Shown here piece by piece: positions 1-64,000 of a stretch of 64,000 bases of DNA. The notes beneath the pieces were generated by a model. The model made no database searches. It was given only the letters and a program-made list of their open reading frames with translations, and was not told where the DNA came from. The stretch is taken from the sequence record NC_047815.1. The stretch is one strand, 5' to 3'. Position 1 is the stretch's first letter. The number at the start of each line of letters is the position of its first letter. Both the position numbers and the translations under genes were made by a program.

Positions 1-666
1 GACAACATGTGCCCCAACTGCAAGCAGCCTATGGCTTACAGTGAACTCAAGGTTCTCTATAAATCTCTTAAAGGATTTGTTGATGGGTTAATCGACAACC
101 TTGATGGAACATACAGCATCATCGATCTGAAATCAACTATGGTCAGTAAAGCACAGGACGGTTCGTTCTTTGTCAAGTACCATCGCTATCAGATCGCTAC
201 CTACGCCTACATCTTGTCAAAGCGTTATGGCTACAACATTGTGGACTACACGCTTGTGTATGTACCTCGTGATAATCCCAAGAAGTTTGTGGAGAAGTCA
301 TTTGTCTACGACGAGAAAGAGGCACGAGCAGCGCGTGACTTTATGATGAAGCAGATCAATGCATGGGATGCAACGATCAAGTCTCTGCGCAAGGGTGATG
401 CCAAGTACGCAATCAAACACAAGCCATGCCGTTCTGAGAAATATTATTGGGATGAGTTTCATGGCTATGATGAATGCCCTTTTTTGAACTACTGCTTTAT
501 TGAATCTCGCCTTACGGAATTCCTTGAGCGTCTTGAACAGACAATCATGGCAAATCCTGACATGACCTACGCTGAGGTTGTTCGCCCACAAGCTGAACCG
601 CAACAGGGTCTTGTCAAAAAGAAATTTCGAGAGAAGACCAAAGTCGTCAAGCAGTTTGAACTATGA
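1..666 (+). CDS. Cas4-like PD-(D/E)XK exonuclease, 5'-truncated by window edge
   Basis: Frame open from base 1; GFVDGL...IIDLKST...QIATYAY nuclease motifs; C-terminal Cys cluster (KPC...ECPFLNYC). Confidence 0.75.
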   Translation, partial: DNMCPNCKQPMAYSELKVLYKSLKGFVDGLIDNLDGTYSIIDLKSTMVSKAQDGSFFVKYHRYQIATYAYILSKRYGYNIVDYTLVYVPRDNPKKFVEKSFVYDEKEARAARDFMMKQINAWDATIKSLRKGDAKYAIKHKPCRSEKYYWDEFHGYDECPFLNYCFIESRLTEFLERLEQTIMANPDMTYAEVVRPQAEPQQGLVKKKFREKTKVVKQFEL

Positions 667-1076
667 AACGAGACTTTCAACGATCAGTTATGAGGATTCA
701 AGAGGCTGTCAACATCTTGGAGTATGTCGGTCACGACTACGAACAACTCCAAACGGTGTCAGACAGCCTTGTTGATCCCCGTCTCATTCAGGACAAGAGC
801 TATTGCCTGAGTGTTATGCTGTTGAGCCAAACGGCTATCACCGTTGCTCGCTATTTCGAAAGTATCAACCAGCTTGATATAAAGCGGCAGATGCTTGAAA
901 ACAAATTGTACACGCCAGAGATAGGCAACAAGATCAAACGCATGGCAGAAGCGCGTCGTACCATAGAGCGTAACGTTGCGTGCTATCAAGGTCTGTTATC
1001 TTATCGCAGCAATCTAGTGCTGAACATCGTTCGTGGCGTTCCATTCGAAAACAGATATTTCAGACAGGAGCCTTAA
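663..1076 (+). CDS. hypothetical protein
   Basis: ATGA overlap with upstream stop; no motif recognised. Confidence 0.7.
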   Translation: MKRDFQRSVMRIQEAVNILEYVGHDYEQLQTVSDSLVDPRLIQDKSYCLSVMLLSQTAITVARYFESINQLDIKRQMLENKLYTPEIGNKIKRMAEARRTIERNVACYQGLLSYRSNLVLNIVRGVPFENRYFRQEP

Positions 1077-1077
1077 A

Positions 1078-1569
1078 TTGGAAATCATTGTCAGCATTAG
1101 TGCCACAGGCGCTGAAAAGAGTCGCAATCGTGTGGACAGCCAAGAGTCCACCACTGGTCGTGTAGACCTCAGCGAATACACAAACCTTGAAAAGAAGATT
1201 CGTCAAACAGAGGAAGCAAAAGAGAAGCAAGATCTTGCTAAAAAGGCGAGTGGCGAAAATTCTGTAAAGAAAAAGAAAGCTACTAAACCTGATGCAGATG
1301 ATGCTGGTGGAGACGACGATGATGATTCAGCAGATAATGCCTCATTTGGATTCGACGACGACTCCTCAGATGACTCTGGATCTGATGATGGAGACGACTC
1401 CGATGATTCCTCAGATAGCAAGCCCAAGAAAGGTAAAGGAAAGAAACCAGCGTCCGATGATGAAGATGGATCTGACGAATCCGAAGGTGACGACGGGTCT
1501 GACTCTGATGAAGACGATTCAGGATCAGATGACGAAGAGGAACTTGACGAAGCAGACTTGGAAGAGTGA
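1078..1569 (+). CDS. acidic D/S-rich protein with N-terminal xIIxSLS-type tag
   Basis: TTG start 7 nt after AGGAG (1066-1070) gives MEIIVSISAT; C-terminal half D/S/E low complexity. Confidence 0.7.
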   Translation: MEIIVSISATGAEKSRNRVDSQESTTGRVDLSEYTNLEKKIRQTEEAKEKQDLAKKASGENSVKKKKATKPDADDAGGDDDDDSADNASFGFDDDSSDDSGSDDGDDSDDSSDSKPKKGKGKKPASDDEDGSDESEGDDGSDSDEDDSGSDDEEELDEADLEE

Positions 1570-1600
1570 CGTTGAGAAGTATGAGGCACTGCGTGATGTG

Positions 1601-2026
1601 ATGATAGCGATCAGCTATTCACTGAAAGTTATGCAGTATCCCTCGCTTCAGGCTTCTCTTGTGCAGCACAACAACCTGCTTGTGTTGAGTCACATTTGGT
1701 TCTGGGGAAAACCCAGTGACCAGTGGAGCTACTTTAAAAACCCTGTAGGTCAAACGAATCTTGTGTGGCTGGTGATGCAGCTTACGGGTGTTGCCTGTTA
1801 CTTCGGACTGACCCCTGTTGTTCACAGCTTTCACAGTTCTGGTTCTAATCCTCGTATGCTCGACACTATTCAACAGGTCAATCGACAGATTAGTGATCGC
1901 GCTCAGTATCAACGAGACAGACAGTTTGAACGCTGTGTAAGTCAAGAACTCGGTCTGCCTCCAACAGCCTTCTATGTATTACGGGAATTAAATTCCAATG
2001 GCCAAGTACAAATCGACAATCGCTAA
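1601..2026 (+). CDS. hypothetical protein
   Basis: GAGG at 1583 then GTG/ATG at 1598/1601; upstream part of track ORF 1292 is a shadow of the acidic gene. Confidence 0.6.
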   Translation: MIAISYSLKVMQYPSLQASLVQHNNLLVLSHIWFWGKPSDQWSYFKNPVGQTNLVWLVMQLTGVACYFGLTPVVHSFHSSGSNPRMLDTIQQVNRQISDRAQYQRDRQFERCVSQELGLPPTAFYVLRELNSNGQVQIDNR

Positions 2027-2657
2027 GACTCCTAAAAAGAGTCCTGCTGCTAAACAGGCTGAACAGCGTGCTAAGGGCATGCGTCAGATCAAAAGCGGCA
2101 AATACGAACAGGGTGTCAAGTCGATTTCAGAAGCAAACAAATCTCGTCGCATGACGCAGGGCGAGAAGCGTGCTGTATCGATTACCCCGTTCGTTCCAAA
2201 GCAAGTACCGCAGCCACCACAAACTCCTAAGAGCCTTAAGGGTTTGTCGATGGCAGCATTGATGAAGTCCTCGCCACGTCTGATGAAAGAAAACGCCTTA
2301 GAGTGTTACGTCAGCAACTACAAGCGGGGCAAGACTCCGAAAGGATTACCATTCGCTACAGCAAAAGTTAGGCACAAAGATCCACTTCGTCCTAACAAAA
2401 CCGTTCGACTGCATGAGTGTATGTTTTTAGCACTCGATGACCCAAACAAGCCTATCTCTAAACAGAAGCGTGTTTTGGCCAGTTGTGGTTGTGAGAACTA
2501 TGTGTTCATGTGGGAATATGCGAACGCCGAACACGGTGCAGCGCGTATCATTTATGGTAACGGAGAGCCGCCTGGTTTCACTAACCCAGCTCACGTTCCC
2601 GGCCTGTGTAAACACTTACTCGCACTCGCAGATGTAATTCGTCGTAACGGAGATTGA
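1998..2657 (+). CDS. basic SWIM-type zinc-finger protein
   Basis: SCGCENY...GLCKHL fits CxC-(n)-CxH SWIM signature. Confidence 0.65.
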   Translation: MAKYKSTIAKTPKKSPAAKQAEQRAKGMRQIKSGKYEQGVKSISEANKSRRMTQGEKRAVSITPFVPKQVPQPPQTPKSLKGLSMAALMKSSPRLMKENALECYVSNYKRGKTPKGLPFATAKVRHKDPLRPNKTVRLHECMFLALDDPNKPISKQKRVLASCGCENYVFMWEYANAEHGAARIIYGNGEPPGFTNPAHVPGLCKHLLALADVIRRNGD

Positions 2658-3037
2658 TCATGAATGCCCTACAGCGCGATGTTCACGAATTTGATGATCC
2701 ACAAAATCCTGCTTGGGTTCCTTACGCAATAAGAACCTTATCCGAACACAGGAAGTACATGTTCGCTAAACACGTCATAGAGCTTATCCATGCTGTTGAA
2801 ATGCTTGGTGCAAAGGGAAAACCAATCAGCCCAATGAATCCACGAGTATTTGAAAAGGACGGAGAGTTCTTACTGACAGTCGCGTTTAAGGCATTGTGGG
2901 CAACTCACGCCTACCGCAACGATCAACAGTTTGTTCTTTTGGGTTTTGCGATTGAACGTATCGCAATCCTATTGGCCGATAACGGCGTTTCAAAAAGTGA
3001 TTGTGAGCGTTTCCGTAAACTCCATCTCGGTATCTAG
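2654..3037 (+). CDS. hypothetical protein
   Basis: Overlaps upstream stop; no motif. Confidence 0.7.
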   Translation: MIMNALQRDVHEFDDPQNPAWVPYAIRTLSEHRKYMFAKHVIELIHAVEMLGAKGKPISPMNPRVFEKDGEFLLTVAFKALWATHAYRNDQQFVLLGFAIERIAILLADNGVSKSDCERFRKLHLGI

Positions 3038-3039
3038 CA

Positions 3040-3207
3040 ATGACAAAACAGAAAACAATCCCATTCAACTGTCCTCAAAGCAATCAGGTAGTTCAATGTA
3101 CGGCAACAGAAATGATGCGCATGATGTTGACTGATCTACGCAAGCAGGGACGTGATATTAATCACAGTGGCCTCGTGTCTCAGGCTCAGAAAGGAAAACA
3201 TGGCTAA
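3040..3207 (+). CDS. 55-aa small protein missed by ORF track (MTKQKTIPFNCPQSNQVVQC...)
   Basis: Fills gap exactly: starts 2 nt after upstream TAG and its stop overlaps the next start. Confidence 0.55.
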   Translation: MTKQKTIPFNCPQSNQVVQCTATEMMRMMLTDLRKQGRDINHSGLVSQAQKGKHG

Positions 3208-3733
3208 CTTCTTTACTGCTGATACTCACTACGCCTCTCAGCGTACTCTGGAACTCAGCCGTCGTCCATTCCCGTCAGTAACTGACATGGACGAAACAAT
3301 GATACTTCGCACCAACGCTATGTGTCGCGGCAGTGATGTGTTGTACAACGTTGGTGACTTCGGTGACTACCGTGTGGTGCGTCGTCTTGTTCCTAAAGTT
3401 GTATTGATTTGCGGCAACTATGAACACAACGATATTGAACGCGACTACGGCGGCAGCTTTGAAGAGTTCCGTCGTGCGCTGATCAAGATGGGATTCCGCG
3501 ACGTGTTGCTCAACAATCATGTTGTTGATGATATGTGGCTCAATCACTTTCCTAATCAGATGGTAGAAAGCCGCTTCAACTTGTTCGGGCACATTCATCG
3601 TCTACAGATGGTTCGACGCAACGGTCTCAACGTTGGCGTCGATTGTCACGACTATGCGCCTATCAGTTTGGACACTGTAAACTTCTATCGTAATGCGATT
3701 GAAAATCATTATGACGATGAGGTGTTCGGCTAA
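3200..3733 (+). CDS. calcineurin-like metallophosphoesterase
   Basis: DTH, GDF, GNYE, NH, GHIH motifs in canonical order; AAGGA SD before ATG 3200. Confidence 0.85.
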   Translation: MANFFTADTHYASQRTLELSRRPFPSVTDMDETMILRTNAMCRGSDVLYNVGDFGDYRVVRRLVPKVVLICGNYEHNDIERDYGGSFEEFRRALIKMGFRDVLLNNHVVDDMWLNHFPNQMVESRFNLFGHIHRLQMVRRNGLNVGVDCHDYAPISLDTVNFYRNAIENHYDDEVFG

Positions 3734-3742
3734 GGAGAACTG

Positions 3743-4219
3743 ATGTACAAGAAACCAATAGCGCGTGCGTTGTCTCGCAGCATCCCTCCACATGACTATA
3801 CTCCACTGTTTCATCCAGTAGGTCACGTCAATGTTGGAACTATCGGTACTGGTCTACATGAGGAGCTGATGCAAGAGCTGGCGATTGACTCTGTTGTCCG
3901 CAAGGCTCTCGACCATAATCATGCTGAGTTTCAAAAACAGTTGATAGGCAATGCCAGCTTTGAGACAACAGGCGACAACAGTTTCAACATGAATTTCGAT
4001 ATTGATATGTTAAAACATCAAATCGATCTGATGGAACAAGCACGTCAACGTCACCTCGACGTCACCTGTGAAGTACCTGAAGAGTTGCGTAGTATGTTCT
4101 TATCTCGCGGTATGACTGAGGAGGATGTGGATCGTGTGATTCTTTATCCTAATCGCTGTGAGATAGTGAACAATGCAGTTAACATTGTTTACAAGATGCA
4201 GCCTAAAGATGGCTTGTAG
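3743..4219 (+). CDS. hypothetical protein
   Basis: TAAGGAG SD; no motif. Confidence 0.75.
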   Translation: MYKKPIARALSRSIPPHDYTPLFHPVGHVNVGTIGTGLHEELMQELAIDSVVRKALDHNHAEFQKQLIGNASFETTGDNSFNMNFDIDMLKHQIDLMEQARQRHLDVTCEVPEELRSMFLSRGMTEEDVDRVILYPNRCEIVNNAVNIVYKMQPKDGL

Positions 4220-4424
4220 CAGTTGCGGTAGACGTGCCCGACGCATTCAGTATGGCGGAACAACGGCACCAACAACCGTTGAGCCAGTACCTGAGACATT
4301 AAGTGCTGCGCGTCTAACGCCTCATGGTTGGGTAAAGACCTGCGTTGTTTGCGGGCAAGTATCTGAACCTTCTCCGTTTGCTGATACTATTCCACAATCG
4401 TGTGACTGTAAACGCAACGCATAA
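4209..4424 (+). CDS. small Cys-rich putative Zn-binding protein
   Basis: CxxC at N-terminus, CxxC and CxC near C-terminus. Confidence 0.6.
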   Translation: MACSSCGRRARRIQYGGTTAPTTVEPVPETLSAARLTPHGWVKTCVVCGQVSEPSPFADTIPQSCDCKRNA

Positions 4425-4439
4425 ATATAAGGAAAGATA

Positions 4440-5021
4440 ATGTACACCGATGATCAAGGCAATGAAATCATTGAGCACGATGATGTAATCTCTGGTTTGC
4501 AGACCACGCTTGAAAAAGCTGTGCATACAGAACTGAACTACAACATCCTGTCCGACATTCGTTATGCTCACGAGATTCCTGTGTTTCCTCAGGCTCTCCA
4601 GAAAACTGACGAAGGCAACTATCATCTTGTGTATGATAGCTGTGGTGAAGATAGTTCAGAACTAAGCAAAAAGCGTGTACTGGATTTTCTGATAACTCCT
4701 ATCGCAGGTGAGAAGTACAGCGATACCTCTTTCCCGCGTCTGGTCTCTGATGTGAATTCTATCCTTCAGGATCTGCATGAATCTGGTCAGGGTCACGCTG
4801 CAATTTTAGGCCGTCGCTTAGACGATGGTTCAACTGCCGTCTATATTCGTGCGTTCAAGACAGGCGATTTCCCGTGTTCTGAACATCCAGAACTGTTGTT
4901 GGCTCAACCGCTTGGTCAACATCATTGTCGTATCTGCCGTGAAATGCAAATGGCAGGTTGTTTCCACTTACCACGAGAGTTCAACGATGAAGGTGAGCCT
5001 GTCAATGCCGAACAAGACTGA
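4440..5021 (+). CDS. hypothetical protein with C-terminal CxxH...HCxxC metal-binding motif
   Basis: TAAGGA SD; CSEHP...HHCRIC...GCFH. Confidence 0.7.
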   Translation: MYTDDQGNEIIEHDDVISGLQTTLEKAVHTELNYNILSDIRYAHEIPVFPQALQKTDEGNYHLVYDSCGEDSSELSKKRVLDFLITPIAGEKYSDTSFPRLVSDVNSILQDLHESGQGHAAILGRRLDDGSTAVYIRAFKTGDFPCSEHPELLLAQPLGQHHCRICREMQMAGCFHLPREFNDEGEPVNAEQD

Positions 5022-5475
5022 TGCGCAAGGTGGATATTGGGAAGTAGTTCCTGATGCTCGTAGCGAAACTGTACTGCGTCAGATCGCTGCGACGTTTATG
5101 GACACTGACGAACTGCCTGACCTGCATGTAACGCTTGCCTACGATGGTCGCAACCCAGAAGTGGAGGCCAAGGTAAATCCAGATGAAGTATTCAGCGCTA
5201 CTATTCGTGGTGCTGAACTGTTCGGCGACAAGTCAGACATTCTGGTACTGTTGCTTGATAGCGAAGAACTGCACGCAGAGCATCAACGCATTCATGCTTG
5301 TGGCTGCGCGAAGTTTGACTTCACACCTTACAACCCACACGTGAGTCTCAAGTACGGTGCACGTCAGGCTGAACTTGATCATTTACGTGAAATGGTATTT
5401 GTGCCTAATCGCCCTCCAATCGACTTGCTGTTTTCTGGTGAGCGTCGTGAGCTGGTGGACGAAAACGCACGATAA
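5005..5475 (+). CDS. acb1: 2H phosphoesterase, Acb1 / T4 gp57B-like
   Basis: Two HxT/S motifs (LHVTLAY, PHVSLKY); LVLLLDSEELHAEH...FDFTPYNPHVSL parallels gp57B as recalled; AAGGTGAG SD before ATG 5005. Confidence 0.8.
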   Translation: MPNKTDAQGGYWEVVPDARSETVLRQIAATFMDTDELPDLHVTLAYDGRNPEVEAKVNPDEVFSATIRGAELFGDKSDILVLLLDSEELHAEHQRIHACGCAKFDFTPYNPHVSLKYGARQAELDHLREMVFVPNRPPIDLLFSGERRELVDENAR

Positions 5476-5481
5476 CACAAG

Positions 5482-5505
5482 GCGGTGGCTTCGGCTGCCG
5501 CTTTT
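5482..5505 (+). terminator. intrinsic terminator
   Basis: GCGGTGGC-TTCG-GCTGCCGC followed by TTTT. Confidence 0.75.
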
Positions 5506-5524
5506 GACGTTCTGAGGAATTTTT

Positions 5525-5848
5525 ATGCAAATCGTATTCAGCCTAAGCAACAACGCCGAACCTATCTTTATCAAGGAGTCAATCGATCCTGCCTTAACCG
5601 AGCAAGCACGCGAAGCCCAGATTCGTCAACAAGAGCGTGAACTACGCGACCGTTATGGCTACGATGAACCTCAGTCAGAGATTGACAAGAAAGAAGCGGA
5701 ACGCATCAAGATCGAGCATGAGAAGGCAGAGCAAGACCGTTTGCCTAAACAACCTCCCGCAGAACTAGGCAAGAGCAAAATCGGTGAAGACGCGTCGGCT
5801 ACGTCCATCACTAATCGTCACGACAATTTGCCTAGCGCAAAGATTTAA
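5525..5848 (+). CDS. hypothetical protein with N-terminal xIVxSLS tag
   Basis: GAGG SD; starts MQIVFSLSN. Confidence 0.75.
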   Translation: MQIVFSLSNNAEPIFIKESIDPALTEQAREAQIRQQERELRDRYGYDEPQSEIDKKEAERIKIEHEKAEQDRLPKQPPAELGKSKIGEDASATSITNRHDNLPSAKI

Positions 5849-5890
5849 AACTGTAAAGATGCTGTAACGAATCAATAGGGCATCTGCTGT

Positions 5891-6925
5891 ATGAAGAATA
5901 AATCTAACCTGACAGGTGGCCAGATAGAAAGCGTCATGGACACCCTGCTCCACGATTGTCTGCGCGAGATCGTGGAGAGCACTGATGTGTTTGACGTTCA
6001 ACTGACCTACTTGTTGAGCATGATCACGCTGAATAAAAAGCGTAAGCCACACAATGCTTCGAATCGCGACCGTGCTATCAGCTTGCTTATCCGAGCACTG
6101 AGCAGTCCGCGTGAAGAAAAGATGCAGTACATAATGGAACTGAAAATGGAGCGAAACTTCATTTATATGTTCCTGCAAAATGTAATTAACCGCTACTATG
6201 GACAGTATGTTGAACTCTACAGAAAGTTCATCTGCACCAAAGATCCTATAGCGCGTAAAACTTATGGCAAACAGCTTGATGCGTTTGTTCGTACCGTTGG
6301 CGCCAAGAACAGATCCAGTTTCTTTGTTGCGCTGAACAATCTCAATGACCTTATGCCGCACTTCACTGAATACTTCCATTCAGTTGTTGATGACTTCTAT
6401 CGACTGTGTACGGCACAAGCCAAGTTTTATGTCGATACCAATAAAGGTAAGCAGTACGATACCAAAGACGTCAAGCAGAACTTTTTACGCAACGTCATTA
6501 TTGCTATCAACAAGTATGATTCATCGCGTGGTGCGATTGTGTCATACGTCAAGTGGTGGATCTTGAACGCACAGACCTGTAGCTCGTCAGAACACGAGTA
6601 TGGCATTTCGTATACAATACCGCAGACCCAGAGGAAAAAGCTGGCAAGCGGTCAAGATACCACCTCAGTGAATTTCTCTGTTAGTCTTGATGCACCTACA
6701 AGCGAATCAGATGAAGGGATGGACGCATCTTTGCATCACAAGGTCAGTGATAGCCATAACCTTGAAGACGCAGTAGACAGCGGAAGACGTGCTGAGAAAC
6801 TGGGGCTGTTAATAAAGCGTATCGATCCCATGGGAATCGCGCGCCTCACAATGGACATACCTGAGGTGTTCGAACAGGAAGAACGTGAGTTGATGCGTAA
6901 ATATATGCTCCAGCAGGGCCTGTAA
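5891..6925 (+). CDS. phage RNA polymerase sigma factor (sigma70 family)
   Basis: Region-2-like LRNVIIAINKYDSSRGAIVSYVKWWI, followed by region-3-like SVSLDAP. Confidence 0.8.
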   Translation: MKNKSNLTGGQIESVMDTLLHDCLREIVESTDVFDVQLTYLLSMITLNKKRKPHNASNRDRAISLLIRALSSPREEKMQYIMELKMERNFIYMFLQNVINRYYGQYVELYRKFICTKDPIARKTYGKQLDAFVRTVGAKNRSSFFVALNNLNDLMPHFTEYFHSVVDDFYRLCTAQAKFYVDTNKGKQYDTKDVKQNFLRNVIIAINKYDSSRGAIVSYVKWWILNAQTCSSSEHEYGISYTIPQTQRKKLASGQDTTSVNFSVSLDAPTSESDEGMDASLHHKVSDSHNLEDAVDSGRRAEKLGLLIKRIDPMGIARLTMDIPEVFEQEERELMRKYMLQQGL

Positions 6926-6935
6926 ATAACTTTGG

Positions 6936-6945
6936 AATCTGTAAA
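6936..6945 (+). promoter_or_regulatory. AATCTGTAAA box, putative phage-sigma promoter
   Basis: Intergenic, upstream of SSB gene; identical copies at 32755, 61477, 62144, 62201. Confidence 0.6.
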
Positions 6946-6985
6946 AAGAAGTATCACAGAAACCGCTCAATTTTGAGGATTTATA

Positions 6986-8248
6986 ATGGGACGTGGATTT
7001 GACGCCATTCCAGACAATAGCTCACGCGATAACTTGCGTGAAGGTGATATTTTTGAAATCTACCCACTAGCAAAGAAAGCAAACAACACATGGGTGTCGT
7101 TGCGTCTTCTGCCTGGCGATCTGCTGCCGATTAAAAAGCACTGGATTCGCATCATGGGTGGCAAAGACAAAGATAAAGCCATCAAGATTCCACGTATGTG
7201 TGTTAGCTTTGACCCAGACAATCAAGGTCAAGAACTGCGCGGCATGAAGTGTCCTTACTGTGGCATCGAACATGGTAATGATGAGTCCGGCGCACCAGCA
7301 CAGTACGATTTCAAATGGTATGCTCAAGCGATTGTTCGTGATCTGCAAGCAGCCAAGCCTAAGCGTGTTGCACAGCATACCAAGAAAGAAAAGCAGACAG
7401 GCAAGAAAGAAAAGACCAGTGAAAGCTGGACGCCAGTTGTTGCTATCGGTATGTCAAATGCAATGGCGGGCAAGATTCGTCAGATGGGTGAACGTAACTT
7501 TGCTCAGGTCAAAGACAAAAAGTCTGGTCAAAAGATCAAGAAAGCGTTTCCTATCACTGATGCAAAGTACGGTATCGATATTGATATTAAGTACAGCCCG
7601 AAAGCTGCGCCTGCTGATCGTTACTCGTTCGAGAAAGGTGAACGTACACCTCTGACCGAAGAAGAACGTGAATATCTGACCTGGGACTTTGATAACTGGG
7701 AAGAGATCTATAATCTGCTTGGTCGTCTCGATGAAAAAGGCGCGTTGGCTGACTTTAAAAAGATGGACGTTATCGGCGGTGAATCTACCGAGTCAGATGA
7801 TGACGACGATGACGACGATGATGACGACGATATGGCGCTTGGCCGTAAGAAGAAAGGCAAAGCTGATAAGTCGTCCAAGAAAAAGAAACGTTCGTTGGAC
7901 GATGACGACGAAGACGATGATGAAGACGAAGATGATCTGCCTAAGAGCAAGAAGAAAGGCAAGTCCTCCAAGACTTCTAAAACAACCAAGTCTAAGCGTT
8001 TGCTTGACGACGACGAAGACGACGATGAGGATGATGAGCCTAAGAAGAAAAAGTCGTCCAAACTCAAGTCCAAGTCTTCTGTGAAGAAGAAAAAGAAAAC
8101 CGTTCTTGACGACGATGAAGATGAAGACGACGCGCCGAAGAAGAAAAAGAAATCTTCCAGCAAGTCGGTCAAGTCTTCCTCAGTGAAGAAAAAGAAAAAG
8201 TCTTCTGATGACGATGAACCCGTCAAGAAGAAAAAGAAAAAGAAGTAA
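6986..8248 (+). CDS. gp32-like single-stranded DNA-binding protein with long D-block/K-block tail
   Basis: LRLLP...HW...C...CPYC Zn-site pattern as in T4 gp32; next to UvsX; last ~155 aa low complexity. Confidence 0.7.
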   Translation: MGRGFDAIPDNSSRDNLREGDIFEIYPLAKKANNTWVSLRLLPGDLLPIKKHWIRIMGGKDKDKAIKIPRMCVSFDPDNQGQELRGMKCPYCGIEHGNDESGAPAQYDFKWYAQAIVRDLQAAKPKRVAQHTKKEKQTGKKEKTSESWTPVVAIGMSNAMAGKIRQMGERNFAQVKDKKSGQKIKKAFPITDAKYGIDIDIKYSPKAAPADRYSFEKGERTPLTEEEREYLTWDFDNWEEIYNLLGRLDEKGALADFKKMDVIGGESTESDDDDDDDDDDDDMALGRKKKGKADKSSKKKKRSLDDDDEDDDEDEDDLPKSKKKGKSSKTSKTTKSKRLLDDDEDDDEDDEPKKKKSSKLKSKSSVKKKKKTVLDDDEDEDDAPKKKKKSSSKSVKSSSVKKKKKSSDDDEPVKKKKKKK

Positions 8249-8259
8249 GTTAATCAAAC

Positions 8260-8288
8260 GGGGTGGCTAGCGCCGCCCCTTTGTTTTT
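8260..8288 (+). terminator. intrinsic terminator
   Basis: GGGGTGGC-TAGC-GCCGCCCC then TTTGTTTTT. Confidence 0.8.
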
Positions 8289-8309
8289 CTCAACCGAGTA
8301 CAAGATCAC

Positions 8310-10820
8310 ATGGCTAAAGTAGCGAAAGAGAAAGAGAAAAAGACTAAGATTAAGAAGTCCAAGACAGCAACAGCAGTGGCAACTACACTTGACGATATGG
8401 AAACTGGTGTTGTCGGTTTCGATATTGGGGATTTGATGGATGATCAGCTTGACCTGATCGAAAAGAAAACTAAAGTAAGCTCAGGCACAGCAGAACGTAA
8501 CGCACCTCGTGTATCAACAGGCCAGCTTGCGCTTGACATGTTCCTGAGTGGTGGCATCGTATCTGGTGGCTGGTATACGTTTAGTGGCGGTGAGCAGTCA
8601 TGTAAATCGACTCTCACGATGGCAATCATGGCCAGCCTGATTAAACTTGAATACGGCGGTATCAGTGCTGTGTTTGACTATGAAGGTTCAACAGATGCTG
8701 ACTATGTTGCTGGTCAGTTGAAAACGTTTGGCGTTACTGTTGACCCACGTACCATCTTTGGTGTGCGTGATGATACGAGCGGTGATTGGTTGATCAAACC
8801 TCGTATTCGTTACTATGCGCCAGACAACGGCACTCGCTTCTTTGACTGGATGAGTTCGCTGCGTCGCCGTCTGCCTGACAAGATTGTTGAGAAAGACGGT
8901 ACAGCATACATGTTGTTTGAGAACAACAAAGAGAATGCTAAAAAGCTGGCAGGTAAGTACGACAAGAAGTGGTTCAGTCGTCACAATCAGTTTAAAGTGC
9001 GTGCACCTGATGGTCACATGCAAGCAATGGTAATCGTTGATAGTTATCCTGCGATGCTGCCTGATCAGCTTGATGATGATGAAGGTTCAAACGCGATGGC
9101 GATTCAAGCGCGTATGTTCTCTGATGGTATCAAGCGTTTCCGTGGCGGTATGCGTGGTAAGATGATCACCATCGTCGGCGTTAACCAGTTACGTCAGAAG
9201 CCTGCGACCATGTTTGGTTCGCCCGAATATGAGCCCTGTGGGGACGCTCTCAAGTTCTACTGCTTTGACGCTACCACACTGATTCGTACCAACTTCGGTG
9301 TATTGACAGCGCCTGCTATTCAGAGCATGATGGCAGACGGTACAGAAGTGCTGGTGGAAACGCTGGGTGGCTTCGAACCTATCATGAAAGCATGGCGAGT
9401 TGAAGAACAACGCACTCCACTTGAATTGACCACAGCAGGCACAAGCTATATCGGCAGTGATCAACACCGCCAGCTAGTGTTCTATCGTGACGTTACTGAT
9501 CACAACGAGCCCGCGCTGCGAACTGAGTTCGCCACACTGAGCGATATTCAGTCTGCGAGCGGTGAAGTGTATGCGGTGATGCGTCTGTCCACTGTAGACG
9601 AACTGATGGAGTACAGCCACAAAGAGCGTAACGCCAGCCTGCGTTATGTCAATCAGTTCCTGCGTAGCGATGCCGTCAACACAATGATCAATGTCAGTGA
9701 AGGCTATCAGGTAGTTGCCGCTGTGTTGCGTGTTGGTGAGAATCACGTTGCGACTGTTATCTCAAGCCTGCTTGACCTTGGCATTATCAGCTACGAAGCC
9801 GCTAATCATACCGTGATCATTCCTGGTCTGAGTGTAGGCACAATGCGTACAGCTATTCTTGATTCAGTCACAACTGTTGAGAACAGCCTGATTCAACGTA
9901 GCGTTATGTTGCACCTCGCAATCGCAGACGCATTCCCTGAGCTGGCAAACTTTGTTGGTAAGTACAATCTTGCTGCTAACCTGCATGAAGCCGCGCACTT
10001 CGGTTCACACTATCAATCAGATGATTATGCATATCTGGCGGACAGCGAATCGATGGAGAAAGCACTCAAGCGTTTGGTCGCTCGTGACTTCCCTGAGTTT
10101 GCTGATCAGTATGATGAGATCTCACGTCAGGCGGCATACATTGATGACCTGTTAAGTCTCGATGAAAACTTGTACCCTGTCGCTTGCTCAGTGCGTGCTG
10201 TATCAGAGCAACAGCCCGTTGAATTGTGGGATGTTACTGTACCCGCCACCAGCGCTGTTGTTACTAACGGCTTTGTCAGTCATAACTCAGACGTGCGCAT
10301 TCGTCTTGCTTCGCGTGCTGTACCTCAAGGCTGGCCGACGCTTAAAGATGAACGTGCTATTGTTGGAGAGAAGTCTGTTACCGTTGAAGGTGGTATTGAC
10401 CGCTATCGTTTCATCGCTGCTAAGACCATCAAGAACAAGATGGGCGGCATCCCGAATCAGCAGACGTGGTTACGTTTGTGGGAAGCAGATGGCAATGGCG
10501 AAGCGCGTGGCTTTGACCCTGTGTTTGATACGTGGCACTATCTGAAAACGCTTGGTCTAATCAACGGTATGCGCAAGAAGTTCAAGATCAAAGCGCCTTG
10601 TCCTATCGCCAGCGATAAAGCGATGGACTGGGATCAGTTCCGTACTCTGATCAACGGAAGCAAAGCACAGATTACAGAAGTCTGTAAAGAACTTGGTGTG
10701 AAGCCTGGCAGTCTTCGCGCTTGGTGCTTCAAATTCATCGCCAGTGAAAAAGGTCAGGCTATGCTGAAAGACAGCATCAGCCGCAGTACCAAACAGAACG
10801 ACGACGAAGACGAAGATTAA
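8310..10820 (+). CDS. uvsX: RecA/UvsX recombinase interrupted by an intein
   Basis: Walker A-like GGEQSCKST, DYEG, VIVDS, ARMFS, NQLRQK, PEY..GDALKFY|SDVRIRL. Confidence 0.9.
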   Translation: MAKVAKEKEKKTKIKKSKTATAVATTLDDMETGVVGFDIGDLMDDQLDLIEKKTKVSSGTAERNAPRVSTGQLALDMFLSGGIVSGGWYTFSGGEQSCKSTLTMAIMASLIKLEYGGISAVFDYEGSTDADYVAGQLKTFGVTVDPRTIFGVRDDTSGDWLIKPRIRYYAPDNGTRFFDWMSSLRRRLPDKIVEKDGTAYMLFENNKENAKKLAGKYDKKWFSRHNQFKVRAPDGHMQAMVIVDSYPAMLPDQLDDDEGSNAMAIQARMFSDGIKRFRGGMRGKMITIVGVNQLRQKPATMFGSPEYEPCGDALKFYCFDATTLIRTNFGVLTAPAIQSMMADGTEVLVETLGGFEPIMKAWRVEEQRTPLELTTAGTSYIGSDQHRQLVFYRDVTDHNEPALRTEFATLSDIQSASGEVYAVMRLSTVDELMEYSHKERNASLRYVNQFLRSDAVNTMINVSEGYQVVAAVLRVGENHVATVISSLLDLGIISYEAANHTVIIPGLSVGTMRTAILDSVTTVENSLIQRSVMLHLAIADAFPELANFVGKYNLAANLHEAAHFGSHYQSDDYAYLADSESMEKALKRLVARDFPEFADQYDEISRQAAYIDDLLSLDENLYPVACSVRAVSEQQPVELWDVTVPATSAVVTNGFVSHNSDVRIRLASRAVPQGWPTLKDERAIVGEKSVTVEGGIDRYRFIAAKTIKNKMGGIPNQQTWLRLWEADGNGEARGFDPVFDTWHYLKTLGLINGMRKKFKIKAPCPIASDKAMDWDQFRTLINGSKAQITEVCKELGVKPGSLRAWCFKFIASEKGQAMLKDSISRSTKQNDDEDED
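9261..10286 (+). mobile_element. intein (342 aa, residues 318-659), probably with degenerate endonuclease region
   Basis: Begins CFDATT after ALKFY, ends TNGFVSHN before Ser; block-F-like LWDVTVP. Confidence 0.9.
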
Positions 10821-10885
10821 TAATCAGCCTGGACAAGGACGTCCACCCAACCTATCTCGATAGCCCACAGCGGCAGGAGAAAACT

Positions 10886-11617
10886 ATGCACGCAATCCAA
10901 ATCGAAAGCCCAGAAGTATTTGAAGGTATTATGCATGGCTTTATGCATAAAGGCATTACACAAGAAGCGCATACGCATTCGTCGCCTGAGGTATTGTACA
11001 TTAGTACCTCAGACAGAGCAGCCGATTTTGAAGTCAAAGGCATTCTGCGTAAAAATTCTGTACCTCACACTTTCATTGCGTGTGGTTACACTTCCATAAT
11101 GAGCCGAATTCGAGGTCGCACTCGCAGCAATATCACTGTGATGCTTTCTCCAGAAGTGCTGCACATAGACCCTATCTTGTTTTGCGGTAAAATGTCTGAA
11201 CTAATCGAATTTGGATCGTGTACCACGCTGATTGCCTTCGGTCCAAACAATGAAGTTATGCTTGAAGCTATCCGCAATCGCATGTACTCGAACTATAAAA
11301 GTCGCAATCCAACATTCGTTGAAGGAAGCGTACAGCTCACGAGTAACCTCAACTTCGAGGAGTTCCGCATGTGTGTTAGTCGTGTAGAAGCCTCCTTGAC
11401 GATAGGTGATTCTAATACTCCACTGTCTCAACTTAGCCGTCAGTATTTCTTTGGCGAAGAATTCTTGGCACTGGACCAACACGAGTTTCATGCCGACCTG
11501 CTGAAAATCGCGCAAAGCATTATGCCTAGCGACAGTATGGTGTTTCATCCTAAGGTACTAGAGCGGTTGTTCCGTGAAGTTCTTTGTAGCTTGAAGCTAA
11601 CGAACGTGATCCTGTAA
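10886..11617 (+). CDS. hypothetical protein
   Basis: AGGAG SD; no motif. Confidence 0.75.
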   Translation: MHAIQIESPEVFEGIMHGFMHKGITQEAHTHSSPEVLYISTSDRAADFEVKGILRKNSVPHTFIACGYTSIMSRIRGRTRSNITVMLSPEVLHIDPILFCGKMSELIEFGSCTTLIAFGPNNEVMLEAIRNRMYSNYKSRNPTFVEGSVQLTSNLNFEEFRMCVSRVEASLTIGDSNTPLSQLSRQYFFGEEFLALDQHEFHADLLKIAQSIMPSDSMVFHPKVLERLFREVLCSLKLTNVIL

Positions 11618-11631
11618 CACTATAAACAATC

Positions 11632-11655
11632 AGAGCGGCTTCGGTCGCTCTTTTC
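11632..11655 (+). terminator. intrinsic terminator
   Basis: AGAGCGGC-TTCG-GTCGCTCT then TTT. Confidence 0.75.
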
Positions 11656-11672
11656 ATATCTGAGGAACACGT

Positions 11673-12698
11673 ATGTCTGATAAGCCTTGGCACTTAGAAA
11701 TTCACGATTCAACCATCAGCAACAACTTTTCTATCGGCATGAGTCGCAAGCATATGACCGCTGCGTTTGAAAAGTACATCGAAAAGAATAGTGGTCAAAT
11801 TCCATTTTACGCTTTCTCGTTTGAGGAGTTCTGTCGCTGGGCTGGCGATAGACATGTGCCTTGGAAAGATAAACCTGTACGCGCTAGTGTTATGCATAGC
11901 GTGAATCTTATCTACGGACAATTTCTCTGGTCCTTTACCAAAGGTTGTTTCTCACCTGAGAAAGGGCTGCTTGAGTATTTAATAAACAGTGAACTTCCTA
12001 AGACGTTTCCTGTCTCTATGTTGCGTCGTCTGCCTCACTGGTCACAATGGATAAACACAAATCTATGTGTTGATTACACCTCCTCTGGTACAATGTATTC
12101 CATCGAGAGTACAGGATTTTGGGCAACCTACTGCATGATTGAGGGACGCACGAATCTTTCTCTTTTCGGTCTAGGTCTGTTCAAGAATGGAGAGCAAGAC
12201 AGAGAGATTATGAATGTTCAGGCCATGTTTGAGATTGAAGAAGATCGACCAATCGAAGACACTCTGGAAACATTCATGTTTCTTATGGGAAGCGAAGGTA
12301 GATACGGTGTTGAGGAGACGCACCCTGATTACGAAAATATTCGTGATGCTATCATTGCTTGGGTAAAGCAAGCGGCCAACATCATTCTGTTTGTATCGAG
12401 TCAGGTAGATGACCTATACAAAGGCGGTGTCAAGCAAGTACAACCTCGACGTAAAGGTAAAAGCTATAAACTTATGCCTGTCGCTAAAGAGCGTAATTGG
12501 TCTGTCGGCACAGAGTTCCTGAACCCTATACGCGAGTATGAAAAAACTATAGGCACCATGACGTCTATTCAAAAGCGTGCTGCCCATATTCGTCGCGGTC
12601 ACTACCATAGTTTCTGGCGTGGACCTCGCGATGGACAACGTGAATTATTCAGCAAATGGTTGCCACCAACAGTTGTCAGAGGAACTTTAGAAACATAA
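11673..12698 (+). CDS. hypothetical protein with C-terminal HxRRGH motif
   Basis: GAGG SD; AHIRRGHYHSFWRGP...KWLPP. Confidence 0.75.
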   Translation: MSDKPWHLEIHDSTISNNFSIGMSRKHMTAAFEKYIEKNSGQIPFYAFSFEEFCRWAGDRHVPWKDKPVRASVMHSVNLIYGQFLWSFTKGCFSPEKGLLEYLINSELPKTFPVSMLRRLPHWSQWINTNLCVDYTSSGTMYSIESTGFWATYCMIEGRTNLSLFGLGLFKNGEQDREIMNVQAMFEIEEDRPIEDTLETFMFLMGSEGRYGVEETHPDYENIRDAIIAWVKQAANIILFVSSQVDDLYKGGVKQVQPRRKGKSYKLMPVAKERNWSVGTEFLNPIREYEKTIGTMTSIQKRAAHIRRGHYHSFWRGPRDGQRELFSKWLPPTVVRGTLET

Positions 12699-12743
12699 GA
12701 ATATTCTTAGTCCTTTTCTCTAATTTAAACACGTTGGCAAGAA

Positions 12744-13049
12744 GTGCTGACGCTGATTATTAATTGGGGAATTATTTTTATGTGTGTTCGATCTCTGGTG
12801 AAACTGGCATACTGCGAACGCCGCGCCGAGTGGTGTAAGCCTTATGTTAATGCATCCCTGTCTCAAACCAAGACAGCCCAGAAGGTAGACTGTTCTGCAT
12901 TTACAACAGCTATGAAGGGTTGTCGTCCTGTTCAACTATCTCCCAATCTCGTCAACTTTTATCGTGAAAACGAATTGGTTGGACAGACTGTATGGAAAGA
13001 AGAAGAAGGCGATAGTGAATTGCAGTTCCGTCTGCTCACAGCACATTAG
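12744..13049 (+). CDS. hypothetical protein (start uncertain, GTG 12744 or ATG 12780)
   Basis: ORF fills gap; no motif. Confidence 0.55.
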   Translation: MLTLIINWGIIFMCVRSLVKLAYCERRAEWCKPYVNASLSQTKTAQKVDCSAFTTAMKGCRPVQLSPNLVNFYRENELVGQTVWKEEEGDSELQFRLLTAH

Positions 13050-13055
13050 TACATA

Positions 13056-13091
13056 GGGCACTTGAGATTATTCTCGGTGCCCTTTCTCTTT
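13056..13091 (+). terminator. probable intrinsic terminator
   Basis: AGGGCAC...GTGCCCT stem with inner GAGA/TCTC, then TTCTCTTTT. Confidence 0.55.
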
Positions 13092-13137
13092 TGTATGCTA
13101 ATTTCGATGACAAGACACAACCACAACGGAGAATGTC

Positions 13138-13797
13138 ATGGAAATCATTGTATCGCTGTCTTTTCAGCAGCCGAAAGAACCGCCCATCATCAGTTATGAT
13201 CCGCAAAAAGCTCCTCATGTGAATGACAACAGCAAGCCCGGTCAAGTGTTTGACTTGCACACGCTGCAACAGATGAGCTACCTCGACATGCGTAAAGTTC
13301 GAGGTGACGGTGGTGCGAAGTATGCTAAGGTGATTGCTGACTGGCTTAATGGTCAACGCAACATTGAAGTAAAGTTCCGTGTATCAAAGCGTAGCAAGAT
13401 CTCGATCGAGGTCAAGAACACAAAGCAAGAAGCAGCACGCTATACCACTGTGTATCTTCTTAGCCCAGAACGTTCAAAGTCCAAGAGCTGGATGCTGATT
13501 GGCGAAGGCCCGCACAACAACGTCAACTCTGTAGACCTTGGTGGTCGCTTGCAGCCTGACGTATTGTACGCAACAGCACGCAGTTTGCTTGGAGCGCATT
13601 TGCCTACTGACGAGTGGCCAGGAGACAACACTTGTGAGCAGGTAATTTTCAAGTTCGACAAGATGCGTAAAGAACATAAAACTGTTCCTGATCGTGCTTA
13701 CCGTTACGTAAACAAAAACGAATCCCAGATAATCACCATGATGCAAGATGGCATGAGCATCGATGCGATTGTGGCTTGGGTACTTAAACAAAGCTGA
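13138..13797 (+). CDS. hypothetical protein with N-terminal xIIxSLS tag
   Basis: GGAG SD; starts MEIIVSLSF. Confidence 0.75.
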   Translation: MEIIVSLSFQQPKEPPIISYDPQKAPHVNDNSKPGQVFDLHTLQQMSYLDMRKVRGDGGAKYAKVIADWLNGQRNIEVKFRVSKRSKISIEVKNTKQEAARYTTVYLLSPERSKSKSWMLIGEGPHNNVNSVDLGGRLQPDVLYATARSLLGAHLPTDEWPGDNTCEQVIFKFDKMRKEHKTVPDRAYRYVNKNESQIITMMQDGMSIDAIVAWVLKQS

Positions 13798-13804
13798 GGA
13801 AACT

Positions 13805-15262
13805 ATGAGCATCATTTCATTATCGGCCACAGCCGCACAGAAGGACGCTGCCGTCTATTTGTTTGGCTCTAAAGGGCACAGCATTATCGCTGCTATTGAA
13901 GCACTGGCTAAGTCCAAAGAACTCAACACTCCTCATCTGAATGGTCTGATGGCCATGCTGAAAGAAGCGGAAGATGATGAGATCATCAAGTTCAAAAACA
14001 GCGCTGGTGGCAAAAAGTCTATTGAGGCTGCAAAGCAGTTAGTTACGGCCAAGACTCTGGTAACCAGCATCAAGGCGCTGCGTGCTGTTAAGGTTCCGTC
14101 TAAGTGGATTCCTAATCACGATGACGTCAAGAACCAAGCTGTATCTGAAACCGTTGTGCATCGCGCTACTGGTCGCGGTACTCGTCCGAAGAAAGCTGAA
14201 CAGATGGTAAATCCTCAGGCACCTGAAGCAGAGGAGATTGATGACTACGCACAGTACGCAGACATTAAAAATCTAGCTGCCAAAGTTCAGGACGCTCTCG
14301 AAGAAGATCATGAGATGGACGTCAAGATTACTGGTCATGCTGCGAAAGGTAAAGGTTCTTCTGCATATATGGAGGTTAAACAAGGGCGTCGTGTATTAGG
14401 TTCAATCTTTGTTCCTTACGCCGGTCGTCAAGTCCGCAGTGGTGAGTGGTTTAACGCGTCCGAAATCACGATGCAAGTCGAAAGTTTCGAACACAACGAC
14501 ATGGTTTATGATAAGATGAAGGGCTTAGGTCTTATCGACGTTGCTGGGTCAATCGCTGACAAGTTTGCAGAGCTTGCAGAGAAAGCTAACAAAGGTCCAG
14601 ATACAACTTCTCGTCGTAAAGATGGTGCTCGTATGGAAGCAGTAACCAGCGATTACCCTAACAGTTTTAGAATTGACCCAGAGCGTAACCCTGGATTAAT
14701 TGCTAAGATTGATCCTTACTTTAATAAAATTTCAGGCAAGAAAAACAGATCTGTTCAAGCCCGAGGTATTGTCAACTTCTCGTTTGCTACCAAACGTGAT
14801 ATGAACAGCGTGATTAAACAGTTTGACCTGACTTTGAACGCTATCGGTGATGCATTCTATCACCCACCAAGAGTTGTTGGCAGCGTAGTGCCTAGTAAAA
14901 CTGCGGCCAAACGCACTACGACAAATTCAGACCTGTTTACGATCGGTAACGGTGCTACTACCGTTAAATCTGTCAAGCGTGTCAATAACGGTGGCATTGA
15001 AATTCAATTCGCTGGTCCGAAGCCTTCATCAGTTCTCGTCAGTACAGAAGATGAATGGTTAGTAGTTGAGAACAAGCGTGGCGGTCAGAGTGGTTGGGAC
15101 GTTGCTGCGGAATTCTTGAACAAAGCAATCGTTGCCGCAGGTTCTTCTGTTGTTGAGCAGTCAGACCAAGCGGGCTATGAAGGATTTAAGCTGCCTAATG
15201 ATGCGGAAGTTGATAAGGTTATTGCTTATCTCGCCAAACTTAAAATCAACGCAAAAAAGTAA
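13805..15262 (+). CDS. 485-aa protein with N-terminal SIISLS tag, candidate virion protein
   Basis: GAGG SD; starts MSIISLSAT; ends GCA AAA AAG TAA. Confidence 0.75.
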   Translation: MSIISLSATAAQKDAAVYLFGSKGHSIIAAIEALAKSKELNTPHLNGLMAMLKEAEDDEIIKFKNSAGGKKSIEAAKQLVTAKTLVTSIKALRAVKVPSKWIPNHDDVKNQAVSETVVHRATGRGTRPKKAEQMVNPQAPEAEEIDDYAQYADIKNLAAKVQDALEEDHEMDVKITGHAAKGKGSSAYMEVKQGRRVLGSIFVPYAGRQVRSGEWFNASEITMQVESFEHNDMVYDKMKGLGLIDVAGSIADKFAELAEKANKGPDTTSRRKDGARMEAVTSDYPNSFRIDPERNPGLIAKIDPYFNKISGKKNRSVQARGIVNFSFATKRDMNSVIKQFDLTLNAIGDAFYHPPRVVGSVVPSKTAAKRTTTNSDLFTIGNGATTVKSVKRVNNGGIEIQFAGPKPSSVLVSTEDEWLVVENKRGGQSGWDVAAEFLNKAIVAAGSSVVEQSDQAGYEGFKLPNDAEVDKVIAYLAKLKINAKK

Positions 15263-15309
15263 CAAGCGAGCCTGAGTCAACAACGACAAACAAATCTACA
15301 GCAACGCTG

Positions 15310-15642
15310 GTGGATGAGTTGTCCGAGATGCAGCCTCGCAAGTTCAGTAAGCTGAATAGCTTTGATCGATATAGCTACATGAAGGCACTGCGTGATATGG
15401 TGCACGATGCCATGCCTGCTGATGCCGACATACAAGTTGTATTGACTGACAACGATACGCGTCTGACGATCAGTAATGGTCGTCGCAAGACCTATCAGTT
15501 CTACATCAAAGGCAATAGCTGGATCATGTACGATCAGTCTGACAAATCCGAATCAAAGATGGGTGATTCCATCGATGTTTCTGAATTGATTGAGGTTGCA
15601 CATGAAACAGCAAACACCTCAAGTCTAATCAAGTTCAAATAA
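15310..15642 (+). CDS. hypothetical protein, possibly the -1 frameshift extension of the upstream gene
   Basis: No clear SD before GTG 15310; frame open back through the upstream slippery heptamer. Confidence 0.65.
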   Translation: MDELSEMQPRKFSKLNSFDRYSYMKALRDMVHDAMPADADIQVVLTDNDTRLTISNGRRKTYQFYIKGNSWIMYDQSDKSESKMGDSIDVSELIEVAHETANTSSLIKFK

Positions 15643-15645
15643 CCA

Positions 15646-15669
15646 AAAGGGTACCTTCGGGTGCCCTTT
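15646..15669 (+). terminator. intrinsic terminator
   Basis: AAAGGGTACC-TTCG-GGTGCCCTTT. Confidence 0.7.
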
Positions 15670-15926
15670 CACCGTTCTGTAACAAAATTTACAATCCAAT
15701 CATAAATAACCTATACAGGCCCGTCAGCCGAGTTGTGTCGTGTTTAACTCACAAGTTACCCTGCCTGTATCGCCACTATTGGTATAACTCTAGTACAGTT
15801 CGGTACGTCCGAAATCGATCTGAATCTTTCCTCTTGTTTTATCGTTAATTAAGCAGAGTAGGCAAGCTACCTACACACACTTATCTAGGCAAATTTGCTA
15901 TCGGTTAACACCAAGAGGAATATTCC

Positions 15927-17741
15927 ATGATCGAAGTAAACAGTTTTGATGAACTTCGCAAAACAGCTCCAAGCAAAGCTGGTGACCTTGCGATTTTGAA
16001 ACGCTACTACGACAAAGACAGCAAGTTCCGTGGCGGCGGTTGGTTCATCGGCTTCCCACAAACAAACGTACCTGCTGATGACGGTGGTATCAATGCCGTT
16101 GATGCAAACAAGAAATTCTTTTGGCAGCGCGTTGTAAACGATCCAGAAGAGATTAACATCATGCACTTCGGCGGCAAGTGCGATGGCAAGACCGATGACT
16201 CAGACGCATTCCGTCGCAACTTCATGTGGGTATACAACATGAAAGACGGCAGTGATACCTTAGGCGTTAAATTGCCTTCAGGTACCACTATGCTCAAGCC
16301 TATGGACTTTACTGATCTCGGTGAAGTACCTGTGTTCGCTGTGTATGGTGACACGCGCTGTACCAAAGGCTGGCGACCACGCGTCAAGATTATCAGTGAC
16401 AAGTCCGACCAAAACGTGTTCAAAGTAAAAGCGCGTCGCATGATCATTCAAGGCATCAACTGGAATGGTCAGTGTACTGCTGACACTACAAAGAACACGG
16501 GCGCCATTCCTCCTGAACTGCGTTCAAACAATCAGATCTTTTTTGAAAACATTTGCACCATGGGTCAATACATTGGTGTTCACTGTTTCCGTGCTGAGAA
16601 CAACGGTGGCTCCGCATTGAAGTTTCAAGACACCATTGATACTTCAATCACAGAGATCTACGGCTCTAAAAGCTATGGCGCCGTGATTGAAGCCAAGTGG
16701 TCAAACACAGTGCAAGCAGGTTGGAATCACTCTACTGCTGTGCGTCTTGAGAACGGTAACTTCCAGTACGGCTACGGTCCTGCTGTGCTTGATATGCCGC
16801 GCATGACTCAGGCATTCATGAAGAACATCTGGATTGAGCACACTCGCTTCCCAGGTAACTTGAATGATGGTCAGTGGGTATTCGAAGGTAACTCTATCGA
16901 GAGTTCTGACAATCCACTTAACCTTGCTAACACTCGTTGCGTTATCAACGGCTTCTACTTCCAGGGTAAAGGTACCATGAATCTGGAACGTGCTAAGAGC
17001 CCTGATAACTGGTTGAGTGGTTACGAGCGTGGTAACATTCGCACAGAGACCTATGGTATCATCATGACCGATAGCTGTTTCCGTGCTGGCTACTACACTG
17101 GCTACAAGATTACGAACAACACTGACCAAGACAAGTGGTTCTACATCGGCAGTTTCTCTTTCCCTAAAATGAATCAGATCTGGGAGATTGAACTGTTGGG
17201 TAAAGCTGGTGGCACCGTACCAAATGCGAAAAGCCAACAGCCTGTCGATATGACTGGTATGGGTCGTCGCGTTATCACGATGCAGCGTTGCAACACTCCT
17301 AACAAGAAAGTGTATGCTGATATGCGTCAAGAAGGCACAGATGGTATTGCAGATGTTGTGTACCAGCGTCTGTGGGAAGATTACGGCAAAGTGTTTATTA
17401 AGCTGAAAGCCAACAGCGGTGACACTATCTTCAATCTGACAACTACTGGTCCAACTCGCTTTGAAGCTGGTCAGTGTACGTTGTTCTCCGACGGTCCATG
17501 TGAATGTGTTGACGATCTGCTGACTGAAATGACAACCAGCGTAGAGAAGAATCAGAAAGACTATGCTCGTCCTCAAAATCGTTTCAGTCTCCACAATGGT
17601 CTTGCTGGCATCGGCGCAAACGAACAGGGTGTGCTGACCATGCAGACGGCAGAAGGTAAGGCGCCGAAAGATCTTACCAAACCAGCGGGATATACCACTA
17701 TCAACATTAACGGCGTTGATCGTGTGATCCCATACTTCTAA
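15927..17741 (+). CDS. AmsF/WceF-like tailspike-fold EPS-modifying glycanase
   Basis: N-terminal DDGG...HFGGKCDGKTDDSDAF beta-helix cap; WNHSTAVRL, WIEH..FPG, RFSLHNGLAGIGANEQG resemble AmsF/WceF as recalled. Confidence 0.7.
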   Translation: MIEVNSFDELRKTAPSKAGDLAILKRYYDKDSKFRGGGWFIGFPQTNVPADDGGINAVDANKKFFWQRVVNDPEEINIMHFGGKCDGKTDDSDAFRRNFMWVYNMKDGSDTLGVKLPSGTTMLKPMDFTDLGEVPVFAVYGDTRCTKGWRPRVKIISDKSDQNVFKVKARRMIIQGINWNGQCTADTTKNTGAIPPELRSNNQIFFENICTMGQYIGVHCFRAENNGGSALKFQDTIDTSITEIYGSKSYGAVIEAKWSNTVQAGWNHSTAVRLENGNFQYGYGPAVLDMPRMTQAFMKNIWIEHTRFPGNLNDGQWVFEGNSIESSDNPLNLANTRCVINGFYFQGKGTMNLERAKSPDNWLSGYERGNIRTETYGIIMTDSCFRAGYYTGYKITNNTDQDKWFYIGSFSFPKMNQIWEIELLGKAGGTVPNAKSQQPVDMTGMGRRVITMQRCNTPNKKVYADMRQEGTDGIADVVYQRLWEDYGKVFIKLKANSGDTIFNLTTTGPTRFEAGQCTLFSDGPCECVDDLLTEMTTSVEKNQKDYARPQNRFSLHNGLAGIGANEQGVLTMQTAEGKAPKDLTKPAGYTTININGVDRVIPYF

Positions 17742-17755
17742 TAAAGAGGCTTACC

Positions 17756-17998
17756 ATGACCTACAAACTGGAACTCCAAGTTGATGAACAGAATGAACAG
17801 GCACTGACTCAGGAAATCGCAGAGTATGCGGACAAGCATGACATTTCCTATGTTGTAGAGCCTAGTGAATCTGGTAAAAGCACTGTCACTTTCGAATCTG
17901 CTGAACGCCAACCGTTGGTAGATTTAATCGAACAGGCATACGCGCCTGATGATGACGCTGAACACCAGCAGTACATCGACAAAATCCACGAAGTATAA
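17756..17998 (+). CDS. small acidic protein, paralog of 18325
   Basis: AGAGG SD; similarity to 18325..18582. Confidence 0.75.
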   Translation: MTYKLELQVDEQNEQALTQEIAEYADKHDISYVVEPSESGKSTVTFESAERQPLVDLIEQAYAPDDDAEHQQYIDKIHEV

Positions 17999-18009
17999 TC
18001 AACATCAAC

Positions 18010-18040
18010 GGGCTGCCTTCGGGTGGCCCTTTTTGTTTTT
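18010..18040 (+). terminator. intrinsic terminator
   Basis: GGGCTGCC-TTCG-GGTGGCCC then TTTTTGTTTTT. Confidence 0.85.
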
Positions 18041-18115
18041 CTACACCCACAACTCTTGTGCTTTAAAGACCTTAGACGTGCTTAGTCTTGGAAACAGTCC
18101 GGGCACCGAAAACTA

Positions 18116-18236
18116 CAAATCTGTGGTCAAAATAATCGCAGAAATCACTAGACAAATCTTTCTCAACCTGATAGACGCGGCAGTCGAAAATCTTTTTTGA
18201 AAAAGTGCTTGCAACATGTGTTCAGCATGATATTAT
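18116..18236 (+). promoter_or_regulatory. sigma70-type promoter with displaced upstream box
   Basis: TTGCAA 18209-14, 16-nt spacer, TGn-TATTAT 18231-36; CAAATCTGTGGTCAAAA at 18116-32. Confidence 0.7.
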
Positions 18237-18324
18237 GCAATCTCAGTAAGACGCAGCGCAGACAACGCAGCGACTTACAAACGCTCTTTAACAATATGAC
18301 TAATCAACTAAGAGAGAAAATCTT

Positions 18325-18582
18325 ATGACTACTTTTAATTCTTTTGCCGTAGAACTCGATGTGATCGCTGATAACAAGTTTGATGTGCCGCGTGATATTG
18401 TAGAATATTGTGAGGCTAATAACGTCGGCCTGTTTGTAGCAGTCAGAAAAGACGTAGACAATTTGCCTATCGTTTTCACAGCGTCGAGCCGTGATGATCT
18501 TGTACAGATGATCAACACAGTTTACGAAAAAGAAGATCGTGAGCAGCAAGAATTTTTCGCAACAATGATCAAAGCATTCTGA
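18325..18582 (+). CDS. small acidic protein, paralog of 17756
   Basis: First gene after promoter; similarity to 17756. Confidence 0.75.
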   Translation: MTTFNSFAVELDVIADNKFDVPRDIVEYCEANNVGLFVAVRKDVDNLPIVFTASSRDDLVQMINTVYEKEDREQQEFFATMIKAF

Positions 18583-18590
18583 TAAAACTT

Positions 18591-18618
18591 AGGCGATGGC
18601 GTTTTGCTGTCGCCTTTT
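18591..18618 (+). terminator. intrinsic terminator
   Basis: AGGCGATGGC/GCTGTCGCCT stem then TTTT. Confidence 0.7.
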
Positions 18619-18633
18619 TCATAGGGTTGAAAA

Positions 18634-19083
18634 ATGAAAACGTTATTTATTCGCTGTGATTATGCTGGCTTCAACGCGGGCCGTGTACAACTACGTGCCG
18701 TGAATGTGCGCCGTGTGTCTGATGTTGATCGTATCGTGATGTGTATTGTTCACGATAACAAATTGCATCGCACCGTACAGATGCGCCGCGTGTCAATCGA
18801 ACATGTAGAAGCGCAAGGCGATTCAATGTGCTATGCGTTCTGCTTCACGGACCGTGATTACATTGAAACAGAACTGCGTGAAAATGAACAGCAACGTTTC
18901 GACGCCACACGCAACAACAGATTTTTCTTGCAAGACCTGCGCCAGCCTGTGATAGAACTGAAACTTGATGTTGTACCTCGCACAGCACCTCAACGTATTA
19001 AGACGCTTGACGAATACACAATAGAAGAATTGCTTGAACATGTAAAGCGCCGCATCAACGGCAAGATAACAATCGAAATCTAA
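18634..19083 (+). CDS. hypothetical protein (paralog family with 20183, 20656, 21315)
   Basis: Shared C-terminal L.xYT.E.L..V..R helix. Confidence 0.75.
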   Translation: MKTLFIRCDYAGFNAGRVQLRAVNVRRVSDVDRIVMCIVHDNKLHRTVQMRRVSIEHVEAQGDSMCYAFCFTDRDYIETELRENEQQRFDATRNNRFFLQDLRQPVIELKLDVVPRTAPQRIKTLDEYTIEELLEHVKRRINGKITIEI

Positions 19084-19087
19084 AACA

Positions 19088-19117
19088 AGGGGCCGCTCGA
19101 AAGAGTTGGCCCTTTTT
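19088..19117 (+). terminator. intrinsic terminator
   Basis: GGGCCGCTC-GAAA-GAGTTGGCCC then TTTTT. Confidence 0.75.
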
Positions 19118-19129
19118 CGTTTGTCTGCA

Positions 19130-19218
19130 CTTAACTCAAATCAGAAAAAGCTCAGATCTCGCTTAACTCAAATCGCTGTAAATTTGACTTAGTGCATGGT
19201 CGTGACTTAACTCAAATC
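19130..19218 (+). repeat. three direct copies of CTTAACTCAAATC
   Basis: Exact 13-mers at 19130, 19162, 19206. Confidence 0.9.
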
Positions 19219-19221
19219 AGA

Positions 19222-19273
19222 CAAATCTGCGGTCAAAACAGTGATTGCAATGCGGTCATAATTATCGCATTAT
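19222..19273 (+). promoter_or_regulatory. box-type sigma70 promoter
   Basis: CAAATCTGCGGTCAAAA 19222-38; TTGCAA 19245-50; CATTAT 19268-73. Confidence 0.75.
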
Positions 19274-19343
19274 ATAAGCTCAACAACGCGATGCAGTCTA
19301 CGTGATTGCGTCAACAATCAACGCTACATATGAGACAACGAAC

Positions 19344-19667
19344 ATGACGACTAACATTTTTCCAGAACTCAACATCGATGAACTGACAGCATTCGTTAAT
19401 CGCATCAATCCGCAGCTCAACAAAAACGTAAAGCTGTGTGTTGAGTCGCACGATGACGAAGACAACACAGGGCATATCTATGCGGTCGAAGTCGATGAAA
19501 ACGGAGAAGACTCTGATGCTATGTGGGGCTGGTTGATTGACGTGCCGTGTGCTGAGTGCGAGAAATTCTATTTCATGTACGGCGGTAACTTCCCGCATGA
19601 TCAAGAAGGTTCGTGCGAAATTGACGACGCTTCATTCATTGCGAAAGTAAACTCACTCGAATTCTAA
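19344..19667 (+). CDS. acidic hypothetical protein
   Basis: ATG 19344 downstream of promoter; no motif. Confidence 0.7.
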   Translation: MTTNIFPELNIDELTAFVNRINPQLNKNVKLCVESHDDEDNTGHIYAVEVDENGEDSDAMWGWLIDVPCAECEKFYFMYGGNFPHDQEGSCEIDDASFIAKVNSLEF

Positions 19668-19723
19668 TCTAACGTGCGGGCTTACGGGCCCACATCAACT
19701 CTATCATTCAAGGAATCTCAATT

Positions 19724-20128
19724 ATGTTCGCTAACGTATTTTTCGCTATCTCCGATTACAATGAATTGCAAAACTACTGTGATCTCGTCAATCGTCACTT
19801 GAGTAAAACTGACCGCAAGCTCGCCGTCAACGAAGCGTATAAAGACGCTGATTGTGTAGCTGATGCGGTCACAAGTGACAAGGGTGAACCTCTGCAAGTG
19901 CTTCACTTGATTGATGGGGAATATGACGTACAAGATTACTACGCTGTTTATTTCCCGACTGTTGAACGCCCGACGCTTGAACTGCAATACACAGCGATGC
20001 CCTACGATTGTAACGAAGCATATCCTATGCTGCACTGTGATGCAACGCCCGCAGTGTTTGCACAATTCATCGACGCACTTGATCAAGATGCGTTTCATCC
20101 TGACTTTGTGTCGCCCGACGTTGAGTAA
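19724..20128 (+). CDS. hypothetical protein
   Basis: AAGGA SD. Confidence 0.75.
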   Translation: MFANVFFAISDYNELQNYCDLVNRHLSKTDRKLAVNEAYKDADCVADAVTSDKGEPLQVLHLIDGEYDVQDYYAVYFPTVERPTLELQYTAMPYDCNEAYPMLHCDATPAVFAQFIDALDQDAFHPDFVSPDVE

Positions 20129-20182
20129 CAACTAACACGACAGGGCTTACGGGCCCTGTTCTTTGATCAAGAGAAATCTATC

Positions 20183-20659
20183 ATGCGCGATTCAACACTA
20201 GTATTACTTGTCAATGAGAGTGAATTGACACAACCCTTGCTGCATAGAACGTCACTAGCAAACGCATTCAGTTTTAATCGCTTGCGTCTGCTTGTCACTC
20301 AGGGCTCTGGCGTAAACAATCCGAGCTACGCTGTTGATGTGATTGCTGTGCAAAAACTCACAGTGACCGAAGTAAGTGCAGATAAAACCTGCATCATGAT
20401 CGATATGAACTTTGAACTTGCTGCTACTTTGCATTCAGTGGTTAGTGTCGATGAGTATAATCGTGCTAAAACCACACGATCTAATATTCGTGCTTGGACC
20501 GCACGCTGGCAACAGGGCGATATTGTGACGGGCTTCGGTCAAGTCACTGAGATCCCATACGAAGCCCGACCCGATGTTATTCGCAGTCAACTATCTAAAT
20601 TCACTACTGAACAGCTACGCGCTGAATTGTCTTTACGCGACATGGAGATCTCTCAATGA
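20183..20659 (+). CDS. hypothetical protein (paralog family)
   Basis: C-terminal LSKFTTEQLRAELSLR. Confidence 0.75.
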   Translation: MRDSTLVLLVNESELTQPLLHRTSLANAFSFNRLRLLVTQGSGVNNPSYAVDVIAVQKLTVTEVSADKTCIMIDMNFELAATLHSVVSVDEYNRAKTTRSNIRAWTARWQQGDIVTGFGQVTEIPYEARPDVIRSQLSKFTTEQLRAELSLRDMEISQ

Positions 20660-21315
20660 AAACTACATCTAACGAACATGTATTGACCGTACGCAGCACA
20701 GACCTAAGCAAGCCCCACATGATTCGCATGTTGCAGTGCGACATTGAGCGCGTCGATTGCATTCGCTTTGTATTGTTTCAACAAGACAAGCAGCCCGAAC
20801 TGTGGCTTGCTGTGAGTGCCGACTGTACAGTCGAAACGCTTGGTCCCAGCAACTATCGCAATGCTGATCTTACGATTCGCGTTATCGAGTGGCAACAGTT
20901 GTATGAACCACTGCCGAAGTTGTTGCTTGATATGGAGCATGACGGTGAACGTGCTTATCGCACGCAACGCATTGCGGACTACGCGCTTAAAACACACTTG
21001 AGTCACGACCGCATTGAGTGGCACGAAAACACTCGTCCAGAAATCTTGATTGAGCGTCTTAGTGAGTTCACAACCGATCTGTTGCTTGCAGAAGTCTTAC
21101 GCCGTAGCAGTCAAGCGTGCGATAAGGAAGATGACGAGGCATACGCAAACTGTGACGATTGCGGCGAGCCGTTGAAAGAAGATGAAGTGTTCGGCGATCA
21201 ATGCGATCTGTGTGAAAGCTGTGTATCTAATCGTGACGAAGATGATGCAGAACGCGCACAATACGACGCCCATCAAGAGCGCATCAAGCGTGGTGGCTAC
21301 GAACGAGACGAGTAA
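20656..21315 (+). CDS. hypothetical protein (paralog family) with CxxC...CxxC Zn ribbon
   Basis: LSEFTTDLLLAEVLRR; CDDC...CDLC. Confidence 0.75.
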   Translation: MKTTSNEHVLTVRSTDLSKPHMIRMLQCDIERVDCIRFVLFQQDKQPELWLAVSADCTVETLGPSNYRNADLTIRVIEWQQLYEPLPKLLLDMEHDGERAYRTQRIADYALKTHLSHDRIEWHENTRPEILIERLSEFTTDLLLAEVLRRSSQACDKEDDEAYANCDDCGEPLKEDEVFGDQCDLCESCVSNRDEDDAERAQYDAHQERIKRGGYERDE

Positions 21316-21656
21316 TGACAGCACTGTATATCAAAAGCACCGAAGCCCAGATTCGTTCTGGGCAGTTAACTGTTAGTTCAATACGCGTCAAAAACCTTCA
21401 TCTACTCAAGTCTATTTTTGTTCTTGTTGAGCGTGAGGGCATTGATAGCGTGGCGTACACAGCCGAAGTGTTGCGTGCTACAGTGCGCAGAACACCACGC
21501 AGTGCGCAGACTGCAACTCTTGAGATCACGATCGACCAGTATCGTAAGCGTCCAGCCCATCACATTGAGAACGCCTACTTTGCGAGTCGCTTTAACACCA
21601 AGCATGTGCTGGCAGACATATCACCGCACTGCAAAATCAAATGGGAGAGAGAATGA
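21315..21656 (+). CDS. hypothetical protein (paralog family)
   Basis: TAATG overlap; N-terminus resembles 18634. Confidence 0.7.
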   Translation: MTALYIKSTEAQIRSGQLTVSSIRVKNLHLLKSIFVLVEREGIDSVAYTAEVLRATVRRTPRSAQTATLEITIDQYRKRPAHHIENAYFASRFNTKHVLADISPHCKIKWERE

Positions 21657-21892
21657 AAAAGCCAAGCATAGCAGCAAGAGCTAATCTTAACTTTGTTCCT
21701 CCTGGTAAAAAGAAGGCGGGCACCAGCTTTGTTCACCCAGTAGCGTTTAGTGTTGATGATACCATGCGTCGCAAGCTAAACATCATTGCCAACAAGCGGG
21801 GTATCAAGCTGGTGGTTTTGATGCGGGAGATAACTGCCGAGTATCTTGAGCAACACAGCACGGAGTGTGACCTAACGCAAATCGAAAGCTAG
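21653..21892 (+). CDS. ribbon-helix-helix (CopG/Arc-like) DNA-binding protein
   Basis: VAFSVDDTMRRKLNIIANKRGIKLVVLMREITAEYL fits strand-helix-helix pattern. Confidence 0.65.
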   Translation: MKKPSIAARANLNFVPPGKKKAGTSFVHPVAFSVDDTMRRKLNIIANKRGIKLVVLMREITAEYLEQHSTECDLTQIES

Positions 21893-21918
21893 TCTACAGG
21901 CAGCGGGGTTGAGCAAGA

Positions 21919-21970
21919 CAAATCACTGGTTAAAATACAGCTAGAACAGATCAGATTAATCTGATACAAT
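21919..21970 (+). promoter_or_regulatory. box-type sigma70 promoter with 16-bp palindrome in spacer
   Basis: CAAATCACTGGTTAAAA 21919-35; TGn-TACAAT 21965-70; ATCAGATTAATCTGAT 21950-65. Confidence 0.75.
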
Positions 21971-22029
21971 AAATGTAGGGCAGTACATACCTCATTTAAT
22001 TCGTCATTTTGACACTAGGGAAATTCATC

Positions 22030-22212
22030 ATGCTATCAGCACTTATCATTGCTGCTATGGTTCTGTTGATTATGTGTTTTATAGGTTTTTCTCTCTATCT
22101 CCAATCCGTCATTGAGAAAGAATCGGTACTTGAAGCCGAACTCGAGGAGGCGGTTGAAAACCTCGCTGTTATTCAACGTTCACGCGAACGCCAAATAAAA
22201 CGTTCTTGGTAA
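22030..22212 (+). CDS. small single-pass membrane protein
   Basis: Hydrophobic N-terminal stretch LSALIIAAMVLLIMCFIGFSLYL. Confidence 0.65.
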   Translation: MLSALIIAAMVLLIMCFIGFSLYLQSVIEKESVLEAELEEAVENLAVIQRSRERQIKRSW

Positions 22213-22221
22213 GGAAACGCT

Positions 22222-22764
22222 ATGCAATATCCAATCGACATTGTGTCCAGCATCATGCACACAATCATCACTCATGTTCCAAACGTGAAGGGCATCAGTG
22301 AACTGAAATCCAGCTTAACTCCGCCTACTGTTACGTTCACTTTGGACGAACGCACCTATCGTGTATCGGGTTCGCTGTTTGTTCATGAGGTGCAAGGCTG
22401 TTTGTTGGCTGGTACTGGTGCTGCCGCCACAATGCAGAAAATTCTGCGTGATAAGCCCGTGCAATTTGAAGCAGTTAGTTCGGTAATCACGGGTCTGGTC
22501 AATGCTGCCTCAACTGCAACATTGAAAAGCATGGCTGAGTCGATGGGTTGGCCTGACCTTGACCCGCCTCGTGTGCTACGCAAGTGCTTTCGTGAGTATC
22601 TCGAAAAGAATGTAAATGAACAGAGTCCAGACGTTGAAAGCTGTCGTGAAGCAGTCGAACTTGTCTGGCTGTTCATGGGATCTGATAACCGTCAGCGTCT
22701 CGCCACTTCAATCGATAAACAGTTTGGGTACTCACTTGCGAAGAATATGGACTATGCGAAATAG
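22222..22764 (+). CDS. hypothetical protein
   Basis: TAAGGA SD. Confidence 0.75.
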   Translation: MQYPIDIVSSIMHTIITHVPNVKGISELKSSLTPPTVTFTLDERTYRVSGSLFVHEVQGCLLAGTGAAATMQKILRDKPVQFEAVSSVITGLVNAASTATLKSMAESMGWPDLDPPRVLRKCFREYLEKNVNEQSPDVESCREAVELVWLFMGSDNRQRLATSIDKQFGYSLAKNMDYAK

Positions 22765-22774
22765 CGGAGCGCGT

Positions 22775-23239
22775 ATGAAAGAGCAACTGGCTTTTGAGAT
22801 TCAAAACGTAGTTGACCAGTGCTGCATTGCAGTAGCGCGTGCTGAAAACTCTCCTTTCGGTCACACTGCATTTCACATGACAGACCTCAAACGTTTGTCT
22901 GTGTATGTTCGTGGGCTTAGCGGCATTCAGCGTCAGTGGCAAATGCCTTGTCTTGTTATCAGCACAATCGACGTTATGCCTGCTTATCAGCGTCAAGGCT
23001 TGTTTAAGCAATTGCTTGATGAACTGATCAAGCTGTGTCGTCAGAACGGTTGGGTGCTCAAGTTTGAAAACGTGCTGGTGGATCACCTACGTGATTACCT
23101 TACTCGTTTCAATTTTCTACCTACTCCTGATGCTCGTGGTACTGAGCTAACACATGGCAGCCTGTACTGGATGCCAGACAATGATCTGCGTGGTCAGATA
23201 CCTCAGTTTGATATGACCCGTATGCGCAGTCCTGTATAA
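22775..23239 (+). CDS. GNAT-family acetyltransferase-like protein
   Basis: ISTIDVMPAYQRQGLFKQLL acetyl-CoA-binding motif A; GGAG SD. Confidence 0.65.
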   Translation: MKEQLAFEIQNVVDQCCIAVARAENSPFGHTAFHMTDLKRLSVYVRGLSGIQRQWQMPCLVISTIDVMPAYQRQGLFKQLLDELIKLCRQNGWVLKFENVLVDHLRDYLTRFNFLPTPDARGTELTHGSLYWMPDNDLRGQIPQFDMTRMRSPV

Positions 23240-23311
23240 CGAGATTAATCTGAAAGTAAGATTAGTCTCAACAAACGACCTTTCGACAGTTAATTTAGCT
23301 GAGGAGCTATT

Positions 23312-23626
23312 ATGTCATCATCTACCGAAATCTCCTTCATTTTCCCTTACCTGACTACTCTGGAAGTAGTTACTGGTTCAGGCAGTCTGGCAAACAAGCT
23401 GGGCGTTGACGCCAACGAGGAACAAACGTTCCTCGACAGTCAGGCGATGCAGCTCATGAACGGTCTGCACGTTCAGCAGGAACTCTGCCTGTTTGATCGC
23501 AGCATTCTCAATCTGATGATTGACCGTCAGATGGACTATGACGAAAAGATTACGACATACGAACGTGACAGCAAAGATCATGTTCCTCATGAAGGTCTGA
23601 TGTTGCTGGTGCGTCATACTCGTTAA
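23312..23626 (+). CDS. hypothetical protein
   Basis: GAGGAG SD. Confidence 0.75.
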   Translation: MSSSTEISFIFPYLTTLEVVTGSGSLANKLGVDANEEQTFLDSQAMQLMNGLHVQQELCLFDRSILNLMIDRQMDYDEKITTYERDSKDHVPHEGLMLLVRHTR

Positions 23627-23680
23627 GTATGATTGCTGGGACGTCTTTGCGAGGGCGTCCTGTCGATCTTTACTTATGCT

Positions 23681-23710
23681 GAGGAGCATATCATGGACGC
23701 ATAATAATAA
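23681..23710 (+). other. minigene M-D-A followed by three TAA
   Basis: GAGGAG, 6 nt, ATG GAC GCA TAA TAA TAA. Confidence 0.6.
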
Positions 23711-23803
23711 CGCAGTGGCTTTATGTTGTACCTGTTGTAAAATGCAGTGCCCATATTCCCGACCTATGTCGGCATACAGAAAAATTTAATAGGAAATATC
23801 ATA

Positions 23804-26032
23804 ATGAAAAACACACTGAAAACCTCTATCGTTGCTTCTGTTGTTACTCTGGCTCTGGTACAGTCTGCCTACGCGACTGGCTCGCACGACAACAACGGTG
23901 GCCTAGTCAATCTTGGCGGCAACGGCGGTTTGGTAAATATCGGTGGCAATGGCGGCCTGATTAATATTGGCGGCAACAATAACTCTGGTAGTCTGATTGA
24001 TCTTGACGTGCTGAATGGTAACGTCACTCAAATCGGCGCAAACGTCGGCGTGCTTAATGGTCGTGTTGATGGCCTTGAGCAAACTGTGACAACAGGCGGC
24101 GCTTTGTTGAATGACCGCATTGATAAATTGACTTCAAGTGTGGGCACTGCATACGATACTCTGGATGGTAAAATCAACAACGTGCAAGATCTCGCTATCG
24201 ATGCACGAGCAACAGCGGGCAACGCACTCGATACTGTGTATGGCCTGATTCCTCAAACACTCAACAACGCGAAAGCGATTGCAGACGTTGACAACAAGGT
24301 TGACACTGCCGTTGCTGCTGGTGTTCAGGTAGCTGGTGCACTCAACAACAAGATCGACGGCGTTGATGCTAAGGTAAATGACTTGGCGCAACAAGGGCAA
24401 GCTGCATACACTGAACTGAAATCCGATGTAGCCTCTGCTAACGGTCGCATTGACGACACTATCGCCGCTGTTGCCAACGTTGAAGCGAAAGCAAATACTG
24501 GTATTGCTCTTGGTGCCGCAGCTAATCTGAAAGCTGACCTTGTTGGTGCTGGTCTGATTGCTAACACAGTCTGGGATGCACACCAACAGAAAGAGATTGA
24601 TGCTAACGCTAAAGGTCTGGCTGCTAACAATGCAGTTGACGCGAAACAGCAAAAGCAGATTGATGGTAACTCGAAAGCAATTGGCGGTCTCCAATCTGGT
24701 CTCGCTGCTAATACAGCAAATGATGCCAAGCAGCAACAGCAGATTGATAAGGTACAGGCTGGCCTGAACTACACTGATAGAGTTGTAGCTCAGAACACGT
24801 CGGACATTGCCGATACCCGCTCAGGTTTGAAAGACCTGGCCGGTACTGTTGAAACCAACAAAGCAGCACAAGCTGATCGTGACCTTGGCCAAGACGTTCG
24901 TATGGACGGTATTGAAAAGCAAGCAGCAAACAATGACGGTCGTATCGGTGCTGTAGAAGTGCGTGCTGATAATCTTGAGCAAGGCCAGCGTGATCTGCAA
25001 GCGCAGAACGAAGTCACTGATGCACGTTCAATCGACAACGCTGATCGTATCAGCAATCTGGTTGATGTTACTGACAAGGACCGCACTGACATTAATAATC
25101 GTGTCGATGGTGTATCGACTCAGGTAAATAAAAACACCAACGATATTGCTAACGTAAGCAACGTTGCAAACGATGCATATAACAATGCGTACAACGCGCA
25201 GCAAACAGCAAATGCTGGTGTAGCGATTGGGCAGGATGCCAAGAACACTGCTATCAATGCACAGAACACTGCGGATTATGCTGTGGGCCAAACGCAAAAG
25301 AATGGCAACGACATTATCAATCTTGATAACCGTGTGACTGGTAATACGTCGGCTATTCAGAAAACGCAGAACGATCTGATCAACACCAACAATGTGCTGA
25401 CTCAGAACGTTAAGCAAACGCAGAGCAACACAAACCGCATCACCAACGTTGAAGGCACTGTCGCAACGCACACTACGCAGATCGCTAATCACGAAACGCG
25501 TATCACCAACAACGAAACCAGTATCACTAAGAACACCAGTGATATTAAAGAAACTCAGAAAGTGGTGAACAATCAGGGCAAAGTGATCAACAATCACGAA
25601 ACCCGTATCACCAACAACGAAACCAATATCAGCACGCTGAATCAAGACTTCAACTCGTTTAGCCAGACCGTTAACAACAATCAGGAAATCACCAACTACA
25701 ACATCCGTCAGGGTAATGCTCAGACTCTTAGCCAAAGCAAGAACTACACGGACAACAAGTTTGGTGAAATGAAGCAGTATGTTGATAAAGGTCGCAGCGA
25801 CGATCAGAAAGAGTATCGTTCAGGTATCGCAGGCGTTGCAGCTATGGCAAACATCCCGAACGTTCCTGGTACAACATTCTCTCTGGGTGCTGGTATGGGT
25901 CAGTACAAAGACCAAACTGCGTTAGCTGTTGGTGGTAACTGGAACGTATCGCAGCGTGTAGCGGTCAAAGCGTCCGTTGGATTTACTAACGAAGATGCAA
26001 CTGCTGGTGCTGGTATCGCATTCGGCTTCTAA
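23804..26032 (+). CDS. trimeric autotransporter adhesin (YadA-like) with signal peptide and membrane anchor
   Basis: MKNTLK...SAYA signal peptide; coiled-coil stalk; GIAGVAAMANIP...GAGIAFGF YadA anchor ending in Phe. Confidence 0.9.
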   Translation: MKNTLKTSIVASVVTLALVQSAYATGSHDNNGGLVNLGGNGGLVNIGGNGGLINIGGNNNSGSLIDLDVLNGNVTQIGANVGVLNGRVDGLEQTVTTGGALLNDRIDKLTSSVGTAYDTLDGKINNVQDLAIDARATAGNALDTVYGLIPQTLNNAKAIADVDNKVDTAVAAGVQVAGALNNKIDGVDAKVNDLAQQGQAAYTELKSDVASANGRIDDTIAAVANVEAKANTGIALGAAANLKADLVGAGLIANTVWDAHQQKEIDANAKGLAANNAVDAKQQKQIDGNSKAIGGLQSGLAANTANDAKQQQQIDKVQAGLNYTDRVVAQNTSDIADTRSGLKDLAGTVETNKAAQADRDLGQDVRMDGIEKQAANNDGRIGAVEVRADNLEQGQRDLQAQNEVTDARSIDNADRISNLVDVTDKDRTDINNRVDGVSTQVNKNTNDIANVSNVANDAYNNAYNAQQTANAGVAIGQDAKNTAINAQNTADYAVGQTQKNGNDIINLDNRVTGNTSAIQKTQNDLINTNNVLTQNVKQTQSNTNRITNVEGTVATHTTQIANHETRITNNETSITKNTSDIKETQKVVNNQGKVINNHETRITNNETNISTLNQDFNSFSQTVNNNQEITNYNIRQGNAQTLSQSKNYTDNKFGEMKQYVDKGRSDDQKEYRSGIAGVAAMANIPNVPGTTFSLGAGMGQYKDQTALAVGGNWNVSQRVAVKASVGFTNEDATAGAGIAFGF

Positions 26033-26044
26033 GTAAAACACACT

Positions 26045-26066
26045 GGGTGGCTTCGGTCACCCATTG
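26045..26066 (+). terminator. stem-loop / probable terminator
   Basis: GGGTGGC-TTCG-GTCACCC, weak U-tract. Confidence 0.55.
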
Positions 26067-26105
26067 TCACATCTAATCAACTTCACACCCTTGAGGAACT
26101 TCACC

Positions 26106-26945
26106 ATGAAACAACTTTATTTTGGCAATCACGATGTACTTGACGTTAAACCCAACTTGTTGCCTACCGTTGTTATCGACGGTCGTCAGGACATTGCACG
26201 CATCGCGCATCTTGAGCATGTAATGCAGTGGCTGCAAGGCACAGTCAACATTCAGCTTGTTTATGGTGAAGATCGTCCGAACGTCCCTGGCATGTATATC
26301 TGCACAGACAGCGCAGGCAATGTTCGTTATGGTGAAGTGCAAGACACGGCGGCTAATTGCTTCCGCTTTGTTGAGCGTTACGAAAACACAGGCTACACAG
26401 CTTGGTATGACAAGCAATCGGCTGATGAAGATTGTATCGTTGCCAGCGATCTTGATATGTCAGAACTCAGCAACTGGATGCTGTTGATGCCTACTCGTAG
26501 CCGCAATCAGGCAGACGTGACCAAGTTTCCTGCCGAGTATCGTGCCGTCAAAGACGCTACCGAAGTCAGTGTCACTGCCAAGCCATGTGATCTACGTGAT
26601 GCACAGACTCTGGGGCGCACAGAAAAGATCAATGAGTCTGTGCGTCAGTATTATTTGTGGCAGCGCAATCTTCGTGGTGAAAGCCGCGTCACGTTTGCTA
26701 CGGCTCTTGCTGCATATGTCTCAGGCATTGAGGGTGATTGGGAAACAGATGAGCTGTATGACCTAACGCTTGAAAGTTGGAAAGAGTATGCACGCTACTT
26801 GAAGCCTGATGGTTTTCAACGAGAACTCGCTACAGACAACATCTTTGTTATTGCCCGCACCTGCTACTATCATGTAGTCAAGCGCACTCCTAAAACTAAC
26901 CGTTACTACGATACTGTTTTATCTCAGGTGGAAGAACATGCGTAA
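26106..26945 (+). CDS. hypothetical protein
   Basis: GAGG SD within AACTTC-flanked leader shared with 44478 and 48055. Confidence 0.75.
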   Translation: MKQLYFGNHDVLDVKPNLLPTVVIDGRQDIARIAHLEHVMQWLQGTVNIQLVYGEDRPNVPGMYICTDSAGNVRYGEVQDTAANCFRFVERYENTGYTAWYDKQSADEDCIVASDLDMSELSNWMLLMPTRSRNQADVTKFPAEYRAVKDATEVSVTAKPCDLRDAQTLGRTEKINESVRQYYLWQRNLRGESRVTFATALAAYVSGIEGDWETDELYDLTLESWKEYARYLKPDGFQRELATDNIFVIARTCYYHVVKRTPKTNRYYDTVLSQVEEHA

Positions 26946-27147
26946 ACTCTTAACTGGTCCTGTCGGAAAACTTGTTGCTGTCCTTGCTTTTGTCTTAACT
27001 TATTTTGAACTGCGTCTGACCGAGACGGTGCCTGATGAACCATTCGGTTGGATGCTGTGTTTCTTTAGCGCGTTGGCTATCGTTCACCTGACACCACTAG
27101 CGTGTGAGCAGTGGCTACAGTTTCGTTCTGCAAGGAGAGTAAAATGA
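26938..27147 (+). CDS. small two-helix membrane protein
   Basis: Two hydrophobic segments. Confidence 0.65.
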   Translation: MRKLLTGPVGKLVAVLAFVLTYFELRLTETVPDEPFGWMLCFFSALAIVHLTPLACEQWLQFRSARRVK

Positions 27148-27419
27148 GTCGTCTGCGTCACTTGCCCGTGTTTCTCAAATGGCGTCGTCGTCTCAAAGGC
27201 GCAATTGCTTTACCTGTGTTTATCATGATCGTTCAAGGATATATGGGCGGCATGACTGACAGCATGTGGATGTGGACTGGTATCTTGTTTGCTCCCATCA
27301 TCGCACACTGCTGGTACATGACCAGCTACTATCTTGATGCGCATTGCTCCGAACTTGCAGGCGCCACTGTATCAACCGAATACACTCGAAGCATTGACTT
27401 CCCTAAGGATAAGAAATGA
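27144..27419 (+). CDS. small two-helix membrane protein
   Basis: AAGGAG SD; two hydrophobic segments. Confidence 0.7.
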   Translation: MSRLRHLPVFLKWRRRLKGAIALPVFIMIVQGYMGGMTDSMWMWTGILFAPIIAHCWYMTSYYLDAHCSELAGATVSTEYTRSIDFPKDKK

Positions 27420-27742
27420 TCAAAGCACTTCGTCGTATGTTAGGCCTGTGGCCAACCGTTGAACAGGCACTGGACCAGCCTGAAAGCTGCGTGCAAGTCG
27501 GTGAGAACTCGTATGTCGTCAAGAATCATGCAGGTCAGGCGGCGGCAGTTGTACGCGAGACCCGACGTTTGATGCAGACAGAAACTCCTGTCTCTTATCA
27601 AGCTGCGACAACCAACATGCTGCGTAACATCAACGCCGACACGACAGGCTTTCCGCAAACAATCTTCTTTGGTCAAGCTGGTGTTGTCACGATCATGAAG
27701 GTCGAATACAACATCTGCATCACTGATCTATACGACTGCTAG
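27416..27742 (+). CDS. hypothetical protein
   Basis: ATGA overlap. Confidence 0.7.
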   Translation: MIKALRRMLGLWPTVEQALDQPESCVQVGENSYVVKNHAGQAAAVVRETRRLMQTETPVSYQAATTNMLRNINADTTGFPQTIFFGQAGVVTIMKVEYNICITDLYDC

Positions 27743-27743
27743 A

Positions 27744-27795
27744 CAAATAGCTGGTCAAAATGCACAGAGCAACGTGGTTGCTTTTGTGTTATAAT
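27744..27795 (+). promoter_or_regulatory. box-type sigma70 promoter
   Basis: CAAATAGCTGGTCAAAA 27744-60; TGn-TATAAT 27790-95. Confidence 0.8.
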
Positions 27796-27839
27796 AGTGT
27801 TAGAGCAATTGTGCTCACGTTCTATATGGAAATCTCACT

Positions 27840-28109
27840 ATGAACAACTATAAACGCGCTTGTACCATTCGTATTTTCCTCTACCTGTTATTGGCTGCCT
27901 TCTGTCTTGGTGCGTGTACCGTGTTCTACTTGCAATATGCAGAACTCAACTTCAAGCTGGTTGCTGTCTCAACGGGTTTGGTTGCTGTCATGGTTTTTGC
28001 AGGTAACGGTATCGGCGAAGAGATTAGCGAATTGATTCGCATGTCTCGCATTCACGCGTTTCGCCGTATCTGCCGAGTGACTCAATCAAGCCGTCACGAC
28101 TTCTCATAA
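27840..28109 (+). CDS. small two-helix membrane protein
   Basis: Two hydrophobic segments. Confidence 0.7.
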   Translation: MNNYKRACTIRIFLYLLLAAFCLGACTVFYLQYAELNFKLVAVSTGLVAVMVFAGNGIGEEISELIRMSRIHAFRRICRVTQSSRHDFS

Positions 28110-28119
28110 GGAATCTATT

Positions 28120-28485
28120 GTGGCCCGTTTGTTTACTGCAAAGCACCGTCAACAATTTATGCGTGAACCTGATGATCTTCACTATCACGGTGAAACATCA
28201 GAACGCATTTACATTGAGGGCATGGCGGTGCTTGCTGACTTGCATTACATTCAGAAGGTTCTCAGCTATCGCAGCAGTACAATGTCTGTAAAGAATAGTC
28301 GTAAACGTTTACGGGAAATTCGTGACAATCTTTATGACCCGCGCAGCACTCGACGTTTAGTTGCTGTGTACAAGGAACTAGAGGGGCGCCTGCGTGCGCT
28401 CAAGCGTCACTACTTGTTTCAACATGAGGCGCTGCATAATCCTAAACAGTTATCAAATATTGGTTGGTGGAAACAATGGCCGTAG
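28120..28485 (+). CDS. hypothetical protein
   Basis: TAAGGA SD, GTG start. Confidence 0.7.
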   Translation: MARLFTAKHRQQFMREPDDLHYHGETSERIYIEGMAVLADLHYIQKVLSYRSSTMSVKNSRKRLREIRDNLYDPRSTRRLVAVYKELEGRLRALKRHYLFQHEALHNPKQLSNIGWWKQWP

Positions 28486-28733
28486 GTTTTGTACGTGATG
28501 ATGGTGTGAACGATACCATCGAAAGCAATATCAACAACGAAATAGATTTTGCGCGTAGCCAACTGATTGGAGTTGGCACAACGCATTGTGTTGAGTGTGG
28601 TCAAGCTATTCCACTCGCTCGACGTAAAGCAATGCCGAGCGCCAAGTATTGTATTGATTGCCAGTCGGGTCACGATGGTTCGGGTTACGTTTACTACAAT
28701 CGTCGTGGAAGCAAGGACAGCCAGTTGAGGTGA
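28476..28733 (+). CDS. DksA/TraR-family C4 zinc-finger protein, YbiI-like
   Basis: CVECGQAIPLARRKAMP..KYCIDCQ; C-terminal YNRRGSKDSQLR matches enterobacterial YbiI as recalled. Confidence 0.9.
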   Translation: MAVGFVRDDGVNDTIESNINNEIDFARSQLIGVGTTHCVECGQAIPLARRKAMPSAKYCIDCQSGHDGSGYVYYNRRGSKDSQLR

Positions 28734-28737
28734 CGTT

Positions 28738-29112
28738 GTGCCGAAGAGAACAGAAGAAGATGCAGCTTTTAGGCTGCACTGTTTTAAATTCCGAGAGTAC
28801 CTAGAAAGCGTACCTGATCGTGTGTTGCTTGAGATACGTGCCTTGCCTATAGCGCAGATGTGCAAAACTCGTAACGCCGATGATGTACGCGCCGTGCTGA
28901 AAGGTCTGACGCAGGCCGGCATGTTGTTCCTTATAAACAGCAGCGTCAATCATCGTTACTGCACGACATTCGATTTATCCGAAGTCGTGTATTCAGAGCA
29001 GGAGCTTGCTCAACACAGCTTGCTCCGTTCATTCATTGAAAATGCGGAATCATTGTATGACTGTGAAAAAGAAGTGGCCGACGAAACAATTCCGCCACGC
29101 CTGCGGGCATGA
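28738..29112 (+). CDS. hypothetical protein
   Basis: GAGGT SD, GTG start. Confidence 0.65.
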   Translation: MPKRTEEDAAFRLHCFKFREYLESVPDRVLLEIRALPIAQMCKTRNADDVRAVLKGLTQAGMLFLINSSVNHRYCTTFDLSEVVYSEQELAQHSLLRSFIENAESLYDCEKEVADETIPPRLRA

Positions 29113-29228
29113 TGTAGCAGTTGATGCAGTTTTTACTATCCGTGGCTATGCGCTGATTGCGTTTGTCATTTTCTTATTTTTGCAGGCATTCAATCAGCTT
29201 GCCAACTTTGTAGAGTGGTTATTTCCAA

Positions 29229-29717
29229 ATGTCTAACAGAGCTATCAATCCTATGTTTAAACCCGCTGGCGTACCACTAAGTCCTCAAGAGTTTCGTGAT
29301 CACGTTGAAGAACAGCGTGAGCTACGCAGCAATTGGCTGGACAAGAAAGTTAACGAGGTTAACAAAATCCTTGTTGAGCTTGCGGGCAACAAACCTCAGA
29401 CCTGTCTTCTGAATCGAAATCCGATTGACCCAGATTACATTGCGTATGTTAAAGATCGTGTGCGCAACGAAGGTCACTTCGATGTTCCTGCTGACGCTAT
29501 TGCCATTTACCTCGATCTCGGCAGCACAGGCATTGTTGTTGACCCTGACCTGTTGCCTGAGTTCGCGCAGCGATTTATTGATGTTGGTTGGGGATCGAAG
29601 ACAACAGCGCATATCAGAGCATGTCACGACTATGATGTATGGTTGTTCCTTGATCCAGTTGAGGACGAAGATGACGACTTCGACGAAGAGGACGAGGAAG
29701 AGGAAGAACACGAATGA
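29229..29717 (+). CDS. hypothetical protein with acidic tail
   Basis: ORF in packed run. Confidence 0.7.
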   Translation: MSNRAINPMFKPAGVPLSPQEFRDHVEEQRELRSNWLDKKVNEVNKILVELAGNKPQTCLLNRNPIDPDYIAYVKDRVRNEGHFDVPADAIAIYLDLGSTGIVVDPDLLPEFAQRFIDVGWGSKTTAHIRACHDYDVWLFLDPVEDEDDDFDEEDEEEEEHE

Positions 29718-30097
29718 TTCAGGAAACTCCAGAAACAACCAAGCTGATTGCATTGATTGCAAGTCTGATTACTGAACCCTACTACGAGCTTGCCTTACGC
29801 TTATCCGAAACTGGATTCAACGATGAGCAGGTAGCTCGTTGTCTTAACTTAACTACAGAAGGAGTTGCTGCACTTGCAACAGGCAATCGTCCTTATCCTC
29901 GTGTGCTTCGTTTCCGTTCTTCCTCTGATTCCGTACAGACGGCACAAGTCGGCGATCAGTCGAATGATCGACTTCGTGAAATCGAGCAAGAACTTGCAGC
30001 AAGAGAATCTCGTTCTTCGGGAACGCCTGTTGAAAGCCGCGATCAACAAGGAGCGTCGCCAGCTTCAAGCGAGGATGCCACAGACAAAGGTGACTGA
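29714..30097 (+). CDS. putative helix-turn-helix protein
   Basis: GFNDEQVARCLNLTTEGVAAL HTH-like pattern. Confidence 0.5.
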   Translation: MIQETPETTKLIALIASLITEPYYELALRLSETGFNDEQVARCLNLTTEGVAALATGNRPYPRVLRFRSSSDSVQTAQVGDQSNDRLREIEQELAARESRSSGTPVESRDQQGASPASSEDATDKGD

Positions 30098-30506
30098 TTC
30101 TAATTACCGAGAGCTTATTGCTCGGAAGCGTCAATCACCTAGACCTGCAAGCTCCTCCCCACAAACCGCTAGTGATGTAATGGAGAAATGTATGGCAGTG
30201 CCACTCAGCGTTATACATGACTTTGTAAAGGTCAAACGCTTTGCCGTGTGGCTGCACAGTGAATTGTCTATCGGTCGTTTGATGCTACAAGACACAGACA
30301 ACGATGGTCCTGCTGTGATGTTGCAGCTACGTCTCGCTATCTCTAGTCCACGTCCACATGAAGTCGCGGACATTCTACACAATCACGTTTGGCCTCACAC
30401 AGTTGAAGCACTTGAGCCTCGCGTGTTATCCATTTGCAGTCGTAGCAGTACAGTTGCTTGCTTTTTCGAAGACCCCGAAGACGAACTGCATATCGATCTA
30501 CTTTAA
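30090..30506 (+). CDS. hypothetical protein (start approximate)
   Basis: GTG 30090 or ATG 30075; upstream part of track ORF overlaps previous gene. Confidence 0.6.
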   Translation: MTDSNYRELIARKRQSPRPASSSPQTASDVMEKCMAVPLSVIHDFVKVKRFAVWLHSELSIGRLMLQDTDNDGPAVMLQLRLAISSPRPHEVADILHNHVWPHTVEALEPRVLSICSRSSTVACFFEDPEDELHIDLL

Positions 30507-30517
30507 AGGTACTTATC

Positions 30518-31390
30518 ATGAAACAAGTTGCACAATTCCAAGGTCACGAAGTAACTGCCGACGGCGTTCTTGTAGAAGTCGTTCGCGCATTTGGTCAGTC
30601 TGCCGAACTGCTTGCTGTGTTTGATGAAGACCAGTTACGTGAAGTTCTTGGGCTTTTCGGCACAGCGCCAAGCAATGTGCGTGACTGCAATCGCCTTGAA
30701 CTGTTGTATCTGTTGAGTAACAGAGTACGCGATTCCGATGATGCATTGCGCGTCGCTGCTTACGTCACACATAAGTTTGGTGCATCGGAAGACGATGACG
30801 TCCTGCTGCCTTTGTGTGAAGGTCTGATTGACCATACCTCTTATCTCAATGATGAAGATGCCGATGACGAAGACGAAGATGATGATGACTTCGATCATGT
30901 TGCCGACGACGAAGAAGACCAAACTAACTGCGATAGCTGCGGTGATGAGTTTGATGCTGTTGGTCGTTGTAGTTGTGCGACTAGCTATGACTTTGACGAA
31001 GATGAGGAACACGCCGTGATTAAACCTAAAGATGGCTCACAAGTGTTGGAAGTCAACTATGTTAATGCTATCGGTACTATGCGCGATGACGTTGTGCTTG
31101 CGCTAGTTCCGTTTATTGTTGACAGTCAAGGCGGGGATGTGTCTGTGCTTACCGCTCAAGAAGTTCGCCTGTGGTTGCAGCAAGCCAAGTCTGTGCAGCT
31201 TCGCACCGTGCTGCGTTATGTTCGTGATGCCGAAGGTCAGGCGTCAGATGCATGGACTGAGCAGAATCCAAACCTGTTCAGTGAGCGTCATGCTATCCTG
31301 CTTACTATTCTCAGCATTCTGCATCCACAAGATCCACCTTCAGATGATGACGATCAAGCGGACGATGAGAACTATGCGCTTGCACCGTAA
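30518..31390 (+). CDS. acidic hypothetical protein with central Cys cluster
   Basis: AAAGGT SD; CDSC...CSC. Confidence 0.75.
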   Translation: MKQVAQFQGHEVTADGVLVEVVRAFGQSAELLAVFDEDQLREVLGLFGTAPSNVRDCNRLELLYLLSNRVRDSDDALRVAAYVTHKFGASEDDDVLLPLCEGLIDHTSYLNDEDADDEDEDDDDFDHVADDEEDQTNCDSCGDEFDAVGRCSCATSYDFDEDEEHAVIKPKDGSQVLEVNYVNAIGTMRDDVVLALVPFIVDSQGGDVSVLTAQEVRLWLQQAKSVQLRTVLRYVRDAEGQASDAWTEQNPNLFSERHAILLTILSILHPQDPPSDDDDQADDENYALAP

Positions 31391-31733
31391 CGTTGAATTC
31401 CCGAACATGACCGACAAGGAAGTCGAGTCATTCTTGCTTGCTCCTGACCAGTGTAACTTTGTTAAGGTAAGAAAGCTGGAAGATGGTGAATGGATTGGCA
31501 TCTATCGATTAGCCTATACTTGGTCAGTGTGCTGCGGTATCGGTGAAGTCACTAGCTTCAAATATCGCTGGTGCTTTGAGAACAGAGAAGAAGCCGAGTA
31601 CATGTTTGCCAACTGTGTAGACTTCGATGATGAGCCGGATGTTGATCATCGACACACTCTTGTTGGTCATCGTTATGGTTCACGCGGCCCTCGTCTCGTT
31701 ATGCTCGATCAACATGGATTCCCAAGATGGTAA
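31374..31733 (+). CDS. hypothetical protein (start approximate)
   Basis: ORF in packed run. Confidence 0.65.
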   Translation: MRLHRNVEFPNMTDKEVESFLLAPDQCNFVKVRKLEDGEWIGIYRLAYTWSVCCGIGEVTSFKYRWCFENREEAEYMFANCVDFDDEPDVDHRHTLVGHRYGSRGPRLVMLDQHGFPRW

Positions 31734-32041
31734 AGAATATTCTCGCACGACTTTATGAACATGTTGCCAGCGGTAAATCAAACGCTGTAAGTACCATTAC
31801 CGATATCCTTGAATATCAGGGCGGCGTTGAAGATATTGAACAAAACCCACAACCGTTCCTTGATTACCTGCACGACAAGTTTGATATTCTCGATTGGTTT
31901 GAAACGCGTATCATTCTGGAAGATATGTTGTGTGTAACGTTTCCTCGTTTGTTTGATGAACACCTCGAGCGCGCAACAACTGTTGAGCAGTTTGAACAGA
32001 CATTGCTGCCTTATATGGAGGTCGAGGATGATAGTGCCTAA
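31727..32041 (+). CDS. acidic hypothetical protein
   Basis: ORF in packed run. Confidence 0.7.
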   Translation: MVKNILARLYEHVASGKSNAVSTITDILEYQGGVEDIEQNPQPFLDYLHDKFDILDWFETRIILEDMLCVTFPRLFDEHLERATTVEQFEQTLLPYMEVEDDSA

Positions 32042-32486
32042 CATCGAAGATCATACTGGCATCGACAATGCCGTGATACTTGTTGATTCTGAAATCGATG
32101 AGGGCAAGCGAGCTATTGAGTCTTGCTTACTTGCCTTTGGCCTGAAAGCCTCAGACATTTTCTATTCACCAGTTTACTTTGACGAGCACGGTGAATCGCA
32201 AGGAGGATGGGGCGCAGAGCTGACAGATAGTTCGAAAGGACGTCTCAAAATCTGTGATGATAAATCAATTCGTGACGTCTGCATGATTAGCGGTGATGAC
32301 CTGCCTAGCATACTCGATACAATCCGCGATACTGGTAATCGTATGCGGCGTCGTGCTCTCGGTACAGTAAAGACCCTGAGCAAGCGTCGTGTGTATCTTG
32401 AATTGACCTCAGACGAATACGCCTCTCTGCAAGCTAAAGCAGGTGGACAATCTATCAGTGATTATATTAAGAGAAAACTTCTATGA
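32028..32486 (+). CDS. protein with C-terminal ribbon-helix-helix domain
   Basis: RRVYLELTSDEYASLQAKAGGQSISDYIKRKLL, MobC/CopG-like. Confidence 0.65.
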   Translation: MIVPNIEDHTGIDNAVILVDSEIDEGKRAIESCLLAFGLKASDIFYSPVYFDEHGESQGGWGAELTDSSKGRLKICDDKSIRDVCMISGDDLPSILDTIRDTGNRMRRRALGTVKTLSKRRVYLELTSDEYASLQAKAGGQSISDYIKRKLL

Positions 32487-32725
32487 GCGAGTTCAATCCT
32501 ATTGCCTTACGTCCGTTGATCAAAAAGTTTCAGCACGGCACAGAGGCACTGACCAACAATGAAGTGCGCCAGTTACGTGAATACTATCGCGTGGCAAGTG
32601 ACGTAGCAAAAGCTGATCCTGCTCTGGAGGGCATCAGTGCCTACGTCAACCTCAGCTATCAGCAACTGGATCGCTTCTTTGAGGCGCGTAAGCTGAAAGA
32701 GCCTGAAACTGACAGTGCTTCATGA
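32483..32725 (+). CDS. hypothetical protein
   Basis: ATGA overlap. Confidence 0.7.
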   Translation: MSEFNPIALRPLIKKFQHGTEALTNNEVRQLREYYRVASDVAKADPALEGISAYVNLSYQQLDRFFEARKLKEPETDSAS

Positions 32726-32754
32726 TCTAACTCAAACCCCTACGTATCAACCCT

Positions 32755-32764
32755 AATCTGTAAA
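32755..32764 (+). promoter_or_regulatory. AATCTGTAAA box
   Basis: Intergenic perfect copy upstream of GNAT-uvsE. Confidence 0.6.
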
Positions 32765-32821
32765 TACTGTTTGGGAGATCTGATAAAGATTTCCCGTCGT
32801 GCATTCTAAGGAGAAAAAGTA

Positions 32822-33247
32822 ATGCCTCGACCTATGTCTAGTCCGTATCGCACTATGGAAATAACTCTTCCGAACCTTGCCGCTTTCTTCGAAGATCTCA
32901 AGCAAGACTCGGACGCTGTTAAGATTGTAGAACAAATGCAATGGGCAGTGCATGATCCAGACGTTCGCATCTATGCTGCTTACTACGACAACAGACCAGT
33001 TGCTGTTATTGGTATTCTGCAAGATGTGTATCTGCGTTTCATTGTGGTACGTGAACCACATCGACGCAAGGGCGTAGGTCGTTCGCTTGTTGAGAAGTAC
33101 GCTCAACATGTGAAAGGTATAACTGTAGATAAAAGTGATACAGGTTGTCAAATGTTCTTCCGCAAAGTTGGTTGGGTCGATTACGAAGCAATGCAGCTTG
33201 ACCAGCTTGACCAGCTTGCAATGATTCGCGGTGATTTTTTAGCATAA
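32822..33247 (+). CDS. GNAT-family acetyltransferase
   Basis: FIVVREPHRRKGVGRSLV motif A; FFRKVGW motif B. Confidence 0.8.
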   Translation: MPRPMSSPYRTMEITLPNLAAFFEDLKQDSDAVKIVEQMQWAVHDPDVRIYAAYYDNRPVAVIGILQDVYLRFIVVREPHRRKGVGRSLVEKYAQHVKGITVDKSDTGCQMFFRKVGWVDYEAMQLDQLDQLAMIRGDFLA

Positions 33248-33254
33248 GGTTTTT

Positions 33255-34238
33255 ATGAAACTCGGATTCGCCTGTAAACTTATTGACGAGAACGGCAAGC
33301 AACCATTCGCTAGTCGCAGCGTCAACTTTTCTCAATTGTCTAAGCTGTCTGAAACAGATCAGATTGCAAAGCTGATAGAGATTGCACAGCACAATGTTCA
33401 GGCCCTGTATGATATGATTGTTCATGTTGGTCGCTTGCGTCCTGATATGCGTATGTTCCGCATCACCAGTGGCTTGCTGCCGTTGTTTACTCATGAGCAC
33501 GTCCATCATCTGTATGTTGAGTACGTGAATGATCTGATTGCGCCTCAGCTTGCAGCGTGTGGTCGTGCCGCTCGTAGTCGTGACGTTCGTATCAGCTTTC
33601 ACCCAGGTCAGTTTACCGTGCTTGCCTCTCATCGTCCTGACGTGATTGAGAACAGCATCGAGGAACTTGAGTACCACACCTGGTGTGCAGTTCAGATGGG
33701 TTATGGTCGCAAGTTCCAAGACTTCAAGATCAATATTCATCTGTCAGGTAAACTTGGCGCATTCGAGTTTCGTCGTAGCTTCGGTCGTCTCAGCCGTGAG
33801 TGTCGTCGTATGCTCACAGTTGAAAACGACGAAGTGTCCTCAAGCATTGAAGAATGTTTGACGCTTGCGGACATCTGTCCTGTTGTTCTCGACATTCACC
33901 ATCATTGGGTTATGACCAACGAGTACATATCTAGTGGTGACAGTCGCGTTCAGCAGGTTATCGACTCTTGGCGCGGCGTTAGGCCGACGATGCATTTCAG
34001 TGTATCACGCCCAGAGTTTGTTCCTTCAGACACACTGCCAGACCAGAACAAGTTGAGCGTCAACAAGGTCAAGCTACGTGCTCACAGTGACTACTACCAC
34101 AACGAGGTAGTTAATGCATGGGCACTGTCATTTGACCAGTTCGATATTATGTGCGAGTCGAAAGCTAAGAATCTAGCGCGAACAGCGTTGCTTTTAAGGC
34201 AGCCGTACTCTGCAAATCATTGGTCAAAAAACAGCTAG
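33255..34238 (+). CDS. uvsE: UV-damage endonuclease
   Basis: LGFACK, FRITSGLLP, SFHPGQF, NIH, LTVENDE, VLDIHHH, HFS, AHSD, MCESKAK. Confidence 0.92.
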   Translation: MKLGFACKLIDENGKQPFASRSVNFSQLSKLSETDQIAKLIEIAQHNVQALYDMIVHVGRLRPDMRMFRITSGLLPLFTHEHVHHLYVEYVNDLIAPQLAACGRAARSRDVRISFHPGQFTVLASHRPDVIENSIEELEYHTWCAVQMGYGRKFQDFKINIHLSGKLGAFEFRRSFGRLSRECRRMLTVENDEVSSSIEECLTLADICPVVLDIHHHWVMTNEYISSGDSRVQQVIDSWRGVRPTMHFSVSRPEFVPSDTLPDQNKLSVNKVKLRAHSDYYHNEVVNAWALSFDQFDIMCESKAKNLARTALLLRQPYSANHWSKNS

Positions 34239-34264
34239 ATCTTGAGGTCGTAATACGATATACT
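34213..34264 (+). promoter_or_regulatory. box-type sigma70 promoter overlapping uvsE 3' end
   Basis: CAAATCATTGGTCAAAA 34213-29; TATACT 34259-64. Confidence 0.75.
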
Positions 34265-34316
34265 GTCTGTGCAGATGCTGTCTGTTTATTCTGTTAAACA
34301 AGCATAGAGGTATATC

Positions 34317-34607
34317 ATGTTCACTGCTCCGAGAGCTAACGCAACGAATAATATTGACCCGTCTGAGGTCAAGTTGCGTGTTGTGCCACCGTCACGCCGA
34401 CTCTACCGTCTCGGCTTGTACACGTTGGAACTGCCTCAGTCAGTAAAGCGTGCTGCACGTAGTTTAGGTATTGTCATGAGCATGGATGATTTTCGTGAAA
34501 CCTTTACAGGCGAACGTAACCACATCCTAACGCTTATTCAAAAACACTTAGCGCCTAACGACCCTGCCAAGCAGCGTGAGTTAGTGCGCCAAATGATCGA
34601 GGCGTAA
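34317..34607 (+). CDS. hypothetical protein
   Basis: GAGGT SD. Confidence 0.75.
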   Translation: MFTAPRANATNNIDPSEVKLRVVPPSRRLYRLGLYTLELPQSVKRAARSLGIVMSMDDFRETFTGERNHILTLIQKHLAPNDPAKQRELVRQMIEA

Positions 34608-34610
34608 CGT

Positions 34611-34811
34611 ATGAAGGTTCCCCCAATTGAGGCCACCAGCTTTTTTCTTGAACCACCGAGAGAAACTGAGTGTCGCCAAAAACACCAGGCCCAGGGGCCA
34701 AAAGAAACTGTAGCTGATTCCGCCAGTGATGTTGCAGGCAGTATCGTAACATTGTCGGCAGAACGGACTTCGGTTATATACACAAGTGACGGCACGTTAG
34801 TTCGATACTAA
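34611..34811 (+). CDS. small hypothetical protein
   Basis: GAGG SD. Confidence 0.6.
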   Translation: MKVPPIEATSFFLEPPRETECRQKHQAQGPKETVADSASDVAGSIVTLSAERTSVIYTSDGTLVRY

Positions 34812-34882
34812 CCTCTGCCGTCTTAAATGGAATTTGAACTACCACTAATAACATTAACTAACATTGTGGAAGGAATATTGAA

Positions 34883-35260
34883 ATGGTTGTCATCTGTAAC
34901 AGCGAACGAGATTTTAGTTTAAGCCGTCTTTTCCAGGGCGATGCTTTTGTCTTTGGTAAAAGTCACATGCTGGTTCGCGCAGACTATATTGCGCTTACTG
35001 ATAAAACTGGTTTGTTTTATATCGTCCGTCAGCAAGATATTGTGTGGCCAACAGTCATGACTGGTGCTACGCATGTTGTAAACATTTTGGCATTTGCCTC
35101 GGTTAGACAGTTAGAAGTAGCAGCGGCCTGTCCTCGTTTTGACGCTCGACGCACGGGTACTCTTGCTTTTCGTAACCTTAGCTTCGAACTCAGACTTGGT
35201 ACTTTACCTTTTGTCCGAACAATGTACGGAGAACAGAATGTCCAACTATCTTGTGCATAA
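34883..35260 (+). CDS. hypothetical protein
   Basis: AAGGA SD. Confidence 0.65.
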   Translation: MVVICNSERDFSLSRLFQGDAFVFGKSHMLVRADYIALTDKTGLFYIVRQQDIVWPTVMTGATHVVNILAFASVRQLEVAAACPRFDARRTGTLAFRNLSFELRLGTLPFVRTMYGEQNVQLSCA

Positions 35261-35474
35261 CGCACTTGTGCCATTTAAAGGGGATGCTTACAAAGGTCCT
35301 CTGTTACAAGAACTAGGCTACGGTGATAATGCCGTAGCTGATTTCCCCAGCATCAACGAAGCCGTAGAGTGCGCGGACAACTTACATGCTGTGAATGACA
35401 GCGGCTGGTTAGTTGTCCATTCATTTAATGAACGCGTGCTTTACGATAGCCGAGCGAAACAACGCGTCGGTTAA
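35238..35474 (+). CDS. small hypothetical protein
   Basis: GGAG SD before ATG 35238. Confidence 0.65.
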   Translation: MSNYLVHNALVPFKGDAYKGPLLQELGYGDNAVADFPSINEAVECADNLHAVNDSGWLVVHSFNERVLYDSRAKQRVG

Positions 35475-35541
35475 ACTTGTTTCTACTATTAATTGCTGCC
35501 GAGCTTGCGGGCTAGGCGTCTCCTCCACAAAGGAAAAACCA

Positions 35542-36051
35542 ATGACTATCAATGCAATCGTTACCGCTGCCTGTTTATCTCTGTTTGCCGCTTCTATTCA
35601 CGCAAACACCTCTGTTTCCAAACTGACTGACCTTAGCAACGAGATTGCTGCCGAGAACCTGAGTCTTCCTATCAACGTTGCGATGGACACGGACTGCAAG
35701 CAAAGCCTGCACAAGTTTCCAAAGCTGCGTGAATCAAACATCATGTTTGCCGTCAACAAGGACACTGTTGAGAGTTATCCAGCATGGCCTCTTATTTGCA
35801 GCTATGTAGCTGTCAGCGATGAGGTAGACGTGCGCGATTTAGGTAAAGGTGATCGTGAGATTGTTTTTAAACGTAAAACAGAACAGCAACCGTTCCTGAC
35901 GATTGTGTTGCAGCAAATCACGGACGATGAGCAAGATGGTTACGACTATCAGCTTACAACAATGAACAACCAGTATGCGATGAAGTATGAACATCAAAAA
36001 CTGGTAATGAATCTTATGCTGAAAAACTACCATCACGTTGTTGGTCTTTAA
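35542..36051 (+). CDS. putative exported protein
   Basis: AAGGA SD; MTINAIVTAACLSLFAASIHA signal-peptide-like. Confidence 0.7.
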   Translation: MTINAIVTAACLSLFAASIHANTSVSKLTDLSNEIAAENLSLPINVAMDTDCKQSLHKFPKLRESNIMFAVNKDTVESYPAWPLICSYVAVSDEVDVRDLGKGDREIVFKRKTEQQPFLTIVLQQITDDEQDGYDYQLTTMNNQYAMKYEHQKLVMNLMLKNYHHVVGL

Positions 36052-36062
36052 GGAGACGCCTC

Positions 36063-36971
36063 ATGTACAATCTCAATCTTGTAGCAATCAATGCAGCCTT
36101 CGCTGAACGTGCGCGTCTTGAGCGTCATATTCTAAGCACTGCCAGCTTTCTCAAAGCGCGTGGTACAGTAGCTACTACAATCTCTTGGTCTTACTGCGTC
36201 AATCATCTTGAGCAACCGCTGCCTGCCGAAGAAGTGCTTATTCGTCTGCGTAAACATGTTGGCGCAAGCACTCAACCTAAAACAACTACGCCTCGTGTGT
36301 TCTTGCATGAGATACGCGACTGCGAATCAATTGGCCATCGTACTTTGCATGAACGTTTTCTGCGTAGCTTGCTGGTAAACTCCTTGCGTCGTATGACTCC
36401 TTCAAACGATTATGTTGGTTTGATTGTTGACATGGAACTAGACATAGTTTGGTTTGCTAACTGTGTGCCTAACGGTGATGCGCATGAAATTCAAATCAAA
36501 GCAATCGCGTGTCCTCACGTTGAACCTGATTGGCGTCTTGATGATTTTGTACGCCGCGAGGTTCATCTGTACGAACACGACATGTATGGCGATCACGGTC
36601 GCATGAGTCTGAGTCAGTTTTTGGACTTCAATGAGCTTAACGACCTTACATACAATGAACTGCGTGAATACGCTTATCGTAAAGGCATCTATGCCAGCCT
36701 TGATGAGTGGCTCACGCTTGAACAGGATGACCTGTATCTGCGACTGTATGACCAGACTGTGCAGTATAAACCTCGTTTGCTTATGTCGCAAGCCGATCGT
36801 TTGGAACTACTGCGCCATCGTGTCGCTTTGCACCAAGTTGAACCTGCCGAGGCATTCTACTGGATGCAGATACTCGGTATCCCTTATGCGGAAGCGTTGT
36901 CTAACAGCAAACTTTCCATGTACAACAGTCTGTTAGTTTCAGACCTCAATCAAGTGCTAGACGATGAGTAA
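36063..36971 (+). CDS. hypothetical protein
   Basis: TAAGGAG SD. Confidence 0.8.
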   Translation: MYNLNLVAINAAFAERARLERHILSTASFLKARGTVATTISWSYCVNHLEQPLPAEEVLIRLRKHVGASTQPKTTTPRVFLHEIRDCESIGHRTLHERFLRSLLVNSLRRMTPSNDYVGLIVDMELDIVWFANCVPNGDAHEIQIKAIACPHVEPDWRLDDFVRREVHLYEHDMYGDHGRMSLSQFLDFNELNDLTYNELREYAYRKGIYASLDEWLTLEQDDLYLRLYDQTVQYKPRLLMSQADRLELLRHRVALHQVEPAEAFYWMQILGIPYAEALSNSKLSMYNSLLVSDLNQVLDDE

Positions 36972-37317
36972 GCTACCACCAGCTAGAACATTACAGCGGT
37001 CTGTAGGTCAAAAGAAGGCCGCTAATAAAACCAAAGTCGTATACGTTGAAGATCTGCGTGACTTTGATGCTATGATTACCACGCTGCGTCTCGCACTGGT
37101 TAACGAACCAAAGATGAGCAACAAACGTTTTGCTCAAATCGTTAAGCAGATGATCAACGGTGGTCAGTACGGAACAAGTAAGGAAGTTCTTGAGACATTG
37201 GGCATTCTGTATCTTGCTCGCAACCCACTCAAGTATTTCCATTCCCTTAACGAGATAGCGTTACGCGAAGATGCTAACGCCAAGGAAGTGGTGATAGAAA
37301 ATGATGACGAAGAATAA
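36964..37317 (+). CDS. hypothetical protein
   Basis: ORF in packed run. Confidence 0.7.
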   Translation: MSKLPPARTLQRSVGQKKAANKTKVVYVEDLRDFDAMITTLRLALVNEPKMSNKRFAQIVKQMINGGQYGTSKEVLETLGILYLARNPLKYFHSLNEIALREDANAKEVVIENDDEE

Positions 37318-38317
37318 AGATAAAGTAGTGGCTACTGGTGAGTCTAAAAAAGAGATAGCACAAACAATCTCTGGCTTGATTGCAGAGGACGATCATTACC
37401 GCAATCTTCGTGCAAAGATTCGTGCTGTGCTTGCGCCTTTATTGCTTCGTGATTCTTGCGCTCCGAAATATTCAGCTATGTCCTTGCTAGCTGCTCTGCA
37501 TAGGCTGTCTGATTGTTCCAGCCAGTGCAGTCTTGCTCGACACAGCATACGTTTTATTGACGGTCAAGAGCCTAAGACTGAGGCCATTAAACCTCTTGGT
37601 AGCTTGCTTAGACTTACAGAAGACGACGCCCTCTTGATTATTAATAATGTTGTGCGTTTGCGTGGTCCTCGTGTTAATCGTGTTTTGCGTAGCTATGTTG
37701 ATTTGAACATCAACGAAATTCTGCCTAATTGGCAGCGCAGCGAAACAGCGATACGTAACGGCGCGTTCAATCAGCATGTTGAGTCCGCTAACATGACGAA
37801 TGCGGATATTGTTGATCGTACATTCATCCACAACAGTTCGCAACTTGCAGAAGCATTCGCACATTCTTTCTTGTCACATGTTATTCTCCACGGCATGAAT
37901 AACATTGGCAGTAAGCTTGGTGAGAACGGTTTGCTTGGTTGGACAAGCGTGTGTCTTGTTGTTGCTGTGCTTGACGCTGATAATAAGTGGGAATTCTGCT
38001 GTGTTGACTTGGCTCGCGGTCGTACCGTTCCTGTTATCCTTAATCGTTCTGTTGATCTACCTTCTGCGAAAGGTATTCGTAGTAGCAACGATCATTCAAA
38101 ACATCGCATTGAACTCAAAAGCAATACTGAACGATTTTCAGTAATGTTTGATCTCATGCCTGAATCATTTACTGGCCAGTTGTTTGATAGCTTTATTAAT
38201 CATCGTATGTTGCTGGGTGCGTATGGAATGAATGCCCATCGTGAAATCAACAATCCCAATTCTCGTGAGTTTGCAGAACTAGCCGCTGCTATGTATGAGA
38301 TAATGGAACATGACTAA
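37301..38317 (+). CDS. hypothetical protein
   Basis: ORF in packed run. Confidence 0.75.
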   Translation: MMTKNKDKVVATGESKKEIAQTISGLIAEDDHYRNLRAKIRAVLAPLLLRDSCAPKYSAMSLLAALHRLSDCSSQCSLARHSIRFIDGQEPKTEAIKPLGSLLRLTEDDALLIINNVVRLRGPRVNRVLRSYVDLNINEILPNWQRSETAIRNGAFNQHVESANMTNADIVDRTFIHNSSQLAEAFAHSFLSHVILHGMNNIGSKLGENGLLGWTSVCLVVAVLDADNKWEFCCVDLARGRTVPVILNRSVDLPSAKGIRSSNDHSKHRIELKSNTERFSVMFDLMPESFTGQLFDSFINHRMLLGAYGMNAHREINNPNSREFAELAAAMYEIMEHD

Positions 38318-38954
38318 ACTCAACGAGCAGGGCATACAGCGTCTCAAGGAAATGATAGACCAGCTACGCACTAAAACCGCTGGAGCAAAAACGTTGTATG
38401 ACACGGTAGACTTGGGCTTTGCTCGTCCAAGTGTGACCGTATTCGAAATTGTTCAAGGCAGCTACTGCCTAGACCTGATGCTGAGTGAATCAGCATTGTG
38501 TGCGATAGACGAAACACTGGTACCCGAACTACTGGACCTTGCCGCAGATTGCAGCGTTGGTCTTTTTCTTACGTGTGCTGCCGAACTTGCTGAGCGTGCT
38601 CGTGCTCTCCACAAGCATATCTTTATGGCTCGTAGCTACCACACGTTTGCCTATCTTCACGGTGCAGGGTTGTTATACACAGTTGTTATCTTCTCGGATA
38701 AAGGACGGTATCTGAGTGCTATGTCGCTTTTCGGACAAGTCGAAGGTCCTGCTCAATATGTTGAAGGCTGGAACATACCAGCTCCCAAATCTCTTGCAGA
38801 GATAGACCAAACCTCACCAGAAGAAATAGCAAAACGTTTCAAGATAAGACGCGATGATGTGATCAGCGTGACAGGCGATGCAGACACTGTGACCATCAAG
38901 CTGGCACGACAGGCACTGACGAAACGAGCAAAATTCTGGTCAAAACAGCGTTAG
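38310..38954 (+). CDS. hypothetical protein
   Basis: ORF in packed run. Confidence 0.75.
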   Translation: MTKLNEQGIQRLKEMIDQLRTKTAGAKTLYDTVDLGFARPSVTVFEIVQGSYCLDLMLSESALCAIDETLVPELLDLAADCSVGLFLTCAAELAERARALHKHIFMARSYHTFAYLHGAGLLYTVVIFSDKGRYLSAMSLFGQVEGPAQYVEGWNIPAPKSLAEIDQTSPEEIAKRFKIRRDDVISVTGDADTVTIKLARQALTKRAKFWSKQR

Positions 38955-38980
38955 TATTGCGTGGTACTATGTGATACTAT
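38929..38980 (+). promoter_or_regulatory. box-type sigma70 promoter overlapping a gene 3' end
   Basis: CAAAATTCTGGTCAAAA 38929-45; TGn-TACTAT 38975-80. Confidence 0.75.
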
Positions 38981-39063
38981 ATCTGTGCAGCGCAAGCTGC
39001 TACTACACTATAGTCCTCGATGACTATCACGCGAAAGCGTTTATTAATAAGGATAATATTTCA

Positions 39064-39363
39064 ATGGCAATTTCACGCAAGAAAGCTGTAGACACAATGG
39101 CAAAGGTTTACGGTTCTAACCACGCTCGTTATCAACTTATGTTGATGAAGGAAGATATGACTGCGAATGACTTGTTCAAGTTTCGTGAACATGTTATCAC
39201 TGAAATCCAGCGTGGCGAGAACCCTCTGACCGCAATTGACAACATGGTAGAGACTGCAATTCGTACAACTCTGTTAGAGCGCCGTATGAGCAACGCGTAT
39301 AACCCGCAGCTCCGCGATGTGCTGACCGATGAAATCCGTGCTGAATTACAGAAACTCAACTGA
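39064..39363 (+). CDS. hypothetical protein
   Basis: TAAGGA SD before ATG 39064. Confidence 0.75.
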   Translation: MAISRKKAVDTMAKVYGSNHARYQLMLMKEDMTANDLFKFREHVITEIQRGENPLTAIDNMVETAIRTTLLERRMSNAYNPQLRDVLTDEIRAELQKLN

Positions 39364-39376
39364 GAAGGAACTCACT

Positions 39377-39895
39377 GTGAAAAAGTCAACTAAGAAAATT
39401 TTGTGTGCAATCGGTGCTGGCGTTGTAACGGCAGGTGCTGTAGTAGGTGCTGTAGTTCTATTGGGCAGAAGTGATAATACGCATCATGCGTCGGTCATCA
39501 CTCACGGTCTGAAAGAGCTGGGCAAAGCAGTTGGTGGCGATAGTATGTTAGCGGGCGTTGCTGTAGTTGCAGCCACTCCTGTTGCTGCGATGGCTACTGG
39601 TTATGGTGCAGGTCAACTTGCGTTTGGTGATGATGAACCTCAAACAATCATCAAGTATGTTGAGCGTAATCCTGAACCGACCGCTGCTGAACGTGCTGAG
39701 GCCGCTCGTCGTGTCTACGAGGCAACTCGTTACGCGTATGAGAATGATAACATCGCTGCATATGATCGTTGGGAAGAGGAGCAACGTCGCCGCAGTGCGA
39801 TGCATCCTTGGAACACGTCAAGCAATGTTATTCCTCTTACTAAAGTTTCTGCTGAGTATTTTCTGTCTCAGGATGAGCTTGATGAAGCTATCTAG
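39377..39895 (+). CDS. Gly/Ala-rich membrane protein
   Basis: AAGGA SD, GTG start; two hydrophobic G/A/V-rich helices. Confidence 0.7.
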   Translation: MKKSTKKILCAIGAGVVTAGAVVGAVVLLGRSDNTHHASVITHGLKELGKAVGGDSMLAGVAVVAATPVAAMATGYGAGQLAFGDDEPQTIIKYVERNPEPTAAERAEAARRVYEATRYAYENDNIAAYDRWEEEQRRRSAMHPWNTSSNVIPLTKVSAEYFLSQDELDEAI

Positions 39896-39955
39896 TTTGT
39901 ATCATTTACGCGCTGTCTTGAGGGGCAGCGCATTTTAAGATCTAAGGAGAGTAAC

Positions 39956-40558
39956 TTGAACGATTCTAAGGACTACATTATGGACCACACAGCCTTGTAT
40001 GTTTTGACTCATGTTCGCGCAATTGTCCAGCTCCGCAAACTGAACATGATGCCTGCCGAAGAAGTATGGCGTCAGGTGTACATGACGCAAATGAAAGCGC
40101 GTGATGTTATCGACAACCCGCTCAACACCCTTGCAGTGCCTGCAGGTACGCGTGCGCTTGTTAGCGAACTGCATCAAGCCCTGTTTCCTGTTGGTGATAA
40201 ACTGACGTGGGAACAACGCGTGATGATGATCGAAGTCTACATCCGCGAAGAGATTGAACGCTGCGTAGGCGCTAAGTTCATCTGGCCTCACATGTACGAC
40301 GAAGAAGCATTGAAGTTACTTGGCTTTAACGAGACAAACATCGAGGGTTTCTATCAGGTGCCTTACTATATGATAGATCACTTGTCGCGTGACAGTCTGT
40401 TGTTCTTTATGGATGGCAACTTCACTACTACGATTGAACGTAGTGAACCTCTGCAAGGATACGGTCCTGATCAGAGTGGCATGTTGCCACTAGGTATGTA
40501 TGCATTGGGTGCTATGCCTGACGCTCACAAACATCATTTCTTTTTGGAGACAAACTAA
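39956..40558 (+). CDS. hypothetical protein
   Basis: TAAGGAG SD, TTG start. Confidence 0.7.
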   Translation: MNDSKDYIMDHTALYVLTHVRAIVQLRKLNMMPAEEVWRQVYMTQMKARDVIDNPLNTLAVPAGTRALVSELHQALFPVGDKLTWEQRVMMIEVYIREEIERCVGAKFIWPHMYDEEALKLLGFNETNIEGFYQVPYYMIDHLSRDSLLFFMDGNFTTTIERSEPLQGYGPDQSGMLPLGMYALGAMPDAHKHHFFLETN

Positions 40559-40995
40559 TGGGCGTAGTTAATGGTATTGACGCACACAACTTCCCAACGC
40601 AAAGCCGTGACGTTGGCGTTAAGAGCTTGTTAGAAACACCTCATGGTAAATATCCTGCTGTAGCTGTTCGTCGTGACCGGGAAGAACCGAACGACGTTAT
40701 CTGGCGCATCGACGGTGAACTGCTGCCTATCGATATGCAGTTCGGCTCTGCGCAGCACGCCTACATTTCTCAGCGCAGTCTGGACAGTTATCCGAATGAA
40801 CCGTTCATTCGTGCTCGCGGTAAATTTTGCATGGAAGGCAAAACAACTGCCATCTGCTTCCGTTACAACACTAAAGAATCATGCGAAGGCATTTGCGTAT
40901 ATGATCGTGGACCATTCACTGTGTTCCTGATTACCACAGGTCCACACGAAGGTCGCTACGTCAGCGCACACGAATGTCAGTACAGTCACTGCTGA
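40558..40995 (+). CDS. hypothetical protein
   Basis: TAATG overlap; GGAG SD. Confidence 0.75.
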   Translation: MGVVNGIDAHNFPTQSRDVGVKSLLETPHGKYPAVAVRRDREEPNDVIWRIDGELLPIDMQFGSAQHAYISQRSLDSYPNEPFIRARGKFCMEGKTTAICFRYNTKESCEGICVYDRGPFTVFLITTGPHEGRYVSAHECQYSHC

Positions 40996-41019
40996 TTCTG
41001 TAAAGACAAGAGGTCAACA

Positions 41020-41199
41020 ATGAAATACCAAATTCTGGTGATCACCAGCCGAAACAATAACAATGTCGGAGGTGTTGGCGTTTCTCAAGCAGTTGTCGAA
41101 TTTGACGCACGCGGCGATGCTGATGTAGCTTTCGATAAAATCGAGCTTGCAGCTAAAAGTGATAGTCACCATGAAATCAAACCAATCAAATTGTATTAA
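41020..41199 (+). CDS. 59-aa small protein missed by ORF track (MKYQILVITSRNNNNVGG...)
   Basis: GAGGT SD; fills gap before dUTPase; ATTCTGTAAA box at 40995. Confidence 0.7.
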   Translation: MKYQILVITSRNNNNVGGVGVSQAVVEFDARGDADVAFDKIELAAKSDSHHEIKPIKLY

Positions 41200-41207
41200 G
41201 GACCATC

Positions 41208-41699
41208 ATGTTCATTCAGATTAAACCTCACGTCGCTAACTTCATCGCACCTAAACGCGGTTCCGCGCAGGCTGCTGGTCTGGATATCTTTGCTCAAGAA
41301 GATATGACTATCACAGAAGAAACTCAGATGATTGATCTGGGCTTTCGTGCTGCTGTGCCTGAAGGCTATTGTGCTGTTCTGTTACCTCGCAGTGGTAGCG
41401 GTGCTAAGTACAACATGCAACTGTCTAACACGCTGGGTCTGATTGATAGCGACTATCGTGGTCCATGGATGGCGGCCATTCACTTGGGAGGTAAAGGCAC
41501 TAAAGCAAATGATATTGATCATTGGACTGGTGAGTCATATCGCAAGAGCCTTGAGTTCAAGCGTGGTGAAGCAATTGGTCAGATGATCTTTATCGAAGTG
41601 CCTCTGTTTGATGTTGTGGTCTGTGAGGCAACAGAGCTACCTAGCACATTACGCGGTGAAGGTGGTTTCGGCAGCACGGACAAGCAGCCTAGCGAGTAA
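41208..41699 (+). CDS. dut: trimeric dUTPase
   Basis: AGLDI, PRSG, GLIDSDYRG, GQMIF, RGEGGFGST. Confidence 0.95.
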   Translation: MFIQIKPHVANFIAPKRGSAQAAGLDIFAQEDMTITEETQMIDLGFRAAVPEGYCAVLLPRSGSGAKYNMQLSNTLGLIDSDYRGPWMAAIHLGGKGTKANDIDHWTGESYRKSLEFKRGEAIGQMIFIEVPLFDVVVCEATELPSTLRGEGGFGSTDKQPSE

Positions 41700-41784
41700 T
41701 CTGATTATGGGCCTTGCGTGGGCCCATGTTCTATTCAACACTAATTTCACCAAGTGGGGTGAATATGATTATTGAGATACCGTT

Positions 41785-42096
41785 ATGGCAAGAAAGTATT
41801 TACTCCGCTCAGAGCGACCAACAACTCTGCCTAATCTCAGAGCGTACTTGTTGTATTGCGCAAGGACTCCAAACAAGCACAAAGAAGTGTTCCGACATTA
41901 CTACGAACGAAGCAAGACAGAACTACATCGTCAGCGTTTCTTCTTAGGGAACCTGTTCGGCTTTAAGGTTAAGTCCAAAAAGGGCGCAGTCCGTTATACA
42001 GTGATTTGGATTGATCCGTATAACTATGACTGTCTAGTATTAGATCATGTGGAGAAGAAGCCTAAATACAAAAACCTTTACGGCCTGATTCTTTAA
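41785..42096 (+). CDS. basic hypothetical protein
   Basis: ORF in packed run. Confidence 0.65.
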   Translation: MARKYLLRSERPTTLPNLRAYLLYCARTPNKHKEVFRHYYERSKTELHRQRFFLGNLFGFKVKSKKGAVRYTVIWIDPYNYDCLVLDHVEKKPKYKNLYGLIL

Positions 42097-42135
42097 TTAG
42101 GTCCTAGCGCCGAATTCACTAGGAGAAACTAACTG

Positions 42136-42807
42136 ATGGTAACTGTTTTAAACAATCGCACTGATGAGGTAATGAGACGCCTGAATGTCTTTATATGGTC
42201 ACTGGTCGTAACGCTGTGTATTCTCTACAGCGCCATAATCAGCTTTCAGGCACAAGCCAGTTTATCGACTGAGCCCGACAACACTATACACATGCAAAAC
42301 ATCGTTTCTCTTGATCCTGAGAATCGTGTTGCCCTAAAATACTTAGAAGACTTGGAGCGAAGACGAGAACATCAAAAACTCTTGGCAGCGTCTACCAGTC
42401 ATAAAAGACTTAATGCTATTTATTCACATTTACCGCGGCCCAAAGACCTTGGCCTCGAATTTGATCGCGCTGCAAAGAAATACAACGTTAGCGCAAGATT
42501 GCTGCTGTCAATGTGTGTCACTGAATCTCACCTAGGCGTCAAGAAAAGAAACCGAAGTGGGGCAACAGGCATTTGTCAGATCATCCCGTCACAGCACGGC
42601 ACGACAGCTAGAGCCATGCTGGACTACAGAAAGAACATCGATATGGCTGCTAGCATTCTAGCAGATTACGCACAGCAATGTGGTGGGCAGTGGTGTGCCG
42701 TTCAGGCATACAATGTTGGTATTGGAGCATACAAGAAGGGCATTCGTGCCCGAGCATACTTAGCCAAAGTCAAGCGTGAATATAACAAACGAATCAGTGC
42801 AACCTGA
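42136..42807 (+). CDS. SLT-domain lytic transglycosylase with N-terminal hydrophobic segment
   Basis: MCVTES (catalytic Glu), GATGICQI, NIDMAASIL, AVQAYNVG. Confidence 0.85.
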   Translation: MVTVLNNRTDEVMRRLNVFIWSLVVTLCILYSAIISFQAQASLSTEPDNTIHMQNIVSLDPENRVALKYLEDLERRREHQKLLAASTSHKRLNAIYSHLPRPKDLGLEFDRAAKKYNVSARLLLSMCVTESHLGVKKRNRSGATGICQIIPSQHGTTARAMLDYRKNIDMAASILADYAQQCGGQWCAVQAYNVGIGAYKKGIRARAYLAKVKREYNKRISAT

Positions 42808-42817
42808 GGAATAATGA

Positions 42818-43546
42818 ATGAAAATCAATCTTGAAGATCTGTATACTGTACAGTGTGAACTCCTGAAACCTTTTTCACCTTCTCAGGAATTTGCACTAAT
42901 CAATCTGCTGTTGGAAAACGTTGACGACAACGAGCTTGAAAAGTTTGGTCACAACGTTGTTCATGCTTACCCTCACTTGGACCGTCTGTACAGCGGCTTT
43001 GTGAATGCAAGTCAGAACGTAAGCAACGTCGTACCATTTGCCGTGCCTGTTACAGACAGCGACCACGCAATGGAAGATTTGCTTCACGACAGCGAAGGTC
43101 AGTTGTCACTTGCTCCAGATTTGATTGCCATTCTCGATCAGGCATTCGAACGTATTCCAGAGCGCGAAGTTCATGTTGACGAACTCAACTTTCCTGTTGA
43201 GCGTACAGAACTTGCTGTTGGTCATATCGCACAGGCTGCTATGTCAGCACTGCGTAGTGGACTTGCGCCGATTGTTGTGCGTGCGTCAAAAGACCAACGT
43301 GCTAATCGAATTGATCGCTTGCTTACATTCAAAGCACTTGGAAGTGTGTTCAATACCGACGTGCGCGAACAGATTCCTGAATCTCGTTGGCAGCGTCCGC
43401 AGAGTATGTGGCAGCGTGCGCATATCGATCAGATTGTTAGTCGTATGTCTGCCCGCCAGCCAGAAGCTGATTACACAATCACTATGGCTCGGCAGCCAGG
43501 TAAAGCGTCGATGGTAAACATGCTCAAGGCGCGTGCTACAAACTAA
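42818..43546 (+). CDS. hypothetical protein
   Basis: GAGG SD. Confidence 0.75.
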   Translation: MKINLEDLYTVQCELLKPFSPSQEFALINLLLENVDDNELEKFGHNVVHAYPHLDRLYSGFVNASQNVSNVVPFAVPVTDSDHAMEDLLHDSEGQLSLAPDLIAILDQAFERIPEREVHVDELNFPVERTELAVGHIAQAAMSALRSGLAPIVVRASKDQRANRIDRLLTFKALGSVFNTDVREQIPESRWQRPQSMWQRAHIDQIVSRMSARQPEADYTITMARQPGKASMVNMLKARATN

Positions 43547-43557
43547 ACTATCCAGCG

Positions 43558-43585
43558 GGAGACCTTAAACGGTTTCCCCTTTTCA
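43558..43585 (+). terminator. intrinsic terminator
   Basis: GGGAGACC/GGTTTCCC stem then CTTTT. Confidence 0.6.
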
Positions 43586-43606
43586 TTTCTACCGAGGAAT
43601 TTTTAA

Positions 43607-44377
43607 ATGATGCATCGTCGACCTCAGCACATGACCTTCACCGAGTTTCAAAAGCACGTAGATACTTTCTTTGATGCTGCTATCACAACCTACGGGCTTG
43701 AGAACTTGTGGCAGTATGTGTGCCAGAACAACACCTCTTGCAGTGGGCACAACTATCACTCTACGCGTCACATGCGTGAAGTAACATCGATTGCTTTCTG
43801 GTTGTTGCTAAAAGACTTTGATCGTGAGGTGTTTGGTAAAGACAAAGATCAGAACCACGCACAAGATGAAGTCCGCGCGATGTTGGCAGCATGTATGATT
43901 CACGATATGGACCACTCGCTCGGTCATCAAGACGATGCGTGGAACATCAACACTGCTATCGATGCGCTGGTTGAATACGTTAAACGTTACGGTGATGACA
44001 GCTTTGGATTCGTTGTTCATGCGGGCACAGGCATTGCTGAGATTGAACGCAATATCCGTACTACGCAGTTTCCATATCAATCTGATTGGGCACCTGCAAC
44101 TATCTACCAACAATGTATTCGTGACGCCGACATCCTGTACTCAATGCAAGACAATGCCTGTATGGCGGTACTTGAAAACTTACGCACAGAAATGTCAGTC
44201 ACTTATCCAAAGTACGCTGCAATGTCGCGTCGTCAATTCTTAGCAGACCGTCTGCCGTTCATTCGCAGTTGCGAAATGTTTACTCCGACGGGCCGTAGTG
44301 TAATGTCTTATCAAATTCAGAGCGGCCACCACGAGCGCGTGATGGATGCGTACATCGACAACGTAGAAAGCAAATAG
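43607..44377 (+). CDS. HD-domain phosphohydrolase, class-I PDE-like
   Basis: NYHSTRH...AACMIHDMDH...RDADIL. Confidence 0.8.
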   Translation: MMHRRPQHMTFTEFQKHVDTFFDAAITTYGLENLWQYVCQNNTSCSGHNYHSTRHMREVTSIAFWLLLKDFDREVFGKDKDQNHAQDEVRAMLAACMIHDMDHSLGHQDDAWNINTAIDALVEYVKRYGDDSFGFVVHAGTGIAEIERNIRTTQFPYQSDWAPATIYQQCIRDADILYSMQDNACMAVLENLRTEMSVTYPKYAAMSRRQFLADRLPFIRSCEMFTPTGRSVMSYQIQSGHHERVMDAYIDNVESK

Positions 44378-44422
44378 TTGGTCGAAACTGTGATAGTGAC
44401 GCAGACCTTCTCCTGATATAAT
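44371..44422 (+). promoter_or_regulatory. box-type sigma70 promoter
   Basis: CAAATAGTTGGTCGAAA 44371-87; TGn-TATAAT 44417-22. Confidence 0.8.
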
Positions 44423-44448
44423 AAACATGCAGGCTGCAACAGATGCAG

Positions 44449-44483
44449 CAAACTTCACTCCGTTAGGAAACTTCGCTATGAAA
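44449..44483 (+). repeat. 35-bp leader identical to 48026-48060
   Basis: CAAACTTCACTCCGTTAGGAAACTTCGCTATGAAA. Confidence 0.9.
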
Positions 44484-45038
44484 CAAGAAACAAGAAACAA
44501 TATGGCTCATGTTGCACGCAACTATGAAGGCAATGAAAAGACCCGCATTGAAACATTGATGATAGCAAACACAATGTTTGGTACAGGTATGTTTGATGAA
44601 CCTGATGCACCTACTAAACAGCGCCGTACCTTGTTTGCCATCCATGGCATCACGCTAGTACCTACGCAAGCATCACAAAACAGAATTGATAAAGCGTTGG
44701 ACAAAGCTGGTTTTCGTATCGACGCTATTTCACAAGATTCAAACCAAGCAGAGCAGTATGCAAACGTCTATTATCCTCAAATGGAACGGTTCACAACGTT
44801 TGTCGAAGAACTACAGGCGCTGCAAGAAATGGGGCCACTTGAATGTCTCGTCGTGCCTGTGTATCTCGATATGAACGGTGCGCGTTTTCTTGTGTACAGC
44901 CAAACATCTACACTTTACAACCGCGATGAAGTTCGCAAAGACTTTGAAGACTGGTTGATCAAGCGTTGGCCGAGATTTGCTAAAACACTTGGTATGGAAA
45001 TTGAAACAACAACTAAAATCTTTGAGCGTGGAGAATAA
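44478..45038 (+). CDS. hypothetical protein
   Basis: Start within duplicated leader (AGGA SD). Confidence 0.75.
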   Translation: MKQETRNNMAHVARNYEGNEKTRIETLMIANTMFGTGMFDEPDAPTKQRRTLFAIHGITLVPTQASQNRIDKALDKAGFRIDAISQDSNQAEQYANVYYPQMERFTTFVEELQALQEMGPLECLVVPVYLDMNGARFLVYSQTSTLYNRDEVRKDFEDWLIKRWPRFAKTLGMEIETTTKIFERGE

Positions 45039-45040
45039 CA

Positions 45041-45481
45041 ATGAAACAGACTTTCAATGAACGCCGCAAGCATGTTGCAACGTTAGCCATTTATGTAAAG
45101 CTCAATAAAGATAGCTTGACTGCTTTCGGTCAGGCTGCAATGAAAGATCGCTCGGCAGCCTCAGCCGAACAGCTTGCAGAGTTTGGTATGATGCAGAACC
45201 GTCTACACCGTTTTCTTTGGGACGAAGGTCTGACTGCTGAAATCGGACTGCAAGCCAGCATGAACTTTGACTCTAATAGCAGCATTGGTACTAACGGTCA
45301 TATCTATCTGCACAGCGATATGTCAGACGGGCCTGGCTTTCATGCAGACTTCGATCATATGATTCGTGGCTTTCAACAAATCTGCCGCGATTACGGTTTT
45401 GAATTTACGTGGCGTGTGTTCTGGTGTGCAGAAGAATACAAGTCCAACCTTTCATACTTTGTGGGCGGCGCTCACGTATAA
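45041..45481 (+). CDS. hypothetical protein
   Basis: GGAG SD. Confidence 0.75.
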   Translation: MKQTFNERRKHVATLAIYVKLNKDSLTAFGQAAMKDRSAASAEQLAEFGMMQNRLHRFLWDEGLTAEIGLQASMNFDSNSSIGTNGHIYLHSDMSDGPGFHADFDHMIRGFQQICRDYGFEFTWRVFWCAEEYKSNLSYFVGGAHV

Positions 45482-45490
45482 GGAAAAGCC

Positions 45491-45931
45491 ATGAACGAAT
45501 TACACTATGTATCACAGCTTATTGAACTGCGACTTACGCCAGGCGGTGATGTGTATTCGGCTCATCGTGCTTTTGTTAGCTTGTCGGGCGGAAAGATTCT
45601 TGATACGGGCCATGTACTGAACGTGACCGTACTCAAGATAGCTCGCAACACGCTAATGGTCAGTGTGCAACTGGAAGCGTATGACCCGAAACTTGTACGT
45701 ACCCTTAAAGCACGTTTGCATGTCTTTATGCGTCAAGTCCATAAACTATGTCTCAAGTATGATCTAGAGCTGAACGTACCTGAGCCAGTAACTGAACCGA
45801 GATCAAACAATGTCGAAGCACAAGAAAAAGAACAAGCACAAAGAACTAGAATTCAACCTAAGCCTCGGAAGGAAAATATTAGACCATGCCGTGTCGTTGT
45901 TGGCGGTGTCTCCTTCCACGTCGACGCGTAA
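45491..45931 (+). CDS. hypothetical protein
   Basis: TAAGGA SD. Confidence 0.7.
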   Translation: MNELHYVSQLIELRLTPGGDVYSAHRAFVSLSGGKILDTGHVLNVTVLKIARNTLMVSVQLEAYDPKLVRTLKARLHVFMRQVHKLCLKYDLELNVPEPVTEPRSNNVEAQEKEQAQRTRIQPKPRKENIRPCRVVVGGVSFHVDA

Positions 45932-45950
45932 CGTTAAAGGCTCATATACA

Positions 45951-46265
45951 GTGCGCAAGCCTGACGACGCACAGGTCGAAGTCTGGTTCAATCAGCCCCA
46001 ACAAACCATAGTTGAGTTCGACCAAGAAATAACAAAGAAGGGCAAGTTTAAACTCAAGGCAGTTGTATCGCGTCGTGCTAAACAGCGCATTCGCTTTTGC
46101 TGTGAAGAAGCCCAGCAGATGTTGGTGCGAGAAATCAGTGAGGCTGATGCTGTTGAAGACAAGATCAATGCGATGCAGTGGCGTCGATTGATTGAAGCAA
46201 CCGAACGCGCTATTCGTATTCTGGTAATTGAAGCCTCGTTAAAAACATTTGAAATGAAACTCTAA
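45951..46265 (+). CDS. hypothetical protein
   Basis: GTG 45951 with AAAGG 10 nt upstream removes the overlap implied by the track. Confidence 0.6.
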   Translation: MRKPDDAQVEVWFNQPQQTIVEFDQEITKKGKFKLKAVVSRRAKQRIRFCCEEAQQMLVREISEADAVEDKINAMQWRRLIEATERAIRILVIEASLKTFEMKL

Positions 46266-46275
46266 AGGAAAAGAA

Positions 46276-47706
46276 ATGATTACTTATCACGATGTACCAG
46301 CAAGTGAAGTTCAAGACCATTCTGCTGCTGCGCGTCATATTGCTATGACTATCGCCTCAGAGCTAGTTGAGCACATTGCAGACGCGCACCGTCCACCTTT
46401 GCGGAAGACCAAGCGTTTGAAATTTGATGTGACCAAGTTCTCTGTCAACTGGATGCTAGTGATTGCTGAGGCGTTGCGTCTTGACTATTGCCGTGAGCTT
46501 GCCCAGCCTTATCGAAATGACTTTCTGAGTCTGATAGAGATCGACTCAGACGAGGTTCAACTGACCGTTGATGATCTACAGTTGATCCGTGCGCTTGATA
46601 TGAAAGGCATTAATCGCAGTCACAACTTGTCGTGGAACAAAGTTAGTTCTGAATTTGATATGACACAGGGTACATTAAAGCTGTTGCGTCACGAGGAGTT
46701 CTTCCGCAGCAAAGAACTGTTTGCAGATTTCATGCAGCGCCTCATCGAAACTGTAGAACAAGGCCATCGTGATTGTACGCGAGATACTGATCCAAGTGAG
46801 TTGGACGATCAGTTGTTTGACCTGCATAATGTGCTGAATCGTGTGTGGCAACAGCATTGCATGGAGTTCGGTCGACGCAATATTATCTCTCTGAGCGAAG
46901 ATGCCGAGTGGGCCATGACGTTAACCCGTGCTAACTTGACCAGTAACTCAACAATGGATCAACGTTTTGGTGAGCGTATTCTCTATCGACAGCATCTGTC
47001 CGATGCGTTTGAGGTGTTGAGCGTTGCCTCAAGCAAGGACAGTCTTGCATATCATTTAGAAGCTGTGATGTGCTTGCTGTATAATCTCGAAATTGAAAAC
47101 GATATTGATGATGACCTCGTTGTTCAGATCAAACGCAAGCTGGACGACAGTCTTTTATCGCTTAATGAAAACTTGCATGGCGATTATCTGCCTGATTGGA
47201 ATCTATTGTCTTTAGTACAGACCAAAGCCGGAACGCCAAATCAACCGACAGTTGAATCTATGATTGCATATCTGACCGAGCATAGCACTGTATCTAAACG
47301 TATGCTAGATGCAGTGGGTGAGGATGATATTCGTGAACTGTACATGAAGACCCTTGCAGACTCCGAAGACGCAATCGACGCTGACGAAGACGAAGAAGAT
47401 GAGGACGAGGAAGAAGACGATCCAGCTTGTATTTCTCCAATGCCTAACTATCTTCATTCCGTCCAGGAGTCGCAGATTGCACGCATGGTCACTCCTTGCG
47501 ATCTAGCCGGTAATCTTGCACTCAAGCGTCCGACCTTTGAGTTTTCTGTTGCTGGTCAAGTATTCGCTCTCAACATCTTTCAGGTTCAAGCAGCACCTGT
47601 TGATGTGTATGTTCCGTCTCGCGCACTGATTCATGCAGTGTATTCTAATCTGATTGCTCTTGGTGTATTCCATCAGGACAACGACAAACCACAGTGGGTA
47701 CGCTAA
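46276..47706 (+). CDS. acidic hypothetical protein
   Basis: AAGGA SD. Confidence 0.8.
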   Translation: MITYHDVPASEVQDHSAAARHIAMTIASELVEHIADAHRPPLRKTKRLKFDVTKFSVNWMLVIAEALRLDYCRELAQPYRNDFLSLIEIDSDEVQLTVDDLQLIRALDMKGINRSHNLSWNKVSSEFDMTQGTLKLLRHEEFFRSKELFADFMQRLIETVEQGHRDCTRDTDPSELDDQLFDLHNVLNRVWQQHCMEFGRRNIISLSEDAEWAMTLTRANLTSNSTMDQRFGERILYRQHLSDAFEVLSVASSKDSLAYHLEAVMCLLYNLEIENDIDDDLVVQIKRKLDDSLLSLNENLHGDYLPDWNLLSLVQTKAGTPNQPTVESMIAYLTEHSTVSKRMLDAVGEDDIRELYMKTLADSEDAIDADEDEEDEDEEEDDPACISPMPNYLHSVQESQIARMVTPCDLAGNLALKRPTFEFSVAGQVFALNIFQVQAAPVDVYVPSRALIHAVYSNLIALGVFHQDNDKPQWVR

Positions 47707-47990
47707 TGCAATTTAAAGATCTCTCACCAAACGTTAAACTAGCTGTGCTGTTGATGCACAACTTTGGTATCATCGAACAAATCTGCGATCAGCAAGGTAT
47801 TGGCGAAGAAGCTAAGGAAGAAGCCATCACAGAAAGTCTTGCTGTTATTGGTATTTCGGCTGATGATGTTCAAGGCATTCTGTCAAACAACTTATCAGAG
47901 CAAGAAGCCTTAGAGCTTGAACAGTACCTCAATCAGTATGCTGAGGATGACTCTGACGACGAGCACGACGACACGCCACACATGCACTAA
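47706..47990 (+). CDS. small acidic hypothetical protein
   Basis: TAATG overlap. Confidence 0.7.
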   Translation: MQFKDLSPNVKLAVLLMHNFGIIEQICDQQGIGEEAKEEAITESLAVIGISADDVQGILSNNLSEQEALELEQYLNQYAEDDSDDEHDDTPHMH

Positions 47991-48025
47991 TGTCTGTGGG
48001 AGGTAACAGCCTCCCCAACTTCTTT

Positions 48026-48060
48026 CAAACTTCACTCCGTTAGGAAACTTCGCTATGAAA
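48026..48060 (+). repeat. 35-bp leader identical to 44449-44483
   Basis: Exact match including SD and ATG AAA. Confidence 0.9.
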
Positions 48061-49068
48061 ATCTCAATGTCTCATGTACCAGAACTAGGCTCAAGCCATG
48101 AAGTAGGTATTCTTATAGGTGATGACGAACAGCATGAACGCGTTATCTATGTTCCAATCCTTGTTGATGAAAGACAAGTACGCATCCCTGTTAATGGTGG
48201 CACTCTCGGTCTTCACGCAATCAAACGCCCTATGCTGGTAATCAATACACTGACTCACAAGTATCGGCTTGTGGTTGCCAACATTCGGCAGCATGTAAAG
48301 AGCAACATTCATACGTTCACGCCAGATAAAAGTATTCTCGACCATATGCTTGCTGTGCCTGGTACGTTTCTTGATTTATCCGACTCAGTGCCTGATGACT
48401 ATCAGCCTACGTCTGATCGTTATGGTGTGTTTGCTTATTCAACGCCTGTCGATCGTGGTGCGCATATAAAGCCTCGTCAGATCTATATCAGTGATCGTAA
48501 GTTTCATCATCCGTTTCTTGACGCGATTTCTGATGAGGACATGCAGCAGGTTCTCGACTACATCAAGCAGACCAAGACGTGGGAAGACCTGTGTCTTGAT
48601 CATGCTCGTGGTCGCTGCAAGATTGATGCGCCAGGCATTGATACCTACTTGCGTTATGAGACAGATATCCCTAAATATGTTCCTGAGATATTTGCGGCAG
48701 CATGGAAATCTCTGAACATCATTAACGCCATGCCACCAGCAGAGATTGCAGATCGGCGCACAGAGATGGTAACAGCTATTGAAGTTGCTATGTCGTTTGA
48801 TCGTCTTTGGGCTTGCGGTCCTAAAGTAACGTATGCCGGGGAGATTCCTGAAATGCGTTTTGAGTGGCAACGTGAAGAACGTGAAGGTCAGGTGGCAGCT
48901 ACTCGCTACATGTGTTACTGCGTTGTGCCAAACGATCTGCCTATACCAGGTCGCTTTCTCGTTATCGACACGCAGGCAGAAGGGTTTGAGAATCGCTTCC
49001 GTCCGTTTATGTCTATTAGTGATGCTCTGACTTTCGTATCAACCGAATACCACAAAGAAGAGGTTTAA
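48055..49068 (+). CDS. hypothetical protein
   Basis: Start within duplicated leader. Confidence 0.8.
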   Translation: MKISMSHVPELGSSHEVGILIGDDEQHERVIYVPILVDERQVRIPVNGGTLGLHAIKRPMLVINTLTHKYRLVVANIRQHVKSNIHTFTPDKSILDHMLAVPGTFLDLSDSVPDDYQPTSDRYGVFAYSTPVDRGAHIKPRQIYISDRKFHHPFLDAISDEDMQQVLDYIKQTKTWEDLCLDHARGRCKIDAPGIDTYLRYETDIPKYVPEIFAAAWKSLNIINAMPPAEIADRRTEMVTAIEVAMSFDRLWACGPKVTYAGEIPEMRFEWQREEREGQVAATRYMCYCVVPNDLPIPGRFLVIDTQAEGFENRFRPFMSISDALTFVSTEYHKEEV

Positions 49069-49069
49069 T

Positions 49070-49441
49070 ATGATGATGCAAGACGGAACCAAAATCGCAG
49101 CCAAAGATATGTTAGCTGCCAGCACTATCCCTGCCGAACAGCGCATAGCTCATACGGTACCTAACGTTGTTATCGTGGCGGTTGTGTATGAGTCTGACAG
49201 TTTCAGTGGTCAGCGTCATGATGGTTTCTGCTACATGCCGAACAACGAATCCTATCAGGCATTCAAAGCGCATTTGCAAAAGCACAAGAGCCGTGAAAGC
49301 TACTGTTTCATGACAGACGTTAATCTACTGTCTATAGAAGATGCAGGACTTGAGGCGATGATCGCTGCGGTGGCTGAGCGCCCAGATCGACCGTGGCTGT
49401 GGGTAGATACTGATTATGCTGTATGTGCGTGGTACGACTAA
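49070..49441 (+). CDS. hypothetical protein
   Basis: GAGGT SD. Confidence 0.75.
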   Translation: MMMQDGTKIAAKDMLAASTIPAEQRIAHTVPNVVIVAVVYESDSFSGQRHDGFCYMPNNESYQAFKAHLQKHKSRESYCFMTDVNLLSIEDAGLEAMIAAVAERPDRPWLWVDTDYAVCAWYD

Positions 49442-49445
49442 TCAG

Positions 49446-49497
49446 CAAAATCGTGGTCAAAATAGCTGTTGCGTTTAGGCGCTTGTTTTGATAAACT
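49446..49497 (+). promoter_or_regulatory. box-type sigma70 promoter
   Basis: CAAAATCGTGGTCAAAA 49446-62; TTGCGT 49469-74; TGn-TAAACT 49492-97. Confidence 0.8.
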
Positions 49498-49547
49498 GTG
49501 AGTGGGCAACAAGCTCACTCATATACAACGTCTGAGGAGACGAGACA

Positions 49548-49979
49548 GTGACTACTAAGATGACAGGATTACAGATTCACAACGCACGTAAAAACGATCC
49601 ATACGACTGGACTCGTTTGACTTCTCAAGTTCAAGGAATGCTGATTCAAGCCGAAGCTGAGAAGATACAAATGGTGGCCATGCCCCTCACCGCTTTTCCT
49701 AAGTTTAAAGAGCACGCCAATCTAAACTATGTGCTTGATGAATTGAACGACTGGCGTTTATCCGAACTGTCTACTCTATCTCAAATCAGTCATGATTGGT
49801 TTGCTAGTGATGGAACACACTTTGATTATGTGTTGTTTATTCGTTGTCCTGAGGCTCGTCAGACAATGCGTACTTTTGATGCGGAAACAAACAAGCTGGT
49901 TGACGCCCGTATGTTAAGTAGCTCGACCATCATCATGCCAAAAGATTTTGAGTTGTTTGATACCGAAATAGCAGAATAA
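49548..49979 (+). CDS. hypothetical protein
   Basis: GAGGAG SD, GTG start. Confidence 0.75.
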   Translation: MTTKMTGLQIHNARKNDPYDWTRLTSQVQGMLIQAEAEKIQMVAMPLTAFPKFKEHANLNYVLDELNDWRLSELSTLSQISHDWFASDGTHFDYVLFIRCPEARQTMRTFDAETNKLVDARMLSSSTIIMPKDFELFDTEIAE

Positions 49980-50038
49980 AAATATCTAGCGCCTGCACAA
50001 GCAGGCGCTTTGCTTATACACTGTCTGAGGAGACGGAA

Positions 50039-50530
50039 ATGAATACAACGCATAAATTCGACGATGAATCAAACACAGCCATTAGCCTTGCTGTTGAGGC
50101 CGCACAAAAGCTGATCGGTGATCTCAACATGCAGTCAATTGACGTTGCTATCACTGGTGCTCGCGTGTATCTCACTGTTGCTGATATGCTTGGCGGTCAT
50201 TTGCAGCAAGCCAGTTTTATCTTTAACGGCCAGCTCGTAACTGTGGTCATCAACGTTAAGCAAGCTGATGACGCTGAGGAATTTGTCTCAAACGAAATTG
50301 ATCGCAATTTTCAGATGGAACTCGGCGACCTACTGATCGGCACTATGGACGAAGCTGTTGATGAAGGAGTTATCAGCGGTTACGAACAAGGTGCGATGTT
50401 TATCGCTGCCCTGTCCTTGATGTATATCGGACTCAAGAACAGCGGCATTACGGAACTCAGATTCCGACACAGCAAGAAAAACTACGTTTCACACATTACC
50501 CTTATGCCAGAGGAAACTGAATCAAAATGA
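50039..50530 (+). CDS. acidic hypothetical protein
   Basis: GAGGAG SD. Confidence 0.75.
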   Translation: MNTTHKFDDESNTAISLAVEAAQKLIGDLNMQSIDVAITGARVYLTVADMLGGHLQQASFIFNGQLVTVVINVKQADDAEEFVSNEIDRNFQMELGDLLIGTMDEAVDEGVISGYEQGAMFIAALSLMYIGLKNSGITELRFRHSKKNYVSHITLMPEETESK

Positions 50531-50715
50531 AAACCGTGAACGAGTTGGTAAAGCAATTAAAGCAGTCCAATTCTATCGTATTAACCGAATCAGTGGCAGA
50601 CAGTGTTCTGCCCGATTTAAAATTCACCCTTGATGTGTTGTGTATGAATTACCGTCTGCGTCAAATCGATACACTCAGCGGAGGGCGCCAGACGAAAATT
50701 GAATTACGCAGTTAA
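50527..50715 (+). CDS. small hypothetical protein
   Basis: ATGA overlap. Confidence 0.65.
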   Translation: MKTVNELVKQLKQSNSIVLTESVADSVLPDLKFTLDVLCMNYRLRQIDTLSGGRQTKIELRS

Positions 50716-50857
50716 CTGAACTACCCTTTGGCCTTACGTTATTTATCCATCCCTCCTGACAGAGGTTGCGTAAGGTCCTTTTTAAAGCGTGTTTTCGAGC
50801 GTGCTTTAAAAAGCTGATAACTAGAAAACTCACCTTCTAGTTGGTACGTGAAAGCTG

Positions 50858-50909
50858 CAAATCTGCGGTCAAAACAGTGCTAGCAACAAGCGAAACGCTG
50901 TGCTACAAT
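50858..50909 (+). promoter_or_regulatory. box-type sigma70 promoter
   Basis: CAAATCTGCGGTCAAAA 50858-74; TAGCAA 50881-86; TGn-TACAAT 50904-09. Confidence 0.8.
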
Positions 50910-50915
50910 ATATGT

Positions 50916-51245
50916 GCAGCATGTCGTGTGCTGTAACATCGAGGAAACTTGCTAGTCTTTGAGTCTCTATCTATATGTGCGGCCATGCACTGATATGAGA
51001 CTCCTTTTTAAAACAGGTTCAATGAGCCTAGTTTAAAAAGCAATTAAAGCCAAGAGACTTCAACCCACTACTTGGTTAGTAACACCTCTGGTGCCAGGTC
51101 GGCGGCTGCATCCCAGAGACTGGGGCCTGGCTCCCTTTTTAAAGCTGATTTTGATTAGTCAGTTTTCGAAAGGGTTCGATACCCTTGAGCGCATTTGGAT
51201 TTACGCGGTTTTCACCAACTGTGCTCTCATATTAAACCGCAAAGG
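50916..51245 (+). ncRNA. candidate structured non-coding RNA / long structured leader
   Basis: ~330 nt with no credible ORF after a strong promoter; at least 7 consecutive hairpins, a T-loop-like arm and a possible pseudoknot. Confidence 0.55.
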
Positions 51246-51253
51246 AAATAACA

Positions 51254-51967
51254 ATGCCTACATTACGCAAACCTCGTCCAGCAGATAAGTTCTCTCAAGC
51301 TCGCGCCGCCAAGAACTCTCCTGAACGTCAAGAAGCAGCCAAGAAGAAAGTGCCACGCGGTCCTAAATCAGCAGGCCCTCGTCGCAATACTGTCCAAGTG
51401 GAACGCGCTGCTACGATACGCGACGAGGACCGTGTTGTAAACCTCGTGCTGTTTATCTTACGTGGTTGGAAACAAGCTAAGGCGGATAGTGAAGCCAGCG
51501 CTGCACAGGGCATCATTAAGGTAAGTCGTCGTGAAATCGAACTAGCTTTACGCGATCTCAAAAACACGCGTTTCACTAAAATCCCGACACTGATTAACGA
51601 TGTGTTGGTCTACAACGAAATCGTAAATGAGTTTGGTCAGTGGGTGTACGTAGAGCATGATAGTCCTGACTGGATGTTCATCTTAACGCCAGATCGTGAA
51701 ACGCTTGTGACACGCTGTCGCATTCGCCGCAATAAAGAGACAGACGACCTGACACAGCTCATATCCTCAGAAGTTCTGTTGAAAGATTGGAGCGAAGAAG
51801 AGGTAGAGATAGACGTCTCAGAAGAAGGCGAGGAGTATCAATCATGGACCCTCAGCCAACTTCAAAACTTTGCTAAAGCCGAAGGTTACATGGGCATCAA
51901 AGATGAAGGATGGAACGATCGTTCAGCACTCATTGCTCGAATCATCAACAAGGGCGCAATCAAATGA
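51254..51967 (+). CDS. protein with basic N-terminus and C-terminal Rho-N/HeH-like helical module
   Basis: AAGGA SD; WTLSQLQNFAKAEG...RSALIARII. Confidence 0.75.
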   Translation: MPTLRKPRPADKFSQARAAKNSPERQEAAKKKVPRGPKSAGPRRNTVQVERAATIRDEDRVVNLVLFILRGWKQAKADSEASAAQGIIKVSRREIELALRDLKNTRFTKIPTLINDVLVYNEIVNEFGQWVYVEHDSPDWMFILTPDRETLVTRCRIRRNKETDDLTQLISSEVLLKDWSEEEVEIDVSEEGEEYQSWTLSQLQNFAKAEGYMGIKDEGWNDRSALIARIINKGAIK

Positions 51968-52293
51968 GTCTGACTATTCGTTCTGCCGCTGAGGCCGCCT
52001 CGATGATCGTAGAAAACGTTACTCTTTACTCTAATGAGAAAGAGTTCGAAACAATACTACCTCGCTTTAAAATGCCAGAGACGGCGATACGTCGAATTTC
52101 AGGACACGCTCGCATAATACCTGAAAGTTATATCGAACAATTGTCTGTAGAAATACAGCAACTCGATTGGATGCTGCTGCGATGTAGTGCAAAAGAATTT
52201 ATCTTTATGCATTGTGATGTACCGTCAAACTGGACGACATTGAGTGCCAAGCGTGTGGCGCCAAATCATAGAGACGACTCAGTAGACGATTAA
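51964..52293 (+). CDS. hypothetical protein
   Basis: ATGA overlap. Confidence 0.65.
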   Translation: MSLTIRSAAEAASMIVENVTLYSNEKEFETILPRFKMPETAIRRISGHARIIPESYIEQLSVEIQQLDWMLLRCSAKEFIFMHCDVPSNWTTLSAKRVAPNHRDDSVDD

Positions 52294-52321
52294 CTCTAAT
52301 TGAGCAAGGACGCATAATCTA

Positions 52322-52373
52322 CAAATAGATGGTCAAAATAGCGGTAGATTTCTACCGCTATTTTTGATACACT
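52322..52373 (+). promoter_or_regulatory. box-type sigma70 promoter overlapped by a 14-bp inverted repeat
   Basis: CAAATAGATGGTCAAAA 52322-38; TGn-TACACT 52368-73; inverted repeat 52335-64. Confidence 0.75.
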
Positions 52374-52380
52374 AGAGATC

Positions 52381-52533
52381 AAGCAGTACATCTTTTTAAA
52401 GTGTTCTAAGTGGGATTAGAGTGCTTTACAAAGAGCAAGACTTTTGACTGTGTGGCGGACTTCTAATGTCCGATGAATACGCGTTCAACGCCACACAGTC
52501 CTTTTTGCAGAGAGCACCATCTAGTGTACTGTG
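52381..52533 (+). ncRNA. candidate small structured RNA
   Basis: No ORF between two tandem promoters; 13-bp and 12-bp stems, U-tract at 52501, ends complementary. Confidence 0.55.
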
Positions 52534-52585
52534 CAAAACAGTGGTCAAAATGACCGTTGCTTTTAACCATGATTTTTCGTACTAT
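52534..52585 (+). promoter_or_regulatory. box-type sigma70 promoter
   Basis: CAAAACAGTGGTCAAAA 52534-50; TTGCTT 52557-62; TACTAT 52580-85. Confidence 0.8.
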
Positions 52586-52647
52586 TATATCTCTTGAGCA
52601 ATAACGCTCAACGCTATATCATCTACTAATACTGAGGAGTATTAATT

Positions 52648-54267
52648 ATGGCACGTCTCGAAACTTCTTCAAACCTGGTTGGCAAATCTATCGTTCTGCT
52701 GAACGGCACCAAAGCTAAAATTGTTGACGCTATCACAAGCGGCTACAAAACTGATAAGAGCGCGAAGCGTATCGCCACTCGCTGCGTTATCAAGAAGGGC
52801 ACTGGTTACGCAGAAATTGAACGTATGCCGCTGACCCAGCTTGTTGACACGGGTGAGGGTTATGTTGAAATCAAATCTGCTGACTCGAAAGCGCCTGCTA
52901 AAAAGACCGCTGCTAAGTCTACAGCAAAAGCATCAACCAAGACCACAACGAAAACTTCCGCCAAAAGCTCAACCAAAGCCGCAGCGAAAGCTGATAGCAA
53001 ACCAGCAGCAAAAGCAAAAGCGCCTGCTAAAACAAAAGCAGCCGCTAAGAAAGAAGAAGCCGAAGCGCCGCGTAGTCGTGTTCGTCGTAAGTCTGCACAG
53101 CCGACTACTTTGACCGCTATTGATCAAGAGTTCACCGAAGCTCTGGTGATGCGTGTTGTTGAGCATTTGAAATCAGGCAATCTGCTGTCACTTGCTACTG
53201 ACGGTGTTACGCCGATTGATAACGCGTTTGAAGTTACTTATGATGCGCAGTATGCAGCGCCGAATCAATTGCAGTTTACTATCGGTGTTGAGTATGCGAT
53301 GCCGCAGCAAGCCGCTGCAAACGATGCAGTAGAAATCAGCGCAGAAGTGCTGGAGCGTGCTGCTAAGAAAGTCGGCAAGACCATCGGCAAGAAACTTGCT
53401 GCTGCTATCAAGTCTGCGTACGGCGTAGACAGTGCGAAAGACCTGCTTGCTGGTACCGTACTGCGTCACGGCGATGATGAATTCATCTATATCGGTGCAA
53501 GTGCTGCCGACGCTGATAAAGCGTATATGTACAACGCCGAGTCTGATAAGTTTCGTGCAGTAGCCGCTGCTAATCTGTCTAGCTATGAGCTGGTGGCTGA
53601 CGAAGAACAAGACGAAGACGAAGAAGAGGAAGAAGAAGACGACAACGCTGACCTCGACTTTGAAGACGACGAAGAAGAAGAGGCTGATGACGAAGAAGCC
53701 GAAGAAGAGGAAGAGGACGAGGAAGAAGAAGCCGAAGAAGAAGAAGACGGCGAAGAATCTGAACCTGAATATTCTTATCGTTCAATCTCGAAAGATGAAT
53801 TGAGCCTCGTCAATAAGAAAGTAACTGCTAAGTATGTGGCGCAACTTGCTGAACAGTGGTCGCTTGATGTTGAAGCTCTGGTGCCTGGTCTGATTGTGTC
53901 AGACGGCGAAACCGAGTTCGCATATGTCGGCTTCGACTCTAAAGGCGGTCTGGTAGTTATCGATACACAAGACGGCGAAGCGATGGTCTACGCTAAAGCA
54001 CAGGTTAAATCGCTGACTGAGTTTGCCGCTGTGTTGGGCGACGACGAGACCTCTGACGAAGAAGCAGAAGAGGAAGAAGTTGAAGACGAAGAAGACGAAG
54101 AAGAAGACGGCGACGATGATTTTGACTTCGATGATGCCGACTCTGCTGACCTCGATGATATGTCAGAAGATGAATTGCGTGATAAAGTGATTCAAGCAGG
54201 TCTGACTACCGTACGCAAAGCTGGTCGCATGAACGAAGATGAATTACGCGAACTGCTGGCTGACTAA
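52648..54267 (+). CDS. modular protein: K/A-rich linker, two beta-rich domains, D/E tracts, C-terminal 40-aa helical module
   Basis: GAGGAG SD; composition and internal repeats visible in translation. Confidence 0.85.
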   Translation: MARLETSSNLVGKSIVLLNGTKAKIVDAITSGYKTDKSAKRIATRCVIKKGTGYAEIERMPLTQLVDTGEGYVEIKSADSKAPAKKTAAKSTAKASTKTTTKTSAKSSTKAAAKADSKPAAKAKAPAKTKAAAKKEEAEAPRSRVRRKSAQPTTLTAIDQEFTEALVMRVVEHLKSGNLLSLATDGVTPIDNAFEVTYDAQYAAPNQLQFTIGVEYAMPQQAAANDAVEISAEVLERAAKKVGKTIGKKLAAAIKSAYGVDSAKDLLAGTVLRHGDDEFIYIGASAADADKAYMYNAESDKFRAVAAANLSSYELVADEEQDEDEEEEEEDDNADLDFEDDEEEEADDEEAEEEEEDEEEEAEEEEDGEESEPEYSYRSISKDELSLVNKKVTAKYVAQLAEQWSLDVEALVPGLIVSDGETEFAYVGFDSKGGLVVIDTQDGEAMVYAKAQVKSLTEFAAVLGDDETSDEEAEEEEVEDEEDEEEDGDDDFDFDDADSADLDDMSEDELRDKVIQAGLTTVRKAGRMNEDELRELLAD

Positions 54268-54278
54268 CTGATACACAT

Positions 54279-54299
54279 GCGCCCTTCGGGGCGCTTTAC
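54279..54299 (+). terminator. stem-loop / probable terminator
   Basis: GCGCCC-TTCG-GGGCGC then TTT. Confidence 0.65.
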
Positions 54300-54335
54300 T
54301 TATTCATTCAAACAATCAAACGAGAGATTACGATT

Positions 54336-55415
54336 ATGGCCAAAGCTATATCCTCTGCAAACACCAACTTGTTAAACGCCCGTGTTGTTCGTGCTGACGG
54401 CACAAAGACATTCATCAACAAAGTCAATGCTCGTGGTTACAGCACTGATGCGAAAGGACCTCAGATTCCTATGCTGCGTCTTGTACAAAGCGGTCGCACG
54501 CTGAAAGAGATTCCAGAAGCGTATGACAAAGCTGCGTGCATCATTAGTGATGGCATCGTGTTCAAACTGAACCGCAAGCAACAACGCCAGCTTGCTGATA
54601 ACGAGATCGACAATAAAGAGTTTCGCGTAGACCTCGATCGCTTGCAGTTTGTTACTGACGCGCCCACTAAAGTGCAGCGCATGGCTGTACGACACACTCC
54701 TAAAGCAGAGTCTGTTAAAGCAGACAAGCGCCCGACTGCTAAACGCGTGCGCAAGCAAGCGAAAGCCGAAGGCATTGAAGTAGATATGTTGACCAAGAAA
54801 ACACAGACGGCGTCTCGCAAGAACAAGAAAGAAAAAGATGTGCCTGCTGATTTCATCAAGCAGATGCCACGCGAGATCAAACGATTGATTCAAGACGGTG
54901 AGTTCAAACTCAATCGCAAACAAATCGAAGCTGTGTTGAGTGCGTTAGGCGTTGACAGCGCATTCTATGCAGTCGCTGTTGAGCGTTATTTAGACGGTAT
55001 GTCACTGCGTTTACCCCAGCAAGACAAGTCGAAAGCAGGTAAGCGAAGCAAAGCTATCACACCTGTATATGCTGACCAGCGTGAATACAAAAAGCTGTTT
55101 CGAAAACTGAAAACAAAAGTTGTTGTGCCGACCAAGAAGTTTGAAGCACAGCACAAACTAAAAGTGCGCGAAGTAAGAAAGTTCTGGCAGGAAGCTCTTG
55201 GTCTGTCTAGCCCTGCTGATATTAAGAAAGGACTCATGGTCATTGATGACTATGGAGATAAGTTGATGCTGGTCACTATCGATCAAGTATCAACTATCTT
55301 TGTGAAAGCAGACGGTAGTGGTGAACGTCTGATGGCTCACGCCTTGCTTAATCACAAAAGCGGGCTTGGTAAATTCACATTGGCTCCTGCCGATGAACTG
55401 GATGCTAGCGCATGA
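54336..55415 (+). CDS. basic paralog of 52648
   Basis: N-terminal 43 aa align ungapped with 52648; K/R-rich. Confidence 0.8.
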   Translation: MAKAISSANTNLLNARVVRADGTKTFINKVNARGYSTDAKGPQIPMLRLVQSGRTLKEIPEAYDKAACIISDGIVFKLNRKQQRQLADNEIDNKEFRVDLDRLQFVTDAPTKVQRMAVRHTPKAESVKADKRPTAKRVRKQAKAEGIEVDMLTKKTQTASRKNKKEKDVPADFIKQMPREIKRLIQDGEFKLNRKQIEAVLSALGVDSAFYAVAVERYLDGMSLRLPQQDKSKAGKRSKAITPVYADQREYKKLFRKLKTKVVVPTKKFEAQHKLKVREVRKFWQEALGLSSPADIKKGLMVIDDYGDKLMLVTIDQVSTIFVKADGSGERLMAHALLNHKSGLGKFTLAPADELDASA

Positions 55416-55813
55416 ATGAAAAAACGAAGTTCGCAAAGAATGTTATCGCGGGCGCTGTTGCCCAAACCTATAGCCGTCTAACGTTGGCGGCAAGTCAAGG
55501 TCTGTTTCTCTACTATCAAGACCTATGCCCCATCATGTATGGGATGCATTTTGATCGTCTCAGTGAAGACCAGTCAGAAGCACTTTGGCAGTTACTTGCA
55601 GTCACCATGGAACTAGACGCGGCGGCGGGCAGATTGCCTCTTGCTGCCTTGTTTGTCAGTCGTCGTAAGGGCGAACATCAACCAAGAGCCGCGTTCTATG
55701 AAGTATATAAAAAGCTGTATGGCGAAACGCTTGATGCCGAAGGCTGGCGCAAACTAGTCGAGCGCATCTGGCAATCATACGCCATGCCTCCCGAACTGTT
55801 GGAGCGATTATGA
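55412..55813 (+). CDS. hypothetical protein, possible winged-helix domain
   Basis: YQDL...L...RLPLAALFVS pattern. Confidence 0.65.
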   Translation: MNEKTKFAKNVIAGAVAQTYSRLTLAASQGLFLYYQDLCPIMYGMHFDRLSEDQSEALWQLLAVTMELDAAAGRLPLAALFVSRRKGEHQPRAAFYEVYKKLYGETLDAEGWRKLVERIWQSYAMPPELLERL

Positions 55814-56277
55814 AACAACCGAAGAAGATTTCAATCAGTCGTTCGTCTATGCGCCCTGAACAACGTGACCACAAGCTGGCAAACGTTGTGAACTTTCTTT
55901 TGGGTACGATTGGTACTCAAGCTACTATGGTCAGTCAGACCATGTTGCTAAACACAGCTAACTATCACTGGCTTACCTCAGTATCAGACACTCGAAGCGA
56001 TACAAAAGAAAATCGCCGTGTGTTGCACAAAACTGTAAAAGATCTAAACGCGTATTGTAGAAAGAATAAAATACCGTTGGGATTACTAATTATGCCGCAT
56101 ACCTCAGCGTCTGATTCGTCTGGGGATGATGTGTGTGCCATACCGTGGACGCATGTTAAAGCAAGTGCAGCACAGCGCAGCGCAATCAATTCACTATTCG
56201 CACTAAGCATGAATGATTATGGCGAACAGTTTGTGCGAGACGCAAAAACTGATTCAGAGGGCAGCGATGTTTTATAA
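55810..56277 (+). CDS. hypothetical protein, possible distant paralog of 55412
   Basis: LNAYCRKNKIPLGLLIM. Confidence 0.65.
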   Translation: MKQPKKISISRSSMRPEQRDHKLANVVNFLLGTIGTQATMVSQTMLLNTANYHWLTSVSDTRSDTKENRRVLHKTVKDLNAYCRKNKIPLGLLIMPHTSASDSSGDDVCAIPWTHVKASAAQRSAINSLFALSMNDYGEQFVRDAKTDSEGSDVL

Positions 56278-57520
56278 ATCAATCTTCACAACGGAAGAGC
56301 AGAACCTTTTTCTGCAACTAATGCAGTGGCGCTTAATCCCGAATGAAGTTCCGAAGTTTATGGAAAGTTCGCAGTGTGTGATGAAAGTCCGACACAGCAT
56401 CATTCGTTACAATCAAGCGAGTCAGGTGGTGGCAAACATCCTGCCTCGTATAGCACCTCGTACTGTACTGCGTATTGTCAGTGAAGTGCGTGCAGGCAAT
56501 CTTGGTCTGCCGCTCACTCAACTTGCTGTGTTGTTTGAGCTTGGCATGGGCGTTCCTAAGCAGCGCGACATTGCACGCTATATTCGTGCGTATGACCCAC
56601 AAGAAGATCATGAAGGTCGTACACTGAAACATATACGCAAGATGATTGTGCAGTATCAGCGCAATCTCAAGCGCAGCCTGTACAACATTCAGTATCTGCC
56701 ACCAGCACCATACGTTGCTCAGATGTTGAAGCTCCAGCAGTTTGTTCATCTGCGAGAAGGCGGCTACAAGCACAAGGTCAAAGTACCAGACGGTCTGCCT
56801 GTCGTGCTGATCTATGCAAACGACAAAGTTGCCGAAGCACAGTTTACACTAACTGATGCCTTTATGATTAGCCCTCTTGGTTATCCCGTGCCGTTTGCTA
56901 ACATCGCAATGCGCAAGGAGTTTGGTGCTGTCAAGACTTTTCAGAGTCGTGCGCTGCAAGGCAAGGGAATGTACAGCATGGTGTTTGGTGTTGTCTATTG
57001 GTCTGGTCAAAAGACAACAGCGATGATGCGCCAACTGCGTTGTCTCGACACAGAAGAAAGCTATGCTGTGTTGTTCGACAACTATCCTGAATTGTGCAGT
57101 GAGGAATTGCTTGAGTCGTATCAATACAAGCGCACTGATACCGAACAGCACATCGCAGCACTGGAAACTGTAAAAGAATTTCGTGACCAACGTAGTCTGA
57201 CACCCAAGCAGCAACGTCGCCTTGATCGTGCAAATGAATACTTTGCCGTTCGCAGTGAAGCTCTTGGTGATCTTGAGAAATTGGAGAAACGTGAGGCGCG
57301 TAATCTCGAAAAGACAGGGCCTGTAGCCACAGCACGTTTTTGTGCAATTGACGCAGGTACCATCGAAGACCGAGATACCTTTACCAGTGTGAAGAACCCT
57401 ATTGAGAAAGTTGAAACTGTGTTAGCGCGTTGGGGATTTGAAACCCTAGGCAAAGCCGCTGATCGCAGTTCTGTCCTGACTTATACGAGCGCACCGAAGG
57501 GTCGCTGTTGGTCACTATAA
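56267..57520 (+). CDS. basic hypothetical protein
   Basis: GAGG SD before ATG 56267. Confidence 0.75.
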   Translation: MFYKSIFTTEEQNLFLQLMQWRLIPNEVPKFMESSQCVMKVRHSIIRYNQASQVVANILPRIAPRTVLRIVSEVRAGNLGLPLTQLAVLFELGMGVPKQRDIARYIRAYDPQEDHEGRTLKHIRKMIVQYQRNLKRSLYNIQYLPPAPYVAQMLKLQQFVHLREGGYKHKVKVPDGLPVVLIYANDKVAEAQFTLTDAFMISPLGYPVPFANIAMRKEFGAVKTFQSRALQGKGMYSMVFGVVYWSGQKTTAMMRQLRCLDTEESYAVLFDNYPELCSEELLESYQYKRTDTEQHIAALETVKEFRDQRSLTPKQQRRLDRANEYFAVRSEALGDLEKLEKREARNLEKTGPVATARFCAIDAGTIEDRDTFTSVKNPIEKVETVLARWGFETLGKAADRSSVLTYTSAPKGRCWSL

Positions 57521-57544
57521 CGTTATATCTGAGGAGATACAAAG

Positions 57545-60526
57545 ATGACCGATCAAAACACTAACGGTTCAGCGAAGTCTAGTGCTGAGGAACAACAGCG
57601 CGTGATTGACCAGAACCGTCACAACACAGCGGCAGCCAGTCAAGATAAGACTGCACTGTTTGTTGTGCTTGCCCCAACCAATGCTGACAACGAAGTTAGC
57701 AACGTTGATTGCAAAGGCGATTTCTTTGCGCGGCAGCTTGAAACAAAAGCAATTGACCGTCTGCCTGACATGTTGAGTCATGTTAGTCAGGGTCTGAAAG
57801 CACAGCACTCCGCATACGATTTACTGCTGCCTCAAAACGGCGTGCCTACTTCTATCGATGCGCGTGTGCAATTGAATGAGCAGTACGACGCCAAGATCGT
57901 TCGCTATACTGTAAACGTTTCAAAGTCGGCATTGATGCAACGTCTCAGCATGGCAATCTTCGATGTTGCTGGTGACCGTAACATCTATGACGTAGCAGCA
58001 CAGTACGGTATTCACGCTATTGTCCTCTCAGATGACAAACAAGCTGTAAATGTACTGCGTGAGTTAGAGTCTCAGCTTGTAGCGTCTAAAGCTGACTTTA
58101 ACTCGGTAATCGATATTGATGATGACGCGCTGAATACCGTGCTGATCAATGTCAACACATTGCCTGCTAATCCGAGCGTGCTTATCGAAGGCGTGCGTCG
58201 TACTTTCGCAATTCAAAATGCTAACGGCCAGTTGCTGGCACCGTCTAAAATTGGAGAACAAACTGTGGTAGATAAAAACAATGGTCCTGTAGATCTCGAC
58301 GAAGATAACTTTGAATCCGTTGATCAGGACAACGAGCAGTCCGACGAAGAAGAAGTGGCAACGGGCCGTGCGCTGCTGGGCTATCAAGCTGATAGCCTGA
58401 CTCAAGAGCAAAAGATTGAAGCTCTGACCGCTATCGATTATGATTGTTCCGAGATGGACGAAGAAGCAATCGACGAAGCGTTTTTGGTTGAGCAAGAGAA
58501 GTTCCTCGACAGCGAAGACGAAGACTCAGAAGAAGAATCTGATGAAGAATCAGAAGAAGCCGAAGACTTCGACGCTGCTGGTGAAATCACTGCTATCCTT
58601 GAGCAGTACGGTGATGACCGTGACCAGATCAAACGTCTGGTGCGTGCTGCTGAACTGAAAGTGCTGGTAGCCGATACTGCTGAAACGCTGGCTGCTAAAC
58701 TGATTGCTCATGTTGAAGACATGAACGAAGAACAGTTTGCCGAATTCCTGACTGATCTGATTGCTGCCGTTGAAGGCAAGCCTGTTGACGTTGCGCCGCT
58801 TAACGAGTGGTTCGATGATACCGACTCTACCGACGAAGAAGAAGACGAAGAGTCCGAAGATGAAGATGAGCAGGACGAAGATGAAGACGAAGATGAGCAG
58901 CAATCTGCCATCGACGCTATTACCGACCCGCTTGATTACTTCGACTATGCTGGTGGTGACCTGACTCCTGAACAACGTATCTCTGCGGTTGAAGCGATGG
59001 GTCACTCCACAGAAGGCCTGAACATCATCAAAGTGATGAAGCTGTTTAACCGTCTGAAAGAAGAAGTATCGCCAGAAACTCTGGACGAAGAAGACGAGCA
59101 GGACGCTCTGCAAGTTCAAGCAGACCTCGACGAAGAAGAGGAGATTGCAGACGAGTCAGAAGACGTAGTTAAGGCGCGTGCGTATCTCGCTGCTGCCGCT
59201 GCTGATGACCTGTCTATCATCGCCGAACTGGTTGGTGCAGATGCAACTGACCTCGACGAAGAACAGACTATCGAAGCCGTGTTGTTTGAAGGTGATATTG
59301 ATAATCTGATCGCTGCTGCTGATACGTACGGTGTTGAAGCTGACTCCGATATCTCCTACTGGGAATTGCTGGTGGCGTTCCTGGAAAGCTACTTCTCAGA
59401 AGATGATTCAGAAGAAGCGGACTTCGGACAAGATGAACCTCAGTCTGAAAACGAAAGCATCCTTGCTCAGGCTGGTGTTGAGAACAACTCTAATCCACTG
59501 GGTATCGAAGCTGTGTCTGGCGCCGACAACAGCGGTAGCTTGAAGTTCCTGCGTAATGCACACAACAGCCCAGCAGGTACGCTGATGAGCGTTGATATGC
59601 CGCAGTCGCTGATCATCAACTTCACGCTGACTGACCGTGCATCGTTTGAAGAATTCAACGAAGAACTGCAGGACGTTGACGGCCTGAACTATCGCTTCCC
59701 GTTTGTTCGTCCGAAGAAAGCGAACAAAGCACAAGGCGCGATGTACCAGCCTGCTGCGTCACTGATTGAAATCATGGAGCAGACTGCAACAAGCCGCTTC
59801 ATGGTCGACACTAATCAGTTTGATGTTGGTCAATTCAGCGAAGCACTGAATGCGTCACTGGCCACCAGCGTTGAGAACAACCTGTATGACGGTCTGCTGG
59901 AACCAGGCGCTAACCCGCACGAAGAAGGTCTCAAGCTCGGTGACTTTGTTGATGACGAAGAACTGACCGATGATGAAATCGCTCCTGAGTATTGGGACGA
60001 ATTCCAGGGTGCTGACTTGCCTATGCACGGTATCATCAACGGTTTCGTGGGCGTTCGTCCTGTGCAAATCGAAGAACTGCACAGCGTGTTGTGCCTCGGT
60101 GTGCTGAACGTTGCAGTGCCTGGTATCTGGGAACTGGACCGTAACAAAGTTGGTGAGCTGCTTGATGGCGCAATCAATGCTGTCAAATCTCTGCTGGCAC
60201 CGAACAACAACATCAAAGTACACGTGGGCTTCACTCTGAGTTCTGCCTCTCTGATTGTTGATGATACGCTGATGCATGTTGTTAATCATCTGCGTGATCA
60301 GGAAATGCTGTACAGCTACTCCTCTGCCGACTGTGCGTTGTTCGCAGACAACGAAGACGTGCTGGAAGCCGCTGCAAGTCTCGACAACAGCGAACGTCTG
60401 CCGCTTGAACTGCTGTCTACTGGCTTCGCTGGCAAGACGTTTGAAAACGGCGGTGACCTGACTATTCTGGTTCCTTGCTTTGAAATCGACGCTGACGAAG
60501 ACGAAGACGAAGCAGACGAAGAATAA
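57545..60526 (+). CDS. 993-aa highly acidic modular protein
   Basis: GAGGAG SD; short helical modules separated by D/E tracts. Confidence 0.85.
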   Translation: MTDQNTNGSAKSSAEEQQRVIDQNRHNTAAASQDKTALFVVLAPTNADNEVSNVDCKGDFFARQLETKAIDRLPDMLSHVSQGLKAQHSAYDLLLPQNGVPTSIDARVQLNEQYDAKIVRYTVNVSKSALMQRLSMAIFDVAGDRNIYDVAAQYGIHAIVLSDDKQAVNVLRELESQLVASKADFNSVIDIDDDALNTVLINVNTLPANPSVLIEGVRRTFAIQNANGQLLAPSKIGEQTVVDKNNGPVDLDEDNFESVDQDNEQSDEEEVATGRALLGYQADSLTQEQKIEALTAIDYDCSEMDEEAIDEAFLVEQEKFLDSEDEDSEEESDEESEEAEDFDAAGEITAILEQYGDDRDQIKRLVRAAELKVLVADTAETLAAKLIAHVEDMNEEQFAEFLTDLIAAVEGKPVDVAPLNEWFDDTDSTDEEEDEESEDEDEQDEDEDEDEQQSAIDAITDPLDYFDYAGGDLTPEQRISAVEAMGHSTEGLNIIKVMKLFNRLKEEVSPETLDEEDEQDALQVQADLDEEEEIADESEDVVKARAYLAAAAADDLSIIAELVGADATDLDEEQTIEAVLFEGDIDNLIAAADTYGVEADSDISYWELLVAFLESYFSEDDSEEADFGQDEPQSENESILAQAGVENNSNPLGIEAVSGADNSGSLKFLRNAHNSPAGTLMSVDMPQSLIINFTLTDRASFEEFNEELQDVDGLNYRFPFVRPKKANKAQGAMYQPAASLIEIMEQTATSRFMVDTNQFDVGQFSEALNASLATSVENNLYDGLLEPGANPHEEGLKLGDFVDDEELTDDEIAPEYWDEFQGADLPMHGIINGFVGVRPVQIEELHSVLCLGVLNVAVPGIWELDRNKVGELLDGAINAVKSLLAPNNNIKVHVGFTLSSASLIVDDTLMHVVNHLRDQEMLYSYSSADCALFADNEDVLEAAASLDNSERLPLELLSTGFAGKTFENGGDLTILVPCFEIDADEDEDEADEE

Positions 60527-60540
60527 AATCTGTTAATGTA

Positions 60541-60567
60541 GGGCGTAGCGCAACTGCGCCCTCATTT
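60541..60567 (+). terminator. stem-loop / probable terminator
   Basis: GGGCGTAG/CTGCGCCC stem, weak U-tract. Confidence 0.5.
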
Positions 60568-60579
60568 CTGGAGATTGTA

Positions 60580-61464
60580 ATGTCAGAACACAACAGCACT
60601 GAACAGCAAGACAGCGGTATGATGTTGCGTGACCACATCGTATCCCTTGAGCAGCGTGTTCGTAATCTGAGTGGTCAAGTGCAGGACTTATCTGCCGAGC
60701 TTGCTCAAACCTCTACGAACCACACCAACAAAAGCATTGAGTGCCGTCGCCTGACTCGTGTGTTAGCTGAACGTGATGCGCAACTGCAAGCAGCAACAGA
60801 CCTTGCCTCAGAACGTAAAACAGCACTTGAGCAAATGATTTCAGTCGGTGAAGCTCAACGGAAACTACGTGAGACGGAATCTCGCACTGCTGAAAAGCGT
60901 TACAATGAACTGCGTAACCAGCTTGCTAAGCCTGCTGGAAATCAGAAATTTGTTATGAACATGATAATTAACGCTGCACTGAACGAACTCCGTTGTGGTG
61001 TTGAGCGTGCGTTGTTCATGTACAGCACAGCAAATCCACGCAAGACCAATCGGCATCGTGCTGCCGAACAAGCACTGCGTGAGCAATTAACTTTGGAAGA
61101 CGTTCCAAGTTCTTTGCAGGATATTGTAAAAGTATACTGCGTTACAACAAACACGGCGTTTGATATTGATTCAGTCCTCAGCGAACTTAGCGCCCATGTG
61201 ATGTTGTGCCGAGAGACGATTGAAGACAGCGATACGGCGTCCGGCATGTTCAATCAAATGTCAAGCACGATAGTCGCACAGCGTGCCTTGCTTGAGCAAG
61301 ACGTAGCATCCGAACCTGACGACATTCTGTTTACGTTTATGTATGACGTAATCAACGATGACGAAAAGCCTTACGGCGATTCGCTGATTGATGCAGTAAC
61401 AAAATTGTGTGTACGTTACGCACAGCAATTAAGTTTCGAACTTCCAGTTTTATCTGACGAATAA
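60580..61464 (+). CDS. coiled-coil protein
   Basis: GGAG SD; heptad-rich N-terminal ~120 aa. Confidence 0.75.
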   Translation: MSEHNSTEQQDSGMMLRDHIVSLEQRVRNLSGQVQDLSAELAQTSTNHTNKSIECRRLTRVLAERDAQLQAATDLASERKTALEQMISVGEAQRKLRETESRTAEKRYNELRNQLAKPAGNQKFVMNMIINAALNELRCGVERALFMYSTANPRKTNRHRAAEQALREQLTLEDVPSSLQDIVKVYCVTTNTAFDIDSVLSELSAHVMLCRETIEDSDTASGMFNQMSSTIVAQRALLEQDVASEPDDILFTFMYDVINDDEKPYGDSLIDAVTKLCVRYAQQLSFELPVLSDE

Positions 61465-61476
61465 AAAATCAGAATA

Positions 61477-61486
61477 AATCTGTAAA
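61477..61486 (+). promoter_or_regulatory. AATCTGTAAA box
   Basis: Intergenic perfect copy. Confidence 0.6.
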
Positions 61487-61544
61487 TTGTAATTGAACCA
61501 CACACGGTAATTGTACCGCGACTATTAATCATCTGGAGTTTTAA

Positions 61545-62114
61545 ATGGCAAAGTCCACTAGCACTGCACTGGTAGCACCGACTCGTATCAACCGCATTTC
61601 TAAAAAGAGCGGTTCTATTTCACAGTCTGCTGCTAAAGCGTCTCAGATGCCGCACGATGTAACTATCACCGCTACTCAGGTTTACGATGTTCAGGGTTTC
61701 ATCACTGAACTGACTGCTGACAGCGTAACTATTCGTCACAAACGTGGCTTCGGTTCAAGCGCCCAGGTTCTGTCAACGTTCCCACGCAGTCAAGTTATCG
61801 AGCTGGTGGGTGATACCGGTACTTTCGGTAGCCTGAGTGTTCTGGGCAACGTGCCTGTTCGTACTCTGAAAGGTCAGTTGCTGTCGTTTAAGGGTACTCA
61901 AGTCATTGCTACTGACTTCGATACCAAAGAAGTTACCGTGCTGAACACAACCGTGCCTGGCGTGTCTATCACTTACGCTGTGAACGAAACTGCCGCTGCT
62001 AAAAAGTATGGCATTGCTGCTCCGACCAAAGGCAAGAAAGCTGACGCGAAAGCAGCGCCTGCTAAAGCTGCTAAAGGCGGTAAGCCAGTCAAGGCTGGTA
62101 AATCAAAAAAGTAA
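61545..62114 (+). CDS. basic protein with beta-rich core and K/A tail
   Basis: GGAG SD; ends TCA AAA AAG TAA. Confidence 0.8.
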   Translation: MAKSTSTALVAPTRINRISKKSGSISQSAAKASQMPHDVTITATQVYDVQGFITELTADSVTIRHKRGFGSSAQVLSTFPRSQVIELVGDTGTFGSLSVLGNVPVRTLKGQLLSFKGTQVIATDFDTKEVTVLNTTVPGVSITYAVNETAAAKKYGIAAPTKGKKADAKAAPAKAAKGGKPVKAGKSKK

Positions 62115-62141
62115 GTTCTGACGAAGATTTTTAATCGTCAG
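62105..62141 (+). other. candidate -1 programmed frameshift signal
   Basis: A AAA AAG heptamer, 6-nt spacer, CTGACGA/TCGTCAG hairpin. Confidence 0.5.
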
Positions 62142-62143
62142 TA

Positions 62144-62210
62144 AATCTGTAAAGTGTATTCGTCAAGGGCGTTGTTGTTTTAACAGCGTCCTCAAAAACA
62201 AATCTGTAAA
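62144..62210 (+). promoter_or_regulatory. two AATCTGTAAA boxes
   Basis: Perfect copies at 62144 and 62201, upstream of 62256. Confidence 0.6.
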
Positions 62211-62255
62211 CTTTATTCGAATCAAGTCGATTCTACTCAATAGGAAAAAGTTATC

Positions 62256-63047
62256 ATGGCAAAAGCTAAAGCAAATACCGCAACTATCGTTCTGGCAAAA
62301 ATCCTGGGTGTGTTCGTTGAGAACGCAAGCGACAAAGAAATCGCTGCTGCCCTGGCCGAAGCCGGTCTGACTGTTTCTGGTGGCAAAGTCGTTAAAGCTG
62401 ACAAAGCTGCCAAAGGCGGTAAAGGCAAAAAAGCTAAAGTGGCAACTGTTGAACAAATCGTTGCGGCTGTGAAAGAAGAAGAAGCAATCGACCTGACTGG
62501 CGTAAGCGAAGATGATCTGCGTGCTGCCGTTGTTAAGGCCAAGCTGTCTGCTGCTAAGAAAGCCAAAGCGCTGGACGAAGAAGCTCTGCTGGAGCTGCTG
62601 AACGAAGCGATGGGCGTCGAGTCTGACGAAGAAGAAGACGAAGACGACGAAGAAGACGAAGACGAAGAAGACGAGGACGAAGAAGAAGAAGAAGAAGACG
62701 ACTCGGACGATGAAGACGAAGACGAAGACGAAGACGAAGACGAAGACGAAGACGAAGACGACGAAGATGAAGATGAAGATGAGGACGAAGATGAAGATGA
62801 AGATGAGGACGAAGATGAACTCGACCTCGCTAATCTCGACGAAGACGAACTTCGCGCTCTGGTAATCGAACATAAACTGGCGCCTAAGAAAAAGGCTGCT
62901 AAGATGGACGAAGACGAACTTCGTGAACTGTGTGAAGCTCACTTCGGCGATGACGAAGATGAGGACGAAGAAGACGAAGACGAAGACGAGGACGAAGATG
63001 AAGACGAAGACTTCGACGATGAAGACGAAGACGAAGACGACGAATAA
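62256..63047 (+). CDS. extremely acidic protein with two 40-aa helical modules
   Basis: AGGA SD; ~65-residue near-pure D/E tract plus D/E tail. Confidence 0.85.
   Translation: MAKAKANTATIVLAKILGVFVENASDKEIAAALAEAGLTVSGGKVVKADKAAKGGKGKKAKVATVEQIVAAVKEEEAIDLTGVSEDDLRAAVVKAKLSAAKKAKALDEEALLELLNEAMGVESDEEEDEDDEEDEDEEDEDEEEEEEDDSDDEDEDEDEDEDEDEDEDDEDEDEDEDEDEDEDEDEDELDLANLDEDELRALVIEHKLAPKKKAAKMDEDELRELCEAHFGDDEDEDEEDEDEDEDEDEDEDFDDEDEDEDDE
62712..62759 (+). repeat. (GAAGAC)8 perfect tandem repeat encoding (ED)n
   Basis: Eight exact hexamers. Confidence 0.9.
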
Positions 63048-63241
63048 TAGCATCTAACGTGCTGCACTTCTGTAACTCTTAATCTGAGTCGCACAGAAAA
63101 AAGTTTGAAATTTCCTCGATAAAACTTGTAGACGTATGTTGAGAATGATAATGTACGTCTACAGGAAATCGAAACCCTGAACACTTTTGTTTTTAACTCG
63201 CGCACCACATACAGCGCAAATCAAAAATTCTGGAGAAGAAT

Positions 63242-63763
63242 ATGTCTAAGAAAGTTATCGCCGGTCTGAACAAAAACCTGAAAGCAATCGCTAAATCAGA
63301 AGCTGCCCTGACCAAAACTGTTAACGCCACCAGCAAAGAAATCGAAAACCTGGGCGCACAGCGTGCCGGTATCGAAGCGCAGATCGCTGAACTGTCTGGT
63401 GTTGCTGCTCCGGCTAAAGCGCCGAAAGCGCCGAAAGCTGCGAAAGCTGAGAAGCCTGCAAAAGCTGGTAAGAAAGAAAAAGCTGCTAAAGCTGAAAAGC
63501 CAGCTAAAGTGAAAAAAGAAAAAGCTGCTAAAGCTGAGAAACCTGCCAAGGCCGGTAAAGCTGCTAAAGCAGAAAAAGCTGCTAAGCCTGCTAAAGCAGA
63601 AAAAGCTGGCAAGAAAGTGAAAGCCGAAACCAAACCAGCTAAAGCTGACAAAGCTGCTAAAGGCAAAAAAGCTGACAAAGCTGCTAAGCCTGCTAAAGCC
63701 GGTAAAGCTGGTAAGAAAGCGAAAGCATCTGCTGACGAAGATTTCGATTTCGAAGTAGCATAA
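63242..63763 (+). CDS. histone H1/AlgP-like K/A/P-rich DNA-binding protein
   Basis: N-terminal coiled coil, KAAK/AEKPAK repeats, acidic-aromatic tip DEDFDFEVA. Confidence 0.75.
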   Translation: MSKKVIAGLNKNLKAIAKSEAALTKTVNATSKEIENLGAQRAGIEAQIAELSGVAAPAKAPKAPKAAKAEKPAKAGKKEKAAKAEKPAKVKKEKAAKAEKPAKAGKAAKAEKAAKPAKAEKAGKKVKAETKPAKADKAAKGKKADKAAKPAKAGKAGKKAKASADEDFDFEVA

Positions 63764-63801
63764 AAACTGCGGCGGGTGTTACGGCACCTGCGTAAAACAG
63801 A

Positions 63802-63838
63802 AGGGGTTGACACTGAATAAAAGGTGTTAACCCTTTTT
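63802..63838 (+). terminator. intrinsic terminator
   Basis: GGGTTGACAC/GTGTTAACCC stem then TTTTT. Confidence 0.8.
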
Positions 63839-63874
63839 GCATTCTATCAGAATTTTTACCTAGAAGGATTTACT

Positions 63875-64000
63875 GTGTCAGAACCCACTAACTTTCGCGC
63901 AGTGCTTGAATTGCGATTCTCACATGCAGCCGCTCTCGCACGAGCAATCTACACGCTGAAAAGTCACGCTGTGTTTGGTGGCATTGAACCCAACGAAGCA
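63875..64000 (+). CDS. hypothetical protein, 3'-truncated by window edge
   Basis: AAGGA SD, GTG start, frame open to end (MSEPTNFRAVLEL...). Confidence 0.6.
   Translation, partial: MSEPTNFRAVLELRFSHAAALARAIYTLKSHAVFGGIEPNEA

Follow-up and report, generated by a model that had tools for sequence, protein, structure and literature searches.

A conserved 17-bp box upstream of sigma-70-type promoters in Erwinia phage vB_EamM_Yoloswag and its relatives

The site of P2 Ogr and P4 Delta, TGT-N12-ACA, lies near −55 and that of Mu Mor at −51 to −33. These sites, found in late or middle promoters, are dyads to which dimers bind. For the UP element of E. coli (rrnB P1 type), Estrem et al. 1998/1999 reportedly established the consensus NNAAAWWTWTTTTNNNAAANNN. 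The region in which UP subsites are defined extends from −58 to −37 (PMC2613000). In T4, the upstream region of early promoters has been linked to the manipulation of the alpha subunit by the phage proteins Alt and ModA (PMC2988021).

Here we describe a 17-bp box in the jumbo phage vB_EamM_Yoloswag (genome 259.7 kb), which falls within the region of the UP subsites. The window analysed comprises 64,000 nucleotides, corresponding to genome positions 186,001-250,000, and coordinates refer to this window unless marked as genome positions. Neither the records nor the literature yielded an annotation or description of the box for any member of the clade.

The box and its cassette in Yoloswag

The box reads CAAAW-N4-GGTCAAAA. 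The window holds nine exact copies, where sequence shuffles predict 0.01, and two copies with one mismatch; all eleven lie on the + strand (Table 1). In the whole genome, scanned on both strands, there are 13 copies, none of them on the − strand and none outside a single 51-kb block of small genes. A further exact copy lies at genome position 250,974, upstream of topoisomerase II and 974 nt beyond the window end, and a degenerate one (GGACGAAA) is found near 255,284. The spacing given by the earlier note holds genome-wide: the former copy has the same geometry, the latter a spacing of 28, and the rest of the genome has no copy.

In ten copies, a −10 hexamer of the TAnnnT type starts at box end + 30, with 29 nt between. 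Placing this hexamer at −12 to −7 puts the box at −58 to −42. Seven of the ten promoters have an extended TGn, while the −35 position reads TAG in six, TTG in three and GAG in one. The entire cassette spans about 75 bp and consists of the box, 6 nt, a weak −35 (T-x-G), a 17-nt spacer that mostly ends in TGn, and the −10. The predicted +1 lies about 7 nt past the −10, and a 5′ stem-loop frequently starts there. Position-by-position conservation shows that only the box, TGn and −10 are alike between the Yoloswag copies, and that the intervening positions are random. The coordinates, spacing and element counts that the earlier note had listed for these ten promoters were all correct, and its description of sigma-70-type promoters with a mostly non-canonical −35 agrees with the extended −10 and weak −35 seen here. 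Its statement that the box shapes two protein C-termini was likewise verified: in the ends HWSKNS and FWSKQR, TGG-TCA-AAA encodes W-S-K and the '−35' TAG serves as the stop codon. The predicted starts also explain two annotation conflicts, as the lengths of the orthologs agree with translation from ATGs further downstream, at 39064 and 44478.

Table 1. Promoter features in the window (w/o, without)
Feature	Position	Strand	Box	−35	TGn	−10	Remarks
Intrinsic terminator	18010..18029	+					8-bp G+C stem, then T run; ends upstream transcription unit and marks start of box-promoter block
Orphan box	18116..18132	+	exact				no −10 at standard spacing
Box-less textbook sigma-70 promoter	18185..18236	+		TTGCAA 18209-18214	TGn	TATTAT 18231-18236	A/T-rich UP 18185-18206; 16-nt spacer
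Box promoter 1	19222..19280	+	exact, 19222-19238	TTGCAA 19245-19250	w/o	CATTAT 19268-19273	predicted +1 ~19280
Box promoter 2	21919..21977	+	one mismatch, GGTTAAAA	TAGAAC	TGa	TACAAT 21965-21970	
Box promoter 3	27744..27802	+	exact	GAGCAA	TGt	TATAAT 27790-27795	5′ stem-loop follows
Box promoter 4	34213..34271	+	exact	TAG (stop codon)		TATACT 34259-34264	overlaps end of UvsE-like endonuclease gene; box read as WSK
Box promoter 5	38929..38987	+	exact	TAG (stop codon)	TGa	TACTAT 38975-38980	overlaps gp289 end (FWSKQR); 5′ stem-loop GCAGC..GCTGC
Box promoter 6	44371..44429	+	one mismatch, GGTCGAAA	TAGTGA	TGa	TATAAT 44417-44422	
Box promoter 7	49446..49504	+	exact	TTGCGT	TGa	TAAACT 49492-49497	7-bp 5′ stem-loop follows
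Box promoter 8	50858..50916	+	exact	TAGCAA	TGc	TACAAT 50904-50909	5′ stem-loop, then 175-nt leader to next annotated gene
Box promoter 9	52322..52380	+	exact	TAGATT	TGa	TACACT 52368-52373	upstream member of tandem pair
Box promoter 10	52534..52592	+	exact	TTGCTT	w/o	TACTAT 52580-52585	downstream member of tandem pair; 5′ stem-loop 52593-52610

The copy at 18116, described as displaced in the earlier note, indeed stands apart. It scores 15 bits with the promoter weight matrix, against 46-64 for the functional-looking copies. As the homologous place in pEa_SNUABM_5 carries a complete, ordinary box promoter, the sequence comparison identifies the 18116 copy as a relic. The same terminator hairpin precedes the first box promoter in pEa_SNUABM_5.

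Related phages and promoter classes

The cassette, with its box, weak T-x-G −35, TGn, −10 and often a 5′ stem-loop, is also present in pEa_SNUABM_5, AD1, fHe-Yen9-02 and JA11, of which the comparison covered about 50 kb each. Across the five genomes we count 43 box promoters, 43 of them on the coding strand and 0 on the opposite strand. Of these, 38 have a distance of 29 nt between box and −10, three one of 28 and two one of 30. Promoters without TGn tend to be richer in a TTG −35 (6/13 versus 5/30 with TGn, p = 0.06), and such mixing and matching of TGn and −35 is the expected pattern for sigma-70 promoters (PMC2613000). Orthologous promoters retain the same few positions across genera. Box promoter 5 has orthologs in pEa_SNUABM_5, AD1 and fHe-Yen9-02; in JA11, the ortholog of the gene behind promoters 9 and 10 is again preceded by a tandem box pair; and the orthologs of promoter 10 in five other phages retain a hairpin at this place, although its sequence differs. 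In IMG/VR, contigs of this phage clade are the only ones in which the pattern of box plus hexamer recurs, and the other matches are singletons at about the chance rate. By this comparative evidence, the box is a genuine, clade-wide promoter element at a fixed distance upstream of sigma-70-type promoters.

A scan for canonical sigma-70 promoters revealed no other conserved class of this type. Two other motifs are used in the rest of the genome. One, CTGTAAATA, lies in sense orientation in 41/42 copies, and the record of Lu11 labels it 'putative middle/late promoter'. The other, [GAT]CTAATTT, is in sense in 23/23 copies and is located upstream of structural genes. Since the box cassettes are the only conserved sigma-70-type promoters, they are probably early promoters read by the host sigma-70 RNA polymerase.

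How the box may be read

The box shares its position with the E. coli UP element, which adjoins the −35 on its upstream side and covers −58 to about −40 (PMC2613000), and its A-tracts coincide with A positions of the UP consensus. The boxes score 8-10/15 against this consensus, which places them in the top 0.2-4% of the genome's 22-mers. In contrast to the consensus, however, they have GG at TT and C at −58 and −46, individual G/C positions are conserved, and the box region is just 62% A+T. The box is also quite unlike the true consensus UP element of this phage (18185-18206), the sole site in the genome to score 13/15, which stands in canonical register to its −35, lacks a G/C core and has T's in place of GG. 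By score and core, the box is only partly like a classical UP element and probably not a plain one, as the earlier note had held.

What sets the box apart is its core. In Yoloswag, G-49, G-48, T-47 and C-46 are near-invariant and the neighbouring positions random, and G-49 is invariant in 43/43 promoters of the five genomes. Yoloswag and pEa_SNUABM_5 have the core TGGTC, AD1 has TGGTC or AGGCT, fHe-Yen9-02 CGGCT and JA11 TGTCC; the GTCC core type of JA11 also occurs in JA29 and three uncultivated contigs. A G stands at −48 in 24/24 promoters of Yoloswag, pEa_SNUABM_5 and AD1, versus a T in 9/9 of JA11 (p = 3e-8), and AD1 and the JA phages share the host Dickeya solani MK10.

We tentatively favour a composite element, a reading that we judge possible but somewhat short of probable. 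Here, the box would form the upstream module of an early cassette that the sigma-70 RNA polymerase of the host recognises. The A-tracts AAAW (−57 to −54) and AAAA (−45 to −42) would act as UP-like docking sites for two alpha C-terminal domains (alpha-CTDs), and the G/C-containing core between them would be read by a further, putative protein occupying the place of alpha-CTD. As the specificity travels with the phage lineage, this reader would be phage-encoded. If it holds the polymerase at the promoter, it would activate transcription, which needs delivery with the virion or feedback on basal transcription. If it displaces alpha-CTD, it would shut off early transcription. The earlier note had offered either an optimised UP element or an activator site; the A-tracts at UP positions and a lineage-fixed core that differs on the same host lean towards a mixture of both rather than a strict choice between them.

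A serious rival, although we consider it rather unlikely, is that two host alpha-CTDs alone read the box, with the G/C core as a structural spacer between A-tract subsites and lineage differences as drift. All sigma-70-type promoters found in the covered regions of the four relatives have the box, so they must fire before phage proteins are made, which favours the host polymerase alone. The same finding speaks against an activator made after infection, as suggested earlier, whose own expression could not begin unless it is virion-delivered or basal activity suffices. The fixed position resembles that of a polymerase-intrinsic element, and the A-tracts and the extent of the box match the UP region (PMC2613000). 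Promoters that combine an extended −10 with a weak −35 depend on contacts further upstream, and the strongly conserved upstream regions of T4 early promoters provide a precedent (PMC2988021). Furthermore, fHe-Yen9-02 and AD1 contain mixed core types, and the core may be a degenerate requirement (G-K-H-Y) whose lineage differences reflect drift. The scans found no conserved DNA-binding protein. The binders proposed in the earlier note gained no family-level support in Pfam, NCBIfam or PHROGs, and the RHH-like tail of one of them, gp277 (the protein at 32028), is missing in the box carriers AD1 and JA11. Models of two conserved small proteins matched no DNA-binding fold, and none of the proteins scanned matched the MotA or AsiA family. 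However, the DNA target of alpha-CTD is the A/T minor groove (PMC2613000), yet G-49 never varies, GGTC is fixed in Yoloswag between random flanks, −48 switches completely from G to T between phages of one host strain, and both the modest consensus score and the T's of the phage's own UP element set the box apart.

Three further explanations appear less probable still. A transcription factor or nucleoid protein of the Enterobacterales, exploited to boost early promoters, would be present at time zero, could account for conservation beyond A/T richness and would suit the related hosts Erwinia, Dickeya and Yersinia. This is improbable, as the cores differ between two phages on one host strain, the pattern is confined to the clade in IMG/VR, and the box, compared by eye with consensus sequences, is unlike those of Fis, IHF, CRP, LexA, the MarA/SoxS marbox and the PhoB box. 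That the phage's own divergent sigma, gp237 (5891-6925), uses the cassettes with the box as part of its recognition seems quite improbable. Yoloswag and all relatives do encode this conserved sigma (PHROG 17569), and HHpred assigned its PaBG homolog to the sigma-70 family (PMC7412058), but searches of Pfam, NCBIfam and PDB with gp237 itself revealed no sequence similarity to sigma-70. The cassettes show the −10, TGn and 17-nt spacer of classical host sigma-70 promoters, and a box 29 nt from the −10 is beyond the reach of sigma region 4. Moreover, CTGTAAATA rather than the box is the motif that accompanies this sigma, even in the distant Pseudomonas phage Lu11, and the gp237 gene is not part of the box block but follows a CTGTAAAC motif. 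Finally, the repeats might persist mainly as recombination cassettes for the shuffling of small genes, like the PeSLs of T4-like phages (PMC4122927, PMC2839356), with box conservation as a by-product of copying. The cassettes do recur throughout a gene-variable block, in which many genes lack orthologs even in pEa_SNUABM_5. This is highly improbable, because with only box, TGn and −10 alike and random positions between them the copies did not arise by recent duplication or gene conversion, and orthologous promoters of different genera keep the same few positions.

Comparison with known promoter systems

The composite element proposed here resembles the P2 Ogr/P4 Delta and Mu Mor sites in that a phage-specific element at −60 to −40 accompanies a poor −35 and would act via contacts with alpha-CTD or sigma. 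In contrast to these sites, the Yoloswag box has no dyad symmetry and stands in apparent early promoters. The 'putative middle/late promoter' CTGTAAAT of Lu11 (NC_017972.1), which occurs about 40 times in Yoloswag, likewise shows that conserved, phage-specific promoter motifs exist in this group of phages. This motif belongs to a different promoter class from the box, without −35 or TGn architecture.

Like the early ('uber' UP/−35/TGn/−10) promoters of T4, the cassettes are numerous, putatively strong host-type promoters ahead of small, probably early genes, with common TGn and conservation that continues far beyond the −35 into the region contacted by alpha-CTD. T4 early promoters, however, combine an excellent −35 with an A/T-rich, UP-like upstream sequence, whereas the −35 of Yoloswag is weak (T-x-G only) and its upstream element includes an invariant core with G/C, the sequence of which differs from one phage lineage to another. 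With the MotA-dependent middle promoters of T4, the cassettes share a phage-specific box at a fixed distance to a host-type −10, about half of which carry TGn in T4 (PMC2988021). The analogy to MotA/AsiA drawn in the earlier note does not extend to the anatomy. The MotA box takes the place of the −35, with its centre at −30, whereas the Yoloswag box has its centre at −50 and the −35 retains its T and G. The box promoters also look like the earliest class, not a middle one. What both systems may share is the logic of sigma appropriation, in which a phage protein reads a promoter element while on the host polymerase.

The box and its promoter cassette

The genome of Erwinia phage vB_EamM_Yoloswag (KY448244.1 / NC_047815.1) carries a 17-bp box, CAAAW-N4-GGTCAAAA, upstream of a set of promoters. 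The window matches this genome at 100% identity, and its positions are 186,000 lower than those of the genome. Yoloswag is a 'hairy' jumbo myovirus, whose kin comprise pEa_SNUABM_5, the Alexandra/Y3/AD1 group, Yersinia phage fHe-Yen9-02 and the Dickeya JA phages (PMC6143709). In the window, the box has nine exact matches, where 0.01 would be expected, and two further copies with one mismatch, all on the + strand and all at the positions given in the earlier note. Ten copies share one geometry, in which the box is followed by 6 nt, a hexamer starting T-x-G, 17 nt and TAnnnT. With the -10 hexamer set at -12 to -7, the box occupies -58 to -42 in every copy of fixed spacing. Alignment on the box bears out the counts reported earlier for the ten promoters, namely seven with TGn at -15/-14 and TAG, TTG and GAG at -35 in six, three and one, respectively. 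Within the -10 hexamer of the Yoloswag copies, T-12 is conserved in 10 of 11, and A-11 and T-7 in all 11. Among the 43 cassettes of five genomes described below, those that lack TGn tend to have TTG at -35 (p = 0.06), as expected if sigma-70 promoters mix and match their elements (PMC2613000).

The whole genome of 259,700 bp was scanned piecewise, in six pieces. This revealed one more exact copy at genome position 250,974, just beyond the window and upstream of topoisomerase II, as well as a degenerate copy near 255,284, in which the spacing is one nucleotide shorter. No additional copies were found on either strand of the genome. The exact copy has the same geometry, so the earlier expectation of a genome-wide spacing is upheld. 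All 13 copies lie between a terminator and the topoisomerase genes, in a 51-kb block whose genes are mostly small, have no known function and are all transcribed rightwards. The box also extends into coding sequence. As had been claimed, it encodes the C-termini HWSKNS* and FWSKQR*, and the -35 TAG provides the stop codon in both cases. We also considered an antisense promoter, as the complement of the box holds a near-perfect -35 (TTGACC). This reading was rejected, because no -10 is present 16-18 nt downstream on that strand and TTGACC is absent in relatives.

When IMG/VR was scanned for the pattern, multiple box hits came only from contigs of this clade, while the others were singletons at about the chance rate. 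We then read ~50 kb of the homologous block in each of four relatives (pEa_SNUABM_5, AD1, fHe-Yen9-02 and JA11). By one relaxed definition, which requires a TAnnnT hexamer, cassettes of box, weak -35, often TGn, and -10 number at least 12 in Yoloswag, 7 in pEa_SNUABM_5, 5 in AD1, 10 in fHe-Yen9-02 and 9 in JA11; these are lower bounds, since an additional AD1 promoter, whose first half-box is weaker, was noticed by eye. All 43 cassettes lie on the coding strand; the opposite strand has none. The distance from box to hexamer is 29 nt in 38 of them, 28 nt in three and 30 nt in two, and 30 of the 43 have TG at -15/-14. Orthologous promoters before the gp290, gp314 and topoisomerase homologs retain only the box, TGn, the -10 and a downstream hairpin, the rest having diverged. 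The tandem pair at 52322 and 52534 is matched in JA11, where the orthologous gene likewise has two box promoters in tandem before it. In the 50 kb of Pseudomonas phage Lu11 that we examined, no box promoters were found. We conclude that the box is a real, clade-wide promoter module.

The transcription start is predicted ~7 nt downstream of the -10 hexamer, and some two thirds of the 43 predicted transcripts open with a compact stem-loop. The mean z-score is -1.17, versus -0.45 for controls taken 150 nt further downstream (Wilcoxon p = 0.009); in raw folding energy there is no significant difference (p = 0.13). The hairpin of the gp314-family promoter is kept in six phages with differing sequences. 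Here, compensatory changes are seen in three pairs, a number limited by misalignment of the two most divergent sequences in the consensus-structure alignment. Hairpins of this kind at 5' ends stabilise E. coli mRNAs, and by analogy the cassette hairpins may do the same.

For gp290 and gp300, the annotated starts (GTG 38971 and ATG 44427, respectively) precede the predicted transcription start or coincide with it. Starting instead at ATG 39064 (after AAGGA) and ATG 44478 (after AGGAAA) gives proteins of 99 and 186 aa, which fit their orthologs of 98-103 and 188 aa and so lend indirect support to the predicted transcription starts. Two box promoters are followed by long leaders without an annotated gene (175 and 268 nt), the longer of which contains a 43-codon ORF as well as the following box promoter. 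These leaders could represent unannotated small genes or regulatory RNA.

Features of the box block and of the other promoter classes (window positions, unless marked as genome positions)
Feature	Position	Strand	Details
Terminator bounding the box block	18010-18029
Annotated ORF gp248	18033-18200		Includes the orphan box at 18116
Consensus UP element	18185-18206	+	13/15; only such site in the whole genome
UP promoter	18185-18236	+	UP element in exact register with TTGCAA, 16-nt spacer, TGaTATTAT
Terminators after gp249 and gp250	18591-18615, 19098-19119
-35 TAG as stop codon of upstream gene	34236-34238, 38952-38954	+	Box read W-S-K
Box promoter 44371	44371	+	Stop codon of upstream gene within variable N4 of box
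Long leaders	50916-51090, 52380-52647		43-codon ORF at 52466-52597
Second motif, (A/T)CTGTAAA(T/A/C)	3674, 4405, 6938, 32757, 61479, 62203		About 35 more across the genome
Third motif, [GAT]CTAATTT	12719, 13097, 41740
Third motif, continued	genome 70542, 97648, 112503, 125025, 149668, 153280, 162661, 168578		And others
gp268	28476-28733		DksA/TraR-family zinc finger; PF01258 E = 1.6e-14, NF008243 E = 7e-27
gp277	32028-32486		Two-part protein; N-terminal domain with invariant ESQGGW in all five phages
gp296	41785-42096		103 aa, very basic (22 K+R vs 8 D+E); 48-76% identical in all five phages

The box at the UP position and its lineage-specific core

The earlier note placed the box at the position of an UP element, the alpha-CTD site directly upstream of the -35 (about -60 to -38). 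This placement is confirmed for the fixed-spacing copies, in which the box spans the stretch where the distal and proximal UP subsites are placed (PMC2613000). In the canonical register, the boxes, with 62% A+T, score 8-10 of 15 against the UP consensus, which is among the top 0.2-4% of genome 22-mers. Scoring used the consensus reportedly defined by Estrem et al. 1998/1999, and AAAW and AAAA of the box coincide with A positions in it. Where this consensus has T, however, the boxes have invariant G-49 and G-48. The core of the box, GGTC at -49 to -46, is as conserved as the -10, while three or four flanking positions on each side are random. To our knowledge, alpha-CTD is not known to read bases such as GGTC. 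Although positioned like an UP element, the box agrees only in part with the sequence of a plain one, and classical UP rules do not seem to account for its conservation.

The form that a consensus UP element takes in this genome, unlike the box, is seen 69 nt past the orphan box at 18116. Here, a textbook UP promoter drives gp249 and gp250, and a terminator stands after each of the two genes. In pEa_SNUABM_5, the same terminator that bounds the Yoloswag block is followed by an ordinary box promoter, with no equivalent of the UP promoter, which seems to be a Yoloswag-specific replacement. We asked whether this could be the immediate-early promoter of an activator, the protein that binds the box being gp249 or gp250, and rejected the idea in view of the ordinary box promoter and the unrelated genes at this location in pEa_SNUABM_5. 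The annotated ORF gp248 lies wholly within the regulatory stretch from terminator to UP promoter and is probably not a gene.

The core differs between lineages. It reads TGGTC in 10 of 12 Yoloswag cassettes and also in pEa_SNUABM_5, TGGTC, AGGCT or TGGAC in AD1, mostly CGGCT in fHe-Yen9-02 and TGTCC in 8 of 9 JA11 cassettes. Several TGTCC copies each are found in JA29 and in three uncultivated contigs. At position -48, the lineages are split between G (24 of 24 in Yoloswag, pEa_SNUABM_5 and AD1) and T (9 of 9 in JA11). A fixed state that differs among lineages at a constrained site is what co-evolution with a lineage-encoded reader, that is, a phage protein recognising the core, would be expected to produce. 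As fHe-Yen9-02 and AD1 tolerate mixtures of cores, one reader of degenerate specificity (G-K-H-Y) combined with drift would be an alternative.

Promoter classes and candidate readers

Two further, promoter-like motifs appear to mark other promoter classes. The second motif, (A/T)CTGTAAA(T/A/C), in which CTGTAAATA is preceded by A or T, has 42 copies genome-wide. Of these, 41 point the same way as the local genes. The motif typically lies 25-40 nt before a start codon, and the genes that follow serve replication and nucleotide metabolism or belong to the sigma operon. The same sequence, CTGTAAATA, is annotated as a 'putative middle/late promoter' in the GenBank record of Lu11, and the motif resembles the T4 late promoter TATAAATA. 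All 23 copies of the third motif, [GAT]CTAATTT, are in sense, most of them 30-45 nt ahead of structural genes such as those for tail sheath and head, and this is probably the late promoter class. In Lu11, a CTAATTT motif adjoins a CTGTAAATA motif at about position 19927 of the stretch read. Weight-matrix and consensus scans revealed no other conserved sigma-70 promoter class; they gave only scattered hits in coding sequence, fewer than in shuffles. Since neither of the two motifs has sigma-70 architecture and no other canonical class was found, we infer that the box cassettes are the earliest promoters, used by the host polymerase.

A reader of the core was sought among the proteins of the block. 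The earlier note had proposed gp256 (21653), gp277 (32028) and gp272 (29714) as candidate binders. Judged by eye, gp256 resembles an RHH protein, as does the tail of gp277, and gp272 resembles an HTH protein, yet none of the three matches a DNA-binding family in Pfam, NCBIfam or PHROGs. The RHH-like C-terminal segment of gp277 occurs only in Yoloswag, pEa_SNUABM_5 and fHe-Yen9-02. The TraR homolog proposed alongside them, gp268, does belong to the DksA/TraR family but has no DNA-binding family match. No other small protein of the block is as well conserved (67-74% identity across the four relatives). Proteins of this family bind polymerase, not DNA, and the cassettes have A/T-rich discriminators, the kind usually spared by such factors. 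Block proteins conserved in all five phages gave no DNA-binding Pfam match, and gp284, gp285, gp290, gp293, gp296, gp312, gp321 and gp322 gave no Pfam match of note. The AlphaFold model of gp296 (pLDDT 74) consists of helices and a small SH3/Tudor-like barrel without a significant PDB match, and that of gp290 (pLDDT 83) is a helical bundle without a structural match; neither matched a DNA-binding fold. Although part of the early block, gp296 directly follows a late-type CTAATTT motif (41740), and could be a virion or DNA-associated protein. If a reader exists, it may be encoded elsewhere.

Recognition of the box and comparison with other phages

In four of the five genomes, the box promoters appear to be the only host-type promoters and would thus have to fire before any phage protein is made. 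Firing at time zero favours recognition by the host polymerase alone. Together with the position of the box and its A-tracts, this speaks for a pure variant of the UP element, while the G/C-containing core and its divergence between lineages do not readily fit plain UP rules; on balance we consider this reading rather unlikely, though it is the strongest rival. A reader protein could be accommodated if it arrived with the virion, or if it acted later, as a feedback activator or as a factor that shuts off early transcription. Bound to the core, it would sit at the position of alpha-CTD. In T4, the injected Alt and the early ModA are precedents for factors that target alpha, and how T4 early promoters are shut off is still unknown (PMC2988021). 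Tentatively, and with a little less than even confidence, we prefer a composite element, in which alpha-CTD would contact the A-tracts and a phage-lineage-specific reader the core. A bolder version, which we regard as doubtful, is that a new phage protein replaces or captures alpha-CTD at the UP position, its specificity having co-evolved with the box (GGTC, GGCT, GTCC) across genera of sigma-encoding jumbo phages. Such a protein might be virion-delivered, as the box promoters seem to be the first to fire.

The remaining explanations are much less probable. A host factor would already be present at the onset of infection, but AD1 and the JA phages were isolated on one and the same Dickeya solani strain, so that the core is not set by the host. 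In an informal comparison of consensus sequences by eye, Fis, IHF, CRP, LexA, marbox, pho box and the P2 Ogr dyad gave no fit in spacing or sequence. We judge a host factor very unlikely. Slightly less credible still is a promoter for the phage sigma. The phage does encode a very divergent sigma, gp237 (PHROG 17569), with 70-85% identity among enterobacterial relatives and 34% in Lu11. It has no Pfam, NCBIfam or PDB match, and HHpred support is reported for its PaBG homolog (PMC7412058). Its gene lies outside the box block and is preceded by the CTGTAAAC motif. Least probable of all, the boxes would be a by-product of recombination. Many genes in the block have no orthologs in the nearest relative; the unconstrained cassette positions are randomised, which means that the uniformity within a genome does not stem from recent copying.

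No account of how transcription is programmed is known to us for the jumbo phages of the Yoloswag, Alexandra and Salmond group, which are candidates for the biocontrol of fire blight and soft rot. In the searchable literature, we found no description of the box or of promoters in Yoloswag, Y3, AD1 or the JA phages. Our analysis provides a testable map of three promoter classes (box, probably early; CTGTAAATA; CTAATTT) and corrects gene starts. If alpha-CTD alone reads the core, the sequence rules for UP elements would be widened, and the boxes would offer a set of compact, strong and portable promoters. If a phage protein reads it, this would be a new route for redirecting the host polymerase, via the upstream (alpha) contact.

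The analogy with T4 MotA/AsiA drawn in the earlier note does not hold for the anatomy of the site, as the MotA box lies at about -30 and replaces the -35, whereas the Yoloswag box is centred at -50 and T-35 and G-33 are conserved. The box thus fails the positional test for a MotA-type site. No MotA/AsiA-like Pfam family was found among the 16 window proteins scanned, and none is named in the record annotation. The cassettes share with the PeSLs of T4-like phages the repetition of a promoter, here probably early, in a hyperplastic region of small variable genes; in the Yoloswag box block, DNA identity to the nearest relative is low. PeSLs are composites of a terminator stem-loop and a promoter (PMC4122927). 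In the Yoloswag clade, a stem-loop comes after the predicted +1 in roughly two thirds of the cassettes, and terminators are upstream of only some. Finally, a protein that replaces alpha-CTD would aim the takeover at the contact between alpha and the UP element, whereas sigma appropriation is aimed at the -35 contact.

Follow-up and report, generated by a model that had tools for sequence, protein, structure and literature searches.

The region 50916-51253 of the Erwinia jumbo phage Yoloswag (NC_047815.1), lying in the 64,000-nucleotide stretch of DNA that was analysed as a whole (the window), is probably the 5' untranslated leader of the gp312 mRNA, which would control its gene in cis by attenuation and by a translational switch composed of a pseudoknot and alternative pairings; the mechanism part of this model, i.e., the attenuation and the switch acting on gp312, is what we infer. 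The RNA is the leader of a jumbo-phage mRNA rather than a free tRNA-like RNA, and it is no self-contained RNA gene, because it is continuous with the Shine-Dalgarno sequence (SD) and the ATG of gp312 (51254). It constitutes a new RNA family of a known kind, a gene-control element that is undescribed yet conventional. No paper describing the Yoloswag leader RNA was found in the literature, nor were any promoter or transcript studies of the PaBG-like 'hairy' jumbo phages. A preliminary description of this DNA had proposed a candidate new noncoding RNA, of which the conserved, structured, non-coding and plus-stranded character holds, whereas the stand-alone RNA gene does not, the transcript running directly into the SD and ATG of gp312.

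Promoter, terminators and the 5' half of the leader

By folding, the leader is a chain of plus-strand hairpins, and the 345 nt folded whole give z=-4.58 on the plus strand versus -2.11 on the minus strand when compared with shuffles. The locus contains the following elements.

50730-50813, plus strand: terminator module 1, after the gp310 stop codon (GC hairpin, T5 tract, A/U palindrome)
50855-50909, plus strand: promoter, with an upstream box, a weak -35-like element and an extended -10
50855-50874, plus strand: conserved upstream box CTGCAAA-N5-GGTCAAAA
50881-50886, plus strand: weak -35-like element TAGCAA
50901-50909, plus strand: extended -10, TGc-TACAAT
50916-50934, plus strand: P1, 5'-terminal hairpin of the transcript (-7.7 kcal/mol, z=-2.5)
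50961-51040, plus strand: terminator module 2 (hairpin 50961-51003, CT5 tract 51004-51009, A/U palindrome 51004-51040)
51050-51075, plus strand: weak hairpin found only in Yoloswag (-3.6 kcal/mol, z=-1.1)
51091-51288, plus strand: gp311 of the GenBank annotation (GTG start, 65 aa)
51093-51131, plus strand: P2, terminator-like hairpin, followed by TCCC-T5 (element to 51140)
51133-51175, plus strand: P3, with a short form (51141-51166) and a long form (CCCTTTT, 51133-51139, with GAAAGGG, 51169-51175)
51170-51186, plus strand: P4, T-arm-like hairpin AAGGG-TTCGATA-CCCTT (z=-2.7)
51187-51226, plus strand: P5, hairpin of 12-13 bp with a loop of 14-16 nt containing TTTAC-GCGGTTT
51205-51240, plus strand: pseudoknot between the loop bases 51205-51211 (GCGGTTT) and 51234-51240 (AAACCGC), with a 7-nt linker
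51242-51246 and 51254-51256, plus strand: SD AAGGA and the gp312 ATG, read from the sequence
51254-51967, plus strand: gp312, the open reading frame served by the leader

All the stems listed in the preliminary description form when folded alone, those at 51050-51075 and 51093-51131 being weak by thermodynamics only. The same description took the stretch to be free of open reading frames, which does not agree with the GenBank annotation of gp311, though that frame is unconserved. Nearly all the neighbouring genes at the gp312 locus are annotated as hypothetical.

Transcription is predicted to start at about 50916. The promoter previously noted upstream of the RNA is indeed present. It is of the extended -10 type, its -35 being weak and its upstream box conserved. 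This box occurs 13 times on the plus strand of the window versus 3.1 expected (0 of 100 shuffles reach 13), nine of the sites in the window have identical spacing to a TAnAnT hexamer, and at least nine promoters have the GGTCAAAA box and the extended -10 in common. All relatives carry the identical box at the identical distance of 29 nt ahead of the homologous leader, and at other promoters of the GGTCAAAA-box class a hairpin comes next as well. The promoter is one member of a phage-wide sigma-70-type class defined by the GGTCAAAA box and the extended -10.

Terminator module 1 combines a GC hairpin at 50730-50778 (-16.9 kcal/mol, z=-3.3) with an A/U palindrome at 50778-50813 (-13.5 kcal/mol, z=-4.5), and module 2 a hairpin of -17.6 kcal/mol (z=-3.5 to -4.3) with an A/U palindrome of z=-4.4; the sequence CCTTTTTAAA has exactly three occurrences in the window, all within this leader and terminator region. 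Module 2 is found only in Yoloswag, where it sits in an insertion of ~130 nt missing from all relatives, and the hairpin at 51050-51075 is without a homolog. At the position of P1 the relatives also have a hairpin, of a different sequence. P2 is weak on energy alone in Yoloswag (z=-0.9), while its homologous helix in the relatives shows compensatory changes at 10 of 12 pairs and is there a strong terminator hairpin with C(C)U5 directly after it (z=-5.1 and -5.3). Accordingly to the usual layout of an intrinsic terminator or attenuator, a GC hairpin and U run lie in the interval between promoter and gene at 50961-51009 and at 51093-51140, where termination is predicted. Such leader terminators number two in Yoloswag, one in the other members of the Yoloswag/Alexandra/Rivs clade, and none in the Salmondvirus-type and Yersinia leaders. 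The small open reading frames of the leader are not conserved in the leader alignment, which thus gives no conserved leader peptide. A type III toxin-antitoxin locus (ToxIN-like) was considered and rejected: the module is duplicated only in Yoloswag, the relatives are without repeats, and gp312 has no PADLOC match.

The same 5' half could be read as a trans-acting sRNA that begins at the promoter and ends at a leader terminator (~95 or ~225 nt in Yoloswag, ~85-105 nt in the relatives), a product that is compatible with the leader model and is considered rather unlikely. The promoter, the 5' hairpin and the strong terminator hairpins with U5 are present; the arrangement of a 5' hairpin, a single-stranded linker, and a terminator hairpin with a U tail is of the Hfq type, and it is retained in all the Alexandra/Rivs/Yoloswag-type leaders. 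However, the single-stranded linker, where a seed site would be expected, is poorly conserved between the subclades, and this whole part is missing from the Salmondvirus and Yersinia versions.

The pseudoknot core and its conservation in relatives

The comparison set comprised 25 distinct copies (24 besides Yoloswag) from four phage lineages and metagenomes. Among the closer relatives, only 51134-51260 matches by blastn, with 78-91% identity, the gp312 proteins being 45-60% identical. In the Salmondvirus leader the same promoter leads directly through a 5' hairpin, P5 and the pseudoknot to the SD and the gene, and in the Yersinia phage fHe-Yen9-02 the element stands ahead of gene 215, for which profile comparison shows no relationship to gp312 and whose start is probably annotated 36 nt too far upstream.

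P5, whose stem folded alone gives z=-2.5, is found in every member, with 6 of 13 pairs changed on both sides, and in fHe-Yen9-02 its stem differs in sequence and pairs perfectly over 14 bp. The seven base pairs of the pseudoknot are 100% paired among 23 sequences, with the Yersinia copy left out, and three lineages have three different complementary variants (GCGGTTT:AAACCGC, GGGGTTT:AAATCCC and CAGACTT:AAGTCTG). The Yersinia copy, in which 4 of 7 pseudoknot pairs are changed on both sides, was kept out of the formal pair table; its complementarity comes from direct reading, because the MAFFT and covariance-model alignments set the pseudoknot one column off. When P4, P5 and the pseudoknot were tested together, 89.6% of cells were paired versus at most 51% with the partners slid, and the covariation score was 0.245 versus at most 0.091 slid, a value reached by 0 of 500 shuffles. 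RNAalifold predicted P2, P3, P4 and P5, with 20 of 41 pairs compensated, and the short form of P3 (z=-4.9) covaries in the relatives.

On comparison of the sequences, P5 with the 7-bp pseudoknot is the universal covarying core of the leader. The TTTAC bases of the loop and the TCA bases of the linker are invariant, and the linker length follows the stem length (7 nt with 12-13 bp, 8 nt with 14 bp), a 7-nt linker across a stem of 12-13 bp being geometrically tight. The 3' strand of the pseudoknot ends 1 nt ahead of the SD, and AAAGGAA is nearly invariant in the leader alignment. The arrangement is that of an H-type pseudoknot operator, in which a hairpin loop pairs downstream beside the ribosome-binding site with covariation. 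The location of the conserved part at the ribosome-binding site of gp312 points to cis regulation, and, since the Salmondvirus and Yersinia leaders lack P2-P4, some function must belong to the core pseudoknot by itself.

The least probable of the readings weighed is that the conservation reflects protein coding by gp311 or a DNA inverted-repeat operator for a dimeric DNA-binding protein. The GenBank annotation of gp311 and the fact that GCGGTTT and AAACCGC are inverted repeats of each other at the DNA level speak for it. However, the gp311 frame is shifted in relatives by an indel of 1 nt (CCCTT versus CCCTTT), contains an in-frame TAA in S13, is annotated as a CDS at this site in no relative, and has no family match; gp311 is probably not a gene. 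P5 and the pseudoknot contain many G-U pairs, and these would turn into C-A mismatches if the opposite strand were the one that folds or if the DNA itself formed a palindrome; this argues for an RNA of the plus strand, as does the much better folding of that strand.

The P5-pseudoknot might instead be a riboswitch aptamer, i.e., a small-molecule sensor gating the ribosome-binding site, which is judged very unlikely. Its compact fold beside the SD, with the invariant TTTAC and TCA bases, is like that of small pseudoknot riboswitches, and the genes downstream in different phages are unrelated. However, no Rfam riboswitch model matches, the sole cmscan match to known riboswitch classes being c-di-GMP-I on the minus strand at 15 bits versus a gathering score of 66; the SD lies outside every conserved core helix, the downstream genes show no role in metabolism or transport that could hint at a ligand, and the distribution is narrow, with 25 distinct copies in one phage group.

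The element has one copy in the window by the covariance model and none in the first 50 kb of the genome. The structure-descriptor scan of the same sequences returned no other intergenic instance, only chance matches, two of which were inspected and lie inside open reading frames. A regulon with several copies per genome was accordingly rejected, the window together with the first 50 kb having just one, and so was the loop motif as a repeated operator, which occurs once in the window, with near-matches at the chance level. A scan of genome contigs with the 20-nt loop motif gave 81 matches, approximately the chance number, and the covariance model supports one of them, L056, a phage contig binned as Raoultibacter. 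The metagenome scan gave three real matches and one chance match, while profile-based locus searches added no new lineage, and the search for relatives of the Yersinia phage fHe-Yen9-02 turned up none.

The T-arm-like hairpin and the tRNA question

The preliminary description had singled out a T-arm stacked on an acceptor-like helix and had likened this geometry to that of tRNA mimics. The T-arm sequence and its zero-nt junction with the GAGCGCA/TGTGCTC helix are exactly as claimed: P4 of Yoloswag has the 5-bp stem, the 7-nt loop U54-U55-C56-R57-A58 and the G53-C61 pair of a tRNA T-arm. The 7-bp 'acceptor', however, is merely the base of the 12-13 bp hairpin P5, whose loop forms the pseudoknot. 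The Salmondvirus and Yersinia-phage versions lack P4; this T-arm is an accessory specific to the Yoloswag/Alexandra/Rivs clade, where alone it is found. Its stem covaries (G:C to A:U in S35, L056 and L132, G:C to U:A in S34/S21), and the loop reads TTCGATA in the majority, TTCAATA in S3 and GTCGATA in L056. The T-arm features fail in some family members: the loop is replaced in pEa_SNUABM_34 and _21, U54 is changed to G in the metagenomic copy L056, and the closing G-C is A-U in L132. No convincing tertiary partner for the T-loop was seen when the linker from P5 to the pseudoknot was inspected by eye.

A free-standing tRNA-like ncRNA (YrlA-like or permuted), serving as a nuclease decoy or in another kind of tRNA mimicry, is highly improbable. 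P4 fits the T-arm consensus exactly (G-UUCGAUA-C, stem of 5-6 bp) and abuts its neighbouring helix without a spacer, and within one clade its loop is nearly fixed while other loops are variable; E. coli TruB acts in vitro on isolated stem-loops with GUUCNANNC (PMC13492117), which also favours such a reading. The D-arm and anticodon arm are absent, as the preliminary description had itself noted, and ARAGORN found 0 genes in the window and cmscan nothing at the gathering threshold or at E<=10, so that the tRNA mimic as a whole is left with no ARAGORN, Rfam tRNA or Y-RNA-like match; the Rfam search likewise gave no match to any family, in agreement with the earlier failure to recognise one. The Rfam tRNA, tmRNA and Y-RNA-like models are without a match even at E<=10, and a tmRNA (tRNA-like domain with a tag-peptide frame) was found by neither ARAGORN nor Rfam. 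Across the related loci ARAGORN called 1 of 25, namely pEa_SNUABM_13, whose homologous site it reads as a tRNA-Glu of 95 nt, and was blank in the window and 23 other related loci; the Rfam tRNA model disagrees, and the single call, which would otherwise favour a tRNA-like RNA, is probably false. Moreover, several members have lost or altered the T-loop, and two lineages that retain P5 and the pseudoknot lack it; the 'acceptor' helix, capped by a loop and drawn into the pseudoknot, offers no free 3' end, and the RNA passes without a break into the ribosome-binding site of gp312.

The known anticodon nucleases act by cleaving the anticodon loop. The anticodon arm, their target, is absent here, and the proposed decoy for tRNA-targeting nucleases found no support. 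A YrlA or bacterial Y RNA-like identity was also tried and rejected, with no Rfam match at E<=10 and with phage hypotheticals as neighbours; the leader shares with YrlA and Y-RNA-like RNAs a T-arm-like hairpin stacked on a helix, whereas it has no D-arm mimic, no Ro-binding helix, no rsr/rtcB neighbour and no Rfam match, and is part of an mRNA leader. With the TruB/Pus4 T-arm mimics P4 shares the GUUCNANNC consensus, the 7-nt loop, the G-C closure and the stem of 5-6 bp, this hairpin form of the GUUCNANNC loop being the minimal TruB substrate in vitro (PMC13492117). In contrast to tRNA T-arm and T-loop mimics, P4 is without a cloverleaf, an elbow partner and an aminoacyl end, and the consensus is broken by the A-U closing pair of L132, G54 of L056 and the replaced loop of S34/S21.

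That P4 is the decayed remnant of a former phage tRNA gene, now kept as a hairpin, has a slighter chance still. The T-arm sequence is perfect, and ARAGORN reads P2, P3 and P4 as the D, anticodon and T arms in one relative; on the other side, the alignments show no conserved acceptor pairing, the dimensions of P2 and P3 are unlike those of a D-arm or an anticodon arm, and the P4 loop is under purifying selection while the adjacent protein has diverged to 50% identity.

Proposed control of gp312 and its known counterparts

In the leader model, most transcripts would end at the leader terminators, keeping gp312 low or delayed, and this termination would free short RNAs of ~95 nt and ~225 nt. In the read-through RNA, the tail of the U-tract, AAAGGG, CCCUUU and the SD AAAGGA could pair in two alternative ways: in an OFF state the tail would pair with AAAGGG and CCCUUU with the SD, while in an ON state AAAGGG and CCCUUU would form the T-arm hairpin P4, leaving the SD free, and the pseudoknot would keep the SD apart from the base of P5. 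The pseudoknot would also be the likely docking site of a trans-acting regulator, possibly gp312 itself. As the decision at the terminator precedes the synthesis of segments 2-4, the alternative pairing can affect only translation or stability.

The long form of P3 is within ~1 kcal/mol of the short form with P4 in 11 of 16 leaders, and the alternatives are 3.4-3.7 kcal/mol apart in four leaders, Yoloswag included. Of seven leaders tested, five are predicted to have the SD sequestered by CCCUUU, and the prediction is weaker for Yoloswag; the SD side of this putative CCCUUU:AAAGG pairing is invariant and offers no covariation. Joint changes are seen in pEa_SNUABM_35, where the tail has gone from CC to UC, the 5' arm of P4 from GG to AG and the 3' arm of P4 from CC to CU, while the contig L056 has a change of the P4 stem without a match in the tail, which counts against the switch. 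The switch model also leaves the conservation of the T-loop sequence unexplained.

The gp312 protein has a basic N-terminus, a conserved core of ~110 aa, an acidic tail and an HeH-like C-terminus in the alignment of 19 homologs, and its core is modelled by AlphaFold2 with a pLDDT of ~88. Searches against PHROG, NCBIfam, PDB sequences, PADLOC and folds (Foldseek) gave no usable match, the best fold match by Foldseek being the Stn1 winged-helix domain with E=0.55. It looks like a putative nucleic-acid-binding protein. Autoregulation by gp312 is weakened by the fact that the fHe-Yen9-02 element precedes the unrelated gene 215.

A close parallel in arrangement is T4 gene 32 (translational autoregulation by gp32), whose mRNA likewise bears an H-type pseudoknot in its 5' leader, with an A-rich unstructured ribosome-binding region next after the pseudoknot; the short Salmondvirus and Yersinia versions also place the pseudoknot near the 5' end. 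The T4 protein gp32 and gp312 also share the order basic N-terminus, folded core, acidic tail. However, the T4 pseudoknot lies ~40 nt upstream, whereas the one described here is 1 nt from the SD and has a stem 1 of 12-14 bp; the leaders are alike neither in sequence nor by Rfam, gp312 shows no OB-fold or gp32 homology, and the Yersinia copy serves a different gene, autoregulation being only putative here. As in the leaders of the E. coli rpsO (S15) type, a hairpin loop pairs beside the ribosome-binding site, with putative control of translation initiation in cis, but in rpsO the SD and AUG are inside the pseudoknot, while here they are just 3' of it, and the two leaders are not homologous. With the trp leader and the erm/cat attenuators the Yoloswag leader has in common an intrinsic terminator between promoter and gene and, by prediction, four mutually exclusive pairing segments of which the last is the SD; unlike them, it shows no conserved leader peptide.

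A bolder version of the leader model, which is distinctly doubtful, takes the P5-pseudoknot as a new class of phage cis-regulatory RNA read by a dedicated factor in trans, which could be a phage protein or a small ligand, with the four-segment switch of the clade using the T-loop hairpin as an anti-anti-Shine-Dalgarno element tipped by TruB/TrmA.

The leader adds to a poorly understood group of phages an RNA family that covariation supports, known from 25 distinct copies and in three variants of the pseudoknot, and defines a promoter class; both the RNA family and the promoters are open to reporter fusions. If the pseudoknot is an operator, it points to a regulator and marks the conserved gp312 as a tightly controlled gene. 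If host tRNA enzymes modify the T-loop hairpin, it would stand as a functional T-arm mimic within an mRNA, something rare in bacteria, and if TruB/TrmA do modify or chaperone the leader, the expression of a phage gene would be coupled to the tRNA-modification capacity of the host.

Locus and anatomy of the gp312 leader

The element sits in the gap between gp310 (stop 50715) and gp312 (ATG 51254) of vB_EamM_Yoloswag (KY448244; subtracting 186000 from a record position gives that in the window), which infects Erwinia amylovora and is one of the PaBG-like 'hairy' jumbo myoviruses; such phages encode a sigma-70-family factor, and no phiKZ-type polymerase is described for them in these papers (PMC6143709; PMC7412058). 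The preliminary description of a long structured RNA was largely right. All stems listed in it form when each is folded alone, most of them clearly beating shuffles (z -2.5 to -4.9), with two weak ones at 51050-75 (z=-1.1) and 51093-131 (z=-0.9), and the 345-nt RNA scores z=-4.58 on the + strand vs z=-2.11 on the - strand. The T-arm-like hairpin likewise exists as described, abutting the following helix with no spacer; Rfam gave no family at the gathering threshold or at E<=10, and ARAGORN returned no tRNA in the window. The stretch had, however, been called ORF-free, while GenBank places a gene within it:

51091-51288, + strand: gp311 (YOLOSWAG_310), 65-codon ORF with a GTG start

This gene is probably spurious, as its frame is shifted in the relatives (CCCTTT there, CCCTT in Yoloswag) and contains TAA in phage pEa_SNUABM_13, no relative carries an annotated CDS at the position, no protein family was matched, and the ORF overlays conserved RNA helices.

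The anatomy, drawn from the alignment and RNAalifold, follows the order promoter, hairpins P1 to P5, a 7-nt linker, a 7-nt box ending one base upstream of the Shine-Dalgarno AAAGGA, and the ATG, with compensatory changes at 20 of the 41 predicted pairs (RNAalifold). The 5' hairpin P1 keeps its structure and varies in sequence across subclades, and P2 is a GC hairpin with C(C)U5 directly 3' of it. By blastn only 51134-51260 is conserved, at 78-91% identity, in Alexandravirus, Rivsvirus, the unclassified pEa_SNUABM phages and Dickeya AD1, whose gp312 proteins are just 45-60% identical; thus, the non-coding stretch is held tighter than its gene. Additional copies from Salmondvirus JA11 and JA29 (protein identity 33-35%), IMG/VR, metagenome contigs and one mis-binned MAG contig bring the distinct copies to 25, and a P4+P5 covariance model, which rejected the chance hits of a genome scan, has a single match in the window. 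The MAG contig (L056, JAVWLC010000023.1; 14 kb, labelled Raoultibacter sp.) has a complete leader of the Alexandravirus type (113.8 bits) as well as the beginning of a gp312 homolog; it almost certainly derives from a phage and was placed by mistake in an actinobacterial MAG. The element is narrowly distributed, in a single group of jumbo phages that infect Enterobacterales.

The pseudoknot core and the T-arm-like hairpin

The real finding is a pseudoknot a few nucleotides 3' of the T-arm, in which seven bases of the P5 loop (51205-11) are complementary to 51234-40, a pairing retained in 23/23 sequences. Across 23 sequences, both sides have changed at 6 of the 13 pairs of P5, and P4, P5 and the pseudoknot together are 89.6% paired vs at most 51% with the partners slid. 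The pairing is GCGGTTT:AAACCGC in the Yoloswag/Alexandra type and GGGGTTT:AAATCCC in the Salmondvirus type, one position being swapped between C:G and G:C. A diverged copy detected by the covariance model in Yersinia phage fHe-Yen9-02 shares the promoter class and also has a 5' hairpin; its P5 differs in sequence, forms 14 bp without a mismatch and has the loop CAGACTT, which meets its exact complement AAGTCTG eight bases downstream. In this copy 4 of the 7 pseudoknot pairs are altered on both sides relative to Yoloswag, and by our own estimate from base frequencies a 7-mer there would be perfectly complementary by chance with a probability of about 0.001. The symmetry could instead belong to a DNA palindrome, but both P5 and the pseudoknot contain G-U pairs, which count against this and favour a + strand RNA structure. 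P5 and the pseudoknot are the universal core of the element.

The T-arm P4 is an accessory part. Its stem covaries (GG->AG, GG->GA and GGG->GGT, each with the matching opposite change) and its loop is TTCGATA in most copies, or TTCAATA in one, still within the consensus; however, pEa_SNUABM_34 and _21 have another loop in its place, the U54 position is G in L056, and P2-P4 are absent from the Salmondvirus-type and Yersinia leaders, whose predicted transcripts have an unrelated 5' hairpin, 3-4 nt and then P5. A 95-nt tRNA-Glu(ttc) is annotated in pEa_SNUABM_13 (L002 2436-2530; MZ475891 241695-241789), where ARAGORN assigned P2 to the D arm, P3 to the anticodon arm and P4 to the T arm; the annotation is probably a false call, since the Rfam tRNA model does not match it and no sister phage has the same call. 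With P4 variable or absent, this lone call unconfirmed and the Rfam search empty, the RNA as a whole is not a tRNA mimic, and its proposed role as a decoy for tRNA-targeting defence nucleases found no support. E. coli TruB accepts in vitro substrates of the form GUUCNANNC on a 5-6 bp stem (PMC13492117), which P4 fits; judged by this motif, P4 as a TruB-type substrate is a lead, not a result.

Promoter class and terminator modules

The promoter proposed before the RNA proved to be a real member of a phage class, given the enrichment of its upstream box, the common spacing and its presence in relatives. A simple consensus scan overlooks it because its -35 is poor.

50855-74, + strand: upstream box CTGCAAA-N5-GGTCAAAA of the leader promoter
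50901-09, + strand: extended -10 TGc-TACAAT of the leader promoter
19219, 27741, 34210, 38926, 44368, 49443, 50855, 52319, 52531, + strand: promoter-class sites with box and spacing

The window has 13 occurrences of the box, all on the + strand, vs 3.1 expected; at 9 of the 13 a TAnAnT hexamer stands at a common spacing of 29 nt, with a short 5' hairpin after it. The class consensus is CAAA(T/A)-N4-TGGTCAAAA, 29 nt and the hexamer, with an extended -10 TGn in most. The box stands with identical spacing upstream of the homologous region in all relatives, including Alexandravirus, Salmondvirus and fHe-Yen9-02, and could be an UP-like element or an activator site.

A Yoloswag-specific insertion of ~130 nt (about 50940-51090) contains a weak hairpin and a second copy of a 'hairpin + CCTTTTTAAA + A/U palindrome' module; a third copy lies 3' of gp310.

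50730-50813, 50961-51040, 51093-51175: recurring terminator modules in the window
L005 ~870-960, L037 ~880-965, L039 ~1040-1100: terminator modules at related loci

Each comprises a GC hairpin, a T5 run and a further hairpin that joins the T-run itself to an A-run 3' of it (T5A3...T3A5) and can form solely in read-through RNA. Similar modules close other operons of Alexandra, JA29 and the Yersinia phage, and are therefore read as the intrinsic terminator form of this phage group; the P2 hairpins of relatives are strong (z about -5), with the U run directly after. In Alexandra, JA29 and Yen9-02, a gene of ~116-123 aa separates the leader from the gp310 homolog; this gene is absent from Yoloswag (window 50716-51253 vs L005 851-1622 and L037 848-1500), and the extra Yoloswag module may be left over from this rearrangement.

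Predicted attenuation and the downstream genes

Since RNA polymerase meets one or two good terminators on its way from promoter to gene, transcription should mostly end within the leader; gp312 expression would need read-through, and the truncated RNAs (about 95 nt and about 225 nt) would be by-products, or possibly sRNAs. In read-through RNA, the terminator tail CCUUUUU could pair with AAAAAGGG into a long P3, or a short P3 and P4 could form instead; of the 16 leaders, 11 have a predicted gap between the folds of up to about 1 kcal/mol and four, Yoloswag among them, one of 3.4-3.7 kcal/mol. With the long P3 formed, CCCUUU would be free, and its pairing to AAAGG of the Shine-Dalgarno, around the P5 base, is predicted in 5 of the 7 leaders tested and more weakly in Yoloswag. 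A joint change of the tail and both P4 arms in pEa_SNUABM_35 fits selection on both pairings; in the counter-case L056, the tail did not follow the P4 change. By geometric reasoning, the pseudoknot would put the Shine-Dalgarno at the far end of P5 and thus should exclude the OFF pairing. Downstream of the 5' hairpin, the Salmondvirus and Yersinia leaders have just P5 and the pseudoknot, and this lone core might bind a regulator or present the ribosome-binding site.

From its basic N-terminus the gp312 protein runs through a conserved core of ~110 residues to an acidic tail, with an HeH-like C-terminus in some phages; database and fold searches gave neither a family nor a fold match. This make-up suits a nucleic-acid-binding protein, and autoregulation is therefore possible. 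The C-terminal HeH-like motif of gp312 (51254-51967) resembles that of gp314 (52648-54267), which also has a lysine/alanine-rich histone-H1-like stretch and long poly-acidic runs and is preceded by the same-class promoters 52319 and 52531. The Yersinia copy argues against a strict gp312 link: it precedes gene 215, for which profile comparison shows no relation to gp312, and gene 212, the true homolog, is without the element. The annotated start of gene 215 (L039 2749-3261) falls within the 3' arm of P5; the true start is more likely the ATG at 2785, with the pseudoknot and a Shine-Dalgarno-like GAG 5' of it (product MPAINPRN...). A small ORF, 214 (2682-2774), overlaps promoter and leader there.

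The overall mechanism inferred is probably attenuation combined with alternative folds. As literature mentioning these phages holds no promoter, transcript or RNA-motif analysis and Rfam no match, the element is filed as a new RNA family of a known kind, namely, a structured 5' leader with an attenuator and a ribosome-binding-site pseudoknot.

Follow-up and report, generated by a model that had tools for sequence, protein, structure and literature searches.

The interval between positions 52381 and 52533 of the window, which an earlier note had taken for a small RNA gene, was found to be made up of parts that recur solely at this locus and would constitute transcription punctuation. It is somewhat probable from its sequence that the interval forms a promoter-coupled terminator together with an attenuator-type leader or insulator 5' of the promoter P2 and the gene gp314, and is not a free-standing RNA gene. 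The window, i.e. the whole stretch of 64,000 nt that was analysed, corresponds to record positions 186001-250000 of Erwinia phage vB_EamM_Yoloswag (NC_047815.1; 100% identity), and a window position equals the record position minus 186000. The interval sits in a 354-nt gap between the stop codon of gp313 (52293) and the ATG of gp314 (52648). The following features were located in and around this gap:

51964 to 52293, plus strand: gp313 (from the annotation), 109 aa, the final gene of the upstream gp312-gp313 unit
52322 to 52373, plus strand: predicted promoter P1, with CAAAT at 52322-26, TGGTCAAAAT at 52330-39, a -35-like TAGATT at 52345-50 and the -10 TACACT at 52368-73
52336 to 52365, plus strand: terminator-type hairpin embedded in P1 (fold z -4.61)
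52392 to 52433, plus strand: hairpin hp1, with a 13-bp core (52397-409/52416-428) and a base in which the U-run CUUUUU is paired with CAAAG
52446 to 52506, plus strand: T, an element of the intrinsic-terminator type, with a 12-bp stem (52446-57/52489-500), a 31-nt loop and C plus U5 at 52501-06
52503 to 52538, plus strand: hairpin hp2, a looser fifth member of the hp family, in which UUUUGCA (the U-run of T) pairs with UGCAAAA (the upstream element of P2)
52534 to 52585, plus strand: predicted promoter P2, the second motif copy, with TGGTCAAAAT at 52542-51 and the -10 TACTAT at 52580-85
52594 to 52611, plus strand: 5' hairpin of the predicted P2 transcript, UUGAGC-AAUAAC-GCUCAA
52627 to 52647, plus strand: Shine-Dalgarno (SD) hairpin of gp314, with a 7-bp stem (52627-33/52638-44), the SD GAGG in its loop and the ATG at 52648
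52648 to 54267, plus strand: gp314, 539 aa, whose conserved N-terminal domain is accompanied by a basic tract rich in K and A and by a long acidic tract

Yoloswag, whose host is the fire-blight bacterium E. amylovora, is a member of the PaBG/'Lupandier' group of jumbo phages, for which a sigma70-like phage factor is reported (PMC7412058); the passages of that article describing the factor do not mention a phage RNA polymerase with it. On this partial account, host-type promoters and intrinsic terminators were taken to be the relevant signals. The genes around the interval belong only to families of unknown function in PHROGs (gp312, gp313 and gp314; PHROG 26231 in the case of gp313), and nothing usable was returned for them by Pfam, a PDB sequence search or the ESM Atlas. 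No N- or Q-like protein, RNA-binding protein or antiterminator candidate was found among gp312-gp314 with these four resources. A scan of IMG/VR confirmed no relatives of gp314, though a later pattern scan showed that this collection contains phages of the group. The sequencing runs containing the stretch were DNA metagenomes only, with no RNA run among the matches listed; their contigs are nearly identical to Yoloswag and are therefore uninformative for covariation. It was also observed that gp314 and several downstream ORFs (52648-54267 and 58300-63750) contain basic tracts rich in lysine and alanine together with very long tracts rich in Asp/Glu, and that these dominate the direct-repeat output.

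The sequences of both predicted promoters follow a 52-nt motif, CAAAW-N3-TGGTCAAAAT-N26-GATAcTAT, starting at 52322 and 52534, respectively. Its core is sigma70-like (TTG or TAG located 17 bp 5' of a TAnnnT hexamer) and is accompanied by a strictly conserved upstream box. Copies were located by regular-expression and position-weight scans. The latter yielded 12 copies in the 259.7-kb genome, all on the plus strand and all at record positions 204-251 kb; in window coordinates they span 18110-52585, plus a copy at record position 250968. P1 was the highest-scoring of the 12 (66.5 bits, by a matrix trained on the family itself with P1 in the training set). A gene begins about 40-350 nt downstream of each of the other 11 copies, and P1 is the sole one followed by another promoter. 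Tandem promoter motifs with no ORF between them, as proposed earlier, were indeed found: both belong to the strand-specific 12-copy motif, and no gene separates them. Motifs of the P2 type, in genus-specific variants, lie 5' of the gp314 homologue in the relatives examined (Erwinia, Dickeya and Yersinia phages), and P2 is the conserved predicted promoter of gp314. The 5' hairpin of its transcript has an altered yet complementary stem in relatives (GACGC/GCGTC, CGGC/GCCG). Likewise, the stem of the gp314 SD hairpin differs in sequence in Yersinia phage fHe-Yen9-02 and Dickeya phage JA29 and keeps its pairing. By eye, a short stem-loop around a GCA motif was seen about 25 nt or less 3' of most full promoter copies printed. 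A promoter of a type other than the 52-nt family was noticed at 18190-18245, just after a partial motif copy at 18110, where TCTTTTTTGAAAAAG is followed by the near-consensus sigma70 sequence TTGCAA-N16-TATTAT.

The spacer of P1 contains a perfect core stem, AGCGGTAGA/TCTACCGCT at 52340-48/52351-59, followed by ATTTTT (T-tract 52361-65) and then by the -10 hexamer. Promoter-coupled terminators have been described in bacterial chromosomes (Fletcher et al. 2026 preprint, 10.64898/2026.08.19.745784). As in these, the stem-loop DNA of P1 covers the -35 region, the T-tract lies directly 5' of the -10, and one element would both end the upstream unit and start the next. Unlike them, the predicted promoter P1 carries the strictly conserved upstream box CAAAT-N3-TGGTCAAAAT and belongs to a phage-specific family of 12 copies. 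A stem-loop and T-tract that overlap or abut the promoter hexamers thus suggest that P1 may be a promoter-coupled terminator for the gp312-gp313 transcripts. The sole difference seen here in a metagenome contig that is nearly the same as Yoloswag (run X2) is AA in place of TT at 52349-52350, in the loop of this hairpin, with the stem unchanged.

Transcription from P1 is predicted to start at about 52380-81. The minimum free energy (MFE) of 52381-52533 on the plus strand was -55.5 kcal/mol (z -5.26), a value reached by none of 200 shuffles, and the opposite strand gave z -3.35. An RNA ending at the U-run (52381-52506) would fold into the same two domains, with about -42 kcal/mol and z -3.98. 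The T element itself gave -27.1 kcal/mol (z -4.35). The 12-bp perfect stem followed by CTTTTT that had been noted before was present, and its 12 pairs are all kept in both pEa_SNUABM_5 and the metagenomic relative L013, four of them with compensatory changes; the U-run is kept as well. The combination of stem, U-tract and compensatory pairing is that of an intrinsic (Rho-independent) terminator, as which T is predicted to act. In Yoloswag the stem encloses two small hairpins, so the three-way junction proposed in the earlier note does appear in the MFE fold, but both inner hairpins are missing in pEa_SNUABM_5 and L013 and the junction is therefore peculiar to Yoloswag. All three phages retain AUGUCCGAUGA..ACGCG in the loop. 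Stems similar to T in Alexandraviruses also covary (GACCGTGTG/CACACGGTC, GACCATGTG/CACATGGTC and GACTGTGAG/CTCACAGTC). The large loops of these terminators (15-31 nt) could affect termination efficiency in either direction.

A helix closing the whole interval, between CAGTACAT (52384-91) and GTGTACTG (52524-31), had also been proposed. The two arms are complementary and pair in the MFE fold, but the 3' arm belongs to hp2 and the helix is not conserved. A flank-to-flank helix of at least 8 bp occurred in 248 of 5000 shuffles, and the 3' arm lies beyond the terminator. Other demands act on both arms: GCAGTACAT, the initial transcribed sequence, is also found 3' of the promoter at 21919, and CTGTGCAAAA is the upstream box of P2. 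The pairing is thus better explained by hp2, which contains GTGTACTG and whose 3' strand is the GCAAAA box of P2. For the hp2 hairpin, fold z values of -3.1, -3.2 and -5.7 were obtained in Yoloswag, pEa_SNUABM_5 and L013, respectively.

The GU-rich 13-bp hairpin described before at 52397-428 was likewise present in the MFE fold, with three G.U pairs in its core, and proved to be a member of a covarying family. Its general form is CUUUUU-AAAG-stem-loop-stem-CUUU-AAAAAG. A pattern search of the 259.7-kb genome yielded four hp1-like elements, all on the plus strand and all within 1.7 kb (50778 to 52433). An alignment (A4) of twelve copies from four genera had 94.3% of its cells paired and five pairs with compensatory change. 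The covariation score was 0.381, against 0.187 in shuffles (none of 500 as high) and at most 0.092 when the partners were slid. All three positions with a wobble majority are G.U on the plus strand, and the minus strand folds more weakly; the hairpins therefore appear to work as plus-strand RNA. Every hp begins right 3' of a large-loop stem and takes in the U-run of that stem, so it can be present solely in RNA that reads through the stem. No conserved loop or boxA-like sequence, as expected of processive antitermination RNAs (lambda nut, HK022 put), was found in the hp loops; across the copies only the A/U-rich base and a UG/GU step are conserved.

Upstream, the gap between gp310 and gp312 holds a sister array of the same parts:

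50730 to 51253, plus strand: the whole array of terminator/hp modules, promoter and leader
50730 to 50813, plus strand: first module, terminator and hp
50858 to 50909, plus strand: predicted promoter, after the first module
50961 to 51040, plus strand: second module, terminator and hp
51104 to 51174, plus strand: third module, terminator and hp

The leader of gp312 (ATG at 51254) that would start from the promoter at 50858 thus comprises two terminator and hp modules and then about 85 nt of sequence that four genera share with high conservation. The latter (51173-51253, GGGTTCGATACCC...GGATTTACGCGGTTTTCACC...TAAACCGCAAAGGA) is nearly identical between Yoloswag and pEa_SNUABM_5, recognisable in pEa_SNUABM_23 and pEa_SNUABM_35, and truncated in phB78. 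In it, GCGGUUU can pair with AAACCGC just 5' of the SD, which suggests translational control. The annotated gp311 (51091-51288, GTG start, 65 aa) overlaps both the third module and this conserved non-coding leader, and is probably not a gene. A more elaborate proposal is that hp is a new cis-acting phage RNA motif, its base re-pairing an upstream terminator U-tract with a downstream A-tract, and that the P1 RNA, carrying hp1 and no gene, is a decoy titrating a factor (RNase III or a phage protein) that acts on the three hp copies of the gp312 leader, thereby tying gp312-gp313 expression to P1 activity. We consider this speculative and quite improbable.

Both pEa_SNUABM_5 (genus Rivsvirus) and L013 align with Yoloswag from hp1 onward and retain hp1, T and hp2, without P1. 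No convincing diverged P1 was found in pEa_SNUABM_5 by eye, by the position-weight matrix or by a sigma70 scan. The place of P1 is taken there by another big-loop terminator, T', whose 3' part aligns with the -10 region of P1 (GATACAGAG... vs GATACACTAGAG...); L013 also has a further big-loop terminator at this place. The difference reflects either a gain of P1 on the Yoloswag branch or its loss on the Rivsvirus branch, a direction for an outgroup to set. In Alexandraviruses, the promoter/terminator/hp unit forms the 5' leader of the homologue of gp312. The series of promoter, 5' hairpin, T, hp and leader runs directly into this gene in pEa_SNUABM_35 and pEa_SNUABM_23, where no canonical promoter motif scored between the leader and the gene and no sigma70-like site was seen there by eye. 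Since leader units with internal terminators run into gp312, terminators inside leaders are normal in this phage group and must be read through. In Y3 and phB78, the counterparts of the gp312 promoter and leader of pEa_SNUABM_35 and pEa_SNUABM_23 are the 'orphan' promoter/terminator/hp units found 5' of the gp314 homologue. P1, hp1 and T are hence not kept as one unit: P1 is missing from pEa_SNUABM_5 and L013, and the units of other genera are non-homologous and correspond to the gp312 leader.

These results bear on the possibility that the stretch from P1 to T constitutes a dedicated gene encoding a trans-acting sRNA of about 126 nt, working by base pairing through the T loop or as a protein decoy through hp1. 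Consistent with such a gene, a strong P1 copy lies directly upstream, no ORF is present, the terminator ends in U5 and the RNA folds stably; the AUGUCCGAUGA..ACGCG loop is kept in three phages despite four changed stem pairs, as a base-pairing seed would be, and in Y3, phB78 and Salmondviruses, too, orphan units running from a promoter to a terminator occur 5' of the gp314 homologue. However, the only relatives sharing hp1 and T are without P1, the orphan units of Y3 and phB78 represent the leader of gp312, a gene that these phages lack, and the intervening sequences, hp aside, are non-homologous between genera. Target prediction, which had been suggested with the claim, gave 24 matches to the complement of the T-loop AUGUCCGAUGA within the window vs 17.9 expected, which is at chance level. 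The Rfam search suggested likewise matched no family at the gathering score over the whole window, and at E<=5 on 50600-52750 it returned two chance-level matches only (best E-values 3.3 and 4). A dedicated sRNA gene is thus decidedly unlikely. What stands of the 125-150-nt independently transcribed sRNA of the earlier note is the prediction of a terminated RNA of about 126 nt, but its 'dedicated' nature found no support, the nearest relatives being without P1 and hp1 being one of a family.

Alternatively, P1 could be a by-product of promoter-cassette shuffling of the kind described for PeSL (see below), in which a tandem array of terminators already in place after gp313 received a copy of the 52-nt motif by recombination; the resulting short RNA would then be transcriptional noise and P1 a redundant extra promoter of gp314. 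The gp312 locus is hyperplastic and cassette-like. By comparison of flanking proteins, Yoloswag, pEa_SNUABM_5, pEa_SNUABM_35 and pEa_SNUABM_23 have the gp312 homologue, and Y3 and phB78 lack it. The gp312 breakpoints adjoin the promoter motif (L003 911-1567, L008 929-1501, L005 397-1524 and L012 255-1501). In pEa_SNUABM_28 (L006), a 48-aa fragment homologous to the gp312 homologues of pEa_SNUABM_35 and pEa_SNUABM_23 was noticed 3' of the gp313 homologue. Shuffling would account for T' of pEa_SNUABM_5 lying exactly at the place of P1 with its 3' part aligned, and for the variable presence of gp312 with breakpoints next to the motif; it has a precedent in the PeSL of T4-like phages (PMC4122927). 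Against it, P1 is intact and the best-scoring copy, near-identical Yoloswag-like metagenome DNA retains P1, and an outgroup would be needed to tell a gain in Yoloswag from a loss in pEa_SNUABM_5. We consider this explanation possible, if on the unlikely side. The top score of P1 in Yoloswag also speaks against the preferred leader reading, being odd for a functionless duplicate.

Two further explanations were weighed. An orphan promoter might prime DNA replication at a transcript-primed, R-loop-type origin. The T4 ori(uvsY) and the T7 primary origin are transcript-primed, and the analogy is with an orphan promoter lacking an ORF and with tandem promoters. The GC-skew profile is, however, featureless, with no inflection near 52.4 kb, the conserved features are plus-strand RNA helices with G.U pairs and not an AT-rich unwinding element, and a terminator lies directly downstream, which makes an origin at this site very improbable. 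Equally, the interval could encode a small protein, given that ORFs of 35-43 aa are present, among them a minus-strand ORF. The sole plus-strand ORF (52466-52597, 43 aa) shares its first four codons, MSD(E/D), with pEa_SNUABM_5 and L013. It has no SD, however, lies in the loop of the 12-bp stem and runs across P2, a 4-nt indel breaks its frame, and in L013 it is shortened to 13 aa by a stop. No credible ORF for a small protein was found in 52381-52533. With no SD, a lost frame and substitutions that compensate RNA pairing, this reading was rejected, and its probability is close to nil.

Under the preferred reading of a promoter-coupled terminator with an attenuator-type leader, P1 would be a sigma70-type phage promoter whose spacer terminator halts transcripts from gp312-gp313 before transcription restarts. 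Transcripts from P1 would begin near 52381, form hp1 first and next reach T, and those stopping there would give an RNA of about 126 nt as a terminated by-product. Such a discrete RNA is expected because a covariation-supported stem and a U-run lie 126 nt 3' of the predicted start. In transcripts that read through, hp2 would form by re-pairing of the U-run of T with the A-tract of P2, and the RNA would continue into gp314 as a long-leader mRNA, beside the transcripts started at P2. The expression of gp314 would thus come from P2, plus any read-through from P1, and T would serve as an attenuator and as an insulator separating the upstream unit from gp314. In this reading, the motifs, structures, covariation, synteny and restriction to the locus are observed, and promoter activity, partial termination and what hp does are inferred. 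The hp elements would act in cis on the read-through RNA. Their most likely role, although this is conjecture, would be the masking of a single-stranded U-tract or the provision of a processing or stability site.

Several known systems resemble this arrangement in part. At lambda PR'-tR' (6S transcript), a promoter is followed by an intrinsic terminator before the genes; the short RNA is the default and expression needs read-through. The Yoloswag locus likewise has an intrinsic terminator about 130-200 nt or less after the promoter and ahead of genes, but neither an antiterminator nor a QBE, nut or put element was identified in it, the hp loops are not conserved and gp314 has its own promoter P2. 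The early promoters A1/A2/A3 of phage T7 are tandem and strong, with no ORF between them and RNase III sites downstream. The resemblance lies in tandem promoters about 125-210 nt apart without an ORF, followed by structured RNA before the first gene, whereas T7 lacks terminators between the promoters; cleavage of hp by RNase III would be a hypothesis here. The lambda oop, P22 sar, P1 c4 and P4 CI RNAs each have a defined target, to which they are antisense or with which they pair, and are conserved as units. The predicted P1 RNA is like them in size (about 80-130 nt), in having a promoter and an intrinsic terminator, and in its stable hairpin structure; unlike them, it has T-loop complements at chance level in the window and comes from a unit that is not conserved. 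PeSL cassettes of T4-like phages (PMC2839356, PMC4122927) combine a repeated stem-loop and a sigma70-like promoter amid small unknown genes, with gene presence or absence between relatives and tandem copies with little between them. Similarly, in Yoloswag a repeated motif of 12 copies was found flanking variable genes, as with the gp312 cassette. In contrast to PeSL, the phage group is unrelated (the 'Lupandier' jumbo phages, PMC7412058) and the consensus is another, the recombination is putative, and the stem-loop lies inside the promoter spacer, in some copies only.

The locus provides as handles a 52-nt promoter family in one 47-kb stretch, promoters that are predicted to double as terminators, and a covarying hairpin. 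Because hp always lies beyond a terminator U-run, programmed read-through is implied. We know of no published transcription map for the PaBG/'Lupandier' jumbo phages. If confirmed, the arrangement would show how expression is graded along a co-directional early-gene array in such phages and would add an uncatalogued RNA motif. As the interval is weak as a trans-acting sRNA candidate, it is of use chiefly for annotation and for designing targeted mapping. A scan of IMG/VR for hp flanks recovered the Alexandravirus copies. It was also observed that, in three IMG/VR contigs apparently unrelated to the phage group, a terminator hairpin followed by CTTTTTAAAG-hairpin-CTTTAAAAAG lies between co-directional genes (L029:1528-1664, L033:4650-4785 and L045:3615-3750). 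In these contigs the strand of the genes gives the more stable hairpin, AAG comes next in all three, and the hp motif may therefore be more widespread.
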